Below are positions 1 to 64,000 of a DNA stretch of 64,000 nucleotides, in pieces. The stretch covers positions 1-64,000 of the forward strand of contig CDROCS010004567.1 of NCBI GenBank assembly GCA_977020255.1. Reading direction: 5' to 3'. The notes below the pieces were generated by a model. The model ran no database searches. It saw only the letters and a list, made by a program, of their open reading frames with translations, and had not been told where the DNA came from. The translations under genes were made by a program, and so were the position numbers. Position 1 is the first letter of the stretch; each line of letters opens with the position of its first letter. Source of the DNA: Obrimoposthia wandeli. Taxonomy: Eukaryota.

Positions 1-1706
1 TACCGCTTCGTACATTAATTACGTGCTGATTTGGACGAGTTGGCTAGTTTGATGAAATCTCAAGAATTTGCTCGGCCAGCCCTACGACAGCGCGTAGTGT
101 GGTAGTAGGAGTCATCTAAACCAACAGCTGCACTTGGATTGATAAGCACATAAAAACTATCTGCACTGCTTCTATAAGTAACTACCCAAGAAGGTAACCG
201 TTCATTTAGTCTGGTCGCGGTTTCTTTTAGAATTATGTCGCCGGTATCATCACCATGAATTAAGTTAATTTGAGAAAACTTATCTAAGTTTATTAACATT
301 GCGGTGATATTTTCGTTCAATAGTAAGGATTTATCGAAACATTTTTTTAAATCACGATCAAGAGAGTATCGATTCATCACCCCAGTAGTGTCATCATAAT
401 AAGCAAGTTGATGAATATCTTTTTCTGCTTTTTTTCTCTCTGTGATGTCTCGCACTATGCCAATAAAGACTTTATCATTTCCGTGCAGTACTTCTGATAT
501 CGATAATTCCATCGGAAAACTAGTGCCATCTTTTTTCATCGCAGGAAGCTCTCTTCCTATGCCAATGATTTTAGCATGACCTGTTTTGAGGTAGTTCTGC
601 ATATACTTATCATGCTTAGAAACAAAGGGCTTTGGCATTAATATTGAAACGTTTTGGCCAATCAGCTCTTGCTGTAAATAGCCAAATGTTTTTTCCACCA
701 TCCTATTGGCAGATAAAATAATGCCTTTACTAGAAATAGTGATAATACTATCGTTTAAATTATCAACAATTGTTTTTAAGTCTTCACTGGTCGATCTTTC
801 AGAGTCGAGTAGTTGTTTTTGTTCGGTTATGTCTTCGAATACACCGTAAATATGGGTTGCAACGCCTTGAGTATTACTTCTTATTTGCCCTGTTGTTTTT
901 ACCCACTTATGGTTGCCCTGAGCATCAACAAAAGGCAACTCTACCTGATAAGGTATCAACTGACTTACGGCTAACTCAAAGACATCTTTTATCGTTTTTT
1001 GAACTTCTGGACTGTAAAATTTAGTTGCCTGTTCTATTGTTATTTCTTCATCAGGCGATAAGCCATAAATCCGATATGTTTCTTCTGTCCAATGTGTTTT
1101 TCTTGTCGATATTTCGTAGTCCCAACCACCAATTTTGGCAAGCTTCTCTATTTCATTCATCAACTGGTATTGATGCTGGAGTTTAGTTTCAGCGACTGTA
1201 TTATCAAGTGCTAATAGCGCTCGTTCAAAGAGCTGCACTAAAATTCTACTGGCAAATAGTACATCGGTAGACCATTCGATATTTTTTTCACTGTCACCTA
1301 AAAATATAAAACCTCTATTTTTGCCTTTAATTTTCAAGGGAATAAGCAGAAGTGAACATAGCTGAAATCGAGATAATATTTTGCTGGTATTTATACCAAA
1401 TGATTCATAGGTGAAATAATTATTGATAATTATTTCAGAGGTGTTTTCTAAAAAAGAGAAAAGCTCAGCATCTTCTTTTTTAGCTAACCGTTGAGACGAT
1501 CTGTGATTGATCATGCCATCAAAAAAATCAGCTTCACAAAGGTAAGCTTGTTCGTCTTTATCTAATACCCACAGCCCTGCACGGTCGATAGAAAATAAAG
1601 AGGGGGTAATATATAGCCCTTCTTGTATTAACTGCTCCATACATCCAGAATCTACTGCGGAACTACTGGTTAAAGACATTAATAGGCTTGCATAATCAGT
1701 CATCAT
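1..1706 (-). CDS. GAF-PAS-PAS(heme, FixL-type)-degenerate GGDEF signalling protein; frame disrupted near position 110 and runs off the window start
   Basis: ORF 60..1706. FixL-like PAS segment ILMPKPFVSKHDKYMQNYLKTGHAKIIGIGRE...KKDGTSFPMELSISE; GGDEF entry AYYDDTTGVMNR...INLDKFSQIN...GDDTGD; active-site motif reads SSADSF. A +1 frame continues with GGDEF-like LAEQILEI. Confidence 0.8.
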
Positions 1707-1708
1707 CT

Positions 1709-3220
1709 TTATCCATTAAAAGCCTGGCCTAAAGCCCCAAGGGAGTTTGCTCTTGTTTTAATGTTTATGGTCTCGCTTTCTACGGTATTGGCTTGATGAA
1801 GATTATTTTGAGAAGCGTCACTGATGTTCATAATATTGCGACTGATTTCTTGCGATACCATGCTTTGTTCTTCTGATGCTGTTGATATTTGAATGGCTAA
1901 ATCAGAGATGTCAGTGATTGAGGAATAAACTTTCTCAACAACATTATGAGCTTCTGTTGCTTTTTCAACACAACTCTCAGCAGACTCTTTACCTTTAGTC
2001 ATTGTTTGCACCCAAGACAATAAAGTACTTTGCATTTCTGATATTGAGGTTTGTATTTGCTCTGTTGCCGCATGGGTTCTGCTTGATAATGCCCGAACTT
2101 CATCGGCTACAACCGAGTGCTGTAAGCCATGTTCTCCGGCTCTCGTTGATCGTGGTATTTAGTGCGACAATGCTTGTTTGATTCTTTTAACTTTGCATAT
2201 GCTGCTGACTTTTTCGTCTATGATTATTGCTGAAGATGCTGAATTAGCGACGTCTTGAGCTAATAGGTTCACTTTTTCCATGGTAAGGTGCATGGCTTTT
2301 GTGGCGATTTGACAATCTGAATGTGCTTGATTCACTTTTTGTGAAGTGAAAGTGGTATTTTGCGCAACTTCATCGATGGTGGCAACCATCTCCTCAACGG
2401 CCGTCGATACTTGATGTAGTTCGGTAGTTTCTTGCTCAGCGCCTTCTTTAGCTATTTGGGCCGCCTCTTCAAGGTTACTAGCACCAGAACTGAGTAAATT
2501 ACTACTATCGATAATGCGTCCTAAAATTGTTTTTATTTTACCTTCAGCAATCTTTAAATGAAAATCTGCAATGCCTTGAGGTTTAGTTCCACAATAAATT
2601 AAGCGTGAAACACTGTCATAATCAAGCGCTAGCTTTTTAAGATATTTAGGTGTATCTATAATTTCATTTTTATACGTTATAAAGGGTAAGAAAGGTAATA
2701 AAAACACCATGTATGGGTAATACATGGCGCTTATTAACGTGGTAATACTTAAGGTCCAGTATGCTAAGTTTTTAACTGTCGCATTTTGGTACCATTTAGT
2801 TAATGACTTGCCGCTTTGTAATGTTTGATAAGATGAAATCGCATTTTTCTTGGTTTCATCATCTAAACGTGTTCTGACAGATTGATAACCTACGAGCTCA
2901 CCAAGTTCAAAAATTGGTGTCACAAAAGCGTCTACCCAATAATATCGGCCATCTTTACAGCGATTTTTAACGACTCCACGCCAAGGTAAGCCTGACTGTA
3001 AATTTTCCCATAAATCTTTAAATGCAGCGGACGGCATATCGGGATGTCTTACAATATTATGATGTTGTCCGATAAGTTCATCGAGAGAGAAGCCAGCAAT
3101 TCGACAGAATTCTGGATTTGCATAGGTAATAACGCCGTTTTTATCCGTGGTAGAAATTAATTCCACACCCTTTTGAAAATTAACTTCCTCATTAATGATC
3201 GGTTGGTTTCTTTTTGTCAT
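1709..3220 (-). pseudogene. aer: Aerotaxis receptor Aer (PAS-TM-HAMP-MCP) with in-frame stop and garbled signalling hairpin (or assembly error)
   Basis: Aer PAS: LISTTDKNGVITYANPEFCRIAGF...HNIVRHPDMP...KNRCKDGRYYWV. ORFs 2159..3220 and 1709..2035 are in the same frame, joined by QALSH*IPRSTRAGEHGLQHSVVADEVRALSSRT where [31 protein letters not shown] is expected. Confidence 0.8.
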
Positions 3221-3437
3221 TGTGAATTCCTTTTAGATAAATTAATGATAATTACATCCGAGTAACAAAAATATATCGACCTATTGACAAAAACGACAAA
3301 AGCGACAATATCGGTGGAATATAGCTGAAATTCAATGTGAGCTCAATAAATAAAATAACTACATTGATCTAGGTTAATATTAGGGGGTGGGATACTGCTA
3401 TAGTGAAATCGACTTGTTTTTATTAAGGATTATTGGA

Positions 3438-4016
3438 TTGGATATCAGTAAAAAGTCTCTGTTAACACCCGCAGAGGCTGCTAAATTATTGCATGTAGCA
3501 CCAACGACTATTCGTCATTGGGCTCAAATCGGTCGATTACCTTTTATCTCTACTCCAGGTGGACATAGACGTTTTGATAGAGACGACATCTTATCCTTAA
3601 TGTCTAAACCTAAATCTAATGTCAAAAAAAATATCTCTATCTTGATCATTGAGGATGATAAAGCGTTTGCAGACATGCTCATTCAGTTTTTAGAAAATCT
3701 TTTTCCGCACGCGAAAATTCAAATAGCCTACAATCCTTTTGATGCAGGTGATTTACTGCATACTTTTAAGCCTGATGTAGTAATGCTAGATTTAATGATG
3801 GTAGGGATGGATGGATTTTCTATTTGTCACCGTATTAAAAGTACGCCCGCAACCGCAAATATTATAGTTATTGCAATGACTGGCGCATTAACTGATGATA
3901 ATGTGAATAGGATAGTTAAACTCGGGGCTGAAACTTGCTTTGGAAAACCGCTAAACTTTACGCTTTTAAAAAAGACAATCAAACAACTTGTCGAGCAAAA
4001 AAAGGCGATCCCTTAG
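3438..4016 (+). CDS. Response regulator with N-terminal MerR/excisionase-type HTH and C-terminal REC domain
   Basis: LLTPAEAAKLLHVAPTTIRHWAQIGRLPFISTPGGHRRF, then ILIIEDD...PDVVMLDLMM...KP. TTG start at 3438 after AAGGA preferred over the GTG at 3387. Confidence 0.85.
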   Translation: MDISKKSLLTPAEAAKLLHVAPTTIRHWAQIGRLPFISTPGGHRRFDRDDILSLMSKPKSNVKKNISILIIEDDKAFADMLIQFLENLFPHAKIQIAYNPFDAGDLLHTFKPDVVMLDLMMVGMDGFSICHRIKSTPATANIIVIAMTGALTDDNVNRIVKLGAETCFGKPLNFTLLKKTIKQLVEQKKAIP

Positions 4017-4074
4017 CTATAGCGGACATCTTATTACGACTATTAATAACACTAGCTTTTATAGAGTTTTAACG

Positions 4075-5919
4075 ATGCCAATCGAAGCAGAACAGAATAT
4101 CTACGAGAAATTCTTTAACCTATCTATTGATATGTTATGTGTAGCTAATACAACGGGGTACTTCCAAACCATTAACCCCTCATTTACCCAAGTTTTAGGC
4201 TATAGCGAAGAAGAATTACTATCAGCGCCAATCCTTGATTTCATACATCCAGATGATGTCGATAAAACAGCACAAGAATTTGCCAAATTAAACTCAGGAC
4301 ATGATTCTTTATTTTTTGAAAATAGATATCGGCATAAAAACAATCACTATCTAACTTTTGCCTGGAACGGTTATATTGAGGGTGATTCGGGGCTTATCTA
4401 TGCCGTTGCTCGTGATATTACAGAGCAAGTTAAAGTGCGAAATAAACTGCAATACTTACAGCGCGCATTAGCGCAAGAAACTATTTATGCTGAAACCGAT
4501 ATAAGCGGTGTCATCACAAAAGTTAATGATAATTTTTGTGAAATATCGGGATATTCAAAAGCAGAATTAATAGGTAACACACATAAATTAATTAATTCTG
4601 ACCATCACCCTACCTCTTTCTTTAGTGAGATATGGAGAAAAATATCATCAGGAAAGATTTGGTCAGGCGCAATAAAAAATCGCAAAAAAAATGGTGATTA
4701 CTATTTTGTACAAAGCATATTAGTCCCTATATTTGATAATAATGAGAAAATCACTAATTACATTGCTATAAGGCAAGATATAACCGACAAAGTTAATAGT
4801 GAACATGATCGTTTAAAGGCGCTTGAGATCCTCAGTGAAACAAGTTCAGCTGCAAAAGTTGGCGGTTGGGAAATGGATGTTGCTAGCGGCGCGCTAACGT
4901 GGACCAATGAAACCTTTAGGATATTAGACGTTGAACAAGTGGACGGATTATCGCCGATGTTACCCGAAGGATTGCAGTTATTTATTGCTGAAGACCAGCC
5001 CATCATTGAAAAAGCAATTCACAGGGCTATCGAATTTGGCGAATCTTATGGCTTAGAGCTACAAGCGAGAACACCAAAAGGTGATATAAAATGGATATAT
5101 ACCAATGGGAAAGCTAACTATATAGATGGTAAAATCGAAACAATATCAGGGACTATTCAAGACATTCATCAACGTAAAATTACCGAGATAAAGTATAATC
5201 AAGAAAGACAAAAAAGTATTATGAACGCAAAGTTTGCAGCACTTGGCGAGCTATCAGCAAGTGTTGCCCATGAGATAAATAATCCACTAGGTGTTATATC
5301 TGGCTATGCTGAATTATTACAATTAACCAACACCACTGCATCTCCAGAAGATATTTTAGCAAAATCAGCTATTATTTTAAGGTCTTGTGATCGAATTACT
5401 CATATCGTTAAGAGTTTGAAAAAATTCTCCCGAAGCGATGAAGCAATCCAACATACTACTTGCTCACTTAAAAATCTTATTAGTGAAGCGATAGTACTCA
5501 CTAGACCCAAACTAAAACTTTGTATGATAGAGCTGCAATGTGAGTATATCGAAGAGAGTAATATTCTGTGTAATGAAATAGAAATTGAACAAGTTATTGT
5601 AAACTTAATTAATAACGCTATTGATGCTCTTTCAGAATTGTCTGAAAAGTGGATTGATATCTTAGTCACAGAAACGACACAAGATTACATCGTTTCAATC
5701 ACCGATGCTGGTTTCACCATTCCATTAGATAAGCAGTTATCAATATTCGAACCATTTTTTACTACAAAAAATACGGGAGAAGGTACAGGACTTGGTTTAT
5801 CTATTGTAAAGGGGATTTTAGATAATCATGGAGCCAAAATTGCGATCGATAATAACAACAAAAATACATCTTTTGTTATTCATTTTCCGAAATTAAACAA
5901 CAAAGTGAATCAGGATTAA
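4075..5919 (+). CDS. Multi-PAS sensor histidine kinase (cytoplasmic)
   Basis: Three PAS domains; H-box SVAHEINNPLG; N-box NLINNAIDA; G-box FFTTKNTGEGTGLGL. ATG at 4075 is in frame with ORF 3988..5919. Confidence 0.9.
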   Translation: MPIEAEQNIYEKFFNLSIDMLCVANTTGYFQTINPSFTQVLGYSEEELLSAPILDFIHPDDVDKTAQEFAKLNSGHDSLFFENRYRHKNNHYLTFAWNGYIEGDSGLIYAVARDITEQVKVRNKLQYLQRALAQETIYAETDISGVITKVNDNFCEISGYSKAELIGNTHKLINSDHHPTSFFSEIWRKISSGKIWSGAIKNRKKNGDYYFVQSILVPIFDNNEKITNYIAIRQDITDKVNSEHDRLKALEILSETSSAAKVGGWEMDVASGALTWTNETFRILDVEQVDGLSPMLPEGLQLFIAEDQPIIEKAIHRAIEFGESYGLELQARTPKGDIKWIYTNGKANYIDGKIETISGTIQDIHQRKITEIKYNQERQKSIMNAKFAALGELSASVAHEINNPLGVISGYAELLQLTNTTASPEDILAKSAIILRSCDRITHIVKSLKKFSRSDEAIQHTTCSLKNLISEAIVLTRPKLKLCMIELQCEYIEESNILCNEIEIEQVIVNLINNAIDALSELSEKWIDILVTETTQDYIVSITDAGFTIPLDKQLSIFEPFFTTKNTGEGTGLGLSIVKGILDNHGAKIAIDNNNKNTSFVIHFPKLNNKVNQD

Positions 5920-5920
5920 T

Positions 5921-6277
5921 ATGCCAATCAAGGTTGTTTATATTGATGATGAAGAAATGTTATGCCAGATGTTCAAAGAATATCTACACTCAGATGAAAT
6001 TAACCTTGCGGTTTTTACTGACGAAGAACCAGGCATAGAATATTGCAATAATAACAACCCAGATTTGATCTTTATTGACTACCGATTAAAAAAACAAAAT
6101 GGGGTTGAGGTCGCTAAGGCGATTGCCAGTGATTCGATAAAAATTTTAATCACTGGAGAACTCGATGTAACGATGGATGCTTGCTTTGACCATAAAATTG
6201 AAAAACCCTACCGACTGGCTGATATCAAAAACTTCATTATTGAAGCCGTTAAGATGAAGGCATTACCTAATCAATAA
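5921..6277 (+). CDS. Single-domain response regulator (REC)
   Basis: VVYIDDEE...PDLIFIDY...ILITG...IEKP; starts 1 nt after the kinase stop. Confidence 0.85.
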   Translation: MPIKVVYIDDEEMLCQMFKEYLHSDEINLAVFTDEEPGIEYCNNNNPDLIFIDYRLKKQNGVEVAKAIASDSIKILITGELDVTMDACFDHKIEKPYRLADIKNFIIEAVKMKALPNQ

Positions 6278-6339
6278 AATGATTCTGCAAGTTAATGAGG
6301 TTATTGAGAAATAAATGAAAAAAAATGAGAGCGTAGCAA

Positions 6340-6813
6340 TTGTCTAAATTAACCCCCAAGCTACATAATATCGGTGAACTATATGATATTAATGAGCAAA
6401 TCATCCCTTTAAAAGCACTTGCAGATAGAGAGCGAACCTCTATTTATGGCTTAACTGGCATGGTTTACACCCCACATATAGATGACTATATGCAGGCCAG
6501 TATAAAAAAATCCGAGATACTCGCGTGTTTAAAAAAACAGGGGATAATACCATTAACAGAGGTAGAATTAATTAGTACAGCATTGGATTTTTTACATAAA
6601 AGAGCTAAGAATAATGCTGTTGTTGAATATGACGGTAATTCTTATCAACGCCGATTCTCTCCACTAAAGTTAAGCAAGTCAGGGAAAGTTGTTCGAACAT
6701 GGGCAAGATATTGGTTTTTACAGTTACCGAGTGGCAGAGTTGACCCCAAGTGGGAATCTCAGGTACGAGAGATTTGGCCAACTTATTTTTTGATCAGAGC
6801 AATAGATATTTAG
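6340..6813 (+). CDS. Hypothetical protein
   Basis: 157-codon ORF with TTG start after GAGAG; fills the gap between the REC gene and LysR; no family recognised. Confidence 0.6.
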   Translation: MSKLTPKLHNIGELYDINEQIIPLKALADRERTSIYGLTGMVYTPHIDDYMQASIKKSEILACLKKQGIIPLTEVELISTALDFLHKRAKNNAVVEYDGNSYQRRFSPLKLSKSGKVVRTWARYWFLQLPSGRVDPKWESQVREIWPTYFLIRAIDI

Positions 6814-6848
6814 CTCGGTAAGCTTTCGATAAATCGTCCGATTGGCCT

Positions 6849-7730
6849 TTAAAACTCTTTATCAAAATATTGCTGAGTAAAATTGAGGAAGGTCGATATT
6901 CTTTTTGACTGATGAATACGTTGTGGATGTATCAGATAAATCATCGAACCGCTTGGCATTTTCTCTTCAAATATCGCCTTAAGTTTGCCTGACTTTAGTT
7001 CCTTGTCTACTAAATATTTAGGCACTCTAATAATACCTTTACCCGCTAAAGCGAGTCTTTTTAGCATATTGTTATCATTAACTTCTAACCAGCCCTGTGT
7101 TGGTACTGCTTCTTGTTGAAATTGCCAGGTAACTTGTTCTTGTCCCCTGAGGCATTCATGATTTATTAAATCAGTTGGAGTTTTTGGTGTGCCTTTTTCC
7201 GCAAAATACTCAGGAGATGCGCAACAGCAATGTTGATAAGACATTAAATGTTTAGCGACCATGTTTTGGGGTGGCTCATTGGTTGCTCTAAAGGCTAAAT
7301 CAAAATCACTTCTGTTTAAATCAAACCGGGTGTAACTGCAATTAATTGAAAATTCGATGGCAGGGTGTAATTGCTTAAACTTTGAAAAAACATCAAATAA
7401 AAATCGTTCGGCAAATCCGCCAGGTGCGGTAATTTTTATTCGTCCTTCTATTGTATTACCTTCATGTTCAGCACTTCTTTCTAACTCTAATAGGTCATGG
7501 CGGATCTTATTCATACCGCTAAGAACACGTTCACCCTCAGGTGTTAAGCGGACACTTCTTGTTGAACGAATCAACAAAACCATCTCCATATCTTGTTCTA
7601 AACGCCTAATTTGGCTAGAAAGATGGCCACGAGAAATATTTAGCTTTTCAGCTGCGGCGGTAAAACTTAAGTGCTCAGCGACTTCACTAAATAGCATTAA
7701 ACGTTCAAGTTTTTTGTGTTCTTTCATCAT
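6849..7730 (-). CDS. LysR-family transcriptional regulator
   Basis: N-terminal HTH FSEVAEHLSFTAAAEKLNISRGHLSSQIRRLE...LLIRSTRSVRLTPEG; divergent from an aldo/keto reductase. Confidence 0.92.
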   Translation of the reverse strand: MMKEHKKLERLMLFSEVAEHLSFTAAAEKLNISRGHLSSQIRRLEQDMEMVLLIRSTRSVRLTPEGERVLSGMNKIRHDLLELERSAEHEGNTIEGRIKITAPGGFAERFLFDVFSKFKQLHPAIEFSINCSYTRFDLNRSDFDLAFRATNEPPQNMVAKHLMSYQHCCCASPEYFAEKGTPKTPTDLINHECLRGQEQVTWQFQQEAVPTQGWLEVNDNNMLKRLALAGKGIIRVPKYLVDKELKSGKLKAIFEEKMPSGSMIYLIHPQRIHQSKRISTFLNFTQQYFDKEF

Positions 7731-7752
7731 TAGGTTAAATCAATAATCGGCC

Positions 7753-7774
7753 ATTGTTTTTTATACTAAACAAT
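7753..7774. promoter_or_regulatory. Putative LysR operator ATTGTTT-N8-AAACAAT
   Basis: Perfect 7-bp inverted repeat in the divergent LysR/AKR promoter region. Confidence 0.45.
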
Positions 7775-7889
7775 GATTATTTTTTTGTCATATTTTATTT
7801 GCTAATGTTTTAGTGAAGAATACACATATAAGAGAATCAATTATCATAAACAGCCATGATTCTAGCAGCCATTTTCCATAGGAATGTAA

Positions 7890-8867
7890 ATGAATAGTAA
7901 TAAATACCCGTTATCGCGATCAATAAAAAACAATAGCTCACTTGTCTTTGGTTGCATGGGATTAGGCGGTACTTGGGATAAAAATCCTGTTAGCGCAGCA
8001 GATATAAAAAAAGCCCATGAGGTTGTTGATGCTGCTATTGATTCAGGTATCAAATTATTTGACCATGCAGACATTTATACTTTTGGTAAAGCTGAACAAG
8101 TTTTTGGTGAAGTATTAAAAGCACGTCCCGAATTACGCGAGTTAATATCTATTCAATCAAAATGTGGCATTAGATTTGAAGATATTTTAGGACCCCAGCG
8201 GTATGACTGTTCGCCTGAGTGGATTATAAATTCAGTTGAAAATAGTCTGTCTCGGTTAAACATAGAGCAATTAGATATATTAATGCTTCATCGCCCAGAT
8301 CCCCTGATGGAACCTGAATTAGTTGCCCAAGCTTTTGATACGTTATCTGCTAGCGGAAAAGTCAAAAACTTTGGTGTTTCGAACATGCAGCACCATCAAA
8401 TGGCCTTTTTATCAGCAGCATTATCACAGCCTTTAGTCGTCAACCAAGTTGAACTCAGCTTAAGCCATTTAGCTTGGCTAGAAGAAGGCGTAACGTCAGG
8501 GAATTCTGGAGAACCGTCGGTAAACTATGGTGCAGGTACCATTGAATATTGCCGACAAAACAATATACAGCTGCAATCATGGGGCTGCTTAAGCCAAGGT
8601 TTGTTTACCGGACATGATATTTCTCAAGAACCGCTTCATATTCAGCAAACGGCAGAGCTAATTACTAAGTTGGCCGCTGAGTATCAGGTGAGTAAAGAGG
8701 CCGTAGTATTATCGTGGTTAAAGCGTCATCCTGCGAATATTCAACCCGTTATTGGTACCACCAATGTTGAACGTATTAAAGCCTGTGCAGAAGTTGATAA
8801 CATCAACCTAACGAGAGAGCATTGGTATGCATTATGGCTTTGCGCAAGAGGGCACGCATTACCATAA
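7890..8867 (+). CDS. Aldo/keto reductase (YdhF-like)
   Basis: FDHADIY, IQSKCG, SLSRLNIEQLDILMLHRPDPL, GVSN, NQVELS motifs. Confidence 0.9.
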   Translation: MNSNKYPLSRSIKNNSSLVFGCMGLGGTWDKNPVSAADIKKAHEVVDAAIDSGIKLFDHADIYTFGKAEQVFGEVLKARPELRELISIQSKCGIRFEDILGPQRYDCSPEWIINSVENSLSRLNIEQLDILMLHRPDPLMEPELVAQAFDTLSASGKVKNFGVSNMQHHQMAFLSAALSQPLVVNQVELSLSHLAWLEEGVTSGNSGEPSVNYGAGTIEYCRQNNIQLQSWGCLSQGLFTGHDISQEPLHIQQTAELITKLAAEYQVSKEAVVLSWLKRHPANIQPVIGTTNVERIKACAEVDNINLTREHWYALWLCARGHALP

Positions 8868-8942
8868 AATACAGTTGAAGCCATATAACAGTCAATCCTG
8901 AAAATGTTCTACCTAGGATAAGTTAATGCTCTCAAACTCGTG

Positions 8943-9761
8943 CTATTCATCATTTATTCTAGAACTTAGCTTAAAGCCACTGTTGCGATATTGCTGTGGT
9001 GTTTGTTGAAATAATTTTTTAAAGGCAAAAATAAATGATGAGTCGGCGTTATAGCCAACTTTAAATGCAATTTCTTGCACAGAAAGGTTAGTTTCCAGTA
9101 AATTCAATGATGACACTAATCTAAGGTGCTGGCGCCAAAGCGGGAATGTCATACCGAGTTCTTTAGTGAATAACCTTGAGAGTGTTCTTTCTGATGCTCC
9201 CACCTGCGTGGCCCAGTCAGATAACTTGGTATCCAGTTGTGGATCTGCCATCAATGCGTTGAAAATAATCATCAACCGTCGATCACTCGGTAGTAACAAT
9301 TTCATTTCGTATGACTCTCCACTCGATATTTGATCAATCAACACTGCCACTAATTTAGATAGTTCCCCCTCTGAAGCGATCGAGTTACTGACACAATTAT
9401 TGATATATAAGACCAATTCTCTTAGAAAGGGTGTCACAGATATGGCCTTAGCTTTTAGTGGGAATTGATCATGAAATTGAGGGTTGAGGTAAATGCCAAT
9501 AAATTTGGTATCAGTCACGACAAATGATTCATGACGTGTATTGGCAGGAATAAACAACATACCACTATGAGGAATAACAAACTGACTATCCGCAACTTTG
9601 GTTTGCAGTATGCCTTCAAATGGAAATGCAATTTGGTGCCATGGATGTTGATGCCATTTATCAATATAACCTTTCGCCATTTGTTCTACTTTCGCCGTTA
9701 CTTGAAAGTCAGTGCGTTCACGAATTAATAAGTTAGCTTCTTTTATTTGGCGGGTTGTCAT
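8943..9761 (-). CDS. AraC-family regulator with cupin sensor domain
   Basis: HQHPWHQIAF cupin; SERTLSRLF; AFKVGYNADSSFIFAFKK. Confidence 0.9.
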   Translation of the reverse strand: MTTRQIKEANLLIRERTDFQVTAKVEQMAKGYIDKWHQHPWHQIAFPFEGILQTKVADSQFVIPHSGMLFIPANTRHESFVVTDTKFIGIYLNPQFHDQFPLKAKAISVTPFLRELVLYINNCVSNSIASEGELSKLVAVLIDQISSGESYEMKLLLPSDRRLMIIFNALMADPQLDTKLSDWATQVGASERTLSRLFTKELGMTFPLWRQHLRLVSSLNLLETNLSVQEIAFKVGYNADSSFIFAFKKLFQQTPQQYRNSGFKLSSRINDE

Positions 9762-9862
9762 TGTTTACTGTCTTAATGTAGATATTGTGATTGTAGAAGT
9801 AATGCTAGCATAAGAAGTCAGTTAGGCAATATGAATTCAAGCGCTATGAGAGAGAGCAATCC

Positions 9863-10582
9863 ATGAAAGTACACTTTATTATCCATGAAGCATATGAAGG
9901 GCCAGGGGCACTTTTAAGCTGGGCAGAAGAGCGAAATTATAGTGTTACTCGTAGTAAAATTTATCTGGGTGAAGCCTTACCCCTAGTTAATAATGCTATC
10001 GATTTACTCATTGTGTTAGGTGGACCGCAATGTCCTGCAACCACAGTAGAAGAGTCCCCTTACTTTAAAGCGAATGAAGAGACTGATTTTATCCGTCGTT
10101 GTATTGAAAATGGCAAAGCGGTATTAGGAGTTTGCTTAGGCGCTCAGCTTATTGGTGATGCACTGGGGGCTAAATTTGAACAAAGCCCACACAAAGAAAT
10201 AGGTTATTTTTCCATAGCGTTAACTGAATCAGGTAGACAACACTCTAACTTATCACACTTTAATGCCACGGAAATTGTTGGTCACTGGCATAATGATATG
10301 CCAGGTTTAACGCCAACGAGTAAGATCTTAGCAGCAAGTGCAGGCTGTCCGAGACAGATCATTGAGTACTCACCGTTGGTTTATGGTTTTCAATGCCACT
10401 TAGAATTCACCGCTGAATCGCTGGCGGATTTAATTATGGTTTCTCATGATGAATTTGAAAAAATCGGTCACCATAACTACATACAAGATCCTGAGAACAT
10501 AATGGCGAGCAGTAGCTTAGCTATGAATACCTTATTGTTTGGATTTATGGATAAATTAGTACTTTCATATGAAACGAAATAA
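9863..10582 (+). CDS. Type 1 glutamine amidotransferase-like protein
   Basis: VLGGPQ, LGVCLGAQL (nucleophile Cys), FQCHLE (His-x-Glu). Confidence 0.88.
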   Translation: MKVHFIIHEAYEGPGALLSWAEERNYSVTRSKIYLGEALPLVNNAIDLLIVLGGPQCPATTVEESPYFKANEETDFIRRCIENGKAVLGVCLGAQLIGDALGAKFEQSPHKEIGYFSIALTESGRQHSNLSHFNATEIVGHWHNDMPGLTPTSKILAASAGCPRQIIEYSPLVYGFQCHLEFTAESLADLIMVSHDEFEKIGHHNYIQDPENIMASSSLAMNTLLFGFMDKLVLSYETK

Positions 10583-10638
10583 AAATCAGTTAATCAGGTC
10601 TTATTGGCACTTATTATTTTAATACACTCAGGATCTAT

Positions 10639-11469
10639 ATGAAGACGCTACACCTTAACTTTACTTTACTCTTAATTGGAATTTCTACTGCGCTGTTAGG
10701 GTTAAGTATATTACTGTTGGGTCCCCATAAACATATAACCTTAACGACTGATTTTTATCTCATTTCCGATATATTACCCGCCAAAGTATTTAATTCAATT
10801 GCTGCATTCGCTTTTATTTCTAGTGCGGTATTGGCATTTTTATCTATAAAGCAATATAACTTTCGGTCAGTCTTAGGCTATTTACTTATCGCGATAAGCA
10901 TAGTGCCGTTAGGTTCTTTGTTAAGTGATTCTATGTGGATAGCCTCTATGGGGGGATTTCCTGTTATTGGCTCTGGCCAGGGTGTTATTAAGTATTTCGC
11001 CTTATTATCGATAGGAATACTGCTAGTCAAACGCACGTTTTCTCCGCTGGTTACAGCTTGGATTAGCATCATGCCGGTGTTACTCGTTTTACTGTGGATT
11101 GGTGGCATGAAATTCACTTTACTTGAAGCACAAGGAATAGAAGGATTAGTAAAAAGTTCTCCTTTTATGGGTTGGTTGTATAATTTTTTCAGCATACAAA
11201 CAACGTCAAATATCATTGGCGTGTATGATTTAATTGCTGTGGTTATGTTAATTTTAGCGATGTATTCTCCAAAACTGACTGTGCCTGCTATTTTGATGTC
11301 TGGTATGGTTTTTATCGTAACTCAGACCTTTTTAATAAGTTTTTCTGGTTCATTATCAAGTGAGACATTATTATCAACGACGGGACATTTTCTAATTAAA
11401 GATTTATGGTTTTTGGCGTGTTTATTTTTCTATTATTCAGCAGTAAAAAAATCATCACCAAAAGCATAA
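10639..11469 (+). CDS. DUF417/YkgB (RclC-like) inner-membrane protein
   Basis: Multi-TM; IGGMKFTLLEAQGIEGLVKSSPFMGWLY and GHFLIKDLWFL signature; a related half-repeat GQGVIKYFALL. Confidence 0.7.
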   Translation: MKTLHLNFTLLLIGISTALLGLSILLLGPHKHITLTTDFYLISDILPAKVFNSIAAFAFISSAVLAFLSIKQYNFRSVLGYLLIAISIVPLGSLLSDSMWIASMGGFPVIGSGQGVIKYFALLSIGILLVKRTFSPLVTAWISIMPVLLVLLWIGGMKFTLLEAQGIEGLVKSSPFMGWLYNFFSIQTTSNIIGVYDLIAVVMLILAMYSPKLTVPAILMSGMVFIVTQTFLISFSGSLSSETLLSTTGHFLIKDLWFLACLFFYYSAVKKSSPKA

Positions 11470-11488
11470 TTTAACCAAGGGTTAGCGC

Positions 11489-12172
11489 ATGAAAATCAAA
11501 CACTATCTAACGAACATTTACTGCGGAAAAGTGGCGGAGCGTTACGGTATTGAAACTGCGATAGATAAACATCCAGTTAACACTAGCTTGTATTTATCAG
11601 TTGACGGATTAGCAGGTGATGAGTGCGCTGACAAACTTCATCATGGTGGACTAGAGCGTGCGTTACATCAATATCCGGCTGAGCATTATGCCTATTGGCA
11701 ACAGAAATATAACACAGATAATGCTTGGCAAGCTGCGGGTATGGGTGAAAATATTAGTTCAATAGGTATGACAGAACAGACTGTATGTTTGGGCGATCGC
11801 TACCAATGGGGAGAAGCTATTATCGAAGTGAGTCAGCCTCGTTCACCTTGTTTCAAACTAAATAAACGTTGGGGCATCGAAAATTTATCGGTCGATATGC
11901 AGGATATTAGTCGCAGTGGTTGGTTATATCGCGTTATTCAACCTGGAATGGTCAGTGTGAATGAACCACTTGAGTTAATTGACAGAGTTACCAATGCAAT
12001 GTCAATTACTGCGGTGTGTGAGACATTTTTTGGTGACCCACTCAATAATGAAAAGCTGTTGGTATTAAAAAAACAAAGCAGATTATCTGATAGTTGGATG
12101 GAAAAAATTGTACAACGCTTAGCAAGCGACGAAGTAGAAAACTGGAATTTTAGATTGTTAGACCATGCTTAA
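11489..12172 (+). CDS. yiiM: MOSC-domain protein (YiiM-like, with 3-alpha domain)
   Basis: GLAGDECADKLHHGG...RAL; GENIS; VSQPRSPCFKLN; GWLYRVIQPG. Confidence 0.8.
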   Translation: MKIKHYLTNIYCGKVAERYGIETAIDKHPVNTSLYLSVDGLAGDECADKLHHGGLERALHQYPAEHYAYWQQKYNTDNAWQAAGMGENISSIGMTEQTVCLGDRYQWGEAIIEVSQPRSPCFKLNKRWGIENLSVDMQDISRSGWLYRVIQPGMVSVNEPLELIDRVTNAMSITAVCETFFGDPLNNEKLLVLKKQSRLSDSWMEKIVQRLASDEVENWNFRLLDHA

Positions 12173-12723
12173 ACGACATACTCTCTGCAGATAAGCATAA
12201 TATCATCGCTGCTTAAGGCTTCTTTAGTTAAATCACATAAAATGCCATCACTAGTCTTGCGGTTAAATTTACAATGTTGGCAGACCCCAAAGGCAGTTCG
12301 ACCCGTAGCATGTTGATAGTTACTCAACACTTTTTTAAGTAATGTTTTGGTCTCAAACTCTTCATCAACAGACAAACTGGTTATAGCATCGGTAAACTTT
12401 TGCGGTGGGCAGGTTTTCGTCAAAAAATTTCGACCTGCCTCAGTCACTTTTAAATGGGTAATACGCTTATCTTTTTTGTCTTTTACTTTAGCAATTAAGG
12501 CTTTGCTTTCCAGGATTTTTAACGACTGTGATACCGTGCCTTTAGTTAATCCTAAAAATTCAGTTACCGCTAAGGTGGTATCTGAATAACGATTACAGGT
12601 CGATAGATAATACAAAGCCTCTTGCTGTATAGGTTGTAACCCTAAGCTTTGCCCTTCCAGTCGCGTTTCTTGCCGTAATAAATTGGCTAAACGCTCGATT
12701 AAATTAAATAGTTCATCATTCAT
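12169..12723 (-). CDS. MarR-family regulator with Cys-rich C-terminal tail
   Basis: Winged HTH (FLGLTKGTVSQSLKILESKALI...DKRITHLKVT); tail CQHC-x11-C-x15-C. Confidence 0.85.
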   Translation of the reverse strand: MNDELFNLIERLANLLRQETRLEGQSLGLQPIQQEALYYLSTCNRYSDTTLAVTEFLGLTKGTVSQSLKILESKALIAKVKDKKDKRITHLKVTEAGRNFLTKTCPPQKFTDAITSLSVDEEFETKTLLKKVLSNYQHATGRTAFGVCQHCKFNRKTSDGILCDLTKEALSSDDIMLICREYVV

Positions 12724-12783
12724 CCCCTAATAGTATCGAGTCAAAACAGATTTGACAAGCAGAGTTTTATTATGCTTAAATAT

Positions 12784-12808
12784 AAATAGTTTCGAATCGA
12801 AACTATTT
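12784..12808. promoter_or_regulatory. Perfect palindromic operator AAATAGTTTCGA-A-TCGAAACTATTT (putative MarR site); weaker copy at 12729..12752
   Basis: 12-1-12 perfect inverted repeat in the divergent marR/secreted-protein intergenic region; degenerate copy AATAGTATCGAGTCAAAACAGATT next to the marR start. Confidence 0.75.
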
Positions 12809-12869
12809 TGAACTAAATAAGACAAATTAAGTGTTAAGCACTTAGTTAAATTAACTAAAAGGATTAATC

Positions 12870-13616
12870 ATGAAAACTTCACACCTATTTATCGCAGCAA
12901 CCTTGAGCACAGCGCTGCTGACAACAACTACATATGCTCACAATAAGCACAGCGGTCATATTCAAGCACCCGTCTCTTCGGCCATTGCAACTGAATTTGA
13001 TATTGTTCATGCCAAGGTAATTACGCAAGGTAGTCATTTAATCTTCCAACAAGCGGTAACCGGTAAAGTGGGTAATAAACAGCCCCAAAAAAAGGGTCAG
13101 TTAGCAGGCGCCGAGGTCTATAGTTATGTATGGCCAACGTCACTTAATAGTTCTGCAGTCGGTTTTGAAGCGGATCAAGGCATTCTCTCTTTAGCTTTAA
13201 CTGTGCATCCTGACTTCGATGATACTCCTTTATATGATGAAGATGGTGATGGCAACAAAACCAATGACGGAGATAAATGGCATAGCCACTGGGTAGTTCT
13301 TGTGCCAGATAATGCTTGTGGTGAAGGCGCTTTAAAAGTTAAAGATATTGCTCAAGGTAGTTCACCTAAATTACCGGTGACTTGGCCAAATTTGCCCATC
13401 TTTATTGACAGTCCTGGATTTGATTTTACTTTAGCGCAATCTGAAGTCTTAGTGCGAGTGCCTCTATCTTCACTTGGTTTTCCAGAAAGCTTCTCTTTTG
13501 ATGGTGTTACCGCAGGCTTAAAAATAAACCAGCAAGTACATGCGCCTTTACTGTGTGTTACCGATGTATTTGATGTCGCATCTGGTGATTTAAGTTTACC
13601 CGGCCAAAGCAAATAA
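12870..13616 (+). CDS. Secreted hypothetical protein
   Basis: Signal peptide MKTSHLFIAATLSTALLTTTTYA; His-rich mature start HNKHSGH; WHSHWVVL and CGEGAL motifs. Confidence 0.75.
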   Translation: MKTSHLFIAATLSTALLTTTTYAHNKHSGHIQAPVSSAIATEFDIVHAKVITQGSHLIFQQAVTGKVGNKQPQKKGQLAGAEVYSYVWPTSLNSSAVGFEADQGILSLALTVHPDFDDTPLYDEDGDGNKTNDGDKWHSHWVVLVPDNACGEGALKVKDIAQGSSPKLPVTWPNLPIFIDSPGFDFTLAQSEVLVRVPLSSLGFPESFSFDGVTAGLKINQQVHAPLLCVTDVFDVASGDLSLPGQSK

Positions 13617-13629
13617 TTTAGTAGGAGCA

Positions 13630-13881
13630 ATGAGTATGCAAATACATGTTTTTGATACCCATGTAATGACAGCGTCAGGTGAATATATCCATTTTGATGT
13701 TTTGGTGAACAATGAAAATATTAAAGAGGTAGAGCAATATGCCAAACAGTATCTCGATGGTTTAGGTGTGGCAATAGATAATATTAAGCAAAGCCGTTGC
13801 AATTTTTGCCATAGTGAATTGGCTAACCTTGAGGTGGAAGATGATATTGCTAGTCAGGGGCATAGTATTATTCGCTTATAA
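13630..13881 (+). CDS. DUF2024-family small protein
   Basis: IHVFDTHV...HFDVLV and SRCNFCHSE; RBS AGGAG. Confidence 0.7.
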   Translation: MSMQIHVFDTHVMTASGEYIHFDVLVNNENIKEVEQYAKQYLDGLGVAIDNIKQSRCNFCHSELANLEVEDDIASQGHSIIRL

Positions 13882-13954
13882 TTTAGCTAATACTGATGGA
13901 ATAGCGATTTAAGTGTTAAGTTGTAAGGTTTAAGTAAAAAGGAGGGAGTACTCA

Positions 13955-14209
13955 ATGGCAAATAAGATAAGTTGTGATGCCCATGACTATTTTGAAATTG
14001 TCTGTATGCGTCGTAGCCTAATCAAGGTGACCACCAAAGACAATAAAATTTACCATGGCATAGCAACAGATATTAAACTTGTTGAAAAGCAAGAATATCT
14101 ACAAATTAGCGATGATATTAAAACCCAGCAACTGCTTTTAAGTGACGTAAAAACACTCGAGGCACTAGGCAATAACATTGCTCAGCATAATTTTTCGATT
14201 ACATGGTGA
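13955..14209 (+). CDS. rof: Rho-binding antiterminator Rof family
   Basis: ISCDAHDYFEIVCM...GIATD pattern; strong RBS GGAGGGAG. Confidence 0.75.
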   Translation: MANKISCDAHDYFEIVCMRRSLIKVTTKDNKIYHGIATDIKLVEKQEYLQISDDIKTQQLLLSDVKTLEALGNNIAQHNFSITW

Positions 14210-14258
14210 GCTGGGATGAAAGTGTGGGCAGGACAAATGATGATATAAAATAACAGTG

Positions 14259-15155
14259 CTACAGTGAATCAACGCCACCATAAACATCGATGGTAAAACC
14301 CCGTTGTAGGGCATAATCTTGTGGTGTTAATCCGAGTTGTTTTTTTAAATATCGAATTAGGTGAGGTTGATCGCTAAAACCAAATTGATAAGCAATATCT
14401 ACCCAGTCAATCTCACTTTTTTCTCGCTGATAGAGAAATTCTAAAATGGCTTCTAGCCTGTTCATTGATTGGCATTGCTTAAGTGTTAACCCCGTGACTT
14501 TTAAAAAGCTACGCTCTAAGGTGCGTTGTGAACAAAAGAGGGTATTTCCTAATGTATTAATTGCAGTTTTAGCTAGCAGTGGCAGTACTTTTCTTGTCAG
14601 TTCACTATGATTATCCTCATGGTTTTTTGACAGCCAAGACAGGCATAGGTTATCCAGTATTTCAGCGCAGCCATCAGGGGAATTTCGGGCTAGAGTAACT
14701 AAGCCATGTTCATTTACTTGATTATTATCGCTTAACTTACGGTCATCAAAACTACTCTCATCAATATTAATGTTGTCAAAAGAAACGGCTTGAATAGTAT
14801 CGACCACTGCTTGCGATGTTTTACTTTGCAAGGCCACAAGATTTGGTAATGAATATAGCGCGCCGACATGGAATTTAATGCCAATACACGCAACAGACTT
14901 AGCGTGATCTAATTCATAGGTTTTCCCATGAGGGTGTAGCCAATGACAACCCTGCATTTGAGTAACACCATTGTCACTCTTGTATAGAAAGTTTTGCTTT
15001 GGCAGCGCCAAAATTAAGTGTGTTGCTGGATCAGGATTAAGTTTCGGATAATCATTATTCCCTTCAGCGTTAGGCAATTTTTCAAGGAACCAATAACAGG
15101 CTATATATTTAGCAATTTCTGGGTTATTAGGGACTTTCAACCAATGTATCATCAC
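14259..15155 (-). CDS. AraC-family regulator (DUF6597-type N-terminus)
   Basis: SQRTLERSF...GLTLKQ; IAYQFGFSDQPHLIRYLK. Confidence 0.85.
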   Translation of the reverse strand: MMIHWLKVPNNPEIAKYIACYWFLEKLPNAEGNNDYPKLNPDPATHLILALPKQNFLYKSDNGVTQMQGCHWLHPHGKTYELDHAKSVACIGIKFHVGALYSLPNLVALQSKTSQAVVDTIQAVSFDNINIDESSFDDRKLSDNNQVNEHGLVTLARNSPDGCAEILDNLCLSWLSKNHEDNHSELTRKVLPLLAKTAINTLGNTLFCSQRTLERSFLKVTGLTLKQCQSMNRLEAILEFLYQREKSEIDWVDIAYQFGFSDQPHLIRYLKKQLGLTPQDYALQRGFTIDVYGGVDSL

Positions 15156-15228
15156 ACACCTTAATCGTTTTTTTGATCAATCTAACTCAGCCACTTTATG
15201 TTAACTATATTATGAGTATAGTCATTTT

Positions 15229-16050
15229 TTATACGTGCTTGAACTCAAACTGTACTATACGATGAGCTGAGGTAAAGCCAGCATGGGCGATGGCTTTTTG
15301 AGCGGCCACATTATTGCTTTCGGTAGAACAGATAGAGCTTAATCCTTGGCTAGAGGCATGTTTAGTAAGGAAGGCTAATACTTTTTTAGCGATACCTTGT
15401 CCACGGATAGATTGCGCGACAATCATGCCTAAGTCAGCATATTCAGTTTGATATTGATCGAATAAACGACATTCTCCAGCCGCTAATAATTTCCCTTCAT
15501 GCCAATAACCAAAAAGTTCTTTGCGACCAATTAAATTGCCGTAATATTGCGTTAGCCATTGCTCGGGAGCACCAATATTGTCTACTGCAAAGCTAACAAA
15601 ATCGGTTAGTTGCTCAGTACCCGCTATTTGCATATCAATCATCTCAAGGTTTTCATCAGCCAACTTAGTGTTGTGCTGGTACATCAAGGCATTCACTTTA
15701 AATGTTGCTGAGTTATCTAAACATAAAGCCTGATAATTCGGCTCTGAGGTGCTAACAAATGCGCCTTTAACTTCACCTATTATTGAACTGTTTTGCTGGG
15801 AAATTAAAGTAAATAATTCCTGAGAAAACAGGTGAAACTCTGGCTGAAGATAAAATTGCAGCAGGTATCCATCATCATTAACGCAACAAAATCCTGCTAG
15901 GTTTTTATTCACATAAAAGCCAAAGTGTTTAGCCATAGGAACGAAGCCAAAATGCCACATGCCATCGAGTGGCACAATCGAGCTGTCAAAATATGCTTTT
16001 TTTAATTCTGTTAATTCTATCAGCGATTTAATCGTTTTAATTTTAAACAT
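15229..16050 (-). CDS. GNAT-family acetyltransferase
   Basis: C-terminal LGMIVAQSIRGQGIAKK and NVAAQKAIAHAGF. Confidence 0.8.
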   Translation of the reverse strand: MFKIKTIKSLIELTELKKAYFDSSIVPLDGMWHFGFVPMAKHFGFYVNKNLAGFCCVNDDGYLLQFYLQPEFHLFSQELFTLISQQNSSIIGEVKGAFVSTSEPNYQALCLDNSATFKVNALMYQHNTKLADENLEMIDMQIAGTEQLTDFVSFAVDNIGAPEQWLTQYYGNLIGRKELFGYWHEGKLLAAGECRLFDQYQTEYADLGMIVAQSIRGQGIAKKVLAFLTKHASSQGLSSICSTESNNVAAQKAIAHAGFTSAHRIVQFEFKHV

Positions 16051-16116
16051 TGTTTACTACCTACTATCTGGTGATTGTTGTTTTAGAGATTCAATTTTTT
16101 ATAAGTTAGACACCTA

Positions 16117-16240
16117 TACCCGTTACCATTCAAAGTGCAGGATTTCAGTGGGAATTAAAATGACTTTAGGCAAGACAAATAATTTAAATATAGTCATTCT
16201 ATGGTTTGATTTTTAAGCTTTGCATACGTCATTTTAAACC
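16117..16240 (-). mobile_element. Decayed, truncated copy of MITE family 1
   Basis: TA+CCCGTTACCATTCAAAGTGCAGGATTTCAG...CTTTAGGCAAG aligns with the end of the 34268 copy (CCCGTTCCACTTGAAGATGC...CCTTTAGGCAAG); the other TIR is not recognisable; end coordinate approximate. Confidence 0.6.
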
Positions 16241-16601
16241 CATCAAAGAAACCCATCAAAAAGGGAGCAACATCACTTCATCAAGAATGGAATAAATTGT
16301 TTTCATTTCATCACAGCGACAAACGCCTGTCTTGATTTTATATATTTGTATGATTCTATTTGTAGGATTTATATGCTGAGTGGGATTGAATAAAAAAGCT
16401 TAGTTGTATAGTAGGATTTAAATACGTTGAGGGATTGAATAAAAGCGACAATGTCATTTTTTATGCCGGTCAGCACTATTTCTCATCAGTAGGTCTTACA
16501 TCTACATTTTATATGTTACTCATCATCATTGGTGATTTACTTATTTATCTCAGTTGGTTATACACTGCAATATATCGCAAGGAACATCTTTATGGAGCAA
16601 T

Positions 16602-17789
16602 ATGGCGCACTTCAACCGAGAAAGTAATAATGCAATTTTATTGGCAGGTATATTAGCCCTTGTTGTAGGTGTTGGTGTCGCTCGTTTTGTTTTTACTTCA
16701 CTTTTGCCCGCTATGTTGGAATACTCAATCAACATAGCTTTTGCTGGTGTGCTTGCCTCAATAAATTACTTCGGTTATTTAAGCGGATCCGTTTTTTCTA
16801 TTTTTATTAAAGATATCTACACCAAGGTAAAATATTTCAGATTCGGGTTATTGCTTTGTGTCATTTGTTCTTTTGTTTTAGGTCTTACTGAAAATAATAT
16901 CGTTTGGGTTATTGCCCGATTCTTGGCTGGCTTTGGGGCTGCAATGGCGCTTGTTGTCGGATCTGCTATTGTCATGCTGAAACTACAGTCGACCAATAAA
17001 ACTAAAGCTATGGGCATACACTTTAGTGGTTTAGGCTTTTCAATAGTCATTACGGACCTTGTGATGCGAGGGGTATTTAGTTATGGCGGAGATTGGAAAG
17101 ATGCATGGCTTATATTGGCGATTATTGGTGGTTTCTTTTCATGTTATTCTGCTTATATTTTACGATTTGAGAAACAACCTACCAATGAAGTTGTTAAACA
17201 TAAATTTGATAAATCACTCTTTTCACCTATGGTCATCATTCTTATTTTGGCCTACTTCACCGAGGGTGTAGGTATGGTCGTACAATCAACCTTTTTACCT
17301 GACATAGTGAACTCATTAGAAGGTTTGTCAGGCTATGGTGGCTGGGTATGGTTAGTAGCAGGTATTGCCGGAATTCCGTCTTGCATTATATGGATGCGAT
17401 TAGCACATCGTTTTGGCAGTATTAATATTATGGTAGTCGCCATGCTGTTACAGATTATCGGGATTTTAATCCCTGTATTTTCTAACAATATAGTTATGAA
17501 TCTTATCAGTGGCATTTTTTTTGGCGCTACATTTATTGGTTTGGTTGCCTTGTTTATGAATTTTGGCGGTCAACTATCAAAGAACAATCCAGTATTTATT
17601 ATGGGAGCATTAACATCGGCTTACGGGGTAGGCCAAATTATCGCGCCATTATACAGCGTCGCATTGATCGAACAATTTCAGACTTATAATCATGCTTTAT
17701 ATTTAACCGCGTTTATCGTTGCCTGTGGCATTTTGTTGCTGACTTATGCCAAATTCAATTTTAAGGAAGCAAAACAATGTATGCAGTAG
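16602..17789 (+). CDS. MFS transporter, YbfB/YjiJ family
   Basis: GVGVARFVFTSLLPAM, LASINYFGYLSG; about 12 TM. ATG 16602 after GGAG preferred over 16554. Confidence 0.85.
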   Translation: MAHFNRESNNAILLAGILALVVGVGVARFVFTSLLPAMLEYSINIAFAGVLASINYFGYLSGSVFSIFIKDIYTKVKYFRFGLLLCVICSFVLGLTENNIVWVIARFLAGFGAAMALVVGSAIVMLKLQSTNKTKAMGIHFSGLGFSIVITDLVMRGVFSYGGDWKDAWLILAIIGGFFSCYSAYILRFEKQPTNEVVKHKFDKSLFSPMVIILILAYFTEGVGMVVQSTFLPDIVNSLEGLSGYGGWVWLVAGIAGIPSCIIWMRLAHRFGSINIMVVAMLLQIIGILIPVFSNNIVMNLISGIFFGATFIGLVALFMNFGGQLSKNNPVFIMGALTSAYGVGQIIAPLYSVALIEQFQTYNHALYLTAFIVACGILLLTYAKFNFKEAKQCMQ

Positions 17790-17820
17790 GAATGCCTGTA
17801 GTCAAAATACGTTTGGAGGT

Positions 17821-18777
17821 TTAGTGTTGACACTCCAACGATGACCACTTTTTGATATCTTTAGCGTATCTCTTTGACCATTCAATAGCGGCGGCCTGAT
17901 CCGAAAGCTTTTCGATAACAGCTAAAGAAGACGCATCTGTAATCATACGATTGGTAAAGCTAATGTTTTGAATTAAGTGATACACACAAGGAAACTTTTG
18001 CTTTAAGTTGAGAGACGCTGCTTTTTTTAACCATCCGCCTCTGCGGTTGCCACAGTCTTTAACTAGTTTTTTGTTGAGCCCCCATTCGGGTACTTTTTCA
18101 CATTGCTCTGTATAAAGTGGAAAATTGACAAATTCACCTTCTATATTATTGTCGGTCCAATTAGGACTCCAATTTAGCATGAGGATAGGGCGCTTTTTTT
18201 CAATTGCATTGGTAAGTTCTTCCCACAATGCTGATTCATCAGGTAAACGTTCGATGGCAAAATTTAGCCCTAATGCTCGAATAATATCAGCATCACCATA
18301 ATTCCATGGGCCACCAAAATACACACCTTTCTCAGTTTTTTTGGGTCCCTTAAAAAGAGCTCTACATTTATTTAAAGCCTGCCATTGGGGTAACTCTGGA
18401 CATAAATCTTCCACATATTTGGGGTACCACCAATCTTCTATCACTTTAGCTTCATGTGTGCCTAAATCAATAATGTCACCGTTAGCGACAAGCTTATTAA
18501 ACTCTTGCCCCATTGAAGGTTCCCATACTTCTATCTGAAAATGAATAACCCCACGTTTTAGTGCCCCCCATTGGCGGTCAGCACTGATGTTTATGTACTC
18601 TACAGGGGTGCCTAAATCTTCAATCAACTGACCAACAACATTCGACAATACCCGTTGGCTTGACCAGTTATTTGTTGGTATAACGACTTTATCTGAAAGG
18701 TGAGATGGTTTGGACCATAATGTGCTGGAAAAAAATATTAATGAGAATAAGGTCTTAACGTAATAACTATTGTTCAT
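17821..18777 (-). CDS. Glycine betaine/proline-type ABC substrate-binding protein (ProX/OpuAC-like), orphan
   Basis: Signal peptide; NNWSSQRVLS, FQIEVWE, DWWYPKYV, WSPNW aromatic motifs; no permease or ATPase nearby. Confidence 0.75.
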   Translation of the reverse strand: MNNSYYVKTLFSLIFFSSTLWSKPSHLSDKVVIPTNNWSSQRVLSNVVGQLIEDLGTPVEYINISADRQWGALKRGVIHFQIEVWEPSMGQEFNKLVANGDIIDLGTHEAKVIEDWWYPKYVEDLCPELPQWQALNKCRALFKGPKKTEKGVYFGGPWNYGDADIIRALGLNFAIERLPDESALWEELTNAIEKKRPILMLNWSPNWTDNNIEGEFVNFPLYTEQCEKVPEWGLNKKLVKDCGNRRGGWLKKAASLNLKQKFPCVYHLIQNISFTNRMITDASSLAVIEKLSDQAAAIEWSKRYAKDIKKWSSLECQH

Positions 18778-19086
18778 TTTTAGCCTAAGGATTAAACGGG
18801 GTTAGGTGCGCTTCAAATAATATGTAATAACACTATGGCTAAATTTTATTAGGAATAATTAATAAAATTCACCAGTTATTACTACCTCCAAGGGGCTAGT
18901 GCTGCTGAGTTTAATATATATTTGCTGTGATGTCCTATTTCGAATCAAAGTAAGCACGTGGCTGGGTGATTTCGACTCGCCAATTACGCTCTAGTTATGC
19001 TTTAGTGAGCCCTAACTACAGCAACTGTTACTCATAAAAAAGTCAGTTTAGGGCATGTAAACTGACTTTTTAGAGGTTCGCTTGAT

Positions 19087-19773
19087 TTAATCAGCGTCAT
19101 ACTTATTAAATTTATTGAACTTGATAATTGAAATAAGCTCTTCACCATAAAGACTACCTTTCTCAGAATAATGATCCAATTTAGTAACCAATATAAAAGG
19201 GTCATTTGTTTGCATTCTCGCTTGCCTAAACGCAGCGAAAGCACCACTGCGTCCCAAAGTGCGATAATAATCGTATATTGCATCTTCAATGGAAGGATAT
19301 TTTTTCACCCAAATAGTTTTGTCGCCACGTTTTTTTAAAGCTGCAACTCTAGGTTCATCTTCGTCAAAAGACCATACACCGAAGATGTTATTAGCGACTC
19401 TAAAAAAACGCGAAGTAGCCCAAGAGCTTTCTATTGCAGCTTGTGCGATGGTAATACTTTTTGGCGAAGGCTTAAGTGCCATGAGCAATTTTTCATTGGT
19501 AGTCACTTTGTATTCCACTTTTAATCTTTCAATCTCAGCATTAGTTTTACCCGCCTCAAGTGTTGTTTTAACCTCTTCATATCGAGCCATTAGTTTCGTG
19601 TAAACAATGTCCACGGCAGGAACGATTAACGCTCTAAATCTTGCTTTTTTCTCTGATACTGTCATTTTAGGAAGCTCAGGCTCCTTTTGAGTAACACGGT
19701 AAATAACCGAAGCAATAATAATGAGCAGTATAATAGCGAGAATAATTTTGATTTTATTTGAAAGGTGTTGCAC
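19087..19773 (-). CDS. Glucosaminidase-domain protein (Bax/FlgJ-like) with N-terminal membrane anchor
   Basis: IAQAAIESSWATSRFFRVANNIFGVW and YSEKGSLYG. GTG at 19773 taken as the likely start within ORF 19087..19863. Confidence 0.8.
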   Translation of the reverse strand: MQHLSNKIKIILAIILLIIIASVIYRVTQKEPELPKMTVSEKKARFRALIVPAVDIVYTKLMARYEEVKTTLEAGKTNAEIERLKVEYKVTTNEKLLMALKPSPKSITIAQAAIESSWATSRFFRVANNIFGVWSFDEDEPRVAALKKRGDKTIWVKKYPSIEDAIYDYYRTLGRSGAFAAFRQARMQTNDPFILVTKLDHYSEKGSLYGEELISIIKFNKFNKYDAD

Positions 19774-20003
19774 TAATATATTTCCGAAGTGATTGTTAAG
19801 CTGAGGTATTAAGAGTAAATAGTAGGATAGTTCAGTCGAAAAAACAAAATTATATATGAGCAAGGATTGCGAAAGTAGGTGTCATCATAATAACTGGCTA
19901 TCTACCTGTTATAAGAGGTATTCTGGTCAGTCATGATAGTGGCAAAAGTGAGTCTACTGAGACGAATACAGTTTTGAGTGTAAGCTCACTTTCGCCTGAT
20001 TAG

Positions 20004-20444
20004 TTAGCCATAGGTTTTACTAAAACTATCAACACCTGCTTGTGCACAGCCTAAATCTTGCTCGGGTGAACCTGAACTCACGCCAATGCCACCAACAACG
20101 CTGCCATTAAAGGTGATAGGCAAACCACCGCCAACAATACACATACGGCCACCTAAAGCAGTATGAATACCAAATAAATTATTTTTATGTCCTGGAATAC
20201 AGGCTTTATTAAATTCGTGGGTACCCTTACGCGCTGATGCCGCGGTAAATGCTTTGTCTTGCGAAATGGTAATGCTGTGTACTTTACCGCCATCCATACG
20301 TTCAAAGGCAATTAAATTACCTGATTCATCTACTACGGCAATGCACATAGGTACGCCGAGTTCATTGGCTTTATTCACCGCGCCGTCAATTATCGTTTTT
20401 GCTTCCGTTTGGTTTAGTCTATTTATTGTCAACATAGTTTCCAC
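20004..20444 (-). CDS. glcG: GlcG/HbpS-family (DUF336) protein
   Basis: MCIAVVDESGNLIAFERMDG, KAFTA, GGGLPI...VVGGIGVSSG...QDL. Confidence 0.85.
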   Translation of the reverse strand: METMLTINRLNQTEAKTIIDGAVNKANELGVPMCIAVVDESGNLIAFERMDGGKVHSITISQDKAFTAASARKGTHEFNKACIPGHKNNLFGIHTALGGRMCIVGGGLPITFNGSVVGGIGVSSGSPEQDLGCAQAGVDSFSKTYG

Positions 20445-20467
20445 TCTTTAATTTTAAATCTGGTATA

Positions 20468-20727
20468 TACCCAAGCCACTTCAAAATGCTTGTTCAGGAT
20501 AATGAGCAACACATGAGCAAGGCGCATCTTTTTATTAATGGTTATTCCATTAAAAACAGACGCAACGAAGTTCATTAATTGCTCAGAAACCCCCAAAGGG
20601 TTGGTTTAGAAACCTTTTTGGCCGCGTTATTAATTTTGAGAAGGGAAGAACCATTCTCTTCAATAAATGCCTTACCTAAAACGTTTCTAATTCCAACTGA
20701 ATCATGCAGTTGGAAGTGGTTTGGGTA
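20468..20727 (+). mobile_element. MITE family 1, diverged copy (260 bp including flanking TA)
   Basis: TA-CCCAAGCCACTT...AAGTGGTTTGGG-TA termini; internal blocks (AAGGCGCA, GGTTATTCC, GCTCAG, TTGGTTTAGAAAC, TTCTCTTCAAT, TTCCAACTGAATCATGCA) are colinear with the 29880 copy. Confidence 0.8.
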
Positions 20728-20825
20728 TAAACCCAATCTCCATTATGATGGGGGGTGGGTATGCCGCAGAGATAAAATATTAGCGGTGAGAAATACCCTT
20801 GCTGGTGTAAATTTATATATTTTGC

Positions 20826-21614
20826 TTAACTGCTCTCTTTGATTGGCTGTTGGTTTTTAACAAAGCCAAGTTCAATGGAAATTGACTTACCTGCTTTGAC
20901 TAGGTGTTTGACCCATTCATCTTTACGTCTATCAATCGGTGCTGACACCGATAATCCGGCAACAACTTCACCGTATCTGTCATATAACAATACACCAATA
21001 CAACCTACACCTATTTCTGCTTCTTCATTGTCATAGGCGAAGCCTTGTTCAACACAGCGCATACATTCACGCTCTAAGCTTTCTATTTCTGAAAATGTTT
21101 TACGGGTATAGGTTGGCAAGTTTGTGCGATGAGCATATCCACTAATGCCTTCACTTCCTTCCATGCCTAACATCATTTTACCGACACCTGTTACATGAAG
21201 CGGCGCACGGCTACCAATAATTTGTTGAACATGCATCATTCTGTTGGGAATGGCCTTTTCTACGTAAATAATCACATCACCTTCACGCGTGGTGAGGTTA
21301 ATGGTTTCACCAAATTTATCTCGAAGTTTTTCCATGTAAGGTATTGCTACTTTACGAAAATCCACGTGTTGAGATTGATAATTGCTGAGCCTAATGAGTC
21401 GGCCACTTAGCTGGTACTTGCCTGAATTGTCCCGATCAACAAAATGATTATCGATAAGGGAATGTAATATGCGAAAAGCAGTAGATGGCGCTAAGTTAGT
21501 ATCAGCACTAAGCGCCTTTAATGTTACCGGCATGGTATAGCGTGATATAGCGTCTAGTAATGTGGCTGCTCTATCTATTACTTGAATGCGAGATTCTGGT
21601 TTAACTTTAGTCAT
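20826..21614 (-). CDS. bhcR: IclR-family regulator BhcR
   Basis: IQVIDRAATLL HTH; APLHVTGVGK; GFAYDNEEAEIGVGCIG; divergent from bhcBCD, as in characterised bhc clusters. Confidence 0.8.
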   Translation of the reverse strand: MTKVKPESRIQVIDRAATLLDAISRYTMPVTLKALSADTNLAPSTAFRILHSLIDNHFVDRDNSGKYQLSGRLIRLSNYQSQHVDFRKVAIPYMEKLRDKFGETINLTTREGDVIIYVEKAIPNRMMHVQQIIGSRAPLHVTGVGKMMLGMEGSEGISGYAHRTNLPTYTRKTFSEIESLERECMRCVEQGFAYDNEEAEIGVGCIGVLLYDRYGEVVAGLSVSAPIDRRKDEWVKHLVKAGKSISIELGFVKNQQPIKESS

Positions 21615-21818
21615 AATATTACCGCTTATTTACAGGCTCAGTTTTAATACCAATCAAACTAACTAAGTGATCTTTTTAAATGGTCTAAACATCCAATAAC
21701 ATTGTTGCTCTCAATCGCAGTAGCCAGCTATTGCTCAATCAAGCGTTTTGTTCTTGAAGGTTTACTCTCATTAAAATTTGACCCATTACTTATTTGAATT
21801 GCTATAACATCTCTTTTC

Positions 21819-21834
21819 TTGACTCATGTGTCAA
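21819..21834. promoter_or_regulatory. 16-bp palindrome TTGACTCATGTGTCAA (putative RutR-like TetR operator)
   Basis: Near-perfect palindrome; the same motif recurs at 31211 and 48831. Confidence 0.7.
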
Positions 21835-21903
21835 CTTTATATTTTACAATTTTTAATATAGAGCTAAAACCGACAAAAACCATCATTAATTCGAGCTTGT
21901 CGA

Positions 21904-22063
21904 TTTCACATCGTGGAATCTGTAGGTTTCCTTGAACTCAGTATTCATATAGCCCCTTATTTATCAGGGGTATGCATAGTGTTTGACCATAATAAAAAAC
22001 TGACATTTCACATGGTGGAATCCATCTTGTTTGCCTGAACCGGCTGTTTTCCATAAGGTGAAA
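21904..22063. promoter_or_regulatory. Three IclR-type sites: TTTCACATCGTGGAA (21904), TTTCACATGGTGGAA (22006), TTCCATAAGGTGAAA (22049)
   Basis: Repeated 6-3-6 imperfect palindromes between bhcR and bhcB. Confidence 0.7.
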
Positions 22064-22222
22064 TTGAAGCAAAAAAATTAGTTACAGATTAAACATCATC
22101 TACAAATTAAGAGTCACCTTGAGACTCATATAGATACATACGACTTACCACACGATTAATGTCACGGCTAAAACCACGACTAACATGACGGCTAATACCG
22201 CAAGAGATATTAAGAGGAACCT

Positions 22223-23200
22223 ATGAGCAGTTCACCTAAACCAACCATGAATATTCCAAGCTATGAGGATGTACTCGTTGCCCACGAACGTATTAAACCC
22301 TTTATTCACGAAACACCCGTATTAACCTCACGTTTCCTAAATGAATTAACAGGTGCTGAGCTGTTTTTTAAATGTGAAAACCTGCAAAAGGCAGCTGCTT
22401 TTAAAGTGCGCGGTGCCTGTAATGCTGTTTTTGGTTTAACAGACGCTGAAGCAAAAATTGGTGTTGCTACACATTCATCAGGTAACCATGCTTTATCGTT
22501 ATCTTATGCAGCCGGACGACGTGGCATACCCGTTACCGTAGTGATGCCACGTACAGCGCCGCAAGCTAAGAAAGATGCTGTCATTGGCTACGGCGGAATC
22601 ATCGTTGAATGTGAGCCTTCTACTAGCTCACGCGAAGCCGTATTTGCTGAAGTTGTTGCCGAATCAGGTGCTGATTTTGTTCATCCTTACAATGATCCAC
22701 GCGTTATCGCAGGTCAAGCCACTTGTGCTAAAGAACTCGTTAATCAAGTCCTTAATTTAGATACTGTGGTTGCGCCAATTGGCGGTGGCGGCATGATATC
22801 AGGCACCTGCTTAACACTATCTACTACTAATCCGACAATAAAAATTTATGCGGCAGAGCCTTTGAATGCTGATGATGCTGCGCGCTCATTTAAAGCCGGT
22901 CATATTATTGCCGATGATGCTCCAGAAACAATTGCCGATGGTCTAAAAGTTCCACTTAAAGATCTAACTTGGCATTTCGTTAAAAATCATGTCACCGATA
23001 TTTTAACGGCAACCGAAGACGAAATTGTCGCGGCAATGAAGCTTATTTGGATCCGCATGAAAATTGTAGTGGAGCCAAGCAGCGCGGTAACCCTAGCTAT
23101 TATTTTGAAAAACCCCGAAGTATTTAAAGGCAAGCGTATTGGGGTAATTCTCACTGGCGGTAATGTCGATTTAGATAAATTACCGTGGATGAATAAATAA
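22223..23200 (+). CDS. bhcB: Beta-hydroxyaspartate dehydratase (PLP, Ser/Thr dehydratase fold)
   Basis: FKCENLQKAAAFKVRGA, THSSGNHA, VMPRTAPQAKKD, ECEPSTSSRE, VHPYNDPRVIAGQ, GGNVDLDKLPW closely match Paracoccus BhcB as recalled; context with bhcC and bhcD. Confidence 0.88.
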   Translation: MSSSPKPTMNIPSYEDVLVAHERIKPFIHETPVLTSRFLNELTGAELFFKCENLQKAAAFKVRGACNAVFGLTDAEAKIGVATHSSGNHALSLSYAAGRRGIPVTVVMPRTAPQAKKDAVIGYGGIIVECEPSTSSREAVFAEVVAESGADFVHPYNDPRVIAGQATCAKELVNQVLNLDTVVAPIGGGGMISGTCLTLSTTNPTIKIYAAEPLNADDAARSFKAGHIIADDAPETIADGLKVPLKDLTWHFVKNHVTDILTATEDEIVAAMKLIWIRMKIVVEPSSAVTLAIILKNPEVFKGKRIGVILTGGNVDLDKLPWMNK

Positions 23201-23311
23201 GCCGACAAGTACCACAGTAAAAAATAAAACGAATTCAAATTTCGGTTCAAGTTCAAATTAAAAATCATACAAAAGCTCAATCTAAAAATTATCTAAATAT
23301 TAATTAAAATT

Positions 23312-24472
23312 ATGGAGAAGAAGATGACAACAGTAAACGATTTAGAAGTAGGTTATGACGTTCCGGCACTTCCAGGTATGGATGAAGCGGACATTCAAAC
23401 ACCTTGTTTGATTGTTGATTTAGACGCTTTAGAGCGCAACATTACTAAGATGGGACAATTCGCTAAAGAGATGGGTGTTCGCCATCGTGTGCATGGCAAA
23501 ATGCATAAATCTGTCGATATAGCACTTCTACAAGAGAAACTGGGTGATAGCTGTGGTGTATGTTGTCAAAAAGTATCAGAAGCCGAAGTTTTTGCGCGTG
23601 GCGGTATTAAAGATGTTTTAGTGTCTAACCAAGTACGTGATCCAGCAAAAATAGACCGTTTAGCACGTATACCTAAACTTGGTGCTCGTACTCTTGTTTG
23701 TGTTGATGATATTGAAAACGTTGCTGAATTAGCGGCTGCGGTTAATAAACATGACACGCAAATTGAATGTTTAGTTGAAATTGACTGTGGCGCGGGTCGT
23801 TGTGGTGTAAGTGAAGGTCAGCCAGTAGTTGATATCGCTAAAGCGATTGCCGCAACACCGGGCTTAACTTTTTCTGGTATTCAAGCTTACCAAGGCGCTA
23901 TGCAGCACATGGAAAACTTCCAAGAACGTAAAGAGAAGATCGATATCGCTGTTGGTATGGTTGCTCGTACAATCGACATGCTTAAAGCAGAAGGGCTTGA
24001 GTGTGACATCGTTGGTGGTGGCGGTACAGGTTCATATTACTTTGAAGGCAATTCAGGTGTTTTCAATGAATTACAATGTGGTTCTTATGCATTTATGGAC
24101 GCCGATTACCAACGAATTCATGATGAAAAAGGTGAACGAATTTCAGAATTTGAAAACTCATTATTCATCTTAACGTCTGTTATGAGTCACACCAAAGCTG
24201 ACAAAGCTATTTGTGATGCGGGTCTTAAAGCGCAATCAGTAGATAGTGGTTTACCGTACATTTTTGGTCGTGACGATGTTGAATACATTAAGTGTTCTGA
24301 TGAACATGGTGTTATTTCAGATGCTAACGGCGCATTAAAAATTAATGAAAAGCTAAAACTAGTACCAGGGCATTGTGATCCAACGTGTAACGTTCACGAT
24401 TACTATGTTGGCGTACGTAATGGCAAAGTTGAAACCTTATGGCCAGTTTCTGCACGTGGTAAAGCGTACTAA
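23312..24472 (+). CDS. bhcC: Beta-hydroxyaspartate aldolase (3-hydroxy-D-aspartate aldolase)
   Basis: EVGYDVPALPGMDE..IQTPCL, HGKMHKSVD (PLP Lys), ELQCGSYAFMDADY, PGHCDPTCNVHD, WPVSARGK. Confidence 0.92.
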   Translation: MEKKMTTVNDLEVGYDVPALPGMDEADIQTPCLIVDLDALERNITKMGQFAKEMGVRHRVHGKMHKSVDIALLQEKLGDSCGVCCQKVSEAEVFARGGIKDVLVSNQVRDPAKIDRLARIPKLGARTLVCVDDIENVAELAAAVNKHDTQIECLVEIDCGAGRCGVSEGQPVVDIAKAIAATPGLTFSGIQAYQGAMQHMENFQERKEKIDIAVGMVARTIDMLKAEGLECDIVGGGGTGSYYFEGNSGVFNELQCGSYAFMDADYQRIHDEKGERISEFENSLFILTSVMSHTKADKAICDAGLKAQSVDSGLPYIFGRDDVEYIKCSDEHGVISDANGALKINEKLKLVPGHCDPTCNVHDYYVGVRNGKVETLWPVSARGKAY

Positions 24473-24484
24473 TAAGCTATTTAT

Positions 24485-24509
24485 GCCCTCAGTCTTTGTT
24501 GAGGGTTTT
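24485..24509 (+). terminator. Weak intrinsic terminator or stabilising hairpin between bhcC and bhcD
   Basis: CCCTCA-gtctttgt-TGAGGG followed by TTTT. Confidence 0.4.
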
Positions 24510-24532
24510 GCTATTTTTCTAGGACATTAATT

Positions 24533-25555
24533 ATGAGTGATTCAAAAGAAAACCATTTACCAGAAAGCTCTTTACCAGTTAGAAAAGGCGTATCTGTAGT
24601 TTCAGAAGCGGTATGCCAAGAAGTTATGGGTAGAGCCGATGCTTTTACTGCGGTAGAAAACGTGTTTTCTGCTATGGCTAAAAATACCGCCTACAATTTT
24701 CCGGTAATACGTGAAGCCATTGGCCATGCGGATGCTCTCTATGGTTTTAAATCAGGCTTCGACCGTGACGGTATGGTGCTAGGTTTAAAATCAGGGGGGT
24801 ACTGGCCAGGTAATGTGCAAAAAGATCTGACTAACCACCAATCCACCGTGATTTTGTTTGATCCTGATACAGGCCAGTTAAAATCCCTTGTTGGCGGCAA
24901 CTACTTAACTGCCGTGCGTACTGCTGCCTCTTCTGCTGTTTCTATCGCGCATTTAGCCCGTAAAGATTCAAAAGTGCTAGGTATGGTAGGTGCAGGTCAT
25001 CAATCTACTTTTCAATTACGTGCTGCTGTTGAGCAACGTGACTTTGAAAAAATTGTTTGCTGGAACTTCCACCCTGAACAAATACCTAACCTTGCCGCAG
25101 TGGCTGAAGAATTAGGTTTACCGTTTGAATCAGTAACGCGCGAAGAACTTTGTGCTCAAGCGGATGTCATTATTACCATTACTTCAGCTTTTGAGGCGTT
25201 AATAGATAAAGACTGGATCAAGCCCGGCACTCACATTGCGTGTATGGGAACCGACACTATAGGTAAGCAAGAAGTTGATGCTAAATTACTGACAGTAGCT
25301 AAGGTCTTTACCGATGAATTAGCGCAATCAATTATGCTGGGTGAAGCCCAACATGCGATTGCACAAAAACTCATTCATCAGAGCGATATTGTGCCAATTG
25401 GTGAAGTGATTAACGGCACTAAAACCGGCCGTACTTCAGCAGAGGATATTACCTTGTTTGATGGTACTGGTGTTGGCTTACAAGATTTAGCTGTAGCCTC
25501 AGTAGCTGCTGAATTAGCTGAAGCTAAAGGGCAGGTTACTTACTTCAACTTATAA
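24533..25555 (+). CDS. bhcD: Iminosuccinate reductase (ornithine cyclodeaminase/mu-crystallin family)
   Basis: AYNFPVIREAIGHADALYGFK.GFD, GGYWP.N, NHQSTV.LFDPDTG, GAGHQS.FQ, FDGTGVGLQDLAVA. Confidence 0.9.
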   Translation: MSDSKENHLPESSLPVRKGVSVVSEAVCQEVMGRADAFTAVENVFSAMAKNTAYNFPVIREAIGHADALYGFKSGFDRDGMVLGLKSGGYWPGNVQKDLTNHQSTVILFDPDTGQLKSLVGGNYLTAVRTAASSAVSIAHLARKDSKVLGMVGAGHQSTFQLRAAVEQRDFEKIVCWNFHPEQIPNLAAVAEELGLPFESVTREELCAQADVIITITSAFEALIDKDWIKPGTHIACMGTDTIGKQEVDAKLLTVAKVFTDELAQSIMLGEAQHAIAQKLIHQSDIVPIGEVINGTKTGRTSAEDITLFDGTGVGLQDLAVASVAAELAEAKGQVTYFNL

Positions 25556-25797
25556 CACTACTTTTTAGCCAGATAAGTTAATAAATAAGCCTTTTCAAAG
25601 GCAACAATTCACTATGGCTGTTTATTCATTTAAACAGTCATTTTTTGCTGTCTAAAATTAACTCGTTAACAACATAATCCTAAAAAAGTCCTGAAATAAA
25701 AGTGATGTTAATTATGTGAAATTATCAGCCATTAAGTTAACGTAGTAATAGACTTTGATTTTCTTATTAGAGCGTACAATTACGCTCGCTAGAATAA

Positions 25798-26229
25798 ATG
25801 GAGATGACAGTGTTAGCAGATAAATTTTGCTTAAAATTAGAAAGCCCAACGGTTGCAGACTTTTTGACATTACGCAGTAGAGTGGGATGGGGCGATCTTG
25901 ATGCGAACCTCGCCGAAAATAGCTTAAATAATAGCTTGTTCCATGTGAACATTCGACACGAGAACCAACTTGTTGGTATGGGAAGAGTCGTTGGTGATGG
26001 CGCTATGTATTTTTACATTCAAGATGTGATTGTAGACCCAAGCTACCAAAAAATGGGTATTGGCGCGGCGTTAATGGATCAGATAGAAGACTATTTATCT
26101 GATGCCACTAACCAAGGTTCTACTATTGGTTTGTTGGCTGCACAGGGCAAAGAGGCCTTTTATAGTCGTTATGGTTACACCCAAAGACCTAATAGTTCTT
26201 TAGGTCACGGCATGTGTAAGTTTATATAA
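25798..26229 (+). CDS. GNAT-family acetyltransferase
   Basis: GMGRVVGDG...IQDVIVDPSYQKMGIG, FYSRYGY. Confidence 0.85.
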   Translation: MEMTVLADKFCLKLESPTVADFLTLRSRVGWGDLDANLAENSLNNSLFHVNIRHENQLVGMGRVVGDGAMYFYIQDVIVDPSYQKMGIGAALMDQIEDYLSDATNQGSTIGLLAAQGKEAFYSRYGYTQRPNSSLGHGMCKFI

Positions 26230-26371
26230 AACTCACCAAACAGAACGGTTAGGGCGAAACTTGACGGTATCTAGACTATAAATTATGTGGGATATCGCTA
26301 GAATACTTAGCTATAGTTAATCATCCATTGCTAACCACCAATGAGCAATTCATTAAATAAGGTTCATCATT

Positions 26372-26929
26372 ATGTTTAAGCCGTTCACATTAGTTGCTTT
26401 ACTCTTCGTAGGTCTTTCATCAGCCGTTTTCGCAGAGACACTTAAATTATCTAGCCAGGATATTGCTGATGGAGAGTTCATGTCTAAAGCCCAAGAGTTT
26501 AATGGCTTTGGTTGTGCCGGTGGTGACTTATCGCCACAGCTAACGTGGTCGGGTGTACCTGAAGGTACGAAAAGTTTTGCGATTACGGCCTATGATCCTG
26601 ATGCACCGACAGGCAGTGGTTGGTGGCATTGGCAAATAGTGAATATTCCTCATACTGTGACCGAAATAGCCGCAGGCGCCGGCAGTGCTAAAAATGACTT
26701 AGCACCCGAGGGCAGTGTGCAAATAGCCAATGATTTCGGTTACCGAGGATTTGGTGGCGCTTGCCCGCCAGAAGGTCACGGAGTGCATCATTACCGCTTT
26801 ACCGTACATGCATTATCGGTAGAGAAGCTAGAATTGCCAAAAGAGGCGTCAGGCGCGTTAACGGGCTATATGATTAATGCGAACACTATTGCGACAAGCA
26901 CAATAGAGTCTTTATATAAACGCGACTAA
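26372..26929 (+). CDS. YbhB/YbcL (PEBP/RKIP) family exported protein
   Basis: Signal peptide; GDLSPQLTW, YDPDAPTGSGWWHW, GGACPP.GHG.H.YRFTV.AL. Confidence 0.9.
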   Translation: MFKPFTLVALLFVGLSSAVFAETLKLSSQDIADGEFMSKAQEFNGFGCAGGDLSPQLTWSGVPEGTKSFAITAYDPDAPTGSGWWHWQIVNIPHTVTEIAAGAGSAKNDLAPEGSVQIANDFGYRGFGGACPPEGHGVHHYRFTVHALSVEKLELPKEASGALTGYMINANTIATSTIESLYKRD

Positions 26930-26940
26930 TACCACCATTT

Positions 26941-26966
26941 AAGTAGAGCCACTTAAGGCTCTACTT
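26941..26966. terminator. Bidirectional terminator hairpin
   Basis: AAGTAGAGCC-acttaa-GGCTCTACTT between convergent genes. Confidence 0.7.
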
Positions 26967-26989
26967 ATACCAACCCTATTAAGTCATAG

Positions 26990-28129
26990 TTAATTTACTT
27001 GCGCGGATACAGTGCCACTTACTTTTCGACTATTTTTCCAACGTCTCCAAGAAAGCATCGCGCCGGTATACACTAACAAGCATGCAAACAACGAAGCCAA
27101 ACCTGCAATAGTTTGTCCAAATGGCCCAAAGACTTCACCAGTATGAAGAAACCTAATATAGCTGCGTAGCTTGCTATAGTTAGATAGTTGTTCAAATGTT
27201 TGTTCTTGAACCACATCACCTGTTGAGGAATCTAATAATATCGAAACACGTTTTTGTGGTTCACCACCATTGCCCATATCCACACGGTAAATTTTGCTGC
27301 TAGTCGGGGCATTATCCAATGAGAATTGAATGCTTTGCCACTGTGGGTAATATTGTCTTATTTTGGTTAATTGCTTAACAATAGGCAGTAGTAATTCACC
27401 TTGTTGAGCTGAAACTTCTACAGGCTTAGCGAGCGAAACTGATTCGGTAGATACATAGTTTTTAAGCGTTTGACCTGGCCATTTGTATGAAAAAAATACC
27501 GCAGTAACCACCACTACAAAAAGTACCGGTGCGATATAAATACCAAAAACATTATGCCATTGATAATTTCTCGCACTCTTGTTTGGGTAATTTCCAGACA
27601 AGGTTAACCTTTGCTTGAATGCTCTGTTGTTAAATCGTTTAGGTAGCCATAAATAAAGCCCAGAAAGAATTAAAACAATAAAAATGATATTGGCAATACC
27701 ATTGACCTCTCGCCCGGTTTGACTGAATTTTCCATCGAAGGTTAGCCAACGATGAAAAGCTCTTAATTTACGGAAAAAAGTTTTGGTGCCTTGACCGGGT
27801 ATCGCTATTTCTGCCCCAGTATAAGGATTAAGATAAGCTAATGTTTTTCTGCCATCTTTAATAATAATCGGTGCATTGGGCTGATTTTCTACCACAACTT
27901 GAGCGACTTTTTTGCTTGGGTATTGTTTAGCTATAATTAAAAGCTGTGACAGGGGCAATTTTTTATTTGATGCGATTGGTGCTTCAGGATAATCGCTACG
28001 TTCGGCGGCTTTAATCATCTGACGTTCATAGGTTAATGCAACACCCGTGAGAGACATTAAAAAAATAAAAATAGCAGCACTACAGCCTATTATTAAATGC
28101 AGCCAAAAAAAAGTTTTTCTTATATTCAT
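26990..28129 (-). CDS. PepSY-associated TM-helix protein (iron-regulated membrane protein family)
   Basis: FFWLHLIIG, LSLTGVAL, RAFHRWL, QWHNVFG, FLHTG; ATG at 28129. Confidence 0.85.
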   Translation of the reverse strand: MNIRKTFFWLHLIIGCSAAIFIFLMSLTGVALTYERQMIKAAERSDYPEAPIASNKKLPLSQLLIIAKQYPSKKVAQVVVENQPNAPIIIKDGRKTLAYLNPYTGAEIAIPGQGTKTFFRKLRAFHRWLTFDGKFSQTGREVNGIANIIFIVLILSGLYLWLPKRFNNRAFKQRLTLSGNYPNKSARNYQWHNVFGIYIAPVLFVVVVTAVFFSYKWPGQTLKNYVSTESVSLAKPVEVSAQQGELLLPIVKQLTKIRQYYPQWQSIQFSLDNAPTSSKIYRVDMGNGGEPQKRVSILLDSSTGDVVQEQTFEQLSNYSKLRSYIRFLHTGEVFGPFGQTIAGLASLFACLLVYTGAMLSWRRWKNSRKVSGTVSAQVN

Positions 28130-28304
28130 GAGTTTACCTAAAGCTAGCACTGAAAAGCCCTGATATATCCCTGAGCTAGAAAACAAGGTAAGTCTTTTAT
28201 GGACTTAATACGCGTTTAGATAACATTGCAGGGGGAGCTTTGTCAGTATTGAAGTGACATTTTGAGGATTGTAAAACATTTTTATAAAATAAAATATAAT
28301 TGGA

Positions 28305-28319
28305 TGCGAATCATTCGTT
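28305..28319. promoter_or_regulatory. Possible Fur box TGCGAAT-C-ATTCGTT
   Basis: 7-1-7 arrangement resembling TGATAAT-N-ATTATCA, upstream of a PepSY_TM gene. Confidence 0.4.
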
Positions 28320-28370
28320 ATTAGATGTGTTTTTTGCAGATATCATGATCTAGTTATAAAAGATGGCTAT

Positions 28371-28397
28371 AAAAGCCGCTAAAAGTAGCGGCTTTTT
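28371..28397 (-). terminator. Intrinsic terminator of the malic enzyme gene
   Basis: AAAAGCCGCTA-aaag-TAGCGGCTTTT. Confidence 0.85.
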
Positions 28398-28422
28398 CGA
28401 TTAAATGAATTAAGGCAGTAGT

Positions 28423-29670
28423 TTAGATTTCATTCATATAACCATCAGGTAAAGGCAGTGCAGCAACGCCTGAGTCAACCGCAGCTTTGGCAACGGCTAA
28501 GGCAACGTTTTTGCATAACCTTGGATCCATCGGGCGAGGGATAATGTAACCTTTACCAAAGGATAATTCCTTTTCATTACTTGCTTTTAAAACACTTTCC
28601 GGTACATCTTGCTTGGCTAGCTCTCTAATCGCATGGACCGCAGCTACTTTCATTTCGTTATTAATCTTACGCGCTCGTACATCTAAAGCACCGCGGAAAA
28701 TAAAAGGGAAACATAAAACATTGTTCACTTGATTTGGGTAATCAGAACGACCTGTTGCCATAATTAAATCACTTCTAACACTGTGCGCTAATTCAGGTTT
28801 TATTTCAGGGTCTGGGTTAGAACACGCAAACACAACAGGGTTGTCTGCCATTTTCTTTAGCTGATCCGTGCTAAGTAAGTTAGGACCAGAAACACCAATA
28901 AAAACATCAGCGCCTTCAATGACATCATCTAAGGTTCGTTTGTCGGTGTTGTTGGCAAAACGGGTTTTATATTCAGATAAATCATCACGGCGGGTATGAA
29001 TAACGCCTTTCGTGTCGAGCATGTATATTTTTTCACGCATTGCGCCACATTGAATTAGCAACTCCATACATGCAATAGCAGCTGCACCGGCACCTAAACA
29101 AACGATATCAGCTTGTTCAATTTTCTTATTTTGAATTTCTAGGGCATTAATCATGGCAGCAGCCGTCACGATAGCAGTACCGTGCTGGTCATCATGGAAT
29201 ACCGGTATTTTACAGCGCTCATTTAATGCTTTTTCAATGATAAAACACTCGGGTGCTTTGATATCTTCTAAGTTAATACCTCCAAAACTATCCGCAATAG
29301 CAGCCACCGTATTGATGAACTCTTCAGGTGTTTTATGCGTTACTTCAATATCGAACGAATTAATGTCTGCAAAACGTTTAAATAATAAGGCTTTACCCTC
29401 CATTACTGGCTTAGATGCCATCGGCCCTAAATTACCTAAACCTAATACGGCAGTACCGTTTGAGATAACGGCAACGGTATTGCCTTTTCCTGTGTATTTA
29501 TAAACATCGTCAGGATTTTTGGCGATTTCTCGACAAGGCTCAGCGACGCCAGGACTATAGGCTAGTGATAAATCAGCACTTGTTTCGGCGGGTTTTGTGA
29601 TAGCAATGGCAATTTTTCCAGCCGTTGGTAAGGCGTGATAATCCAGTGCTGCTTGTTTAAAATCAGACAT
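28423..29670 (-). CDS. maeB: Malic enzyme, short form without PTA domain
   Basis: LSLAYSPGVAEPC, GKALLFKRFA, INLEDIKAPECF, FHDDQHGTAIV, GRSDYPNQVNN; ATG at 29670 (MSDFKQAAL). Confidence 0.9.
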   Translation of the reverse strand: MSDFKQAALDYHALPTAGKIAIAITKPAETSADLSLAYSPGVAEPCREIAKNPDDVYKYTGKGNTVAVISNGTAVLGLGNLGPMASKPVMEGKALLFKRFADINSFDIEVTHKTPEEFINTVAAIADSFGGINLEDIKAPECFIIEKALNERCKIPVFHDDQHGTAIVTAAAMINALEIQNKKIEQADIVCLGAGAAAIACMELLIQCGAMREKIYMLDTKGVIHTRRDDLSEYKTRFANNTDKRTLDDVIEGADVFIGVSGPNLLSTDQLKKMADNPVVFACSNPDPEIKPELAHSVRSDLIMATGRSDYPNQVNNVLCFPFIFRGALDVRARKINNEMKVAAVHAIRELAKQDVPESVLKASNEKELSFGKGYIIPRPMDPRLCKNVALAVAKAAVDSGVAALPLPDGYMNEI

Positions 29671-29879
29671 TATTGACCTACTTCTTATAGTGTTAAGGTT
29701 AGAAATTAAGACGGTAATCAACGCTTTCTTTAGGGAACATGTTGAATACCAAAATTAATCCGTTTGGTATGAGTTGTCGTAAAGTTATATCGTTGTTTTT
29801 GTTTTAATAAGCTTCAGATAAATCAGTGAAATGCACCTTTCATCAAGAAAGTCCCCTAATACCTGTTAGCAAGGATATA

Positions 29880-30142
29880 TACCCGCTCCACTTGAAGATG
29901 CTCGTTTCAGGAAGCCGGAGCGAGTCATAATCAAGGCACATTTTTTTGTTAAGGGTTATTCCCTTAAAAACAAATGTAACGATGAATATGTTTTGCTCAG
30001 GTCTGTCCAAAGGGCTGGTTTATAAACGCTTTATGCCACGTTATTGATTTCGACAATAGAATAACTATTCTCTTCAATCAATGCCTTGCCTAAAGGCGTT
30101 TATAATTCCAGCTGAATCCTGCATCTTCAAGTGGAACGGGTA
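29880..30142 (+). mobile_element. MITE family 1, intact copy (263 bp including flanking TA)
   Basis: TA-CCCGCTCCACTTGAAGATGC ... GCATCTTCAAGTGGAACGGG-TA; about 22-bp TIR; no ORF. Confidence 0.9.
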
Positions 30143-30220
30143 TAAGTAGGGTTGAAGAGTGCAAAATACTGCGCCACAGTAGTGGGGTTCAGTATGGCGT
30201 TTTCAAAAAATGTGGATAGT

Positions 30221-30262
30221 AAAAAGGCTGCCAATAAACACAATGAAATTGGCAGCTTATTT
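30221..30262 (-). terminator. Terminator of the outer-membrane channel gene
   Basis: GCTGCCAAT...ATTGGCAGC stem with T-tract on the minus strand. Confidence 0.65.
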
Positions 30263-30294
30263 TAATTTACGGGTATAAATAAATTAATTTGGTA

Positions 30295-31122
30295 TTAGAA
30301 ACGCCATACAGCAAGAAGTTGTGCAGCGTTATCATCAGTACCTTTCTCACCTAGTTTGTTTTTCCAGTATTGGTATTCAACACCAACGAATAAACGCTGT
30401 GCTTTATGACCTAATACTTCACCTAAATCTAAGCGAATTTGTGGTTGAAATAGAATCCATGATTCGAGCTCTGTTGTGCCAAAATTATTAACTTGAGTAC
30501 GGCCGTCAATGTATTCTAAATGACCTTCAATGCTCCAGCTTGTTGAACCAATTTTAAAGGGATATGCCCAAGCAAAATCAACCATAAAGCTAGAGTCTTC
30601 ATCAACTACGGTAAATACAGGAGAATCTGCACTGCCACCACCTTGATGGATATAACCAGTAACATCAATTTGCGCAAAGGCAAAACCGGGTAAATCTAAG
30701 GCGAATCTCACACCAGGTAATACCCAAGCACTGTCTACTTCAGGAGCGAAGTTAAAACCAGCAACAATACCAATATCTTTTACTGGGCCAAAGCTAAGAT
30801 CATTACCACTAATTGCGCCTAAGCTAAAGTTTGAATACCACTCGCCGTAAAGCTCGCTTGAATCTGCTACTGGGAAGTTAGCATCGTTATTTACGGAGTA
30901 ACGAGAATAATCCATAAAGAAGAAGTTATCGCCGTATTCCCAGCCACCTGCATGTTGGAAAGTGATGATAGTAGTGTCAGCGGTGCCACCGGTACCTACT
31001 CGTTCTAATTCACCTAGTGCTTGTAATTGTACTTCTGTATTTCCCCAGATCTCTGCTGAAACCATTGGCGCATTTAACGCAGCGGTTAATGCGAGGGCGG
31101 TAAGTGGTGCTGAAATTTTCAT
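30295..31122 (-). CDS. Nucleoside-specific outer-membrane channel (Tsx/OmpK/DUF5020-like)
   Basis: Signal peptide; TFQHAGGWEYGDNFFFMD, ELYGEWYS, GVEYQYWKNKLG; terminal Phe; purine-catabolic context. Confidence 0.75.
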   Translation of the reverse strand: MKISAPLTALALTAALNAPMVSAEIWGNTEVQLQALGELERVGTGGTADTTIITFQHAGGWEYGDNFFFMDYSRYSVNNDANFPVADSSELYGEWYSNFSLGAISGNDLSFGPVKDIGIVAGFNFAPEVDSAWVLPGVRFALDLPGFAFAQIDVTGYIHQGGGSADSPVFTVVDEDSSFMVDFAWAYPFKIGSTSWSIEGHLEYIDGRTQVNNFGTTELESWILFQPQIRLDLGEVLGHKAQRLFVGVEYQYWKNKLGEKGTDDNAAQLLAVWRF

Positions 31123-31210
31123 ATTGTCTCTCTCAATGTAATTTTAGTTATGATTTTAATTTTAATTTTAATTTTTTTCAATATGTCTATGTTTCATTGT
31201 TTTTCGTAAC

Positions 31211-31226
31211 TTGACACATGTGTCAG
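31211..31226. promoter_or_regulatory. 16-bp palindrome TTGACACATGTGTCAG
   Basis: Perfect 14-bp core TGACACATGTGTCA in the divergent channel/aminotransferase promoter. Confidence 0.75.
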
Positions 31227-31305
31227 GTTGCGATTTACTACGATACATCAGGTTGTTTTATAAACACAACTAAAAATTAAAACTAAAATAGAAGGTAAAG
31301 CAATT

Positions 31306-32427
31306 ATGACATTTAAATCATTCAATCCACCACAAAGAATTTTAATGGGCCCTGGTCCTTCAGATGTAAGTGCACGAGTATTGTCCGCATTGGCTAGGCC
31401 AACGATTGGTCATCTTGATCCGTTATTTATCAATATGATGGATGAAGTAAAAACGCTACTTCAATACGCTTTCCAAACCAAAAATGAATTCACTATCGCC
31501 TTATCAGCACCGGGTTCAGCCGGGATGGAAGCATGTTTTGTGAACTTAGTTGAAGCGGGCGACAAAGTGATTGTTTGTCGTAATGGTGTTTTTGGTGACC
31601 GTATGATTCAGAACGTTACCAGAATAGGTGCAGAGGCCGTGGTTGTTGACTCTCCTTGGGGGCGTGCAGTTGAAACGCATAAGGTAAAAGCTGCGTTACA
31701 TGACCACCCAGATGCTAAATTCTTAGCCTTTGTTCATGCAGAAACCTCAACGGGTGCGCTGTCAGATGCTAAAGCCCTATGTAAAATGGCTCAAGAGCAT
31801 GATTGCTTGACGATTGTCGATGCAGTGACATCATTAGGAGGCGTAGAGCTGAAAGTGGATGAATGGGGCATAGACGCTATCTATTCGGGTACGCAAAAAT
31901 GTATGTCTTGTGTACCAGGTATATCGCCCCTTTCCTTTAGCCCTAAGGCTGTAGCAGTAGTACAGAATCGTAAAACTCAAATACAAAGTTGGTTCTTAGA
32001 CCAAACGTTAGTGATGGGCTATTGGTCTGGTGAAGGTAAGCGTAGTTACCATCATACTGCCCCAGTAAACTCTTTATATGCCTTACATGAAGCCTTGGTA
32101 ATGCTTCATGATGAAGGCTTAGAAAATAGCTGGGCACGTCATAAAACACAGCACGAAGTATTAGCTAAGGGACTGAAAGAGTTAGGTATTGAGTTCATCG
32201 TACCTGAAGAAGAGCGCTTACCTCAGTTAAACGCTATCTACATTCCTGATGGTGCTGATGATGCTAAAATACGAGATTACCTATTAGAGCACTACAATCT
32301 TGAAATAGGTGCTGGTTTAGGTGCTTTTGCTGGTAAAGCATGGCGTATAGGTCTTATGGGACATGCGGCTAAAAGTGAGAATGTTGCCTTATGTTTAACG
32401 GCTTTAAAAGACGCGTTACACCAATAA
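31306..32427 (+). CDS. Class V aminotransferase, alanine-glyoxylate/serine-pyruvate (AGXT) type
   Basis: RILMGPGPS, PTIGHLDP, VHAETSTG, IVDAVTSLGG, YSGTQKC (PLP Lys), YHHTAPVNSLY, WRIGLMG. Confidence 0.85.
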   Translation: MTFKSFNPPQRILMGPGPSDVSARVLSALARPTIGHLDPLFINMMDEVKTLLQYAFQTKNEFTIALSAPGSAGMEACFVNLVEAGDKVIVCRNGVFGDRMIQNVTRIGAEAVVVDSPWGRAVETHKVKAALHDHPDAKFLAFVHAETSTGALSDAKALCKMAQEHDCLTIVDAVTSLGGVELKVDEWGIDAIYSGTQKCMSCVPGISPLSFSPKAVAVVQNRKTQIQSWFLDQTLVMGYWSGEGKRSYHHTAPVNSLYALHEALVMLHDEGLENSWARHKTQHEVLAKGLKELGIEFIVPEEERLPQLNAIYIPDGADDAKIRDYLLEHYNLEIGAGLGAFAGKAWRIGLMGHAAKSENVALCLTALKDALHQ

Positions 32428-32453
32428 AACCTTAGAAAAGAGTTTTATTAATG

Positions 32454-32485
32454 AAAAAAGACCATCTTTCGATGGTCTTTTTTTT
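32454..32485 (+). terminator. Intrinsic terminator after the aminotransferase
   Basis: AAAAAAGACCATC-tttc-GATGGTCTTTTTT. Confidence 0.9.
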
Positions 32486-32567
32486 CATATAGTGAAAGTC
32501 AAAGGGCTTTTTTATGAAAATTTACGCGTTAAGTTTTCACTATGTGAAACATAAAGGGCTTTTTTTT
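32483..32567. repeat. Two ~32-bp direct repeats (period 52), each starting with TTTCA-N5-TGAAA
   Basis: TTTCATATAGTGAAAgtcAAAGGGCTTTTTT (32483) and TTTCACTATGTGAAAcatAAAGGGCTTTTTT (32535). Confidence 0.75.
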
Positions 32568-32750
32568 GTGTTGAATCGGATGTTTTTATAGGAAGAAGTG
32601 CCACGTTTTTGCTTTTTCTACTGGTTGAATTACTGATTGGCTGTCATCGCAGCTTAGTTACGAACATCATAATCACGATTTTGAGGGGGAATTGATCGGG
32701 TATCACGGCAACGGTTCTATTAACCACACGCCGTTTAGGTTCATAAAAGT

Positions 32751-32905
32751 TAAGATTTAGGTGAGTTTACTTTACTATAAAGCCACTTAATTTGCTTATG
32801 TCACACTCTCGCCGCGATTAAACGCTTTACTCTTTAGCGAACAAATTAACCGCGAAAGATAACTAAGATTTAGGTGAGTTTACTTTACTATAAAGCCACT
32901 TAATT
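32751..32905. repeat. Exact 42-bp direct repeat duplicating the 3' end of the CBS gene, with a 71-bp spacer
   Basis: TAAGATTTAGGTGAGTTTACTTTACTATAAAGCCACTTAATT at 32751..32792 and 32864..32905. Confidence 0.95.
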
Positions 32906-33288
32906 ATGTCTCGAGAAGTTATAACTCCGACAGGCTGATTATTGCTATTGATTACGGGAAGACAGGACATGCCGGTATCATGAAAGGTCTTTATTGCTTC
33001 ACTAAAAGGGCTGAATTGTTTGATGGCGACTAATTTTCTCGAGACAATTTGATGAACGCGTTTATTTAACATCGCCAAATCTTTCTCATTAGCGGTGGGT
33101 AACTCTATATTTGAATTTGTTGCTTTTAAATAATCTCTTTCGGAAATAACAGCTACCAGTTCATTTTTACTATCTGTAACCATTAAATGGTGAAATTTAT
33201 GCTTAATAAATAGTTCTCTAACAACAGATAATCTGTCATCTAAATCTATACAAGTGACTTCTTCACTCATTATCTCTTCAATTTTCAT
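32863..33288 (-). CDS. CBS-domain protein
   Basis: IMSEEVTCI...HHLMV...VISERD; SCLPVI...GVITSRD. Confidence 0.88.
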   Translation of the reverse strand: MKIEEIMSEEVTCIDLDDRLSVVRELFIKHKFHHLMVTDSKNELVAVISERDYLKATNSNIELPTANEKDLAMLNKRVHQIVSRKLVAIKQFSPFSEAIKTFHDTGMSCLPVINSNNQPVGVITSRDIIKWLYSKVNSPKS

Positions 33289-33450
33289 AGGTTAGTTTCT
33301 ATTATTTATTCTCAAGGTCTAGGGACTGTTGAACTTTCAAAACTAAGATGACAGTAAGCTTTTCAATAAATCATGTCAACAATGCCAGTAAAGTTGTTAG
33401 TGCAGGTGAAGCACTCTTTTAACTTTGTGAAAGAAACGCAACTATCCGGC

Positions 33451-34077
33451 TTAAGATAAACCACAGCCTTTGAGGATGATTGAAGTCAGTGACTGAACTA
33501 CATCATCAAAATCATCATCGTTCATTGCCTCTTTACCAAAACCTGCCAATACTTGCACATTAAAGTCAGCATAATGCTGTGTGGAACTCCAAATAAGGAA
33601 TAACAGGTGATGTGGGTTGATTACGTCTATTTGGCCTTGTTTAACCCAGGTTTCAATGATGGTAATTTTTTCATCTAACCATTGCTTAAATTCGGTATGT
33701 AAATAGTCTTTAAGAATAGGCGCGCCATGAATTACTTCACTGGCAAATATTTTTGAACCATCGGGATCATGCTTGGCATGCATGATTTTTTCATGAATAT
33801 AAGCAGTAAGAATTGTTTTAGGATCATCATCAATACTTAAGGTATCGAAACTCGTATTCCAACTGACAATTATTTCAGAGAGTAATTGCTGATAAAGATC
33901 AGTTTTGTCATCGAAATAATAATGAATATTTGCTCGAGGAATATTTGCACGTTCAGCAATGCGCTTAATTGACGCGCCTTTAAAGCCATGTGTAACAAAC
34001 TCTGTTTTGGCCGCCGTTAAAATAAGCGCAACATTCCTTTGGCGAACTTGCCCTACAGATTCTTTTTTTACCGACAC
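33451..34077 (-). CDS. TetR-family regulator, RutR-like
   Basis: ILTAAKTEFVTHGFKGASIKRIAERANI.RANIHYYF; RutR-type C-terminus SKIFASEVIHGAP...LLFLIWSSTQHYADF..QV. Confidence 0.85.
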   Translation of the reverse strand: MSVKKESVGQVRQRNVALILTAAKTEFVTHGFKGASIKRIAERANIPRANIHYYFDDKTDLYQQLLSEIIVSWNTSFDTLSIDDDPKTILTAYIHEKIMHAKHDPDGSKIFASEVIHGAPILKDYLHTEFKQWLDEKITIIETWVKQGQIDVINPHHLLFLIWSSTQHYADFNVQVLAGFGKEAMNDDDFDDVVQSLTSIILKGCGLS

Positions 34078-34223
34078 AAATACCTCATGACTTCATTGAT
34101 GATGCAGGAAATAATTTTATAACAAATGTTATCTGGCAGCTATAGTCTTGATGATAAATACTTTGACTTAATCGCGCTATTAGTTGATTGAGGCTATTTA
34201 TGATTTTTATTATCTCATCAATG

Positions 34224-34260
34224 AAAAAGCCACATTACTTGCGTTGCAAATAATGTGGCT
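34224..34260 (-). terminator. Terminator of the puuD-glcB transcript, beyond the MITE
   Basis: AGCCACATTA...TAATGTGGCT stem with T-tract on the minus strand. Confidence 0.75.
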
Positions 34261-34267
34261 ATTAATA

Positions 34268-34530
34268 TACCCGTTCCACTTGAAGATGCATGACTCAGCT
34301 GGAATTAGTAACGCCTTTAGGCAAGGCATTGATTGAAGAGAATAGTTATTCTATTGTCGAAATCAATAACGCGGCATAAAGCGTTTCTAAACCAGCCCCT
34401 TGGGGAAGGCTGAGCAAATCATACTCTGCGTTACATTTCTTTTTAAGGAAATGACCCTTAATAAAAAAATGCGCCTTGATTATCAATCGCTCAAGCTTCC
34501 TGAAACGAGCATCTTCAAGTGGAGCGGGTA
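34268..34530 (-). mobile_element. MITE family 1, intact copy in reverse orientation (263 bp)
   Basis: TA-CCCGTTCCACTTGAAGATGC ... GCATCTTCAAGTGGAGCGGG-TA; near reverse complement of 29880..30142. Confidence 0.9.
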
Positions 34531-34550
34531 TATAACTTTTAATAAAACGA

Positions 34551-36737
34551 TTACACGGCTTTAACTTCCTGTCGCCTTTGGTGTAATAACGGTTCGGTAT
34601 AACCACTTGGTTGTTCTTTGCCTTGGAAAATAAGATCCGCGGCGGCTTTAAAAGCAATACTTTCACCAAAATCTGTCCCGATAGCAATGTAGCTGCTATC
34701 GGCAGCATTTTGTTGATCGACAACTTCAGCCATGCGCTGTAGTGATTCAAGTACTTGGCTTTCACTGATCACACCATGATGAAGCCAGTTGCAAACATGT
34801 TGACTTGATATTCGTAAGGTTGCTCTATCTTCCATGCGGGCTATATTGTCGATATCAGGTACTTTTGAGCAACCAATGCCTTGATTTACCCAGCGAACCA
34901 CATAACCCAGTAAACCTTGAATATTGTTATCTACTTCTTTTTGAATTGCCGCTATTGATAATTCAGTTTGATTTTTCAGTAAAGGGATAGTCAATAACTC
35001 GCTTAAATCATCAATGGTTCCTGGTAAAGAAAACTCGGCTTGCATGGCACTTTGAATCTCTTGAACATTGACTTTGTGGTAATGCATTACGTGTAACGTA
35101 GCGGCAGTAGGTGAGGGAACCCAAGCACAATTCGCCCCTGATTTTGGATGGGCTATTTTGCTGGTAACCATTTCCGACATTTGATCTGGTATTGCCCACA
35201 TGCCTTTACCAATTTGCGCTTTACCTTGCAGGCCGGCTTGCAAACCAATTCTAACATTTCTATTTTCATAGGCTGTTATCCAGGGTTCATCTTTCATCAA
35301 GGCTTTTTGAGCCATAGCACCTGCTTGCATACTGGTATGAATTTCATCACCGGTGCGGTCTAAAAAACCAGTATTAATGAACGCAAGGCGTGTTTGGGCG
35401 GCGCGAATACACTCCTTTAGATTGGCAGAGGTGCGGCGTTCTTCATCCATGATTCCCATTTTTATGGTGTTTTGGGCTAAACCCAAATGACGTTCAATGG
35501 CACTAAATAAATCATGACTAAAGGCGACTTCTTCAGGGCCATGCATTTTAGGTTTTACAATGTAAATGCTGCCTTGTTTAGAGTTTTTAAATTTCGAGGT
35601 GCCCTTTAAATCGTGCAGTGAAATTAAACTGGTGATTAGGCCATCAACAATGCCCTCAGGTACTTTTTCATTCTTTGCTGTGACAATAGCATTGGTGGTC
35701 ATTAAGTGACCCACATTACGAATGAATTGCAAGCTTCTACCCGGTAGAGTGATTTCTTTTTGATCAGGTGATAAATAATTACGGTCATGGTTTAGGGTAC
35801 GGGTAATGGTTCTAGTGCCTTTTTGAATAATCTCAGCAAGGTCGCCTTTCATTAATCCTAACCAGTTACGATAAACTGAGGTTTTGTCCGAGGCATCTAC
35901 CGCGGCAATAGAGTCTTCACAGTCTTGAATAGTACTTAACGCGGACTCTAACACCACATCTTTAACAGCAGCGGCATCGGTTTTGCCAACAACATTGTCT
36001 TTATCTATTTGGATTTCAATGTGTAAACCATTATGACGGCAAAGTAGCGTAGAGGGATCACCTGTTGAGCCGTTGTAACCAACAAACTGTTCGGCATCTT
36101 TTAACTGCACTTGTTCACCCGTGAAAAGGGTCACAGTAAAGGTTTTTTTTACGATATGGTACTTCACGGCATCAATATGACTACCACGGGTTAACGGTAA
36201 GGTTTCATCTAAAAATCGGCGCGCGTACGCTTGCACTCTACGTCCACGAACAGGATTGAAATCTTTCGTTTGTTTAGCGCCATTATCGTCACCAATAACA
36301 TCGGTACCATATAAAGCGTCATACAAACTGCCCCATCGAGCGTTCGCGGCATTCAGGGCAAATCGTGCATTCATCAAAGGCACTACAAGCTGAGGGCCCG
36401 CGATAAGGGCAACTTCATCATCAACATTTTGAGTAGAGATAGTAAAATCTGCTTTCTCTGTGACCAAATATCCTATTTCCTTTAAAAACAACTCATAGCG
36501 CTGTTGGTTAAAAGGTTGGTTTGCTGAGTCAGTATGCCAAACATCAATATGCGCTTGTAAACTAGCTCTTGTCGCTAATAGCTGTTGATTACGCGGAGTA
36601 AACTCAGCTAAAACTTCAGCAACAGAATCCCAGAAGTCATCGGCATCAATATTAAGACCAGGCAATACTTCATGATTGACTAAATTAACTAAACAGCCTG
36701 CAACCTTATAACCGTGCTTGATTGTTTTTTGCTTCAT
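34551..36737 (-). CDS. glcB: Malate synthase G
   Basis: GPQLVVPLMNARFALNAANARWGSLYDALYG, IQDCEDS, RNVGHLM, MDEERRTS, MEDRATLRISSQH. Confidence 0.97.
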   Translation of the reverse strand: MKQKTIKHGYKVAGCLVNLVNHEVLPGLNIDADDFWDSVAEVLAEFTPRNQQLLATRASLQAHIDVWHTDSANQPFNQQRYELFLKEIGYLVTEKADFTISTQNVDDEVALIAGPQLVVPLMNARFALNAANARWGSLYDALYGTDVIGDDNGAKQTKDFNPVRGRRVQAYARRFLDETLPLTRGSHIDAVKYHIVKKTFTVTLFTGEQVQLKDAEQFVGYNGSTGDPSTLLCRHNGLHIEIQIDKDNVVGKTDAAAVKDVVLESALSTIQDCEDSIAAVDASDKTSVYRNWLGLMKGDLAEIIQKGTRTITRTLNHDRNYLSPDQKEITLPGRSLQFIRNVGHLMTTNAIVTAKNEKVPEGIVDGLITSLISLHDLKGTSKFKNSKQGSIYIVKPKMHGPEEVAFSHDLFSAIERHLGLAQNTIKMGIMDEERRTSANLKECIRAAQTRLAFINTGFLDRTGDEIHTSMQAGAMAQKALMKDEPWITAYENRNVRIGLQAGLQGKAQIGKGMWAIPDQMSEMVTSKIAHPKSGANCAWVPSPTAATLHVMHYHKVNVQEIQSAMQAEFSLPGTIDDLSELLTIPLLKNQTELSIAAIQKEVDNNIQGLLGYVVRWVNQGIGCSKVPDIDNIARMEDRATLRISSQHVCNWLHHGVISESQVLESLQRMAEVVDQQNAADSSYIAIGTDFGESIAFKAAADLIFQGKEQPSGYTEPLLHQRRQEVKAV

Positions 36738-36740
36738 TTC

Positions 36741-37946
36741 TTATCCTTTATCTTTTTCTTTATCTTTGCTTAACCAAAGTGATAGCGTTAGACGTTCTTC
36801 CTCTGTCATTTGGGTTTTGTTCATAAACGGCATGTCTTTGGAGTTGACAACGCGCGCTTCAATTCTCGGTGCCCATTGTTTGATAGAAGCAATGTCTGAA
36901 AAAATAACGCCACCTTGAGGAGATTTAAATACATCATCAGTTGGTGCTTCTGAATGACAGGCACTGCAACGGGTTTCAATAATATGTTGTACTTGCGCAT
37001 TACTAACACCTTGCTGTTTTTGTTCAGCAGATAGTTCAACTGTCTTTGGAGCAATAGCATAGGCAAGCACAATAGTGGCGAGAATAGAGCTCACTAATAT
37101 CATAGGTTTTTGCTTACCAAAATGACGTAAAACAAAATACTGACGTACGGCTGCAGTGATTAATATGATGGCCATTAACACTAACCAATTTGCACTATGG
37201 TTATAGGTAATTGGGTAGTGATTTGAAATCATAATAAATAACACGGGTAAGGTGATATAGGTATTGTGCGTTGAGCGTAACTTGGCGTTAAGGCCATATT
37301 TAGAGTCAGGCGTAGCACCTTCTTCTACCGCTTTTACTAAGGCGCGCTGTGATGGCATAATGCCAAAAAATACATTGCCAGCCATGATGGTACCTAAGAT
37401 AGCACCCATATGCATGTAAGCACCACGGGCACTAAATACCTGGGTTAAGCCGTAAGATAAAGCTGTAGCAATAGCGAATAAAATAACGGCTAACACTAAC
37501 CCGTGGTCTTTAAGTTTTGTTCGTACTAATAACTCATAACTACCGACACCAATAACAATCGAGCCTAGTCCTAAGCCAATAGCTTGCCATTGAGTTAAAT
37601 CTTTCACGCGCGGATCAATTAGGTAAGATTCAGCGCCAACATAAAACATAAGCGAGAGTAGTAAGAAACCTGTGATCCAAGTGGTGTAAGCTTCCCACTT
37701 AAACCAATGTAATGTGGTTGGCATTTTAGGTGGTGCTAATTTATATTTTGCTACTTCATAGAAGCCACCGCCATGAATGGCCCAAAGATCACCTGAAATG
37801 CCTTTTTCAGCTTTTTCTTCGGGTGGCTTTTCAAGATGGTTATCTAACCAAACAAAGTAAAATGATGCACCGATCCAAGCGATACCAACGATAAGATGTG
37901 CGAAGCGAATGATTAGATTTAACCACTCAGTGATATACGGGTCCAT
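36741..37946 (-). CDS. puuD: Urate oxidase PuuD (membrane protein with C-terminal cytochrome c)
   Basis: RFAHLIVGIAWIGASFYFVWLDN, WAIHGGGFYEV.KY, WFKWEAYTTWITGF, RSTHNTY.TLPVLFIMISNHY; CxxCH in RCSACH. Confidence 0.88.
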   Translation of the reverse strand: MDPYITEWLNLIIRFAHLIVGIAWIGASFYFVWLDNHLEKPPEEKAEKGISGDLWAIHGGGFYEVAKYKLAPPKMPTTLHWFKWEAYTTWITGFLLLSLMFYVGAESYLIDPRVKDLTQWQAIGLGLGSIVIGVGSYELLVRTKLKDHGLVLAVILFAIATALSYGLTQVFSARGAYMHMGAILGTIMAGNVFFGIMPSQRALVKAVEEGATPDSKYGLNAKLRSTHNTYITLPVLFIMISNHYPITYNHSANWLVLMAIILITAAVRQYFVLRHFGKQKPMILVSSILATIVLAYAIAPKTVELSAEQKQQGVSNAQVQHIIETRCSACHSEAPTDDVFKSPQGGVIFSDIASIKQWAPRIEARVVNSKDMPFMNKTQMTEEERLTLSLWLSKDKEKDKG

Positions 37947-38290
37947 AGTCTTTCCTTTTGTACGCCTACTCGTCGTTGGCGTTTTATAATTTTATGATTA
38001 ACTAGTTAATTATGTTGTTGAATAATTTTCCTTATAAAAATTATTCTTCTTAAGCGATGTTGCCTTAGACCCAGCTAGGCAACCGTCTGTTATAGGTAGT
38101 ACTGGTATTTTTATTAGCTTCTTAGCCTTTAATAAGTGAAGCGTTTTATAATTTAAAAATTAATATACCATTAGTGAATTAGTTGATGACTGAAGTTTGT
38201 GAGTACAAAGAAGAAGCACGGAATTTATAACTATAAATGAGTACTTCTGATGCCGTATTCGCAGCTTTCAGGTATTAAATAATTTATTAA

Positions 38291-39637
38291 TTAAACTTTT
38301 TCGCCCATGATATGGGTAGCTTTAACGTGTCTATCGTCACCTAGCATACTCAACACGAACAATTTCTCGGTTAAAGTGTTACAGCGTTTGATGCGTACAT
38401 CCATTAAAGGGGTTGCTTGATAATCAAGCACGATAAAGTCAGCTTCAGCGCCTTGGACGAAGTTACCAATAGTCCCTTCTAAATCTAAGGCAACAGCGCC
38501 ACCTAAGGTTGCTAAATATAATGATTTGTATGGGCTTAATTTATCGCCACGTAATTGCTGGGTTTTATAACCTTCGTTAAGTGTGGTCAACATAGAGAAA
38601 CTACTGCCTGCACCAATGTCGGTGCCTAGCCCCACATTCACATCAAATTCTTCCGCTTGTTTCAAGTTAAAACAACCGCTGCCTAAAAATAAGTTTGAGG
38701 TCGGGCAAAAGGCAATTGCTGAATTGGTATCACTTAAACGCTGGCATTCATGATCGTGCAAATGTACACCGTGAGCAAAAACGCTACGGCGACCTAATAA
38801 ACTGCTTTTATCGTACACATCAAGATAACCGTCACTGTCTGGAAATAATTCACTGACCCAAGCAATTTCATCTTTGTTTTCAGATAAATGGGTATGTAAA
38901 TAAACACTAGGATATTCTTTTAATAACTCACCGGCTTTATTCAGTTGTTCCGTTGAACAGGTCGGAGCAAAACGTGGCGTTACCGCATATTGTAATCTGT
39001 CAGTGTTATGCCATTTTCAATGAGCTTTGCTGTCTGCATAGCCTGATTCAACAGTATCTGATAAATCATCAGGACAGTTTTGATTCATCAAGACTTTACC
39101 GCAAATCATGCGTAACTTTTTCTGTTGAGCGACGGTAAAAAAGGCTTCAACAGATTCTTTATGTACTGTGCCAAATACTAATGCGGTGGTGGTACCGGCA
39201 TCTAATAATTGGGTTAAGAAAAATTCAGCAACACGTTTACCGTGTTCAATATCAGCAAATTGTTTTTCTTCAGGGAAAGTGTAGTTTTCTAACCATTCGA
39301 GTAATTGTTCGCCGTAAGAGGCGACCATTTCGGATTGTGCATAATGTACATGAGTATCAATAAACCCAGGCATGATTAGACCATTGTCATATTGAGTAAC
39401 GACAACGTCGGCGGGTAACGTTATCAGTAAATCCTTGGCGTTACCTAAAGCTTCAACTAAGCCATTGTTGATGACTAATAGTCCATCTTCAAAGTACTGA
39501 TAACTCTCTTCTTCTGATACTTTGGCAGGATCCGCTAAAAAGTGCAGTACTTCGCCACGATATGCTTTGCGGCCGGTACTTGTAGCTTTACTTATTGCTT
39601 CACTCGTTGAAGAAGTGTTTGCAGTGTTGTTCGACAT
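38291..39637 (-). pseudogene. guaD: Guanine deaminase with one in-frame TGA (39017..39019); likely indel error or recent lesion
   Basis: PGFIDTHVHYAQ, LEWLENYTFPEE; after the stop KWHNTDRLQYAVTPRFAPTC...HTHLSEN; AHGVHL, LGTDIGAGSS. Both ORF halves are in the same frame. Confidence 0.85.
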
Positions 39638-39749
39638 ATTTCTTAACCTATTACTTATTGAATTTTACTATTACTGGGTGTTTTACTGTTTTTCACGGCC
39701 TAATACCGTGCTATCTATTTACTCTTTTACGAATGAAGTTTTCATCGCT

Positions 39750-40265
39750 TTATTGCTTAGCTGCTAATGTGATCACAAGCGAACCGTCGAGTTTTTCAAC
39801 ATCACAATTATCACCTTCTCCGCCGCGATCGACCACGAGAAAGTCACTGACTTCATTAAGCGCTAAACAAAAGTGATGCCAAGTACCTTTGTGGTAATTT
39901 ACGCCTTGCTCACCGCTTGCTAAAAACACTTTAATGGCTGATATATCAAGCTCACCTGCGGGTGCAACCACAACCACATAAGGTTGCTTGCCCATAGGTA
40001 TAAATGCTTGGCTGCCTAAAGGATGGCGCTCCATCATTTCGACAGGTAAAGGAAAAGCCAGCGGGGTGGAACGAAAAATATTAATTAAGGTTTTACCCTG
40101 TTGCTCAGCAACATCAACATCAGCAAGATTATGATAACGCATAGTATGGCCATCATTAATGGCGAAATGTTCAGCACTTTCGGACACTGAAATTACATCC
40201 CCATAAGCGGAGAAATTCTCTGCCGTTAGCTCTTGGGGTACAACATTAATGATTTTACTGGTCAT
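39750..40265 (-). CDS. allA: Ureidoglycolate lyase
   Basis: LTAENFSAYGDVI, MERHPLGSQAFIP, QGVNYHKGTWHH, FLVVDRGG. Confidence 0.92.
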   Translation of the reverse strand: MTSKIINVVPQELTAENFSAYGDVISVSESAEHFAINDGHTMRYHNLADVDVAEQQGKTLINIFRSTPLAFPLPVEMMERHPLGSQAFIPMGKQPYVVVVAPAGELDISAIKVFLASGEQGVNYHKGTWHHFCLALNEVSDFLVVDRGGEGDNCDVEKLDGSLVITLAAKQ

Positions 40266-40364
40266 CTTAATCTTCTCTGTTAACTGTTAATATTTTTCTA
40301 CTGGCTAGAAACTATTGTTCTTTATTACTTCGTGCTTACTTGGGTACTAATACTTAAAGGCAAG

Positions 40365-40706
40365 TTAGCTACCACGGTAAGTAGAGTATCCATAAGCTGT
40401 TAGCAATAATGGAATATGGTAATGAGTACCGCTGGCGTCGATTTCAAAAACAATATCAACGTATGGGTAAAAACCTGCTTCGTTGTTCGCGTTAAAATAA
40501 ACTGCGGTGGCAAAATGCATACGGTAAACACCCGCTGGTAATTTTTCGTCATCAGCTAATAAACCCGGTAAACGACCATCAACATTAGTGACTCCGCCGT
40601 TGACTTCTTTCCAACTATCACCGTCTTGAGCAAACAAAGTAATAGGGACATTTTGCGCAGGTAAACCACGGGTAGTATCAAGTATATGGGTAGTAATTTG
40701 ACTCAT
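40365..40706 (-). CDS. uraH: 5-hydroxyisourate hydrolase
   Basis: ITTHILDT, TNVDGR, FYPYVDIVF, HYHIPLLL.AYGYSTYRGS. Confidence 0.95.
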   Translation of the reverse strand: MSQITTHILDTTRGLPAQNVPITLFAQDGDSWKEVNGGVTNVDGRLPGLLADDEKLPAGVYRMHFATAVYFNANNEAGFYPYVDIVFEIDASGTHYHIPLLLTAYGYSTYRGS

Positions 40707-40739
40707 GTTCGTTCCTTTTATCTTAGCTGTTACTGTGAA

Positions 40740-41261
40740 TTAGCCTTCAGCTAATGTCTTTTCGAAGGCTTTGGTAATGCGTAGTTGGAAAATTTTACGC
40801 TGTTCTTCAGCTGCATTTACAAGTTCTTGAGCTTTGTTATTTGGTAGACGTGCTTGTAATAAATCAGACATTTGTTTAGCACTTTTACCTGTGGCACAAA
40901 CAATAAAGATAAAGCCAAATTTTTCTTCATAGTCGCTATTACCTTGAGAAAGTACTTCAAGTACATCGTCGTTGGCTTCTTTAACTAGACCTTGCTCGTT
41001 ACCGGCTAATTCTTTGGTATTTGCATACTTAGCACGTAAGCTACTTACATCACCAATTTTTGGGTGACCTTCAAATGCTTCAAAATAATCTTGTTCAGTT
41101 AAACCTAACCATGCATCATCAGCAGCTTGTGTTAATGCTGCTTCACTAGTAAATGGACGGGCATTAACCATTTTGTTAACCCACGTGCTTGAAGTACAAC
41201 ACTGCATGAACGTATGGCTAGCGTCTGCTGCTGGTAATTGGTTTAAATCTGCTAATATCAT
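40740..41261 (-). CDS. uraD: OHCU decarboxylase
   Basis: EAFEGHPKIG, SLRAKY, YEEKFGFIFIVCATGK, AAEEQRKI; ATG at 41261. Confidence 0.92.
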   Translation of the reverse strand: MILADLNQLPAADASHTFMQCCTSSTWVNKMVNARPFTSEAALTQAADDAWLGLTEQDYFEAFEGHPKIGDVSSLRAKYANTKELAGNEQGLVKEANDDVLEVLSQGNSDYEEKFGFIFIVCATGKSAKQMSDLLQARLPNNKAQELVNAAEEQRKIFQLRITKAFEKTLAEG

Positions 41262-41326
41262 GTTCGTTTCCTTGTTCTTTATCTTTAGCAATAGCATTTA
41301 AAAAATGCCATTGCTAAGCGTGTTAA

Positions 41327-42379
41327 CTAACCTTGGCGGTTACCAAAAACACGCATACGAGAAATACCACCATCAGGGAAGATGCTTAAACGTACATGAG
41401 TAAATGGTTGCTCTTTTTCAACGATGATCTCTTTAGTGAATAAGTGTTCACGATGAGCATATAACTTAGTGCTTGGAATTATGGCTGTCCAAGTTACAGG
41501 TGCTGCATTTGCTGTGAAATCATCACTATCACTGATACAACCTTCAAGCATAAAGGTATCAGGGAAGTTACCTTTAAAATGACAAGTATCAATGATTACC
41601 TTGTTGACACTTCCTGTTGCAGCAAGTTTAACAATTGACCAATCTGGACCTGGATCACGACGACGTTTAGTTTCCCAGCCATCACCCATGTTGGCGCCAC
41701 GGCCAGGCATGATTAGGTTGTTTTTATCACTGAAAAACATATCGCTTACTAACAATGCTTTTGCACCATTTTTAATCGAAGCTAAGTCAATGAGTTCACC
41801 GTCAACAAAATCATTCCAGTTTACATCTGCTTCACCATAAACACGGAAACGGGCAATACCACCATCAGGGAACATGGTTAAACGCACATGGGTGAAAGCA
41901 GTATCATTCGAGATTTCAAAAATATTTTGGCTATGCGCTTTAACGTCAGTCGCTTCAAAAATTGTCTGCCAAACGGTATCTGCATTGGGTTGTACTTCAC
42001 TTACACAAGCTTCAACAGATACTTTTTCTGGCGCGTTACCACGGAAGTAGTTAGTGTCGATATCAAAAGCGCGAATAACACCGCTAATGCCTAAACGGAT
42101 AATACACCAATCAGAATCACGACCATTGTTACGGCCATAACTTCTGCGTGATTCCCAACCGTCCATCCATTTACCACGTTCAGTAAATTTCTCTTCGATA
42201 AAAATACCACGGCCTACTTTTAATAAATTTTCCATTTCAGCGAAGAAATCATCACTACATGACAATGTTTCGCCACCTACTTTTTCACTGGCTAAATCTA
42301 CATAATGAGTTTTTAATTTTTGCTCTAATACCGCTTCTTCTGCCGACAATTTGTTTTGTGCTAACCAATCTTCAATCAT
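41327..42379 (-). CDS. alc: Allantoicase
   Basis: Two repeats: KWMDGWESRR and MGDGWETKRRR.PG.DW; FPDGGIARFRVYG / FPDGGISRMRVFG. Confidence 0.95.
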   Translation of the reverse strand: MIEDWLAQNKLSAEEAVLEQKLKTHYVDLASEKVGGETLSCSDDFFAEMENLLKVGRGIFIEEKFTERGKWMDGWESRRSYGRNNGRDSDWCIIRLGISGVIRAFDIDTNYFRGNAPEKVSVEACVSEVQPNADTVWQTIFEATDVKAHSQNIFEISNDTAFTHVRLTMFPDGGIARFRVYGEADVNWNDFVDGELIDLASIKNGAKALLVSDMFFSDKNNLIMPGRGANMGDGWETKRRRDPGPDWSIVKLAATGSVNKVIIDTCHFKGNFPDTFMLEGCISDSDDFTANAAPVTWTAIIPSTKLYAHREHLFTKEIIVEKEQPFTHVRLSIFPDGGISRMRVFGNRQG

Positions 42380-42502
42380 TTTTTATCTCCAGTTACTGCA
42401 TTGTCAGGCAAGCCTTTGTCGACTCTGATACATTGCGTGAATGTTAAATTTTTTATTAATAATTTCTTTTAATACTTATTATTAAACGTTTTTTTAAAAG
42501 CC

Positions 42503-43858
42503 TTACAACTGACCTTTAAGTAACGGTCGACCTATAGGCGAATTAATGAATTCATCTTGCTGATAAACATGAAAGCCACGGACAAAGGTATGGTTTACTT
42601 GACCAAAAACCTTTCGACCTGCATAAGGAGTAATGTTGTGCTTGTGCTTGATCATTTCGGTGGTAATGGTGTATTCAAACTTTTCATCAAACACACAGAA
42701 ATCGGCATGATTACCCACTTTAATTGCGCCTTTAACACTGTCTAAACCAGCAAATTTAGCTGTTTCCTGCGACATTAAACGCGCTAGATCTACCAAGGTA
42801 AAACCGCGATCTTTGGCTTCAGTCCAAATTAAAGAGAGGCCAAATTGCAGCGCTGAAATGCCACCCCATGCTTTTTCAATATCACCGGTATCAATATGTT
42901 TTAATTCTGGTGTACAAGGAGAGTGATCAGAAACGATAAAATCTAAGCGGCCATCGGTAACGGCTTGCCATAAGTGTTCACGGTTTTTGTTTTCACGAAT
43001 TGGCGGACAACATTTGAATAATGTTTTGCCATCTGGAATGTTTTCCGAGGCAATGGTTAAATAATGAGGGCAGGTTTCAGCGGTAAAGCGTAAACCTTCA
43101 GACTTTGCTTGAGCAATAGTGCTTAACGCTTCATCAGAGGATAAATGTACGATATGAACTTTACAGTTATCACCGGCTTCTTTTGATTCACGGGCCATAT
43201 CAACCATTAACGAGATAGCATTGTTTTCCCAACTTTTCGGTCGTGATTCTAAGAAAGAGTCGTATTCTTTAGTGATTTCAACGTCATCAAAATGACCACA
43301 ATCAAGTTCTGCGTGGATCAAATAAGGCACATTATGTTTAGCTAAAATAGGCATAGCAGCGCGCATATCTTTTGCTTCAACAGGGGGAAACTCTTCGATA
43401 CCTGAATCAATTAAAAAAGATTTAACACCTAAAACTCCTGCGTTGAGTAAATCATCAAGTTCATCAATATTGTCAGGGATAACACCACCCCAAAAACCAC
43501 AATCGACCCAAAGTTTATCGTCAACAGAATCGAGTTTTTCTTGAAAAGCGGCTTTCGTTGTCGTAACTGGAATACAGTTTAACGGCATATCTACTAAGGC
43601 GGTGATACCACCAGCAGCCGCTGCTTGAGTAGCAGTATTAAAACCCTCCCACTCAGTACGACCAGGTTCATTGATATGAACATGGGAGTCGACCAAGCCA
43701 GGCATAATCACTTGTTCGCCAAAGTCTTTAACTTCGCAACTTAATTCTTGGCCATAAGCATGAATAGCATGAATCAGCTGGTCTTTAATTTCGACGCAGG
43801 CTGCGATCATTTTTCCTGCAATGACTACTTGTGTACTTTGTAGAGCAAAATGAGACAC
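42503..43858 (-). CDS. allB: Allantoinase (metal-dependent)
   Basis: PGLVDSHVHINEPGRTEWEGF.TAT.AAAAGGIT, DMPLNCIP, AETCPHYL, FKCCPPIRE, VSDHSPC. Confidence 0.95.
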   Translation of the reverse strand: MSHFALQSTQVVIAGKMIAACVEIKDQLIHAIHAYGQELSCEVKDFGEQVIMPGLVDSHVHINEPGRTEWEGFNTATQAAAAGGITALVDMPLNCIPVTTTKAAFQEKLDSVDDKLWVDCGFWGGVIPDNIDELDDLLNAGVLGVKSFLIDSGIEEFPPVEAKDMRAAMPILAKHNVPYLIHAELDCGHFDDVEITKEYDSFLESRPKSWENNAISLMVDMARESKEAGDNCKVHIVHLSSDEALSTIAQAKSEGLRFTAETCPHYLTIASENIPDGKTLFKCCPPIRENKNREHLWQAVTDGRLDFIVSDHSPCTPELKHIDTGDIEKAWGGISALQFGLSLIWTEAKDRGFTLVDLARLMSQETAKFAGLDSVKGAIKVGNHADFCVFDEKFEYTITTEMIKHKHNITPYAGRKVFGQVNHTFVRGFHVYQQDEFINSPIGRPLLKGQL

Positions 43859-43951
43859 TTTGCTACTCCTCTAATGTAATGAACCTGAACTTGTGGAATA
43901 CGTTTTCTATTGGTAAATATGTGCGAGCATATCTTTGCTTTTTTTGGCTTG

Positions 43952-44851
43952 CTAACTGACTATCTCTTCAGTCATTAAGCTTTTTAATTCTTGCCAAGCG
44001 ATACCTTGTTTAGTGCTTTGTGGTTTGGCATCTTTTTGCTTATTGGCACCGGGGTTCGCTAATGCTTGTGACGCTAGCGCTGCTTGATAAAGTTGAATAA
44101 TTTCACCTGCAACTGACACGGCGACTTCCATCGGCAACTTACCTTGTACTTGCGGTAAACCAATTGGGCAGTTCATCTTTTCTACTAAGCTTTTAGCAAT
44201 ATCACGATGCTGGAATCTTTGTTGAAAACGGCGCCATTTGGTCTCCGAGGCAATCAAACCTAGATAAGCAAAGTCAGCACGTTTTAAAATATTGTGACTA
44301 ATCTCAAAATCGAGTTGATGGTTATGCGTCATTACAATGTAGTAACTATTGGCTGGCATAAGCGCAACTTCTTCAGCTGGATTATCACTGACTAGTGTGG
44401 TGACATTATGATAATTGCCCGAGTCATCAGGAAATTGATCTGCACGGCTATCAACCCAAGTAATGCTGCACGGTAAACCAGCAAGAATAGGCATGAGTGC
44501 TTTACCCACATGACCTGCGCCAAATAGCATGATATTGACACCACTGGCGCTAAAACTTTCAAACAATACGCTGGCATTACCACCACAACATTGACCAAGT
44601 TGTGCACCTAACTGAAAATGTTCTAGCTGTTGGCAATCATCACCAGCCATTAACAGCTGATGTGCATGTTTAATCACTTTATGTTCGAGGTGTCCGCCAC
44701 CTATGGTGTCAAAAATATCATCATGGGTTATCACCATTTTGGTGCCACTATTACGTGGCGTTGAACCAGTTACCCCAACAATTGTAGCGATAACATAGGC
44801 TTTGCCCTGCTTGTTCAATTGATGTGCTGCACCGGTCCAATTAATTTTCAT
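43952..44851 (-). CDS. xdhC: Xanthine dehydrogenase accessory protein XdhC
   Basis: GSTPRNSGTKM, TIGGGHLE, GQCCGG, FGAGHVG, VMTHNHQLD, CPIG; ATG at 44851. Confidence 0.92.
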   Translation of the reverse strand: MKINWTGAAHQLNKQGKAYVIATIVGVTGSTPRNSGTKMVITHDDIFDTIGGGHLEHKVIKHAHQLLMAGDDCQQLEHFQLGAQLGQCCGGNASVLFESFSASGVNIMLFGAGHVGKALMPILAGLPCSITWVDSRADQFPDDSGNYHNVTTLVSDNPAEEVALMPANSYYIVMTHNHQLDFEISHNILKRADFAYLGLIASETKWRRFQQRFQHRDIAKSLVEKMNCPIGLPQVQGKLPMEVAVSVAGEIIQLYQAALASQALANPGANKQKDAKPQSTKQGIAWQELKSLMTEEIVS

Positions 44852-44864
44852 GATGATATTCCTA

Positions 44865-47273
44865 TTACTTCGTCGCAGTTGCGTTATTTTCATGAGCGGC
44901 TTTAAGTGCTTCAACAGCAAATAACACACGTTCAGGTGTCGCAGGTGTGTCTAGCTTAGGACTAACTTTGTAGTCCGCGACACTGGCAACAGCATCTTTC
45001 AATGCCGACCAAACAGCCATACCTAACATAAACGGTGGCTCACCTACTGCTTTCGAGTTGTAAATAGTACGCTCTGGATTTGGAGCATTAGGTACTAACG
45101 CTACGCGGAAGTCTTCAGGTGCATCGTTAATCGCTGGGATTTTGTAGGTTGCAGGGTTGTTTGACAGTAAACGACCTTGTTCATTCCATACTAATTCTTC
45201 TGTCGTTAACCAACCCATGCCTTGAATGAAAGCACCTTCGATTTGACCGATATCAATGGCTGGATTAATTGAAGCACCAACATCTTGTAATATATCAGTA
45301 CGTACCGTTTTGTACTCACCGGTTAAGGTATCTATGATGACTTCAGAAACACAAGCACCTGTTGCGAAGTAGAAGAACGGACGCCCTTTACCACTAGCAC
45401 GATCATAATGAATCTTAGGTGTTTTGTAGAAACCGGTAGAAGATAATGAAACACGATTCATGTAAGCAATTTGAGAGAACTCAGCAAAGCTAAAAGTTTG
45501 CTCACCTACGATGACATTGTTGTTTTCAAAGTGAACTTGCTGCGCTTCAACGTCATATTTCTCACAAGCAAAGTCAATTAAACGTTGTTTGATGGTTTTA
45601 GCCGCTGCTTCAGCCGCTTTACCATTTAAGTCAGTACCTGAAGAGGCTGCGGTAGGCGATGAGTTTGGCACTTTATCAGTACGGGCAGCAGAACAAGCAA
45701 CCGTATCAACATCAACTTGGAATTCTTCAGCAACAATTTGCGCTACTTTAGTATTCAAACCTTGTCCCATTTCACTACCACCGTGGCTTAAGTGAATTGT
45801 GCCATCAGTGTAAACATGAACAAGGGCACCGGCTTGGTTCAAATGCTGTACCGTGAATGAAATACCAAATTTTACCGGTGTTAAGGCAATACCTTTTTTC
45901 AGTATGCTGCTAGTAGCATTGTATTCAGTGATCGCTTTACGACGGGCTTGGTAATCTGAACTTTCTTCTAACGATTCAATGATCTCGCTTAAGTTGTTAT
46001 GTTCAACGGTTTGATCATAATGAGTAACGTTACGTTCTTCTTTACCGTATAAATTAATTTTGCGGATTGCTAAGGGATCTTTACCGAGATGACGAGCAAT
46101 TTCATCCATGATCAATTCGATAGTCATCATACCTTGAGGACCACCAAAACCACGGTAAGCGGTATGAGAAACCGTGTTTAGTTTACAACGATTACCGGTA
46201 ATCGTTGATTGATCTAAGTAATAAGCATTATCTGAGTGGAACATCGCTCTATCAACAATCGCATCAGATAAATCAGGTGAGTAACCACAGTTACCATTGA
46301 CTTCGATGTTAATGCCTTTGATTTGACCCTTTTCGTCAAAACCAACGGTGTAGTTGTTTTCAAATGGGTGACGTTTACCTGTCATCACCATATCGTCTAA
46401 ACGCGCTAACTTAAATTTAACAGGACGTTTTGTTTCATTAGCAAGTAAAGCGGCAATACATGCCCAAGGCGCAGCTTGTGTTTCTTTACCACCGAAACCA
46501 CCACCCATACGGCGCATATCAACTAAAACTTTGTTTAGTGGAATATCAAGTACTTCAGCCACTAACTTTTGTACTTCACTTGGATGTTGTGAAGAGGTGT
46601 AAATGTTCATGCCACCATCTTCAGTAGGCTCTGCTGTTGAAACTTGGCCTTCAAGATACATATGCTCTTGACCACCAACAACTATTTCACCTGATAATTG
46701 ATGCTCAGCACTGGCAATAGCTGATTCAGAATCGCCACGTTTCAACGTATGTGGAGGACGAACAAAACTTTGCTTCGCTAAAGCGTCTTTTACGGTAAGT
46801 ACTGCTTCAAGCTCTTGATACTCAACTTTTGCAAGTTTAACGGCTTTACGCGCAAGGTCGAAACTTGTTGCTGCAACGGCGAAAAGCGGCTGACCAACAA
46901 ATTCTACTTTACCAATAGCTAGTACTGGGTCACCTGGGAATACCGGACCAATATCAGTATGACCGGGTACATCTTCAACGGTCATTACTTTTACAACACC
47001 TTCTGCAGCTTTAACGGCAGATAAGTCCATTGAAATGATGTTAGCGTGTGCCATGGTTGATTGACCAACCGCTGCATGTAATTCGCCACGAAGAGCTGGA
47101 CGGTCATCAACATAAATTGCTTCACCAGCGACTTGCTTGTCAGCACTTTCATGTTTTTTAGAACGACCTACGCCACCTAGGCCAATATTTTTTTGTCCGT
47201 TAACTACATCTTTGTCAGCGTTCGTTTTTACCTTTTGGGTATCGGCTTTTTTTACATCAATTAAAGTACGCAT
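44865..47273 (-). CDS. xdhB: Xanthine dehydrogenase molybdopterin subunit
   Basis: HESADKQVAGEAIYVDD, GGQEHMYLEGQ, RRMGGGFGGKE, AYRGFGGPQG, SKAVGEPP. Confidence 0.97.
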   Translation of the reverse strand: MRTLIDVKKADTQKVKTNADKDVVNGQKNIGLGGVGRSKKHESADKQVAGEAIYVDDRPALRGELHAAVGQSTMAHANIISMDLSAVKAAEGVVKVMTVEDVPGHTDIGPVFPGDPVLAIGKVEFVGQPLFAVAATSFDLARKAVKLAKVEYQELEAVLTVKDALAKQSFVRPPHTLKRGDSESAIASAEHQLSGEIVVGGQEHMYLEGQVSTAEPTEDGGMNIYTSSQHPSEVQKLVAEVLDIPLNKVLVDMRRMGGGFGGKETQAAPWACIAALLANETKRPVKFKLARLDDMVMTGKRHPFENNYTVGFDEKGQIKGINIEVNGNCGYSPDLSDAIVDRAMFHSDNAYYLDQSTITGNRCKLNTVSHTAYRGFGGPQGMMTIELIMDEIARHLGKDPLAIRKINLYGKEERNVTHYDQTVEHNNLSEIIESLEESSDYQARRKAITEYNATSSILKKGIALTPVKFGISFTVQHLNQAGALVHVYTDGTIHLSHGGSEMGQGLNTKVAQIVAEEFQVDVDTVACSAARTDKVPNSSPTAASSGTDLNGKAAEAAAKTIKQRLIDFACEKYDVEAQQVHFENNNVIVGEQTFSFAEFSQIAYMNRVSLSSTGFYKTPKIHYDRASGKGRPFFYFATGACVSEVIIDTLTGEYKTVRTDILQDVGASINPAIDIGQIEGAFIQGMGWLTTEELVWNEQGRLLSNNPATYKIPAINDAPEDFRVALVPNAPNPERTIYNSKAVGEPPFMLGMAVWSALKDAVASVADYKVSPKLDTPATPERVLFAVEALKAAHENNATATK

Positions 47274-48754
47274 TAGTAATTCACCACTCGTGTTTCAATA
47301 ACTTCTCTTGTATGGGCACTTTGTAGCTCTAAATAGCATTTCTCGATAAGATTTTGAGCTACGGTCATACGATACTTGTCAGAAGCACGTACATCAGTCA
47401 TAGGCTGAAAATCGGTCGCTAACGCTGATTTTGCTTGGGCTACTGATTCTTTTGTTAAGTTTTTACCTAATAATGCAGCTTCTGCCGCGGGGCCACGCTT
47501 AGGAATACCAGCCATACCGCCGAACGCTAAACGGATATTGGTAATTTTTTGGCCGTTTTCTGTAGGTGTTTGCTCAATGAAAAAAGCGGCTAATACAGCA
47601 GAAATATCATCATCTAAGCGCTTAGATATCTTGTAAAGCTTCAGTGTTTGTCCAGCAACGGGTTTAGGGATTGTAATAGACTTGATGAATTCAGAGGTTT
47701 GCAGAACTGTTTTCTTGTAATCAAGGAAAAAGTCTTCAACTAAGATAGTACGCTCTGTGCCGTTAAGGTGCAGCGTCATCGTTGCGCCAAGTGCGATTAA
47801 TGCAGGAGGCATATCACCGATAGGTGAAGCGTTACCTACGTTGCCGCCTAAGGTACCGGTATTACGAACTTGTTTCGCACCAATACGCTCAATCATGTCA
47901 CCAAGATCTGGGTAGTAGTGGTGTAAAGTATCGATAAAGTCACTGTAGGGTAATGCAGAGCCGATAATTATTTCAGACTCAGTTTCTTCAATAGTGGTTA
48001 ATTCGGCAACGTTACCAACATACACAAGCTTTTTGACAACCGCTAAGTTTTGAGTAACTGACAGGGCTAAATCGGTACCACCAGCCACTATCGTTGATTT
48101 TGGTTCGTTAGTTAATTCAGTCGCTAGCTCATCAATGTTCTGCGGAGCGATATAAGTATTACCATTACCATTTAATGTAGGGGTTGGTAATTTCTCTAGC
48201 TCAGTAAGTGTTACTAGCGTTTGTTGGTAATGCTTAGCAAATGAATCTTCTTGATTACCTTCGCTAGAAGTCATTGCCGCTTCAATAATTGAACGGTAAC
48301 CGGTACATCGACATAAATTTCCTGCTAATGCTTCTAATACCTCAGCGCGATTTGGTTTGTTGTTTTGTTTATGCAAAGCAAAAGAAGACATAACAAATCC
48401 AGGGGTACAGAATCCACATTGTGAACCGTGATTATCAACAATCGTTTGCTGGGCGTGATGTAGCTGAGCGCCTTCTTTCAAGTCTTCAACGGTAATCAAT
48501 TGCTTGCCATGTAAATTACCGACAAAGGTAATACAAGAGTTAATTGATTTATAAGTAAGTTGACCAGAATTTTCAGTATCTAGTTCAGCTAATACTACGG
48601 TACAAGCCCCGCAATCACCTGAAGCACAGCCTTCTTTTGTGCCAGATTTAAATTGCTCTTCACGTAAGTATTGTAAAACAGTCGTGTTAGGATCTAAGTT
48701 TTCAATCTTTACTAGCTCGTTGTTTAACAGGAATTTTATTGTATTTGCTACCAT
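47273..48754 (-). CDS. xdhA: Xanthine dehydrogenase small subunit (2Fe-2S/FAD)
   Basis: GTKEGCASGDCGACTV, SQCGFCTPGF, GNLCRCTGY, AGGTDL, KISKRLDDDISAV; TAATG coupling to xdhB. Confidence 0.97.
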   Translation of the reverse strand: MVANTIKFLLNNELVKIENLDPNTTVLQYLREEQFKSGTKEGCASGDCGACTVVLAELDTENSGQLTYKSINSCITFVGNLHGKQLITVEDLKEGAQLHHAQQTIVDNHGSQCGFCTPGFVMSSFALHKQNNKPNRAEVLEALAGNLCRCTGYRSIIEAAMTSSEGNQEDSFAKHYQQTLVTLTELEKLPTPTLNGNGNTYIAPQNIDELATELTNEPKSTIVAGGTDLALSVTQNLAVVKKLVYVGNVAELTTIEETESEIIIGSALPYSDFIDTLHHYYPDLGDMIERIGAKQVRNTGTLGGNVGNASPIGDMPPALIALGATMTLHLNGTERTILVEDFFLDYKKTVLQTSEFIKSITIPKPVAGQTLKLYKISKRLDDDISAVLAAFFIEQTPTENGQKITNIRLAFGGMAGIPKRGPAAEAALLGKNLTKESVAQAKSALATDFQPMTDVRASDKYRMTVAQNLIEKCYLELQSAHTREVIETRVVNY

Positions 48755-48830
48755 TATTCTTTCCGCTTTAATTTTGATTTTTAGTGTCGAGTTGAATATT
48801 CGTATGGATTCACTATAGCAGAATGGATAG

Positions 48831-48846
48831 TTGACACAAGTGTCAG
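48831..48846. promoter_or_regulatory. 16-bp palindrome TTGACACAAGTGTCAG upstream of xdhA
   Basis: Third copy of the motif, about 77 bp upstream of the xdhA start. Confidence 0.75.
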
Positions 48847-49034
48847 CTTTGATTTATTTGTTACTTTAGTCGTTGTACTAGGGCACTAAAGTTTACGGAA
48901 ATCTCTTTAAATGGCAGCAGAAAATGACTCATAGTTAGCTATGAAAGTGTGGCAAAACAGGGCTTTGCTGAGCTATTTCAAGTGGAGTATTTAATTATCC
49001 AAGGACGTGTATATCACTACGAGGCTTTGATAAA

Positions 49035-49053
49035 AATTTCACCATGTGAAATT
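49035..49053. promoter_or_regulatory. Perfect 8-3-8 palindrome AATTTCAC-CAT-GTGAAATT (IclR-type)
   Basis: Same core as the three sites between bhcR and bhcB; lies in the xdhA/hupE divergent region. Confidence 0.65.
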
Positions 49054-49231
49054 AACATGAATTGAATATTGCTTTGCCGGTGCTTTGTAGAATACCAAGT
49101 TGAATTTAAAAATCTTAGCCGCAGGACTTGTCAGGATCTATTTAACTGGCATTATGTACTCAGTCCTAATGCTATTTGTTTTAACAACCATTCTTATCAC
49201 TCAATATAGGCTGAAATCAGCGGAGTAATTA

Positions 49232-49930
49232 ATGTTTCCTCGAAGTAGTCGCCTAGCCTTAATTACCATGGTATTGAGTATGGTGTGTTTACTGTCTTTC
49301 AATGCTATGGCTCATGGCGTAGATGAAAGTACCCGTCTTTTTTTACAAAACAATACCGGGGTTCAATTTTTCCCTTTTATGTATATTGGCGCTAAACATA
49401 TGGTGACCGGATACGATCATTTGCTGTTTTTAGCCGGCGTAATATTCTTTTTATACAAGAGCAAAGACATTTTATTGTATGTCAGTATGTTTACCTTGGG
49501 GCATAGCTTAACTCTACTCTTTGGTGTACTGGGTGACGTGCAAGTTAATGCTTATATAATTGATGCTATTATCGGTCTGTCGGTTGTTTATAAAGGCTTT
49601 GATAACTTAGGTGGCTTTCAGCGTACCTTAGGCTTTAGCCCAAATGCTAAAATGGCAGTACTGATTTTTGGCTTGTTTCATGGCTTTGGTTTAGCGACAA
49701 AATTACAAGAATTTCAACTACCCAAAGAGGGTTTATGGGAGAACTTGATTGCCTTTAATATAGGGGTGGAGTTGGGGCAGTTTGCTGCGCTAACATTTAT
49801 ATTACTGGTCATTAGCTTTTGGCGAAAACATCATTCGTTTACACAGTTTTCAACGGCAAGTAATACCTTATTAATGAGCGCAGGTTTTATGCTGATAGGT
49901 TTTCAGTTAACCGGTTATTTCACTAGCTAG
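49232..49930 (+). CDS. HupE/UreJ-family membrane protein (putative Ni/Co transporter)
   Basis: GAKHMVTGYDHLLF, FTLGHSLTL, FGLFHGFGLA, FNIGVELGQ. Confidence 0.85.
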   Translation: MFPRSSRLALITMVLSMVCLLSFNAMAHGVDESTRLFLQNNTGVQFFPFMYIGAKHMVTGYDHLLFLAGVIFFLYKSKDILLYVSMFTLGHSLTLLFGVLGDVQVNAYIIDAIIGLSVVYKGFDNLGGFQRTLGFSPNAKMAVLIFGLFHGFGLATKLQEFQLPKEGLWENLIAFNIGVELGQFAALTFILLVISFWRKHHSFTQFSTASNTLLMSAGFMLIGFQLTGYFTS

Positions 49931-49962
49931 CGTTATTATTAACAATAAGAAAAAGAGACATC

Positions 49963-50225
49963 TACCCGCTCGACTTGAATATGCTCGTTTCAGGAAGTCT
50001 GAGCGATTCAAAATCAAGGCGCATTTTTTTATTAAGGGTCATTCCCTTAAAAAGAAATGTAACGTAGAGTATGATTTGCTCAGTCTTCCCCAAGGGGCTG
50101 GTTTAGAAACACTTTATGCTGCGTTATTGATTTCGACAATAGAATAGCTATTCTATTCAATCAAAGTCTTGCCTAAAGGCGTTTCTAATTCTAGCTGAAT
50201 CATGCATCTACAAGTAGAACGGGTA
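49963..50225 (+). mobile_element. MITE family 1 copy (263 bp)
   Basis: TA-CCCGCTCGACTTGAATATGC ... GCATCTACAAGTAGAACGGG-TA; colinear with 29880..30142. Confidence 0.9.
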
Positions 50226-50228
50226 TAT

Positions 50229-50768
50229 ATGCAACATACGTTATCAAATAAGGCTTTACTCAAATCAACGATTATCGCTCTGGTGATTGCGGGCTTAGTA
50301 CTAATTAGTTTTATATTACCAGCAGAATACAATATAGATCCTACGGGTATTGGCGCCAAGCTTGGTTTAACGGCTTTAGCAAATCCAGGGGGGACTGCGT
50401 CAATTAGCATCAAACAAAGTGATGAACTCAACACAGCAAATCAGCAAGAAACCGATATTATTGAAGTTATTGTCCCTGCAGGGCGCGGTGTTGAGTATAA
50501 ATTTGCTATGGCACAGTTTAAGAAAATGGAATATCAATGGCAAACTGATGGTACTGCACTTTTCTTTGATTTACACGGCGAGCCTGAAGGTGATACCACA
50601 GGTTATTATGAAAGTTATGCTATTGCGACGTTGACGGAAATGAAAGGTAGTTTTACTACGCCATTTGCAGGTGTTCACGGCTGGTATTGGAAAAATACAT
50701 CAGATAAACCGGTAGTAGTTAAACTCACTGTCGGTGGCGAATATAGCATTGTCGGATTAAAAAAATAG
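50229..50768 (+). CDS. Membrane-anchored hypothetical protein downstream of HupE/UreJ
   Basis: TM helix, then FILPAEYNIDPTGIG; C-terminal beta domain with FDLHGEP and GVHGWYWKN. Native ATG taken as 50229 because the ATG at 50202 is inside the MITE. Confidence 0.75.
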   Translation: MQHTLSNKALLKSTIIALVIAGLVLISFILPAEYNIDPTGIGAKLGLTALANPGGTASISIKQSDELNTANQQETDIIEVIVPAGRGVEYKFAMAQFKKMEYQWQTDGTALFFDLHGEPEGDTTGYYESYAIATLTEMKGSFTTPFAGVHGWYWKNTSDKPVVVKLTVGGEYSIVGLKK

Positions 50769-50879
50769 TCTTTGAGTATTTTATTTAAAGCATAGATAAG
50801 TTGAAAGCTTGTGAAGAATAGCTGCTGTTTTCTAAAGTGGTCCTCTACTGTGATTGCTTAAAGTTATTCCTTAAAGTAT

Positions 50880-51461
50880 TTAAGGTATTAACTCAATCGA
50901 ACGTACTTGTAAAATAGCTTCTCCACCGTCTGTATCTGTCATGCTTGGTGTCAAATAAATTGCATCAATATGTTCAGGTAATAAACCATAATCTGTTGCG
51001 CTGGCGGGTATCCATTCTGGTCGTGAGAAGTCTTTTAAATCAACTTCCTTAGTTGACCACTGGTTTGTCGGTGGTAACTCTATTTGGTAATGGGCATAAC
51101 TTTGATCGCCATTTTTACCGTATTCTCGCTGTGATAATTTAATAATGAGAGCAATATCACATTGGTAGGTTAAACGTATTTTCTGGCTACCAGCCAAAGA
51201 AGCGCTAGGTAACCTGTAAATTAATTCAACCCATGAATTACGCTTAGCATCAACGCGGGGCACTCGCTTAAATTTGATCCAAATACCGCCATGTCTAATA
51301 AGCTTTTCGTTAATAATGGCTTCACTACCATACGGGTCTGTGTCATAGCTCCATTGGTATTTATCTAGAGGTACCTGAGTGATATCTGCACTGGCAGACA
51401 CAACAAATATGGTTAGAAAATTAACCAAGCTAGTAAGTATTATTTTTTTGAAAAAGTGCAT
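50880..51461 (-). CDS. Exported protein, possible carbohydrate-binding (CBM11/galactose-binding-like) fold
   Basis: Signal peptide; W..Y.D..GS start, WVELIY, W....VDL..F.RP.W pattern; fold assignment tentative. Confidence 0.5.
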   Translation of the reverse strand: MHFFKKIILTSLVNFLTIFVVSASADITQVPLDKYQWSYDTDPYGSEAIINEKLIRHGGIWIKFKRVPRVDAKRNSWVELIYRLPSASLAGSQKIRLTYQCDIALIIKLSQREYGKNGDQSYAHYQIELPPTNQWSTKEVDLKDFSRPEWIPASATDYGLLPEHIDAIYLTPSMTDTDGGEAILQVRSIELIP

Positions 51462-51523
51462 TTATAGTCTTAAAATTAATGTTTAGGGTAATAATGAATC
51501 AGGGTAGCCTTTCAAAAAAGACT

Positions 51524-52402
51524 TTATCCCTCCATTAATAGTGATGATTCTTTATCTTGAAGCGTAACAGATTGCTGATGCCAATCTCTCACGCCATATT
51601 TTGCTAAAATTCTGTTTAACTGCCCATTTTCTCTAAGGCTACTTAAGCCATAATCGAAAATTTGTATGTATTCTTTACTCAGTAAAGGTGAAAACCCTAA
51701 AAACAGCGGAATAAAAATTCCTTCAGTGCCGGCATAAACGATTGTTGGATCGGACGTAGTTGATGTTTTTAACTGTGCTGATTTTTGTGACAACTTAGAT
51801 AGCTGATATTGCACAGTAAATCTTGAGTCCAATAAAATATCTAATCGCCCTAAACGCAACATTCTCAATTGTTTTTGCAATGGGGAATTACCACTAGCAG
51901 AGAATACATGTGCAGCATTATCTTTAAGTAAATTCTCGATTTTTTCGCCGTACTCATAGCCATTGATAGTACCTAAAACAGCATTGTTTTTTAACGCGCC
52001 TTCTAAGTCAGTAATACTTTGAAAGCGCCATGGGTCAGTAGCACGTACATAAAAATCATTATATAAACCACCAAAGCTTAAGTGACTTTTTTGCAGCTGA
52101 AAGTCACTTACATGCTGTGGCGTTAAACCAAGAACTATGTCTATTTTACCCTTTTCAGTGAGGTCTAGTGCTCTTGCTAAAGGCGTTAAAGCAAACTTTA
52201 CTTTAAGGCTGTTTTTAGCCGCGATCTCTGTCACTATTTCAACTAAAAATCCTGGAAGATTCGCATTATCACAGACATAAGGACACCATTCATCAGAAGC
52301 TACAACTAATACTTTTGCCTGGACAGGCTTAGTAAGAATGCTTGCGCATATAACTAAGAATGCGAGACTAAGTGGTATAAGATTTTTAGTATGTTTTATC
52401 AT
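51524..52402 (-). CDS. Family-3-type extracellular solute-binding protein
   Basis: ASDEWCPYVC, PGFLVEI, PLARAL, GYEYG, LRENGQLNRILAKYG; ATG 52402 is 1 nt after the cusA stop. Confidence 0.75.
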   Translation of the reverse strand: MIKHTKNLIPLSLAFLVICASILTKPVQAKVLVVASDEWCPYVCDNANLPGFLVEIVTEIAAKNSLKVKFALTPLARALDLTEKGKIDIVLGLTPQHVSDFQLQKSHLSFGGLYNDFYVRATDPWRFQSITDLEGALKNNAVLGTINGYEYGEKIENLLKDNAAHVFSASGNSPLQKQLRMLRLGRLDILLDSRFTVQYQLSKLSQKSAQLKTSTTSDPTIVYAGTEGIFIPLFLGFSPLLSKEYIQIFDYGLSSLRENGQLNRILAKYGVRDWHQQSVTLQDKESSLLMEG

Positions 52403-52403
52403 G

Positions 52404-55400
52404 TTATTTTTCTTGAACTTCAACCGTAGTCGTAGGTAAATTGGCAGAGCGCCACAAATAATAGAGCGCGGGTAAAACGAGCAAGGTTAACAACATAGCG
52501 CTTGCCATACCACCGACCATAGGTGCAGCAATTCGACTCATCACTTCTGAGCCGGTTCCTGTGCCATATAATATGGGTAATAAGCCAACAATAACCGTTC
52601 CTCCGGTCATCATAACAGGTCTTACTCTTAAACCTGCCCCATGAAGTACTGCCTGTGAAATATCTGCTTTTGTTATCATTTTTCCTGTTGTGGCATTATC
52701 GGCCAATAAGGCATTATACGCTTGATTTAAGTAAACCAGCATAATAACGCCAATTTCTACTGCAACTCCAGCTAGGGCAATAAAACCAACACCTACTGCG
52801 ACAGAGAAGTTGAAACCTTGTAAGTACATTAACCAAATACTCCCCACCATAGCAAGTGGTAGCGTACCTAAAATCATGGCGACTTCAATGACATTACGAA
52901 AGTTTAGATACAGTAATACAATGATAATTGCCAGCGTTAATGGGACAACATAAGTCAGTTTGGCTTTCGCCCTCTGCATGTATTCATACTGACCTGCCCA
53001 AGTAATAGAATAACCTGTAGGAAGTTTCAATTCCTTATCTAGTACCGTTTGTGCATGGTTCACGTAACTGCCAACATCAACCCCTTTGGTATCAGCCAAG
53101 TCAATGAAAGCCCAGCCCGTTAATCTGGCATTCTCTGATTTAATACCAGGCGGACCATCTTCAATAAAGATATGGGCAACATCGCCTAACGAAATTCGCT
53201 GACCATTGGGCGTAACTATAGGTAATTGTGAAAGCTGCTCTGGTGAGTCTCGGTAATCTTGTGGATAGCGTAAACTAACAGGATAACGCTCTAAACCTTC
53301 TACTGTATTGGTAACATTCATACCGCCAATTGCGGTGGCAACCACTTGTTGAATATCACTAATATTTAAACCATAACGAGCCGCTTTGCCGCGTTGAATA
53401 TCAACTTTGATATAGCGACCGCCAGCAACTCGCTCAGAATATACTGAAGCTGTACCAGGTACTTTGGCCAAGATACTTTCAAGCTGTTGACCAATGGCTT
53501 GAATCGTTTCAAGTTTCGGTCCCGATATTTTAATGCCAACAGGTGTTTTTATCCCTGTAGCTAACATATCTATACGGGTTTTTATTGGCATAACCCAGGC
53601 ATTAGTGACACCGGGGAGTTTTACTATCGCATCAAGTTCTTTTTTCAAACTAGCGCTAGTCATACCTTCTCGCCATTCACTTTTAGGCTTAAATTGGATG
53701 AAGGTTTCTATCATAGTTAACGGTGCAGGATCAGTTGCTGTTTCTGCGCGTCCCATTTTACCAAAAACGGTTTTTACTTCAGGTACCGTTTTAATCAGCT
53801 TGTCGGTTTGTTGCAGTAACTGTCTTGCTTGACCGATAGATATTCCAGGATAAGTGGTAGGCATATACATCAAATCACCTTCATCAAGAGGTGGAATGAA
53901 TTCACTGCCTATTTTATCTAACGGATATAAACCAATGATAAGCACGACTACGGCGGCAGTTAAGGTAACTTTAGGAAAGCGTAATACTGTTTTGAGCGCA
54001 GGTAGGTACAATGCAGTTAAGAATTTATTCACAGGGTTTTTATGTTCAGCGAGTACTTTACCACGAATAAAATAACCCATTAATACCGGTATCAAGGTAA
54101 TCGCTAACGCCGCCGCCGCCGCCATTGCATAGGTTTTGGTGAAAGCGAGCGGTGAAAACATTCGACCTTCTTGCGCTTCAAGGGTAAATACAGGCACAAA
54201 GCTGACCGTGATAATAAGTAAACTAAAGAATAATGCTGGACCGACTTCGCTAGCGGAATCAATCACAATCTGCCAACGTTTTTCGTTTGATAAGGGCTGA
54301 TCTTGGGGTAAGCGCTCCATGTGCTTGTGCATGTTTTCAATCATCACAATCGCGCCGTCAACCATAGCGCCAATGGCAATAGCAATACCGCCAAGAGACA
54401 TGATGTTGGCATTTAGGCCTTGAGCATGCATTACGATAAAGGCTGTTAAAATACCGACAGGAATGCTAATAATCACCACTAAAGAAGAGCGGAGATGAAA
54501 GAGAAAAATGACACACACTAAAGCGACAACACCAAACTCCTCTAAGAGCTTCATCGCTAAGTTGCTGACTGCACGCTCAATTAACGCCGATCTGTCATAT
54601 ACAGGAACAATTTCTACCCCTTCAGGTAAGCCTTTTTTCAATTGTTCTAGTTTAGCCTTTACGCCGTTAATGACCTGCTGAGCATTTTCACCAAAGCGCA
54701 TCACCACAATACCGCCAACGGTTTCACCCTCACCATTAAGCTCGGCAATGCCACGGCGCATTTGTGGACCAGTGCCTATTTCTGCAACATCTTTAAGTAA
54801 CAATGGTGTACCGTTTTTATTGACACCTAAGGGAATATTTTCAAGGTCTTCTACGCCTTTTAGGTAGCCCGTTGCCCTTACCATGTATTCAGCTTCGGCC
54901 ATTTCTACTACGGAAGCGCCAATCTCTTGGTTGCCTTGTTTAATGGCAGTTTGAATAAGAGAGAGTGGAATGCCAAAAGCACGTAGCTTGTCAGGGTTAA
55001 CTTGCACTTGGTATTGCTTAACCATGCCGCCTAGTGCGGTTACCTCTGAAACGCCTTTTACAGTTTGCAGTTCATATTTTAAAAACCAATCTTGTAAGCT
55101 ACGTAATTGACTTAAATCATGTTGGCCAGTTTTGTCGATCAAGGAATATAGGTATACCCAACCAACGCCTGTAGCATCAGGGCCTAATTGTGGTTTTGCA
55201 TCACTAGGCAGGTTAGAAGATACCTGACTTAAATATTCTAATACGCGAGAACGAGCCCAATAAAGATCGGTATCCTCTTCAAAAATAATATAAACATAAG
55301 AATCACCAAAAAAGGAGAAACCACGAACAGTTACCGCGCCAGGTACTGACAACATGGCGGTAGTTAGCGGGTAAGTTACTTGATCTTCAACAACTTGTGG

Positions 55401-55571
55401 CGCTTGTCCTGGATAACTCGTTTTGATGATAACTTGCACATCGGATAAATCAGGCAGTGCATCAATAGGCGTATTTTTTACAGAATAGAGCCCAATGCCC
55501 ACTAAAATCATAGTGGCTAGTATGACAAAGAAACGATTGCCTACTGACCAACGAATAATGGCAGCAATCAT
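52404..55571 (-). CDS. cusA: CusA/SilA heavy-metal efflux RND permease, Cu(I)/Ag(I) type
   Basis: DALPDLSDVQVII, GPDATGVGWV; the three E. coli CusA metal-site Met contexts are present (GDLMYMPTT, PLTMIET, RIDMLATG). Confidence 0.95.
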   Translation of the reverse strand: MIAAIIRWSVGNRFFVILATMILVGIGLYSVKNTPIDALPDLSDVQVIIKTSYPGQAPQVVEDQVTYPLTTAMLSVPGAVTVRGFSFFGDSYVYIIFEEDTDLYWARSRVLEYLSQVSSNLPSDAKPQLGPDATGVGWVYLYSLIDKTGQHDLSQLRSLQDWFLKYELQTVKGVSEVTALGGMVKQYQVQVNPDKLRAFGIPLSLIQTAIKQGNQEIGASVVEMAEAEYMVRATGYLKGVEDLENIPLGVNKNGTPLLLKDVAEIGTGPQMRRGIAELNGEGETVGGIVVMRFGENAQQVINGVKAKLEQLKKGLPEGVEIVPVYDRSALIERAVSNLAMKLLEEFGVVALVCVIFLFHLRSSLVVIISIPVGILTAFIVMHAQGLNANIMSLGGIAIAIGAMVDGAIVMIENMHKHMERLPQDQPLSNEKRWQIVIDSASEVGPALFFSLLIITVSFVPVFTLEAQEGRMFSPLAFTKTYAMAAAAALAITLIPVLMGYFIRGKVLAEHKNPVNKFLTALYLPALKTVLRFPKVTLTAAVVVLIIGLYPLDKIGSEFIPPLDEGDLMYMPTTYPGISIGQARQLLQQTDKLIKTVPEVKTVFGKMGRAETATDPAPLTMIETFIQFKPKSEWREGMTSASLKKELDAIVKLPGVTNAWVMPIKTRIDMLATGIKTPVGIKISGPKLETIQAIGQQLESILAKVPGTASVYSERVAGGRYIKVDIQRGKAARYGLNISDIQQVVATAIGGMNVTNTVEGLERYPVSLRYPQDYRDSPEQLSQLPIVTPNGQRISLGDVAHIFIEDGPPGIKSENARLTGWAFIDLADTKGVDVGSYVNHAQTVLDKELKLPTGYSITWAGQYEYMQRAKAKLTYVVPLTLAIIIVLLYLNFRNVIEVAMILGTLPLAMVGSIWLMYLQGFNFSVAVGVGFIALAGVAVEIGVIMLVYLNQAYNALLADNATTGKMITKADISQAVLHGAGLRVRPVMMTGGTVIVGLLPILYGTGTGSEVMSRIAAPMVGGMASAMLLTLLVLPALYYLWRSANLPTTTVEVQEK

Positions 55572-57133
55572 TATTTCTCTCCCTGAGTCATGTCGTGCAA
55601 CATGCCTTGTTTCATTGCCATAGCGCTAACAATGATAAATTCACCGTCTTTAATTTCGAAGGTAAACATTAAATAAGCATCAACAGTAAATAGTGCCATA
55701 TCAACGGATTCACTTACCATGAAATCTACACTAGCAGGCTCTCTATTCCATTTTTCAATTGCTTCACGATTGATAGTGACCATGCGGTGACCGGTCATTA
55801 CCGAAGTAACCGTGCCATGCACAGTTGCTGAAGAAACGTTGTTATTCGTTTCGGCTGTTGAATCATCAGGCTTAAATTCTTCAATATACATACGGTTAAA
55901 GTCAGACGTTTTGCTAGATTCAGAGTCGAGAAGAAATTGTGCAGAACTGACCACTTTCTCTCCAACAGAAAGACCAGAAATAATCTCGATATTATCACGA
56001 TCAAAACGACCAATTTTCACCGCGATCGACTTAAAGTAACCATCGCCTAGCGCCAAAACAACTCTGTCTTGGTTACCAGTACGAATAACGGCTTCTTTTG
56101 GTACTTGCAAAGCAGATTCGTTGTCGTTGATCGCTATTGAAATTTGCGCGAACATATTAGGTCTTAAATCACCATTCTGGTTATTAAAATGCAGCCTAAC
56201 AATACCGGTTCTAGTTTTTGGGTTTAACATGGGATGCACGTGTTCAACTTTACCGAACCATTGTTTAGAGGGTAAATAATCTAAACGCATGCTAGCACTA
56301 TCGCCCATGACAACTTTAAAGACATCGTGCTCAAAAACTTCTGCTTTCACCCATACCTGCGTTAAATCTACTATGGACAACATCATGGTTTCTGGTTTGA
56401 CGTAAAAACCTTGTCTGACAAATAAGCTCTCTACCACACCATTTTGTGGTGCGTAAAAGGTGACATTTAGTTGTACTTTTTTATCTTTTTTTAATGTATC
56501 AATGGCGTTACGAGGAATTTGTAGCGCGATAAGACGATTTTCCGCCGCGATAATTAAACGTTTATTTTTTCGATCTAGCGCGAGCAGTAATTCTTCTTGA
56601 GCATTGACCAATTCAGGAGAATAGATGTCATAAAGCGGTTGTCCTTTTTTAACCGGATCACCAATAGCGTTGATGTAGAGCTTTTCAACCCAGCCTGCAA
56701 TACGTGGGTGAATATGCACTAATTTGTCTTCATCATAAGTGACGTAACCAACGGTTTCTATCGTGGTTTTTAGTGGGCGGTAAGTTGCCGTAGTAGTACG
56801 TACACCTAAGTTGTTAATAACACTCGGCGATATTTTTATAGTACCAGGGCCTTCATCAATCGTATTATTTTGACTACCGTAATAAGGGATCAAATCCATT
56901 CCCATAGGGGATTGACCAGGTTGATCACGTCTGAAATTTGCATCCATTGGCGCTACCCAGTACAAGGGTTTATTTTCTTCTGTACTATTATCAACAGTGG
57001 TTGGTTTTGAAGGTAAAAAAGTTATCACTGTTAAGGTTATTATTATCCCTAAGACTAAACTTGTTAACGCAACTAGTCCGGTTTTTAACGGTGGACGTTT
57101 TACTGAGTTGTTGGTTTCTTTATTGATAGTCAT
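55571..57133 (-). CDS. cusB: CusB-type periplasmic adaptor with N-terminal heavy-metal-binding motif and C-terminal CusF-like domain
   Basis: YWVAPMD..FRRDQPGQSPMGMDL; IYSPELVNAQEE; LRPNMFA; SAQFLLDSES. Confidence 0.92.
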   Translation of the reverse strand: MTINKETNNSVKRPPLKTGLVALTSLVLGIIITLTVITFLPSKPTTVDNSTEENKPLYWVAPMDANFRRDQPGQSPMGMDLIPYYGSQNNTIDEGPGTIKISPSVINNLGVRTTTATYRPLKTTIETVGYVTYDEDKLVHIHPRIAGWVEKLYINAIGDPVKKGQPLYDIYSPELVNAQEELLLALDRKNKRLIIAAENRLIALQIPRNAIDTLKKDKKVQLNVTFYAPQNGVVESLFVRQGFYVKPETMMLSIVDLTQVWVKAEVFEHDVFKVVMGDSASMRLDYLPSKQWFGKVEHVHPMLNPKTRTGIVRLHFNNQNGDLRPNMFAQISIAINDNESALQVPKEAVIRTGNQDRVVLALGDGYFKSIAVKIGRFDRDNIEIISGLSVGEKVVSSAQFLLDSESSKTSDFNRMYIEEFKPDDSTAETNNNVSSATVHGTVTSVMTGHRMVTINREAIEKWNREPASVDFMVSESVDMALFTVDAYLMFTFEIKDGEFIIVSAMAMKQGMLHDMTQGEK

Positions 57134-58596
57134 TATTTTTCCTCACCCATAGCAAAATCTGCCGGTGTATTGTTCGTAGCCAAATTACCGACAAAGAGGT
57201 AATTCAGTTCTAAGATTATTTTTTGCTGTTCAACGGCAATTTTTAGTTGTTCGATCTCAGCATTGAGTACGGCAATACGTGATCTTACTACTTCTGAAAA
57301 ATCGCCATCATCATTGGTATATGCTGTTAATGAGGCTTCTGCTTGGTCGTTAACTTGCGGTAACAGTCTTGTTTGGTAAAGTGTTTTACGATTATTCAAT
57401 CGTGATAAACGTCCTTGCGCACTAGAGAAAGCACCGAGTAATCGGCGTAGTAATAATATCTTTTCTGTTTTTACCGCTTCTGTCGCTGAAACCGCTGATT
57501 TTACGGTCATATCTTGACGGTTATCAGTAAACAATGGTAAATCGAAAGTAACCCCAACAGAAAATAAATCTGCTCGATTATTACCCATGGCATCATCATC
57601 ACGATAGCCATAACTTGCGTTAATGCCCCATTCTGGTTGATAGGCTTGTTCTGCCAAATTTATACCTGTTTTTGTCGCTAGTATTTTTTTATCTAAGGCA
57701 ATAATTGCAGGGTGCTTAGCAAAAACTTGAGTCAGTTCTTCAACAGATAACCAAGGGTTATTACTCAGATCATTACTTTTTAAATTTGAACGGGCTGAAC
57801 CCGATTGGAGCAAATCTTTATGAAGCAAATCTAACTGAGGCAGTTTTTTAGCCAATTTCATATTATGTAGTTGACCGACCTCACTCATGTTTACTTGCAC
57901 TGTATTAGCAATAAAAGCAGTTGATAGCCATTGCGATAACATACCTAAATAAGCATTTTGCTGTTGCGCGAGTATATCTAGTCGATCATCTAGTTGCGTT
58001 AACTCTAGCTGTGCACGAACAATATCTTGTTGACGTGTTTTACCTAAGGTTGAAGAATAGCTGGCTTGGGCAACATCAGCTAATTGCTCGAACAAGGAAC
58101 GATTTTGTTCAATCAGGATAATACTTTGTTGAACGTTATAAGCATCAAGCCACAAACTGCCAACCGTAACCGCAACTTTGGCTTCTCTGTCGCTACGTTG
58201 AAAGGGATAGGCTTCACTTTGAATACGTAATTGCTGATTCTTTATTGTCAGGCTATCACCTCGAGGAAACATTTGGGTAATACCCACCTTTAGCTGTGTC
58301 ATACCTTCTTGAGAAAAATCAAAACCATCGGTAGGCAGGTTTGCAAATGCGACTGACATTTTAGGGTCAGGTAAACTTGAAGCTGCATTGCTCAGGGCCT
58401 CAACGGCTTGTTGCTGGTGTTTATTGCCCGTGAGCCAAGGGTCGTTTTTTTGTGCGGTTGTCACTGTGCTATTAAATGACCAAACTTTTTGATTATCAGC
58501 AGCTTGAAGAGTAGGGCTAACAACACATAACAAACTTAATGTGATGATGCTGGCAACAGTTGTGCGAGCTTGAACGGGAAAAGAAAATAAAAACAT
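57133..58596 (-). CDS. TolC/CusC-family outer-membrane factor
   Basis: LPDPKM...QEGMTQLKVGITQMFPRG, DLFSVGVTFDLPLF; first structural gene of the cus operon. Confidence 0.88.
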   Translation of the reverse strand: MFLFSFPVQARTTVASIITLSLLCVVSPTLQAADNQKVWSFNSTVTTAQKNDPWLTGNKHQQQAVEALSNAASSLPDPKMSVAFANLPTDGFDFSQEGMTQLKVGITQMFPRGDSLTIKNQQLRIQSEAYPFQRSDREAKVAVTVGSLWLDAYNVQQSIILIEQNRSLFEQLADVAQASYSSTLGKTRQQDIVRAQLELTQLDDRLDILAQQQNAYLGMLSQWLSTAFIANTVQVNMSEVGQLHNMKLAKKLPQLDLLHKDLLQSGSARSNLKSNDLSNNPWLSVEELTQVFAKHPAIIALDKKILATKTGINLAEQAYQPEWGINASYGYRDDDAMGNNRADLFSVGVTFDLPLFTDNRQDMTVKSAVSATEAVKTEKILLLRRLLGAFSSAQGRLSRLNNRKTLYQTRLLPQVNDQAEASLTAYTNDDGDFSEVVRSRIAVLNAEIEQLKIAVEQQKIILELNYLFVGNLATNNTPADFAMGEEK

Positions 58597-58716
58597 GACT
58601 CCCTCCTGAGGGAATACTTTACGGTAATGACGAGACGGTTTTTTGCATCAGCGATACTTTTTAAGTGATCAACTATAAAATTTATACAGCAAAATGTAGA
58701 CGCAATGAGACTGTGA

Positions 58717-59163
58717 TTAGCTCAGAATTGGTGGTCTATAAAGGGAGGTAAGTGTTTGACTTGTGGTAATGGTATTGAGTGACTTTATTTTACTCGGTGT
58801 TGCAAATACAGGGGTGTAATTGATAATCATTGAAAATGCCGATACAGTTGAGCATCCGCTTGTTAAACAATCACATTCTTGTTCACAACAACTTTCAGAA
58901 GACATAGAAGAACAAGTTTTTTTTGTCATCATTTCTTCGTCACAATCAGACATGGCACTCATGTCGTGGGCAGTGTTGTTTCTCTGTGTGCTGTGATGAT
59001 TTGAACCTTTCATCGATGACATTTTAGTCATCATTTGCTCACTTTGTTGCATACTTGTCATGCTATAAAACATAGTCATTGATGCCATTGATTGACCGAT
59101 AAAGATCAAACAAAGCACTATTACCATCATTGTTTTATTTATAAAAGTAGGCACAAGCAACAC
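58717..59163 (-). CDS. Small Met/His/Cys-rich protein upstream of the cus operon (CopL-like)
   Basis: Hydrophobic N-terminus; Met/His tract; CCEQECDCLTSGC; C-terminal SLYRPPI. Confidence 0.6.
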   Translation of the reverse strand: MLLVPTFINKTMMVIVLCLIFIGQSMASMTMFYSMTSMQQSEQMMTKMSSMKGSNHHSTQRNNTAHDMSAMSDCDEEMMTKKTCSSMSSESCCEQECDCLTSGCSTVSAFSMIINYTPVFATPSKIKSLNTITTSQTLTSLYRPPILS

Positions 59164-59553
59164 TTAGATTATGAGTGAGTTACTATTAGCTAGGTATTAA
59201 ATACTTAATAACTAGGTAATAAGATTTCTTTTAATTCTAGCATCAATGAAAAGAAGATAGCAATAATACCAAATCTATTAAATATATTTCCAATGTCGAG
59301 TTGTGTTAATGGACTTAAAACACTAACCATTGATGAAGCTTTGTTTTAAATGATGATTCGCATCACATCATGTGAAAATTTAATATATTAATTACGTTTT
59401 TTGACGGCCACTGACCTTTGAGTTTTACCTCCAGTATGATCACTAATGCCACACTGCGGAAGTTAGCCTTTGGAAATTTATACTGAAAGTTTTTGTTTGT
59501 TTTGTTCTAAAGCGGACACGGCTGAACAAGCATATTACGTTAACAGTTTCCTG

Positions 59554-60495
59554 ATAGCGGACGTTCCCCTCAGATGAAAATAAGTATTTTTGATGATAAC
59601 TTTTACCAATAAGTTGATCTGTCTGGCTGGTAACTCAGCCAACTTTGCTGTCGTTCACATAATTGCATTAGCATGGCTTAATGAGTAAAGCGGAATAAAA
59701 AATTTAAATTATAATTATCTTTTAATGTCATTTAAAAATGGCTGAGATTTTTTGGTGATTAGGAATAACAATAAAAACGAGCGATAGAGTGCCAATAGGT
59801 CGAAACATATGACTATGCACATATTCATAATAATTGCTTAGCTCATCGGACTAGTCTTTTCCGTCCATCGAACCTATAATTTTTAGTACTTTTAACATTG
59901 ACAGTCTTTTTTCATGCCATACGCCTATCATTACTGGGAGATCTATATATGTCATCATCATACGAACGTCGTGGGCGCGTCACATCAAACGAAATGTACA
60001 ATGGCCTCTCTTTTGTCCAGCATTTCGAGGTCGACCATTTACAGCGCTGTGGAGCGAGGCTTCTGTTTGTGCGTAATGTCTACCGTGGCGATGTGCTCGC
60101 TGTACTACTAAACCATAAAGAACTGATGGCCGTTGATTTTGACGGTAGCGTCGAGTTACAACCTAAACTTACTCTGCGTTAATAACGCTATACCTCATTG
60201 TTATATTCAATAATAAATACAGATCCCGCGCGACAATCTTTGGATAAAAACCTTCTAAACAGCACCGAGGATCTTCAGTCTCATGCGATCCAATTGAATT
60301 AGAAACGACTAAGAGAAGTTGTTAAGGCATATCGGCCACGATTTCGTAATATAGCCAAACATAAACGTTCATATAGAGAAGACGAACGGCAGGAATGAGT
60401 CGAAGCAGTCAAAGATATTGTTCTCGTTCTATTACTGTATTTTGTTTTTTGATAATGAAATTAGTCTCAAAACCGATTTTGAGAACGTCCGCTAT
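59554..60495. repeat. Exact 12-bp inverted repeat ATAGCGGACGTT bracketing about 940 bp; related sites at 59511 and 60384
   Basis: ATAGCGGACGTT at 59554..59565 (+) and AACGTCCGCTAT at 60484..60495. Confidence 0.6.
59949..60182 (+). CDS. Small hypothetical protein (77 aa)
   Basis: RBS GGAG before ATG 59949; ERRG...LLFVRN...DFDGSVELQPKLTLR; about 47% GC by hand count. Confidence 0.6.
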   Translation: MSSSYERRGRVTSNEMYNGLSFVQHFEVDHLQRCGARLLFVRNVYRGDVLAVLLNHKELMAVDFDGSVELQPKLTLR

Positions 60496-60702
60496 GCCAA
60501 TGATTATTAAGTTGGCTGTCAACCTGCTTAAGTCAACTACTGGTGTTCGGTTGGCCTCGATAAACACCCACATTTTCAAAATATCACTTCTGCTTTGTGC
60601 ACAGAGCAGCCTTTATTTTCTAACAATTTGTTCAATATTTTTGTTACTTTTTCTTAACTCATACATCTATTAATTACACTTATTAGAAAATATGAGAGCA
60701 AC

Positions 60703-61875
60703 ATGAAACATACAAGCAAGATAATTACGCTCATACCCCTGATATTATTAGGGCTGTCAGGATGTAATGATTCATCCAAAAAAGAAACAATGTTAGATCC
60801 TGAACTGGTTGCACAAGGCAAAGAGATATTTCGCTTTGATACCTTTGGCGATGAGCAACTATGGACAGATACGTTGCAATTACACAATGTTGTTGCTGGC
60901 GCAGTCGATCCGATAACTGCTTTATCAGTCGGCCTTAAAGTTGATTCTGAGGTATTACCTGAAGGGGTATTACAAACGGTTGATCTTACTGACCCTGCCA
61001 CAACTATCACCTTATTAAAGCTCAATGCAGTTGTTGGTTTACAAGGTGATGTTCAAGAAATTAATGGTAAAGATACCTTAGTTAGCCTTGGGGCGACTTG
61101 TGCCTTGTGTCACTCAACAGTTGATGACTCCGTTGCTCCAGGCATTGGTAAGCGATTAGATGGCTGGGCAAATAGAGATCTAAATCCTGGTGTTATTTTG
61201 TCATTGTCACCAGCTTTACAAGATCAGGCGATGCAAGACGTACTGCTATCTTGGGGCGCTGGAAAGTATGATGCGTATTGGAATCAAGATGGTCTTAATG
61301 ATCCTACCGTAATACCACCAGCTTATGGCTTAAAAGACGTCGCATTAGCAACCTATACGGGTGAAGGAAGTATTTCATATTGGAATGCTTATGTTGCCGT
61401 GACACAAATGGGCGCAGCAGGTAATTTTATTGATGAAAGGTTAGGACTCAATATTATGCACGATCCTGATTTACTTAGCGAAAAACTGCCTGCCTTAGAA
61501 GCTTATCAATTTTCCTTAAATGCCCCTAAAGCCCCTGAAGGGAGCTTTGATAGTGATGCGGCTACGCGAGGCAAGGTGGTCTTTAATAATCAAGGCAACT
61601 GTGGTTCTTGTCATAGCGGCGATAAATTTACCGATGCTGGCACACAGCTTCATTATCCAGACGTTGTCGGTACAGACCCAACGTTAGCCAGTCGAAGTCT
61701 TACCGGAAAATACCGTACTACGCCATTGGCAGGCGTATGGCAGCATCCGCCATATTTTCATGATGGTAGCGCCGCGACCTTACTTGATGTAGTCGAGCAT
61801 TATAATAATCACTTGGCTTTAGGGTTAATGCCTTCTGAAAAAGATGATTTAGTACAATATTTACTATCATTGTAA
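60703..61875 (+). CDS. Di-heme cytochrome c lipoprotein (CcP/MauG/RoxA superfamily-like)
   Basis: Lipobox LSGC; heme motifs CALCH and CGSCH; YRTTPLAGVWQHPPYFHDGS. Confidence 0.8.
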   Translation: MKHTSKIITLIPLILLGLSGCNDSSKKETMLDPELVAQGKEIFRFDTFGDEQLWTDTLQLHNVVAGAVDPITALSVGLKVDSEVLPEGVLQTVDLTDPATTITLLKLNAVVGLQGDVQEINGKDTLVSLGATCALCHSTVDDSVAPGIGKRLDGWANRDLNPGVILSLSPALQDQAMQDVLLSWGAGKYDAYWNQDGLNDPTVIPPAYGLKDVALATYTGEGSISYWNAYVAVTQMGAAGNFIDERLGLNIMHDPDLLSEKLPALEAYQFSLNAPKAPEGSFDSDAATRGKVVFNNQGNCGSCHSGDKFTDAGTQLHYPDVVGTDPTLASRSLTGKYRTTPLAGVWQHPPYFHDGSAATLLDVVEHYNNHLALGLMPSEKDDLVQYLLSL

Positions 61876-61978
61876 ATAGGCTCAGGCTGCATACTGCCAT
61901 GTATTAAAATACCATGGCGGTAATCTTAAAAAAATGAAGTAAAAAAAGTTAACTTAAACGTGATTTACAGGCAAACAC

Positions 61979-62644
61979 ATGACCGAAATGGATTCTTTAA
62001 CGACAACAGAAGACTACCAACTCATTACGCATATTTTAGCGGGCAATATTAATGCGTACGAAGTCGTAATACGTCGCTATAACCAGCTTATGTTTCGCAT
62101 AGCCAAAGGCATTTTTGCTGATGACGATGAGGCGATGGATATTGTGCAAGAAGCGCACATTACCGCTTATCAAAAACTCGCTACCTTTAAGGGACCAAAA
62201 GGTTTTATGACTTGGATTGCCACTATAACGCGAAATATTGCTTTGATGCGTTTAAGAAAATCTAGTCGCTTAAGCTATAAAGAGGAGGAAGAAGTGCTTA
62301 ATTTAATTGAACTTGATACTGCCGCCGAACCCATTCATGACGCTATTGCGAATCAACAAACTCAAGCTACGCTAGAACAATTAATTAACGCATTACCTAT
62401 AAATTATCGTGCGATCTTTATTTTACGTGCCATTGAAAAAATGGCGATAAATGATATTGCTCAAATACTTTCACTTGAATATAACGTTGTAAAAGTACGC
62501 TTTCATCGAGCTAAAAAAATGTTAAAAATCGAAATAGGGGAGGTACTCACCGAACAGAAGCTTAGCTTGTATGAATTTGCTGGTGATCGCTGTGACAACA
62601 TAACGCGCAATGTAATGGCTGTTATCAAACAGGAAAGTCGATAA
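61979..62644 (+). CDS. ECF sigma-70 factor with C-terminal extension
   Basis: AMDIVQEAHI.AY, FMTWIATITRN, LPINYRAIFILR, VKVRFHRAKKML; tail YEFAGDRCD. Confidence 0.88.
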   Translation: MTEMDSLTTTEDYQLITHILAGNINAYEVVIRRYNQLMFRIAKGIFADDDEAMDIVQEAHITAYQKLATFKGPKGFMTWIATITRNIALMRLRKSSRLSYKEEEEVLNLIELDTAAEPIHDAIANQQTQATLEQLINALPINYRAIFILRAIEKMAINDIAQILSLEYNVVKVRFHRAKKMLKIEIGEVLTEQKLSLYEFAGDRCDNITRNVMAVIKQESR

Positions 62645-62814
62645 AGTTTAAAAACTAGGTTATTGCCTGAAACAATGACATATGAGTGTAAATATACATT
62701 TTATCTTGTTTCTACGGTCTGGTCGAAAAATGTATGATCAGGTTGAATAGCACTTAAATATCTTTGATATTTAACTTATCAGTAGTTCGTATAACCCAAG
62801 CTCAACTCATTATT

Positions 62815-63047
62815 TAACCTGATCTTTGGATAATGAGTGCTTGATGTTTATTTAAAATCAATAGATTAGGTTGTAACACAGAAAAATTAGCAGGAACAAT
62901 GTAGTTAAATGTCCGATCAATGTTTCAATTTCTGAGGTTATCAAGGCAAAAAGTTTATGAATAGCTGGCTATTTATCGACGTTTTAACGATGAGAACCAC
63001 AAAAATGGGAATGTTGAGCAAGTGCTGCTTATCCAGAGTTTAGGTTA
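62815..63047. mobile_element. MITE family 2 (233 bp, decayed TIRs)
   Basis: Left end TAACCTGATCTTTGGATAATGAGTGCTTG versus right end (reverse complement) TAACCTAAACTCTGGATAAGCAGCACTTG; no ORF. Confidence 0.65.
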
Positions 63048-63143
63048 TTTATGGCGTCCAATCAAAGTCTTGCCATTATTACCTTTGCTCAGGTACTATC
63101 TATAAAAAAACACATTAACTAACATAGTGAAAGAAGAGACTTT

Positions 63144-63566
63144 ATGCGCGGAGCAGGTGGGACATCAGGTGGTTTAGGACAGTTTTTTATTGGATTGATC
63201 ATGATGTGCGGTGGTTTTTACCTGCTGCTTAATGCAATTACAGTAAGTTCTAGTTTCGGTATGGGAATGCGTCTTTATGGCTTCTCTGCCATGGGCGGAA
63301 ATTATAGCGTAACGAGTGGTATGGTTATGATCCCTTTTATGTTTGGTGTCGGGATTATTTTTTATAACAGTAAGAACCCTATTGGTTGGCTGTTAGCGCT
63401 AGGCTCTATCACAGGTCTTATCTTTGGCGTAATTTCCTCTATTCGTTTTAGCTTTAGAACTATGACCTCTTTTGACTTAATTGTTATTTTGATACTGGCT
63501 ATGGGCGGATTAGGTCTATTCTTACGGTCGTTGAAGAAAATTGATGCGGCTATTCCAGCTAAGTAA
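63144..63566 (+). CDS. Small membrane protein, hypothetical
   Basis: Gly-rich MRGAGGTSGG start; 4 TM segments. Confidence 0.7.
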   Translation: MRGAGGTSGGLGQFFIGLIMMCGGFYLLLNAITVSSSFGMGMRLYGFSAMGGNYSVTSGMVMIPFMFGVGIIFYNSKNPIGWLLALGSITGLIFGVISSIRFSFRTMTSFDLIVILILAMGGLGLFLRSLKKIDAAIPAK

Positions 63567-63578
63567 TACTTAAAAGAA

Positions 63579-63612
63579 AAGAGCCAATAAAGTATCAACT
63601 TTATTGGCTCTT
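63579..63612. terminator. Bidirectional terminator
   Basis: AAGAGCCAATAAA-gtatcaac-TTTATTGGCTCTT. Confidence 0.8.
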
Positions 63613-63617
63613 CTGCA

Positions 63618-64000
63618 TTAATTCAAAAATGTCTGATAAGCGAGGTTGTCAGTTTCTTCTTGCCACTGATAGCCAAGGTCATCAAGATGTTGGAAGAATT
63701 CGTTCTGCTGACTTTTCTCAAGATCGAAACCAGCAAGTACCTGACCAAATGCTGCGCCATGATTACGGTAATGAAATAAGGTGATATTCCAGTATTCCCC
63801 CATAGCGGCTAAGAATTTTTCTAACGCTCCCGGATGTTCAGGAAACTCAAAACTAAAGAGTCGCTCATCGTTACCGTTCTTCGCTGAATGAGGCGTTTTT
63901 CCACCAATCATGTAGCGAACGTGCAATTTAGCTAGTTCATTATCAGTAAAATCTCTCACTTGATAATTTGCGCTTTCTAGCCCTTGCAGTAACTCTTGAC
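63618..64000 (-). CDS. ilvA: Biosynthetic threonine dehydratase, C-terminal regulatory domain (partial)
   Basis: NELAKLHVRYMIGG, ERLFSFEFPEHPGAL, WNITLFHYRNHGA; frame stays open to the window edge. Confidence 0.92.
   Translation of the reverse strand, partial: QELLQGLESANYQVRDFTDNELAKLHVRYMIGGKTPHSAKNGNDERLFSFEFPEHPGALEKFLAAMGEYWNITLFHYRNHGAAFGQVLAGFDLEKSQQNEFFQHLDDLGYQWQEETDNLAYQTFLN

Follow-up and report, generated by a model that had tools for sequence, protein, structure and literature searches.

The DNA analyzed here (the window) is a stretch of 64,000 nucleotides from contig CDROCS010004567.1 of an assembly deposited for Obrimoposthia wandeli. The window is Colwellia DNA, and the BhcC it encodes matches that of Colwellia demingiae ACAM 459 at 100% identity. 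As an earlier note on this sequence had proposed, a bhcR-like gene encoding an IclR-family regulator (20826..21614, minus strand; Pfam HTH_IclR and IclR_C) diverges from three plus-strand genes whose products all exceed curated model cutoffs: the β-hydroxyaspartate dehydratase gene bhcB (22223..23200; NF045641, 588 bits against a cutoff of 550), bhcC, encoding the β-hydroxyaspartate aldolase that acts on glycine and glyoxylate (23312..24472; NF045642, 727 against 690), and the iminosuccinate reductase gene bhcD (24533..25555; NF045643, 566 against 500). The three genes follow one another directly on the same strand and are closed by a terminator-like hairpin (25614..25641, plus strand; an 11-pair stem followed by a T-run), as expected for a single operon. 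No transporter is linked to this operon.

For the regulator, the best NCBIfam model is BhcR, at 152 bits, which is under the 350-bit cutoff. The protein shares 73-78% identity with its counterparts at canonical bhc loci of gammaproteobacteria (Bermanella, Marinomonas) and retains the Gly, Asp, and Ser-x-Ser residues that contact glyoxylate, with Val at the IclR-161 position, where BhcR has Ile (PMC11323563). Between the regulator and bhcB lie three ATTTCAYATNGTGRAAT boxes (span 21903..22067; repeat families D1, I1, and I2), two of them direct (21903-21920 and 22005-22022) and one an inverted copy (22049-22067). All three are kept in 12/12 bhcA-less loci, including that of Shewanella hanedai, and are putative BhcR binding sites. 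Metatranscriptome contigs map onto bhcR, bhcB, and bhcD, which is weak evidence.

In agreement with the earlier note's view that the pathway lacks bhcA, neither the 1.35-Gb source assembly nor any of five isolate genomes of the same layout yielded a canonical BhcA (at least 650 bits, the cutoff of model NF045640). The best match to this model in the window, the assembly, and the five isolate genomes, at 208-214 bits, was the ortholog of an AGXT-type aminotransferase encoded downstream of bhcD. As a positive control, BhcA proteins from gammaproteobacteria reached 709-720 bits with this model.

The 608-bp divergent control region between bhcR and bhcB (21615..22222) had been described as the non-coding slot that bhcA normally occupies. 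It is indeed non-coding, with no ORF longer than 44 amino acids, and it contains neither bhcA nor a bhcA remnant, as tblastn of the spacer with a true BhcA gave nothing significant. The same spacer is 337-503 bp long in other Colwellia, and the one in the window carries an inserted interspersed (MITE- or REP-like) repeat of ~125 bp (about 21646..21770), marked by a depth spike and multiple contig breakpoints. At least 37 copies of this repeat, at 73-89% identity, are present in the C. demingiae genome; in an alignment of the spacers of 12 bhcA-less loci, only the window and one other locus (L023) contain it. From the missing BhcA trace, the shorter spacers of other Colwellia, and the repeat, we rejected the idea that the spacer is a vacated bhcA slot.

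Each of the 11 Colwellia loci has the bhcA-less layout, as does S. hanedai; of the 61 other loci that could be judged, 59 carry bhcA. BhcB and BhcC form a well-supported clade with their counterparts from bhcA-positive Marinomonas and Bermanella, and BhcB, BhcC, and BhcD cluster tightly with proteins of canonical bhcABCD loci (~84-92% identity).

Downstream of the operon, on the minus strand, is an island of purine catabolism genes. It encodes a PuuD-type urate oxidase (36741..37946; Pfam Urate_ox_N, 423 bits), a guanine deaminase (38291..39637), a block specifying ureidoglycolate lyase, HIU hydrolase, OHCU decarboxylase, allantoicase, and allantoinase (39750..43858; all above NCBIfam cutoffs), and the xanthine dehydrogenase genes xdhC, xdhB, and xdhA (43952..48754; all above TIGRFAM cutoffs). 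The guanine deaminase gene is intact (458 aa) in an isolate genome; in the window, it has 2-nt and 1-nt deletions and an in-frame TGA (39017-39019). Ureidoglycolate lyase (39750-40265) and allantoicase (41327-42379), which the earlier note had named as the source of glyoxylate, both exceed their cutoffs. Outside Colwellia, 11 of 68 bhc loci likewise have purine genes next to them, so the bhcA-less variant is probably not the only one fed by purines.

We also looked for other sources and sinks of glyoxylate. The purine gene string ends with glcB, encoding malate synthase G (34551..36737, minus strand; NF002825, 1183 bits), a competing sink that could take all of the glyoxylate. Glyoxylate carboligase (gcl) is absent from the five isolate genomes. 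The suggestion that glycolate does not feed the pathway was largely borne out: GlcD is below its cutoff of 568 bits in all five genomes, four of which contain no plausible candidate, but C. ponticola has a near-cutoff match (524 bits). Of the conditions that would have spoken against the earlier note, all those that could be checked by computation turned out in its favor.

The AGXT-type class V aminotransferase (31306..32427, plus strand) begins 5.75 kb past bhcD and contains the GPGPS, GHLDP, and YHHTAP motifs reported previously. It matches PF00266 (Aminotran_5) at 88 bits and the BhcA model at 209 bits, against the cutoff of 650. Its description as unlike BhcA needs qualification, as BhcA is also a class V aminotransferase and the two are distant homologs, about 30% identical. 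The catalytic Lys, Asp, and Arg are intact, comprising the PLP lysine, the Asp that binds PLP along with Ser/Thr motifs, and a C-terminal arginine for the substrate carboxylate, with SGTQK, ETSTG, VDAVTSLGG, and WRIGLMG aligning with the Nostoc, insect, and mouse alanine-glyoxylate aminotransferases (AGTs). By analogy with its nearest characterised homologs, the enzyme is predicted to use glyoxylate as amino acceptor and to release glycine, making it a candidate for the glycine-forming step.

Could the aminotransferase instead be a PucG/UGXT-type enzyme, which transfers an amino group from (S)-ureidoglycine to glyoxylate, giving oxalurate and glycine? Two such enzymes, PucG (3isl) and Klebsiella UGXT (3nnk), match it significantly, at 245 and 222 bits, the gene is part of the purine regulon described below, and such an enzyme would still make glycine from glyoxylate. 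However, AGT-type proteins score far higher: among solved relatives, Nostoc AGT (PDB 1vjo) is best at 345 bits, followed by insect AGT/HKT at 281-287 and mammalian AGT at 263-277. Moreover, the island encodes a route through allantoicase and ureidoglycolate lyase that bypasses ureidoglycine. We consider this assignment very improbable and favor an alanine-glyoxylate aminotransferase. This candidate AGT aligns over its full length with AGXT/AGT1, insect AGT/HKT, and Nostoc AGT, and keeps all compared catalytic motifs. It differs from these AGTs as a bacterial enzyme that lies inside a purine regulon and is paired with a Tsx-like channel.

That channel, a Tsx-like outer-membrane protein (30295..31122, minus strand; Pfam Channel_Tsx, 29.4 bits against 27.2), is encoded divergently from AGXT, and the pairing is conserved in relatives. 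Beyond it is a short-form malic enzyme gene (28423..29721, minus strand), and the triad of malic enzyme, Tsx, and AGXT is also syntenic in relatives (loci L090-L092, L100, and L104).

The earlier note had reported an operator motif common to the bhc promoter region and the aminotransferase gene. We confirmed the motif, TTGAC[T/A]CATGTGTCA, at 21819 and 31211 and found a third copy upstream of xdhA at 48831. The window contains 6 strand-matches where 0.19 are expected, a count reached in 0 of 100 shuffles. Copy 1 (21819..21834; TTGACTCATGTGTCAA), a putative purine-regulon operator of the RutR type (TetR family), is in the bhc spacer; copy 2 (31211..31226; TTGACACATGTGTCAG) lies 80 bp ahead of the AGXT start and 89 bp from that of the tsx-like gene; and copy 3 (48831..48846; TTGACACAAGTGTCAG) is 77 bp upstream of xdhA, a site also present in C. 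demingiae. The entire 5.2-Mb C. demingiae genome has just four palindrome sites, at xdhA, the xanthine permease gene (pbuX), tsx/AGXT, and bhcR. Since the operator is also at xdhA and the xanthine permease gene, it marks a purine regulon.

Unless a repeat intervenes, no palindrome site is farther than about 90 bp from a start codon. The copy in the bhc spacer is promoter-proximal for bhcR rather than for bhcB, which is about 390 bp away. It precedes the bhcR start by 31-81 bp in repeat-free Colwellia and by 205 bp in the window. A search of the spacer for a sigma-70 consensus promoter found none. The half-sites form a phylogenetic footprint: 10 of the 11 Colwellia bhc spacers keep them, and none of 9 canonical loci does. 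The palindrome is missing from the bhc spacers of S. hanedai and one Colwellia (L020). These two absences, the distance to bhcB, and the lack of a consensus promoter weigh against the reading that we favor below.

A candidate for the protein that we infer binds the palindrome is a RutR-type TetR regulator encoded within the purine island (33451..34077, minus strand), whose best solved relative is E. coli RutR (129 bits). The two proteins have a common TetR_N plus TetR_C_3 (YcdC) architecture, and the putative operator at the four promoters, a 16-bp TTGAC..GTCAA palindrome, has the same outer pentamers and spacing as the 16-bp RUT box of E. coli RutR, TTGACCANNTGGTCAA (PMC2952853). The inner operator positions differ (ACA|TGT here, against CCA|TGG in the RUT box), as do K51 and L55 of the RutR recognition helix, which are replaced here by R and H. 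The predicted targets also differ, being purine rather than pyrimidine catabolism genes. PA1504, a RutR homolog of P. aeruginosa, adjoins allantoin and glyoxylate genes (PMC12694930).

The shared operator bears out the earlier idea of a purine link. AGXT was not taken up for the bhc pathway in particular. It is a common resident gene, found in 120 of 201 relatives, compared to 4 of 201 with BhcC, and in BhcC-negative relatives, too, its orthologs are preceded by variants of the palindrome. Thus, the primary role of AGXT is older than, and independent of, the bhc pathway.

This raises the question of whether bhcBCD assimilates glyoxylate with glycine drawn from general metabolism (a second AGXT paralog, serine hydroxymethyltransferase, threonine aldolase, or import), while the nearby AGXT belonged to the purine regulon all along and serves to detoxify glyoxylate or salvage nitrogen. 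Its proximity to bhc would then be a by-product of the module having inserted into the purine island. The many BhcC-negative relatives in which AGXT retains both its Tsx partner and the palindrome are consistent with this, as is a second AGXT paralog, 76% identical, that C. demingiae carries elsewhere in the genome among housekeeping genes. GlyA and threonine aldolase are other possible sources of glycine. In addition, the genes between bhcD and AGXT (GNAT, PEBP, PepSY, and malic enzyme) differ among species, and given this variability, the adjacency might reflect an insertion hotspot. Against incidental proximity, each of the four BhcC-positive genomes in the 201-genome family sample, and S. 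hanedai as well, has a copy of AGXT no more than 10 kb from bhcC, despite rearrangements that place it upstream or downstream; AGXT and bhcR have the operator in common; and AGXT is the top BhcA-model match in each of these genomes. On balance, we regard a purely general source of glycine as unlikely and retain AGXT as part of the route.

A different function for the operon also has to be weighed. Homologs of BhcB and BhcC were first known as hydroxyaspartate-degrading enzymes. The cluster could therefore catabolise external β-hydroxyaspartate or related amino acids, either through BhcB and BhcD to aspartate or through BhcC to glycine and glyoxylate, with all purine-derived glyoxylate passing to malate synthase G. 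The absence of the defining BhcA step and the position of glcB inside the purine gene string fit this explanation as well. It is harder to reconcile with proteins whose scores qualify them as BhcB, BhcC, and BhcD equivalogs and which group with those of canonical bhcABCD loci at about 84-92% identity, with a regulator that retains its glyoxylate-contact residues and has a purine operator at its gene, with an operon that has no linked transporter, and with gcl-less genomes that would otherwise have no net route for glyoxylate assimilation. We judge hydroxyaspartate catabolism improbable.

The reading that we favor, and hold to be fairly probable on the sequence evidence, is that a bhcA-less bhcBCD module sits beside a resident purine island, under its control, and assimilates purine-derived glyoxylate via AGXT. 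We propose that Colwellia gained bhcR-bhcBCD without bhcA horizontally. Purines would be converted to glyoxylate and urea by XdhABC, PuuD, HIUase, OHCU decarboxylase, allantoinase, allantoicase, and ureidoglycolate lyase. The resident aminotransferase would turn part of the glyoxylate into glycine, with alanine or serine as the probable donor. BhcC would condense glycine with a second glyoxylate to form β-hydroxyaspartate, which BhcB would dehydrate to iminosuccinate and BhcD would reduce to L-aspartate. With no dedicated BhcA to recover the amino donor from aspartate, the route would be an open pathway, closed by general transaminases. It would provide the net C4-forming outlet for purine-derived glyoxylate in gcl-less genomes, while malate synthase G, possibly with malic enzyme, would be the oxidative outlet. 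The direction of regulation that we infer has two tiers: the RutR-type protein would repress from the 16-bp palindrome at the xdhA, xanthine permease, tsx/AGXT, and bhcR promoters, and BhcR would respond to glyoxylate at its own boxes before bhcB.

All support comes from comparative genomics, by which the Colwellia locus plausibly encodes a new version of an established pathway. Like the β-hydroxyaspartate cycle of Paracoccus denitrificans and marine Proteobacteria (BhcABCD with BhcR), it encodes BhcB, BhcC, and BhcD equivalogs, a divergent IclR-type regulator with glyoxylate-contact residues, and the order bhcR<->bhc(B)CD. Unlike the cycle, it lacks BhcA both at the locus and in the rest of the genome, most of the genomes have no glcDEF to point to a glycolate feed, and a purine-regulon operator is present at bhcR. 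The glycine step would presumably be carried out by the AGXT-type enzyme, so that donors other than aspartate could serve and the route would be open rather than a self-contained cycle. In directing glyoxylate from purines or allantoin to a dedicated co-regulated assimilation module, the proposed pathway resembles the all/gcl system of E. coli and the PA1498-PA1502 genes of P. aeruginosa (PMC12694930). It differs from their glycerate route in that bhcBCD and AGXT replace Gcl, Hyi, GlxR, and GlxK.

More tentatively, BhcA may be dispensable: we see a real, though lesser, chance that cold-marine Colwellia and, by transfer, S. hanedai run an open, nitrogen-conserving pathway from purine glyoxylate to aspartate, using a pre-existing AGXT and a two-tier cascade in which a RutR-type repressor that senses purines acts on bhcR, and BhcR, together with glyoxylate, on bhcBCD. 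If so, the bhcBCD route would be the one outlet through which these bacteria gain net carbon when they grow on purines, and surveys that rely on bhcA as a marker would undercount the pathway in the ocean.

Open reading frame listing and family scans of the window recovered the layout that the earlier note had described. A bhcR-like IclR-family regulator gene (20826-21614, minus strand) is separated by a 608-bp non-coding spacer (21615-22222) from plus-strand bhcB (22223-23200; 588 bits against a cutoff of 550), bhcC (23312-24472; 727 bits against 690), and bhcD (24533-25555; 566 bits against 500), and a strong terminator-like hairpin (25614-25641) closes the bhcBCD operon. Genes for a GNAT protein, a PEBP/YbhB protein, a PepSY_TM protein, and a short malic enzyme follow, up to a Tsx-like channel gene (30295-31122, minus strand) and, divergent from it, the gene for a class V aminotransferase (AGXT; 31306-32427, plus strand). 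Genes for a CBS protein and then a RutR-type TetR regulator (33451-34077, minus strand) lie between AGXT and a minus-strand string of purine genes: from upstream to downstream, xdhA, xdhB, xdhC, allantoinase, allantoicase, OHCU decarboxylase, HIU hydrolase, ureidoglycolate lyase, guanine deaminase, PuuD urate oxidase, and malate synthase G. An in-frame TGA (39017-39019) breaks the guanine deaminase reading frame (38291-39637, minus strand). This gene is intact (458 aa) in Colwellia demingiae ACAM 459, and the window copy lacks 2 nt and, about 10 nt away, a further 1 nt within an A-run; the interruption reflects an indel error of the assembly or else a lesion of very recent origin.

The DNA belongs to Colwellia, as the window BhcC shares 100% identity with its C. 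demingiae ACAM 459 counterpart and its next best matches are other Colwellia. Since the source assembly comprises 1.35 Gb in 6,912 contigs, it is a host-plus-microbes or otherwise mixed assembly, and a blank for bhcA there would by itself be little proof. Whole-genome absences therefore rest on five isolates: C. demingiae, C. marinimaniae, C. ponticola, Colwellia sp. C1TZA3, and Shewanella hanedai. Profile searches of the source assembly and all five isolates gave best BhcA scores of 208-214 bits against a cutoff of 650, and the top match in each was an ortholog of the window AGXT. The model is not blind to Gammaproteobacteria, since aminotransferases whose genes separate bhcR from bhcB at the Bermanella, Marinomonas, Motiliproteus, and three further gammaproteobacterial loci scored 709-720 bits. 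Thus, the expectation that no canonical bhcA lies elsewhere was borne out in these genomes. Three multi-megabase contigs of the source assembly (C253, C506, and C2834; loci L002, L003, and L005) carry AGXT homologs 72-76% identical to that of the window, with neither the palindrome described below nor a Tsx gene nearby; they probably represent other Alteromonadales genomes, or a second paralog, in the mixed assembly.

Among 80 bhcC loci that we fetched, bhcR directly faces bhcB in all 11 from Colwellia and in S. hanedai, and bhcA occupies the slot in 59 of the 61 other loci that could be judged. Two alphaproteobacterial MAG loci, from Neomegalonema (L066) and Rhodospirillales (L069), also show bhcB without an aminotransferase gene upstream, which may be an assembly artifact. 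A tree of BhcB and BhcC grouped Colwellia and S. hanedai, with good support (SH-aLRT 96), with the bhcA-positive Marinomonas and Bermanella, and BhcC identity between these groups reaches 92%. This placement argues that the module was horizontally transferred from an Oceanospirillales-like bhcABCD cluster, bhcA having been lost once or twice. The tree allows either number, because Bermanella joins one Colwellia subclade at only 86% support.

The earlier note had seen the 608-bp spacer in the slot where bhcA normally lies. The non-coding region is present between bhcR and bhcB, but it is no vacated gene slot: it holds no bhcA remnant and its excess length is explained by a repeat. When two true BhcA proteins were compared with 13 spacers by tblastn, only chance matches were found (E ≥ 0.2), and we rejected a degraded bhcA within the spacer. 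Equivalent spacers of other Colwellia are 337-503 bp long. A ~125-bp interspersed repeat (MITE- or REP-like; ~21646-21770) accounts for the extra length in the window; it is present in at least 37 copies of 73-89% identity in the C. demingiae genome and, when public runs were mapped to the region, stood out by a 10- to 100-fold rise in depth and numerous contig breakpoints.

The earlier note had also proposed an operator motif shared by the bhc and AGXT promoters. This motif, a 16-bp palindrome with the consensus TTGACACATGTGTCAA, occurs at 21819 (between bhcR and bhcB) and 31211 (between tsx and AGXT), and a third site lies upstream of xdhA at 48831; all three are intergenic, and the window contains six strand-matches where 0.19 are expected. 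The entire 5.2-Mb C. demingiae genome has just four sites, these three and a fourth, 84 bp upstream of the gene for a xanthine permease that passes the pbuX cutoff. The palindrome lies 77-89 bp from the starts of xdhA, AGXT, tsx, and pbuX, and within ~90 bp at every site that is free of the repeat. Within the bhc spacer, the palindrome is closer to bhcR (31-81 bp away in repeat-free Colwellia) than to bhcB (~390 bp); the repeat copy in the window is inserted between bhcR and the palindrome, extending the distance to bhcR to 205 bp. Ten of 11 Colwellia bhc spacers keep the half-sites, although column identity elsewhere in these spacers averages 47%; the half-sites are decayed in S. hanedai and in locus L020, and nine canonical loci with bhcA lack them. 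We did not adopt the TTGAC of the palindrome as a simple -35 box, because its spacing to a conserved AATATA box varies by 11-12 bp among species; a sigma-70 promoter scan of the bhc spacer gave no matches and was uninformative.

We infer that the palindrome pairs with the RutR-type TetR regulator. The outer pentamers and spacing of the palindrome are those of the E. coli RUT box TTGACCANNTGGTCAA (PMC2952853). Like RutR, which is its best solved relative, the TetR protein has a YcdC/TetR_C_3 domain; its recognition helix differs from that of RutR at two positions (K51 to R and L55 to H), changes that would fit the altered inner bases of the palindrome. In P. aeruginosa, a RutR-type TetR has been noted, untested, next to allantoin and glyoxylate genes (PMC12694930). 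Divergent from xdhA is a gene of the HupE/UreJ family (nickel transport), which shares the intergenic region holding the third palindrome (48755-49231, 49232-49930); this neighbor could link the purine regulon to the supply of nickel or urease.

Between the palindrome and bhcB, a second spacer element, ATTTCAYATNGTGRAAT, is present twice in direct and once in inverted orientation. These boxes are kept in all 12 bhcA-less loci and are the likely BhcR site. The BhcR-like protein retains the Gly, Asp, and Ser-x-Ser positions that contact glyoxylate in IclR and AllR, and has Val where BhcR has Ile (PMC11323563).

Assignment of the aminotransferase to the AGXT type was upheld. Its best solved relative is the Nostoc alanine-glyoxylate aminotransferase (345 bits), followed by insect AGT/HKT (281-287 bits), mammalian AGT (263-277), PucG (245), and UGXT (222). 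The GPGPS, GHLDP, and YHHTAP motifs were found, and the PLP lysine, ETSTG, VDAVTSLGG, and C-terminal arginine all align with Nostoc, insect, and mouse AGT. A PucG identity was rejected for its weaker similarity and the wrong pathway context. The description of the enzyme as unlike Paracoccus BhcA holds only in part: it is AGXT-type and scores below the BhcA cutoff, but BhcA is also a class V enzyme and ~30% identical, which makes them distant homologs.

AGXT is widespread as a resident gene, with an ortholog (at least 61% identity) in 120 of 201 family genomes; BhcC exceeds its cutoff in only four of the 201. Where BhcC is missing, AGXT orthologs are often paired with a Tsx-like gene, several have a malic enzyme alongside, and many have palindrome variants upstream. 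The main alternative to a role in the beta-hydroxyaspartate cycle (BHAC) is that glycine comes from general metabolism and that AGXT lies near the bhc genes incidentally, as a gene so often found without BhcC might. We consider this unlikely: each of the four BhcC-positive genomes, and S. hanedai too, has a copy within ~10 kb of bhcC, upstream in some and downstream in others. Two copies are present in three of the four, versus 4 of 116 other genomes, although these are close relatives and not independent. The second C. demingiae copy is among housekeeping genes and has no palindrome. The malic enzyme, Tsx-like, and AGXT triad (window 28423-32427) is syntenic in loci L090-L092, L100, and L104, some without BhcC. 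At another locus, L102 (G168:C4, 8808-10951), from a genome without a BhcC match, a bhcR-like IclR gene (76% identical) lies tail-to-tail with an AGXT ortholog, flanked by unrelated genes (speA, speB, an MCP, and a carbonic anhydrase); it may be what remains of a lost bhcBCD or may regulate the AGXT gene.

What feeds and drains glyoxylate was examined in the five isolates. None has a glyoxylate carboligase (gcl) above cutoff. We therefore rejected the glycerate pathway as the real sink; bhcBCD would then be the only recognizable route of net glyoxylate assimilation. The search for glycolate oxidase (glcDEF) that the earlier note had proposed gave a less uniform answer: four of the five lack a GlcD-type enzyme, so glycolate is not an obvious feed, but C. 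ponticola has a near-cutoff match. As a competing sink, malate synthase G and the conserved malic enzyme could together oxidize glyoxylate without any BHAC step; with the triad, the synthase might complete a purine-linked loop for glyoxylate oxidation.

Of 68 loci from outside Colwellia, 11 (L021, L032, L036, L044, L060, L062, L071, L077, L082, L083, and L088) have a purine gene (for ureidoglycolate lyase, PuuD, HIUase, or allantoicase) no more than 10 kb from the bhc genes. They include Amphritea and several Rhodobacteraceae, with Yoonia, Tropicibacter, Roseicyclus, and Pelagibaca among the genera. Thus, purine feeding of the BHAC is probably more general and probably not a Colwellia invention, which suggests a wider, undescribed genomic link between the cycle and purine catabolism. 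Logan contigs from two marine metatranscriptomes fall on bhcR, bhcB, and bhcD, with DNA carry-over possible.

With gene identities, absences, synteny, and regulon distribution as observed, we lean toward the locus being a bhcA-less BHAC variant, in which BhcBCD was acquired without BhcA, is embedded in and co-regulated with purine catabolism, and is probably completed by the resident AGXT; all fluxes and the amino donor are what we infer. Our literature search found no paper on a bhcA-less or purine-regulated form. The BHAC is understood to be a route of marine carbon cycling that has four enzymes and is driven by glycolate, and it is being engineered into plants and Pseudomonas; the turnover of purines and nucleic acids is a substantial pool of dissolved organic nitrogen in cold oceans and sea ice. 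If BhcBCD naturally operates under purine control and without BhcA, the step of the aminotransferase would be exchangeable, which would be useful for engineering and for choosing amino donors, and metagenomic surveys demanding all four genes would miss real users. Poorly understood RutR-type regulators beside purine and glyoxylate genes in Gammaproteobacteria would gain a concrete, testable regulon, and the ecological role of the BHAC would widen to purine and nucleic-acid turnover.

Follow-up and report, generated by a model that had tools for sequence, protein, structure and literature searches.

A conserved palindrome predicted to join purine catabolism and beta-hydroxyaspartate cycle genes in Colwellia under a RutR-family TetR paralogue

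Three 16-base palindromes, which comparative sequence analysis identifies as real and conserved predicted binding sites, place the breakdown and uptake of purines and the assimilation of glyoxylate in one predicted regulon of a Colwellia-type bacterium. The neighboring RutR-family TetR protein is most likely the reader of these sites. We give a probability of roughly three in four to the overall explanation that the palindrome is the operator of this TetR paralogue and serves to control a purine and beta-hydroxyaspartate cycle (BHAC) regulon. The observations behind it are the sites themselves, their rarity and conservation, the co-occurrence and synteny of the TetR gene, and the split between two RutR paralogues. 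Marine bacteria trade purines and nucleosides, and a shared operator of this kind would be the first cis-regulatory evidence for a coupling of purine breakdown to a carbon-efficient assimilation of glyoxylate in some marine gammaproteobacteria.

The window analyzed here (the whole 64,000-nucleotide stretch) is a bacterial contig inside a 1.35 Gb eukaryote assembly and is Colwellia demingiae-like, with 98-99% nucleotide identity. Because the window is bacterial, the genome-wide motif test was done on C. demingiae. An earlier note made from the sequence alone had described three copies of TTGACAC-AT-GTGTCAA, all in divergent promoter regions, and no other full copy. A search of the window with the idealized palindrome at up to three mismatches returned exactly three matches (Table 1), carrying one (site 1), one (site 2) and two mismatches (site 3), and gene calls placed each in a divergent promoter region. 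A weight matrix of 24 columns, made from orthologous sites, detected nothing else above 9 bits in the 64 kb, and the description therefore stands in full. The operator core is TTGACAC-ww-GTGTCAA, and the whole motif spans about 22 bp with conserved AAC/GTT flanks. Site 2 is the best match of the three and has these flanks as well, while one half-site of site 1 is degenerate (TTGACTC). The edge of site 3 proximal to xdhA lies 77 bp upstream of the start codon.

Table 1 Predicted operator sites and associated features of the window
Feature	Position	Strand	Context or evidence
BhcR-like IclR-family regulator	20826..21614	-	Top match NF045644 (BhcR), 152 bits, below the 350 cut-off
Predicted operator site 1	21819..21834 (extended 21815-21838)		Between bhcR-like IclR (-) and bhcB (+); 25.7 bits
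bhcB, bhcC, bhcD	22223..25555	+	Beta-hydroxyaspartate dehydratase, aldolase, iminosuccinate reductase
Tsx-like outer-membrane nucleoside channel	30295..31122	-	Pfam Channel_Tsx, 29.4 bits; minus-side target of site 2
Predicted operator site 2	31211..31226		Between Tsx-like porin (-) and class V aminotransferase (+); 36.5 bits
Class V (AGXT-like) aminotransferase	31306..32427	+	Plus-side target of site 2
RutR-family TetR regulator, 208 aa	33451..34077	-	Pfam TetR_N and TetR_C_3
Terminator-like hairpin	34228..34260	-	Stem of 15 bp, then a T run; separates glcB from the TetR gene
Purine-catabolism operon	34551..48754 (xdhA start codon at 48754)	-	Downstream of site 3; NCBIfam and Pfam
Predicted operator site 3	48831..48846		Between xdhA (-) and HupE-UreJ (+); 29.7 bits

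Shuffled versions of the window gave a mean of 0.59 matches at up to three mismatches, and 2 of 100 shuffles reached three, a suggestive result that taken alone is not decisive. Those two shuffles favor the view that the palindromes are -35-like hexamers or hairpins arising by chance or for structural reasons and having no regulatory meaning, as does the labeling of site 3 by the scan as a terminator-like hairpin. However, site 3 has nothing to terminate because no plus-strand gene ends there. The 5.2 Mb C. demingiae genome contains only four sites at up to two mismatches (two for a reversed-pattern control), and at up to one mismatch with the center left free the count is four against zero. 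Three of them are orthologous to the window sites, lying upstream of xdhA, the aminotransferase/Tsx pair and the bhc locus, and the fourth precedes the xanthine permease gene pbuX. Since all four of these rare sites occur at functionally related purine or BHAC promoters and the sites are conserved in orthologous promoters, the non-randomness of the palindromes is settled. Conservation effectively refutes a chance or structural origin, which we consider extremely improbable.

The motif is retained across genera. The asymmetric site 1 is kept in 18 of the 20 Colwellia species having bhcB, making the bhc site general within Colwellia; it was found also at the loci L034, L047 and L017, and is absent in three related genera whose TetR gene adjoins bhc. 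Site 2 occupies the same place in 16 of 18 Colwellia loci (L016-L033), two of which (L031 and L032) had neither the site nor an aminotransferase match, and a site upstream of the aminotransferase was also detected in G013, L041 and L064. At least 15 other genomes from several genera, including Cognaticolwellia, Thalassotalea-like and other bacteria, carry the site 71-96 bp upstream of xdhA. In Paraglaciecola it lies upstream of alc and in two further genomes upstream of glcB, and several Alteromonadaceae genera keep it at xdhA, the aminotransferase/porin pair, glcB, alc and pbuX. Sites are preserved down to 52% xdhA identity while the length and sequence of the intergenic regions otherwise vary.

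The operon downstream of site 3 encodes xdhA, xdhB, xdhC, allantoinase, allantoicase, OHCU decarboxylase, HIU hydrolase, ureidoglycolate lyase, guanine deaminase (with an in-frame stop), a PuuD-type urate oxidase and malate synthase G, in an order that is kept across genera. The bhcB, bhcC and bhcD products pass their NCBIfam equivalog cut-offs (588/550, 727/690 and 566/500, respectively). For the class V aminotransferase the top NCBIfam match is BhcA, with 209 bits against a cut-off of 650, and the enzyme is a candidate glyoxylate aminotransferase replacing BhcA. With this enzyme and the IclR protein both below the BhcA and BhcR equivalog cut-offs, a full bhcABCD plus bhcR cluster was not found, and by these profile matches the BHAC cluster consists of a three-enzyme core whose partners are non-orthologous. 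Distances from the bhc site are usually 40-80 bp to the start of the bhcR-like IclR gene (40-217 bp in Colwellia species), which is probably the proximal target of the site, and 280-550 bp to bhcB. Given this spacing, a cascade from the TetR through the BhcR-like regulator to bhcBCD is likely, and likelier than direct control of bhcBCD. The earlier proposal of one regulon for the uptake, oxidation and carbon assimilation of purines thus gains support from the shared sites, with a likely cascade taking the place of direct bhcBCD control. A preprint reports that xanthine-degradation and BHAC genes rise together in a community member (10.64898/2026.10.28.762472).

The RutR-like gene that the earlier note placed inside the cluster is real. 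Its product contains PF00440 (45.7 bits) and PF08362 (164.4 bits, whole profile covered), giving it the N-terminal helix-turn-helix and YcdC-like C-terminal domain of the RutR-like subfamily, and it matches the solved E. coli RutR structures over its full length (E 1e-36). The protein is 100% identical to one from C. demingiae; its recognition helix reads IPRANIHYYF, and no change in the helix-turn-helix was seen down to an overall identity of 54%. Assignment as RutR proper (the TIGR03613/PRK15008 equivalog) was rejected, as the protein scores below the cut-offs (TIGR03613, 173 against 368 bits; NF011584, 150 against 230 bits) and the window has no canonical RUT box, TTGACCA-nn-TGGTCAA, at up to two mismatches. 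The hairpin separating the TetR gene from glcB suggests that in this species the gene is transcribed from a promoter of its own. The weight matrix found no operator-like site in the upstream interval 34078-34550, and with the intervening hairpin this leaves autoregulation not evident in this species.

Comparative evidence supports this TetR as the reader of the operator. Synteny between the TetR gene and the xdh operon holds in about 70 of 80 loci, and in most the gene is the last of the operon. Locally acting layouts were observed, with the site either between the TetR gene and xdhA or before an xdh operon that includes the TetR gene: in G248 and G298 the TetR gene and the xdh operon are divergent with the site between them, and in G218 and G326 a site lies, by coordinates, about 160 bp ahead of the TetR gene. 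In a set of 201 family genomes, 35 of the 39 TetR-positive members have the site, versus 53 of the 162 TetR-negative ones (Fisher p 5e-11); four TetR-positive genomes lack it at up to one mismatch. The palindrome might instead be read by the BhcR-like IclR protein, a LacI-type protein or an unlinked regulator, leaving the TetR a mere neighbor. The IclR gene does adjoin site 1, and a near-identical palindrome with a CG center precedes edd in TetR-negative genomes. Some other factor thus employs these arms as well, and they are not by themselves unique to the TetR. However, LacI-type operators are CG-centered while the purine sites have AT, AA, TT or AG centers, and four genomes have both the xdhA-upstream site and the TetR gene without an IclR homologue (search at E 1e-15, with G001 as positive control). 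Together with the co-occurrence statistics and the divergent layout in G248 and G298, this makes a different reader quite unlikely.

In the mechanism that we infer for the TetR as reader, a dimer would physically bind the sites at the xdhABC-to-glcB operon, the porin/aminotransferase pair, the bhcR-like gene and, elsewhere in the genome, pbuX. Acting as a repressor rather than an activator, it would hold these genes off until an effector, a purine-derived heterocycle, entered the C-terminal pocket and freed the DNA. The bhcR-like gene would then relay the purine signal to the beta-hydroxyaspartate genes, and purine-derived glyoxylate would be assimilated by malate synthase and the beta-hydroxyaspartate route. 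Consensus promoter scans revealed no clear sigma-70 promoter overlapping site 1 or site 3, and the only predicted promoter of the porin gene lies downstream of site 2, about 30 bp separating the site from the -35 element of this promoter. Repression by occlusion stays a proposal because the scans gave no overlap at sites 1 and 3 or on the porin side.

This porin arrangement also fits a TetR that binds as an activator or dual regulator and recruits RNA polymerase from upstream, as does the fairly constant spacing of 70-100 bp that separates the sites from the start codons downstream; E. coli RutR stimulates carP1 (carAB) from a far-upstream site (PMC2952853, PMC4325133). On the aminotransferase side, by contrast, the left arm of site 2 itself forms a perfect -35 hexamer, and a 4-of-6 -10 element comes 17 bp later. 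On that side, metatranscriptome contigs start at 31259-31261, downstream of these elements, which is compatible with occlusion, although contigs do not pin down where transcription starts. TetR-family proteins at catabolic operons are, moreover, mostly repressors released by a ligand. We consider activation unlikely, if less so than a different reader, and repression by the TetR is the reading carried forward here.

The earlier note further suggested a RutR variant with altered specificity. This idea gains support from changes in the recognition helix and from a second RutR paralogue that the same genome encodes. Canonical RUT boxes in C. demingiae cluster around this second paralogue, with boxes at deoB/udk, cdd-deoA and an extracellular nuclease gene. 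E. coli RutR recognizes a 16-bp palindrome, with K51 and L55 of its recognition helix contacting bases, and it strongly disfavors an A-T pair at position 3 of the half-site (PMC2952853). The second paralogue retains Lys and Leu at these two positions, whereas the TetR of the window has Arg48 and His52, and the inner half-site bases of its predicted operator are AC versus CA in the canonical box. The uracil pocket of E. coli RutR includes L74, W77, L78 and W167 (PMC4325133). The two uracil-sandwiching tryptophans correspond to W73 and W163 in the TetR, L74 is replaced by Ile, and L78 by Asn74, which is invariant in the clade; by this alignment the ligand pocket would be of a type similar to that of RutR but with a changed specificity residue.

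In the proposed scheme the canonical paralogue would occupy the TTGACCA-nn-TGGTCAA boxes of nucleoside and pyrimidine genes, with the inner two half-site bases separating the two regulons. It is an evenly balanced proposal that the paralogues are insulated by the two-base core change (CCA to CAC) with the Lys-to-Arg and Leu-to-His substitutions, and that the purine paralogue, with Asn for the uracil-specificity Leu, senses a purine-derived ligand and switches on the bhcR-like activator. If true, the beta-hydroxyaspartate route would serve cold-marine Colwellia as a dedicated path, induced by purines, for the assimilation of purine carbon. The paralogue pair would also be a clean natural case of TetR recognition-helix retuning against cross-talk, and could aid the design of orthogonal xanthine or urate biosensors.

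XdhR of Streptomyces coelicolor is reportedly a TetR-family repressor of xdhABC that is encoded beside the xanthine dehydrogenase genes and regulates purine catabolism; it serves here as an analogy only, with another TetR subfamily, another operator and an actinobacterial context. The TetR of the window shares with E. coli RutR the two-domain architecture and, in its predicted operator, a 16-bp palindrome with the outer arms TTGAC/GTCAA. It differs in lacking a nearby rut operon, in having predicted targets among purine rather than pyrimidine genes, and in a TIGR03613 score less than half the equivalog cut-off.

A purine regulon under RutR-type control is of a kind already predicted for other bacteria by comparative genomics. 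Leyn et al. (2016), by the same comparative logic as used here, predicted RutR regulons of Proteobacteria (RegPrecise) with targets including xdhABC (22 genomes, 5 taxonomic groups), guaD, uricase, pucL, pucM, COG3748, allA, allB, allC, pbuT, TonB-dependent receptors, deoB, udk and, in Table S3, tsx (PMC5343134). They described taxon-specific substitutions in the RutR motif and extra paralogues, rutR2 and rutR3, and of the 9 'other Alteromonadales' genomes, C. psychrerythraea 34H among them, 5 yielded reconstructed RutR regulons (PMC5343134). The link between RutR and purines is therefore less novel than the earlier note assumed, and the gain is incremental; the target table of Leyn et al. is without bhc genes, a bhcR-like regulator, malate synthase and a class V aminotransferase (PMC5343134). 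In Paracoccus denitrificans, BhcR is an IclR-type activator of the beta-hydroxyaspartate cycle, for which purine-derived glyoxylate has been named as a possible feed; the control described there involves BhcR, GlcR and CceR in a glycolate context, with no TetR operator or purine signal (PMC11323563). Common to both systems is an IclR-type gene divergent from the bhc enzyme genes, but unlike in Paracoccus, bhcA is missing from the cluster here and the bhcR-like promoter region carries the predicted purine operator.

The 64-kb window was searched for the palindrome TTGACAC-AT-GTGTCAA at up to three mismatches, which returned three matches (sites 1 to 3 of the table), against a mean of 0.59 in shuffled sequence, where three matches were reached in 2 of 100 shuffles. 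Judged from the window alone, these matches are only suggestive. A symmetrised weight matrix built from 31 distinct sites, with the CG-centred palindromes described below left out, extends the motif beyond 16 bp and includes conserved AAC and GTT flanks. With this matrix, sites 1, 2 and 3 scored 25.7, 36.5 and 29.7 bits, and no further position in the whole 64 kb, including the region 5' of the RutR-like TetR gene where an autoregulatory site might lie, exceeded 9 bits. Gene calls and family scans confirmed the earlier note's description of all three sites as lying in divergent intergenic regions, and its statement that the window holds no other full copy also stands.

Sites, genes and repeats of the window
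Feature	Position	Strand	Remark
BhcR-like IclR gene	20826-21614	-	gene calls and family scans
Site 1	21819-21834		between IclR gene and bhcB
bhcB, bhcC, bhcD	22223-25555	+	all exceed NCBIfam cut-offs
GNAT, YbhB, PepSY and malic enzyme genes			between bhcD and Tsx-like porin gene
Tsx-like porin gene	30295-31122	-	
Site 2	31211-31226		between porin and class V aminotransferase genes
Class V aminotransferase gene	31306-32427	+	
CBS-domain gene	32863-33288	-	between aminotransferase and TetR genes
RutR-like TetR gene	33451-34077	-	
Long operon	xdhA 47273-48754 to malate synthase G 34551-36737	-	xdhA, xdhB, xdhC, allantoinase, allantoicase, OHCU decarboxylase, HIU hydrolase, then further genes: ureidoglycolate lyase, guanine deaminase, PuuD-type urate oxidase, malate synthase G
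Guanine deaminase gene	38291-39637	-	in-frame TGA at 39017-39019
Site 3	48831-48846		between xdhA and HupE/UreJ gene (+)
MITE-like repeat copies	29871-30144, 34265-34540, 49953-50228		

The assembly holding the window is that of a eukaryote (1.35 Gb, 6912 contigs), while the contig itself is bacterial, with a GC content of 39% and 98-99% nucleotide identity to Colwellia demingiae; it stems from contamination or from an associated bacterium rather than from the host. A palindrome count in this assembly (420 versus 332 for a reversed control), in which the palindrome was judged no commoner than the control, was uninformative. Since the window TetR protein is 100% identical to its counterpart in C. 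demingiae ACAM 459, and the genome of that strain matches 30 kb of the window at 98-99%, C. demingiae (G001) was taken as the genome-wide stand-in. The expectation that the motif would not be common genome-wide held in this 5.2-Mb genome, where it is rare: four sites were found at up to two mismatches versus two for the control, and four versus none with a free centre and at most one mismatch, with the signal lost at three mismatches (10 versus 11). Three of the four are orthologues of the window's sites; the fourth precedes, by 85 bp, a gene exceeding the cut-off for the xanthine permease pbuX, so every strong copy in C. demingiae is at a promoter serving the uptake or oxidation of purines or the assimilation of glyoxylate.

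Relative to the intact 449-aa C. demingiae gene, the in-frame TGA of the window's guanine deaminase gene stems from two deletions, of 2 bases and of 1 base, separated by 6 bases, past which the reading frame is restored. The gene may be a pseudogene, or a low-coverage contaminant contig may have been misassembled at this point. The CBS-domain gene encodes a stand-alone 141-aa tandem-CBS protein, and its position is kept in the closest Colwellia loci. The MITE-like repeat (272 bp, with terminal inverted repeats) has window copies 87-91% alike, one of them between glcB and the TetR gene, and at least 40 copies in C. demingiae. Owing to these many copies, three of four marine metatranscriptome runs show a summed contig depth over the repeat tens of times as high as over its flanks; the highly covered stretch 34277-34578 is multi-copy repeat, and an Rfam search of it gave sub-threshold matches only.

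To assess conservation in orthologous promoters, 80 loci around TetR orthologues were taken and the window proteins mapped onto them. The TetR gene is the last gene of a conserved xdhABC-to-puuD(-glcB) operon in Colwellia, Cognaticolwellia, Thalassotalea and Psychrosphaera, and likewise in Shewanella, Paraglaciecola, Kangiella and others. The predicted conservation of the site was borne out. It usually lies 71-96 bp 5' of the xdhA start codon in loci that include this upstream region, precedes the aminotransferase/porin pair in 16 of 18 Colwellia loci, and is found upstream of alc in Paraglaciecola and upstream of stand-alone glcB genes. Two relatives of 6.5-7.9 Mb (G163 and G290; loci L129-L136 and L140-L143) carry purine-type sites before additional genes, namely pgi, a tal/yaaA pair (a site also found in G044), two TonB-dependent receptors, a xanthine/uracil permease, udk and deoB, which suggests that the regulon grew towards nucleoside and pentose metabolism there.

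Five observations, drawn from sequence comparison, point to the TetR as the reader of the palindrome: the synteny, the divergent layout, the co-occurrence, the genomes that lack the IclR, and a paralogue with canonical boxes of its own. The classical TetR arrangement, with the site between the TetR gene and a divergently oriented xdh operon, is seen in G248 and G298; in G218 and G326 a site is placed, by coordinates, ~160 bp upstream of the TetR gene. Among 201 family genomes, a site at up to one mismatch was present in 35 of the 39 with a TetR orthologue versus 53 of the 162 without (Fisher p = 5e-11). Many of the matches in the TetR-less genomes come from a CG-centred look-alike that precedes edd and is also caught when the centre of the pattern is left free. 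The look-alike is a perfect palindrome with the same arms and turns up repeatedly in clusters (L105-L108 in G097, G078 and G013, and in many other family genomes). In G078 and G013 it stands upstream of edd (phosphogluconate dehydratase), and it also appears in genomes that lack the purine TetR; another regulator, LacI-like and concerned with sugar acids, probably uses it as operator. The IclR protein was also considered as the common reader. Four genomes possess the TetR gene and the xdhA site with no IclR homologue (C. demingiae serving as positive control), and the IclR therefore cannot fill this role.

C. demingiae encodes a second TetR_C_3 protein, 40% identical to the window TetR, with the helix LPKANVLYYF (G001:C13:398000-418000, L102, and G001:C3:142034, L104), which adjoins deoB/udk-nupC-deoC and cdd-deoA; the nupC there is apparently split into two ORFs. 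Canonical RUT boxes of the E. coli type (TTGACCA-nn-TGGTCAA, one mismatch) occur at exactly these promoters, plus upstream of an ExeM/NucH extracellular nuclease, and none occurs in the window at up to two mismatches. E. coli RutR reads half-site positions 3-5 via the major groove, the introduction of an A-T pair at position 3 being among the most damaging changes, and its K51A, L55A and Y56A variants lose affinity 14-, 70- and 17-fold (PMC2952853). The window's operator differs from the E. coli box at half-site positions 2 and 3. In an HMMER alignment, K51 and L55 correspond to Arg48 and His52 of the window TetR, assuming (as we infer) that the published numbering is the chain numbering minus one; both residues are invariant within its clade, and the second paralogue retains Lys and Leu. 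These changes and the co-resident paralogue with canonical boxes argue for a RutR variant of altered specificity, as had been proposed. Relatives of a third group, encoded near xdh in genomes other than that of C. demingiae, combine Lys with His and have an inner core unlike either of these. TetR-like genes near xdh in G088, G069 and G106 (46-47% identity) are closer to the second paralogue and were kept apart from the window TetR's clade; G088 and G069 have a third variant of the box in front of xdhA, with none found there in G106. The differing inner cores fit the 'taxon-specific substitutions' noted for RutR motifs (Leyn et al. 2016).

The uracil pocket of E. coli RutR consists of L74, W77, L78 and W167, with specificity set by L78 (PMC4325133). 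The window TetR keeps both Trp residues and has Ile for L74 and Asn for L78, the Asn being invariant in its clade. Its ligand may be a heterocycle of similar type, for example xanthine or urate, each of which includes a uracil-like ring; this is a reasonable guess, and only a guess.

Scans of the three intergenic regions for consensus promoters did not decide the direction of control. The left arm of site 2 matches the -35 hexamer perfectly and is followed, 17 bp downstream, by a weak -10 element. Contigs from marine metatranscriptomes, from which starts, strands and levels cannot be read, cover the genes for the porin, the aminotransferase, the CBS protein and the TetR; those on the aminotransferase side begin at 31259-31261, just past these elements, and none spans 31139-31258. 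Such contig starts are compatible with occlusion, a weak hint. Ligand-released repression by the TetR is favoured, with a real chance that the protein instead activates from upstream.

The bhc genes encode the enzymes of the beta-hydroxyaspartate cycle (BHAC). bhcB is present in 20 of 55 Colwellia species genomes, and in 18 of these 20 the bhcB-IclR spacer, which varies in length, contains the site, one half of which shows the same slight asymmetry every time. The site is usually 40-80 bp away from the start of the IclR gene (in the window, 205 bp) and 280-550 bp away from bhcB. At other targets it lies 70-100 bp from the start codon, so by distance the bhcR-like gene is the proximal target. 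Paracoccus BhcR is a glyoxylate-responsive activator of bhc (PMC11323563). Given this role and the proximity, a TetR-to-BhcR cascade likely links the purine signal to bhcBCD: the signal would permit expression of the bhcR-like gene, and BhcR with glyoxylate would then switch on bhcBCD. The proposed link between bhc and purine catabolism thus stands as to the shared, conserved site, but probably runs through this cascade. Outside Colwellia the bhc site occurs in two loci (L034 and L047) and is absent from three loci with the TetR gene beside bhc; bhc is therefore a lineage-specific addition to the regulon. A further TetR_C_3 paralogue, 49% identical and with the helix LPRSNIHYYF, adjoins malic enzyme-bhcDCB and the IclR gene at L128 (G067:C1:2552500-2571000). 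Its surroundings contain neither purine genes nor a recognisable site. The locus again hints that this TetR subfamily and bhc are repeatedly linked.

RutR regulons have been reconstructed in 68 genomes, with xdhABC, guaD, pucL, pucM, COG3748, allA/B/C, pbuT, tsx, TonB-dependent receptors, deoB and udk as targets and with extra paralogues rutR2 and rutR3 (Leyn et al. 2016; PMC5343134). Our literature searches on RutR with xanthine dehydrogenase and on BHAC with purine turned up no experimental study of a regulator of this kind, and the purine operator regulon is thus a well-supported case of an already predicted kind. Xanthine-degradation and BHAC genes are co-induced in another bacterium according to a 2026 preprint (10.64898/2026.10.28.762472). 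Compared with the target list of Leyn et al. 2016, which is without bhc genes, malate synthase and the class V aminotransferase (PMC5343134), the modestly new points are the proposed bhcR link and the proposed insulation of two paralogues.
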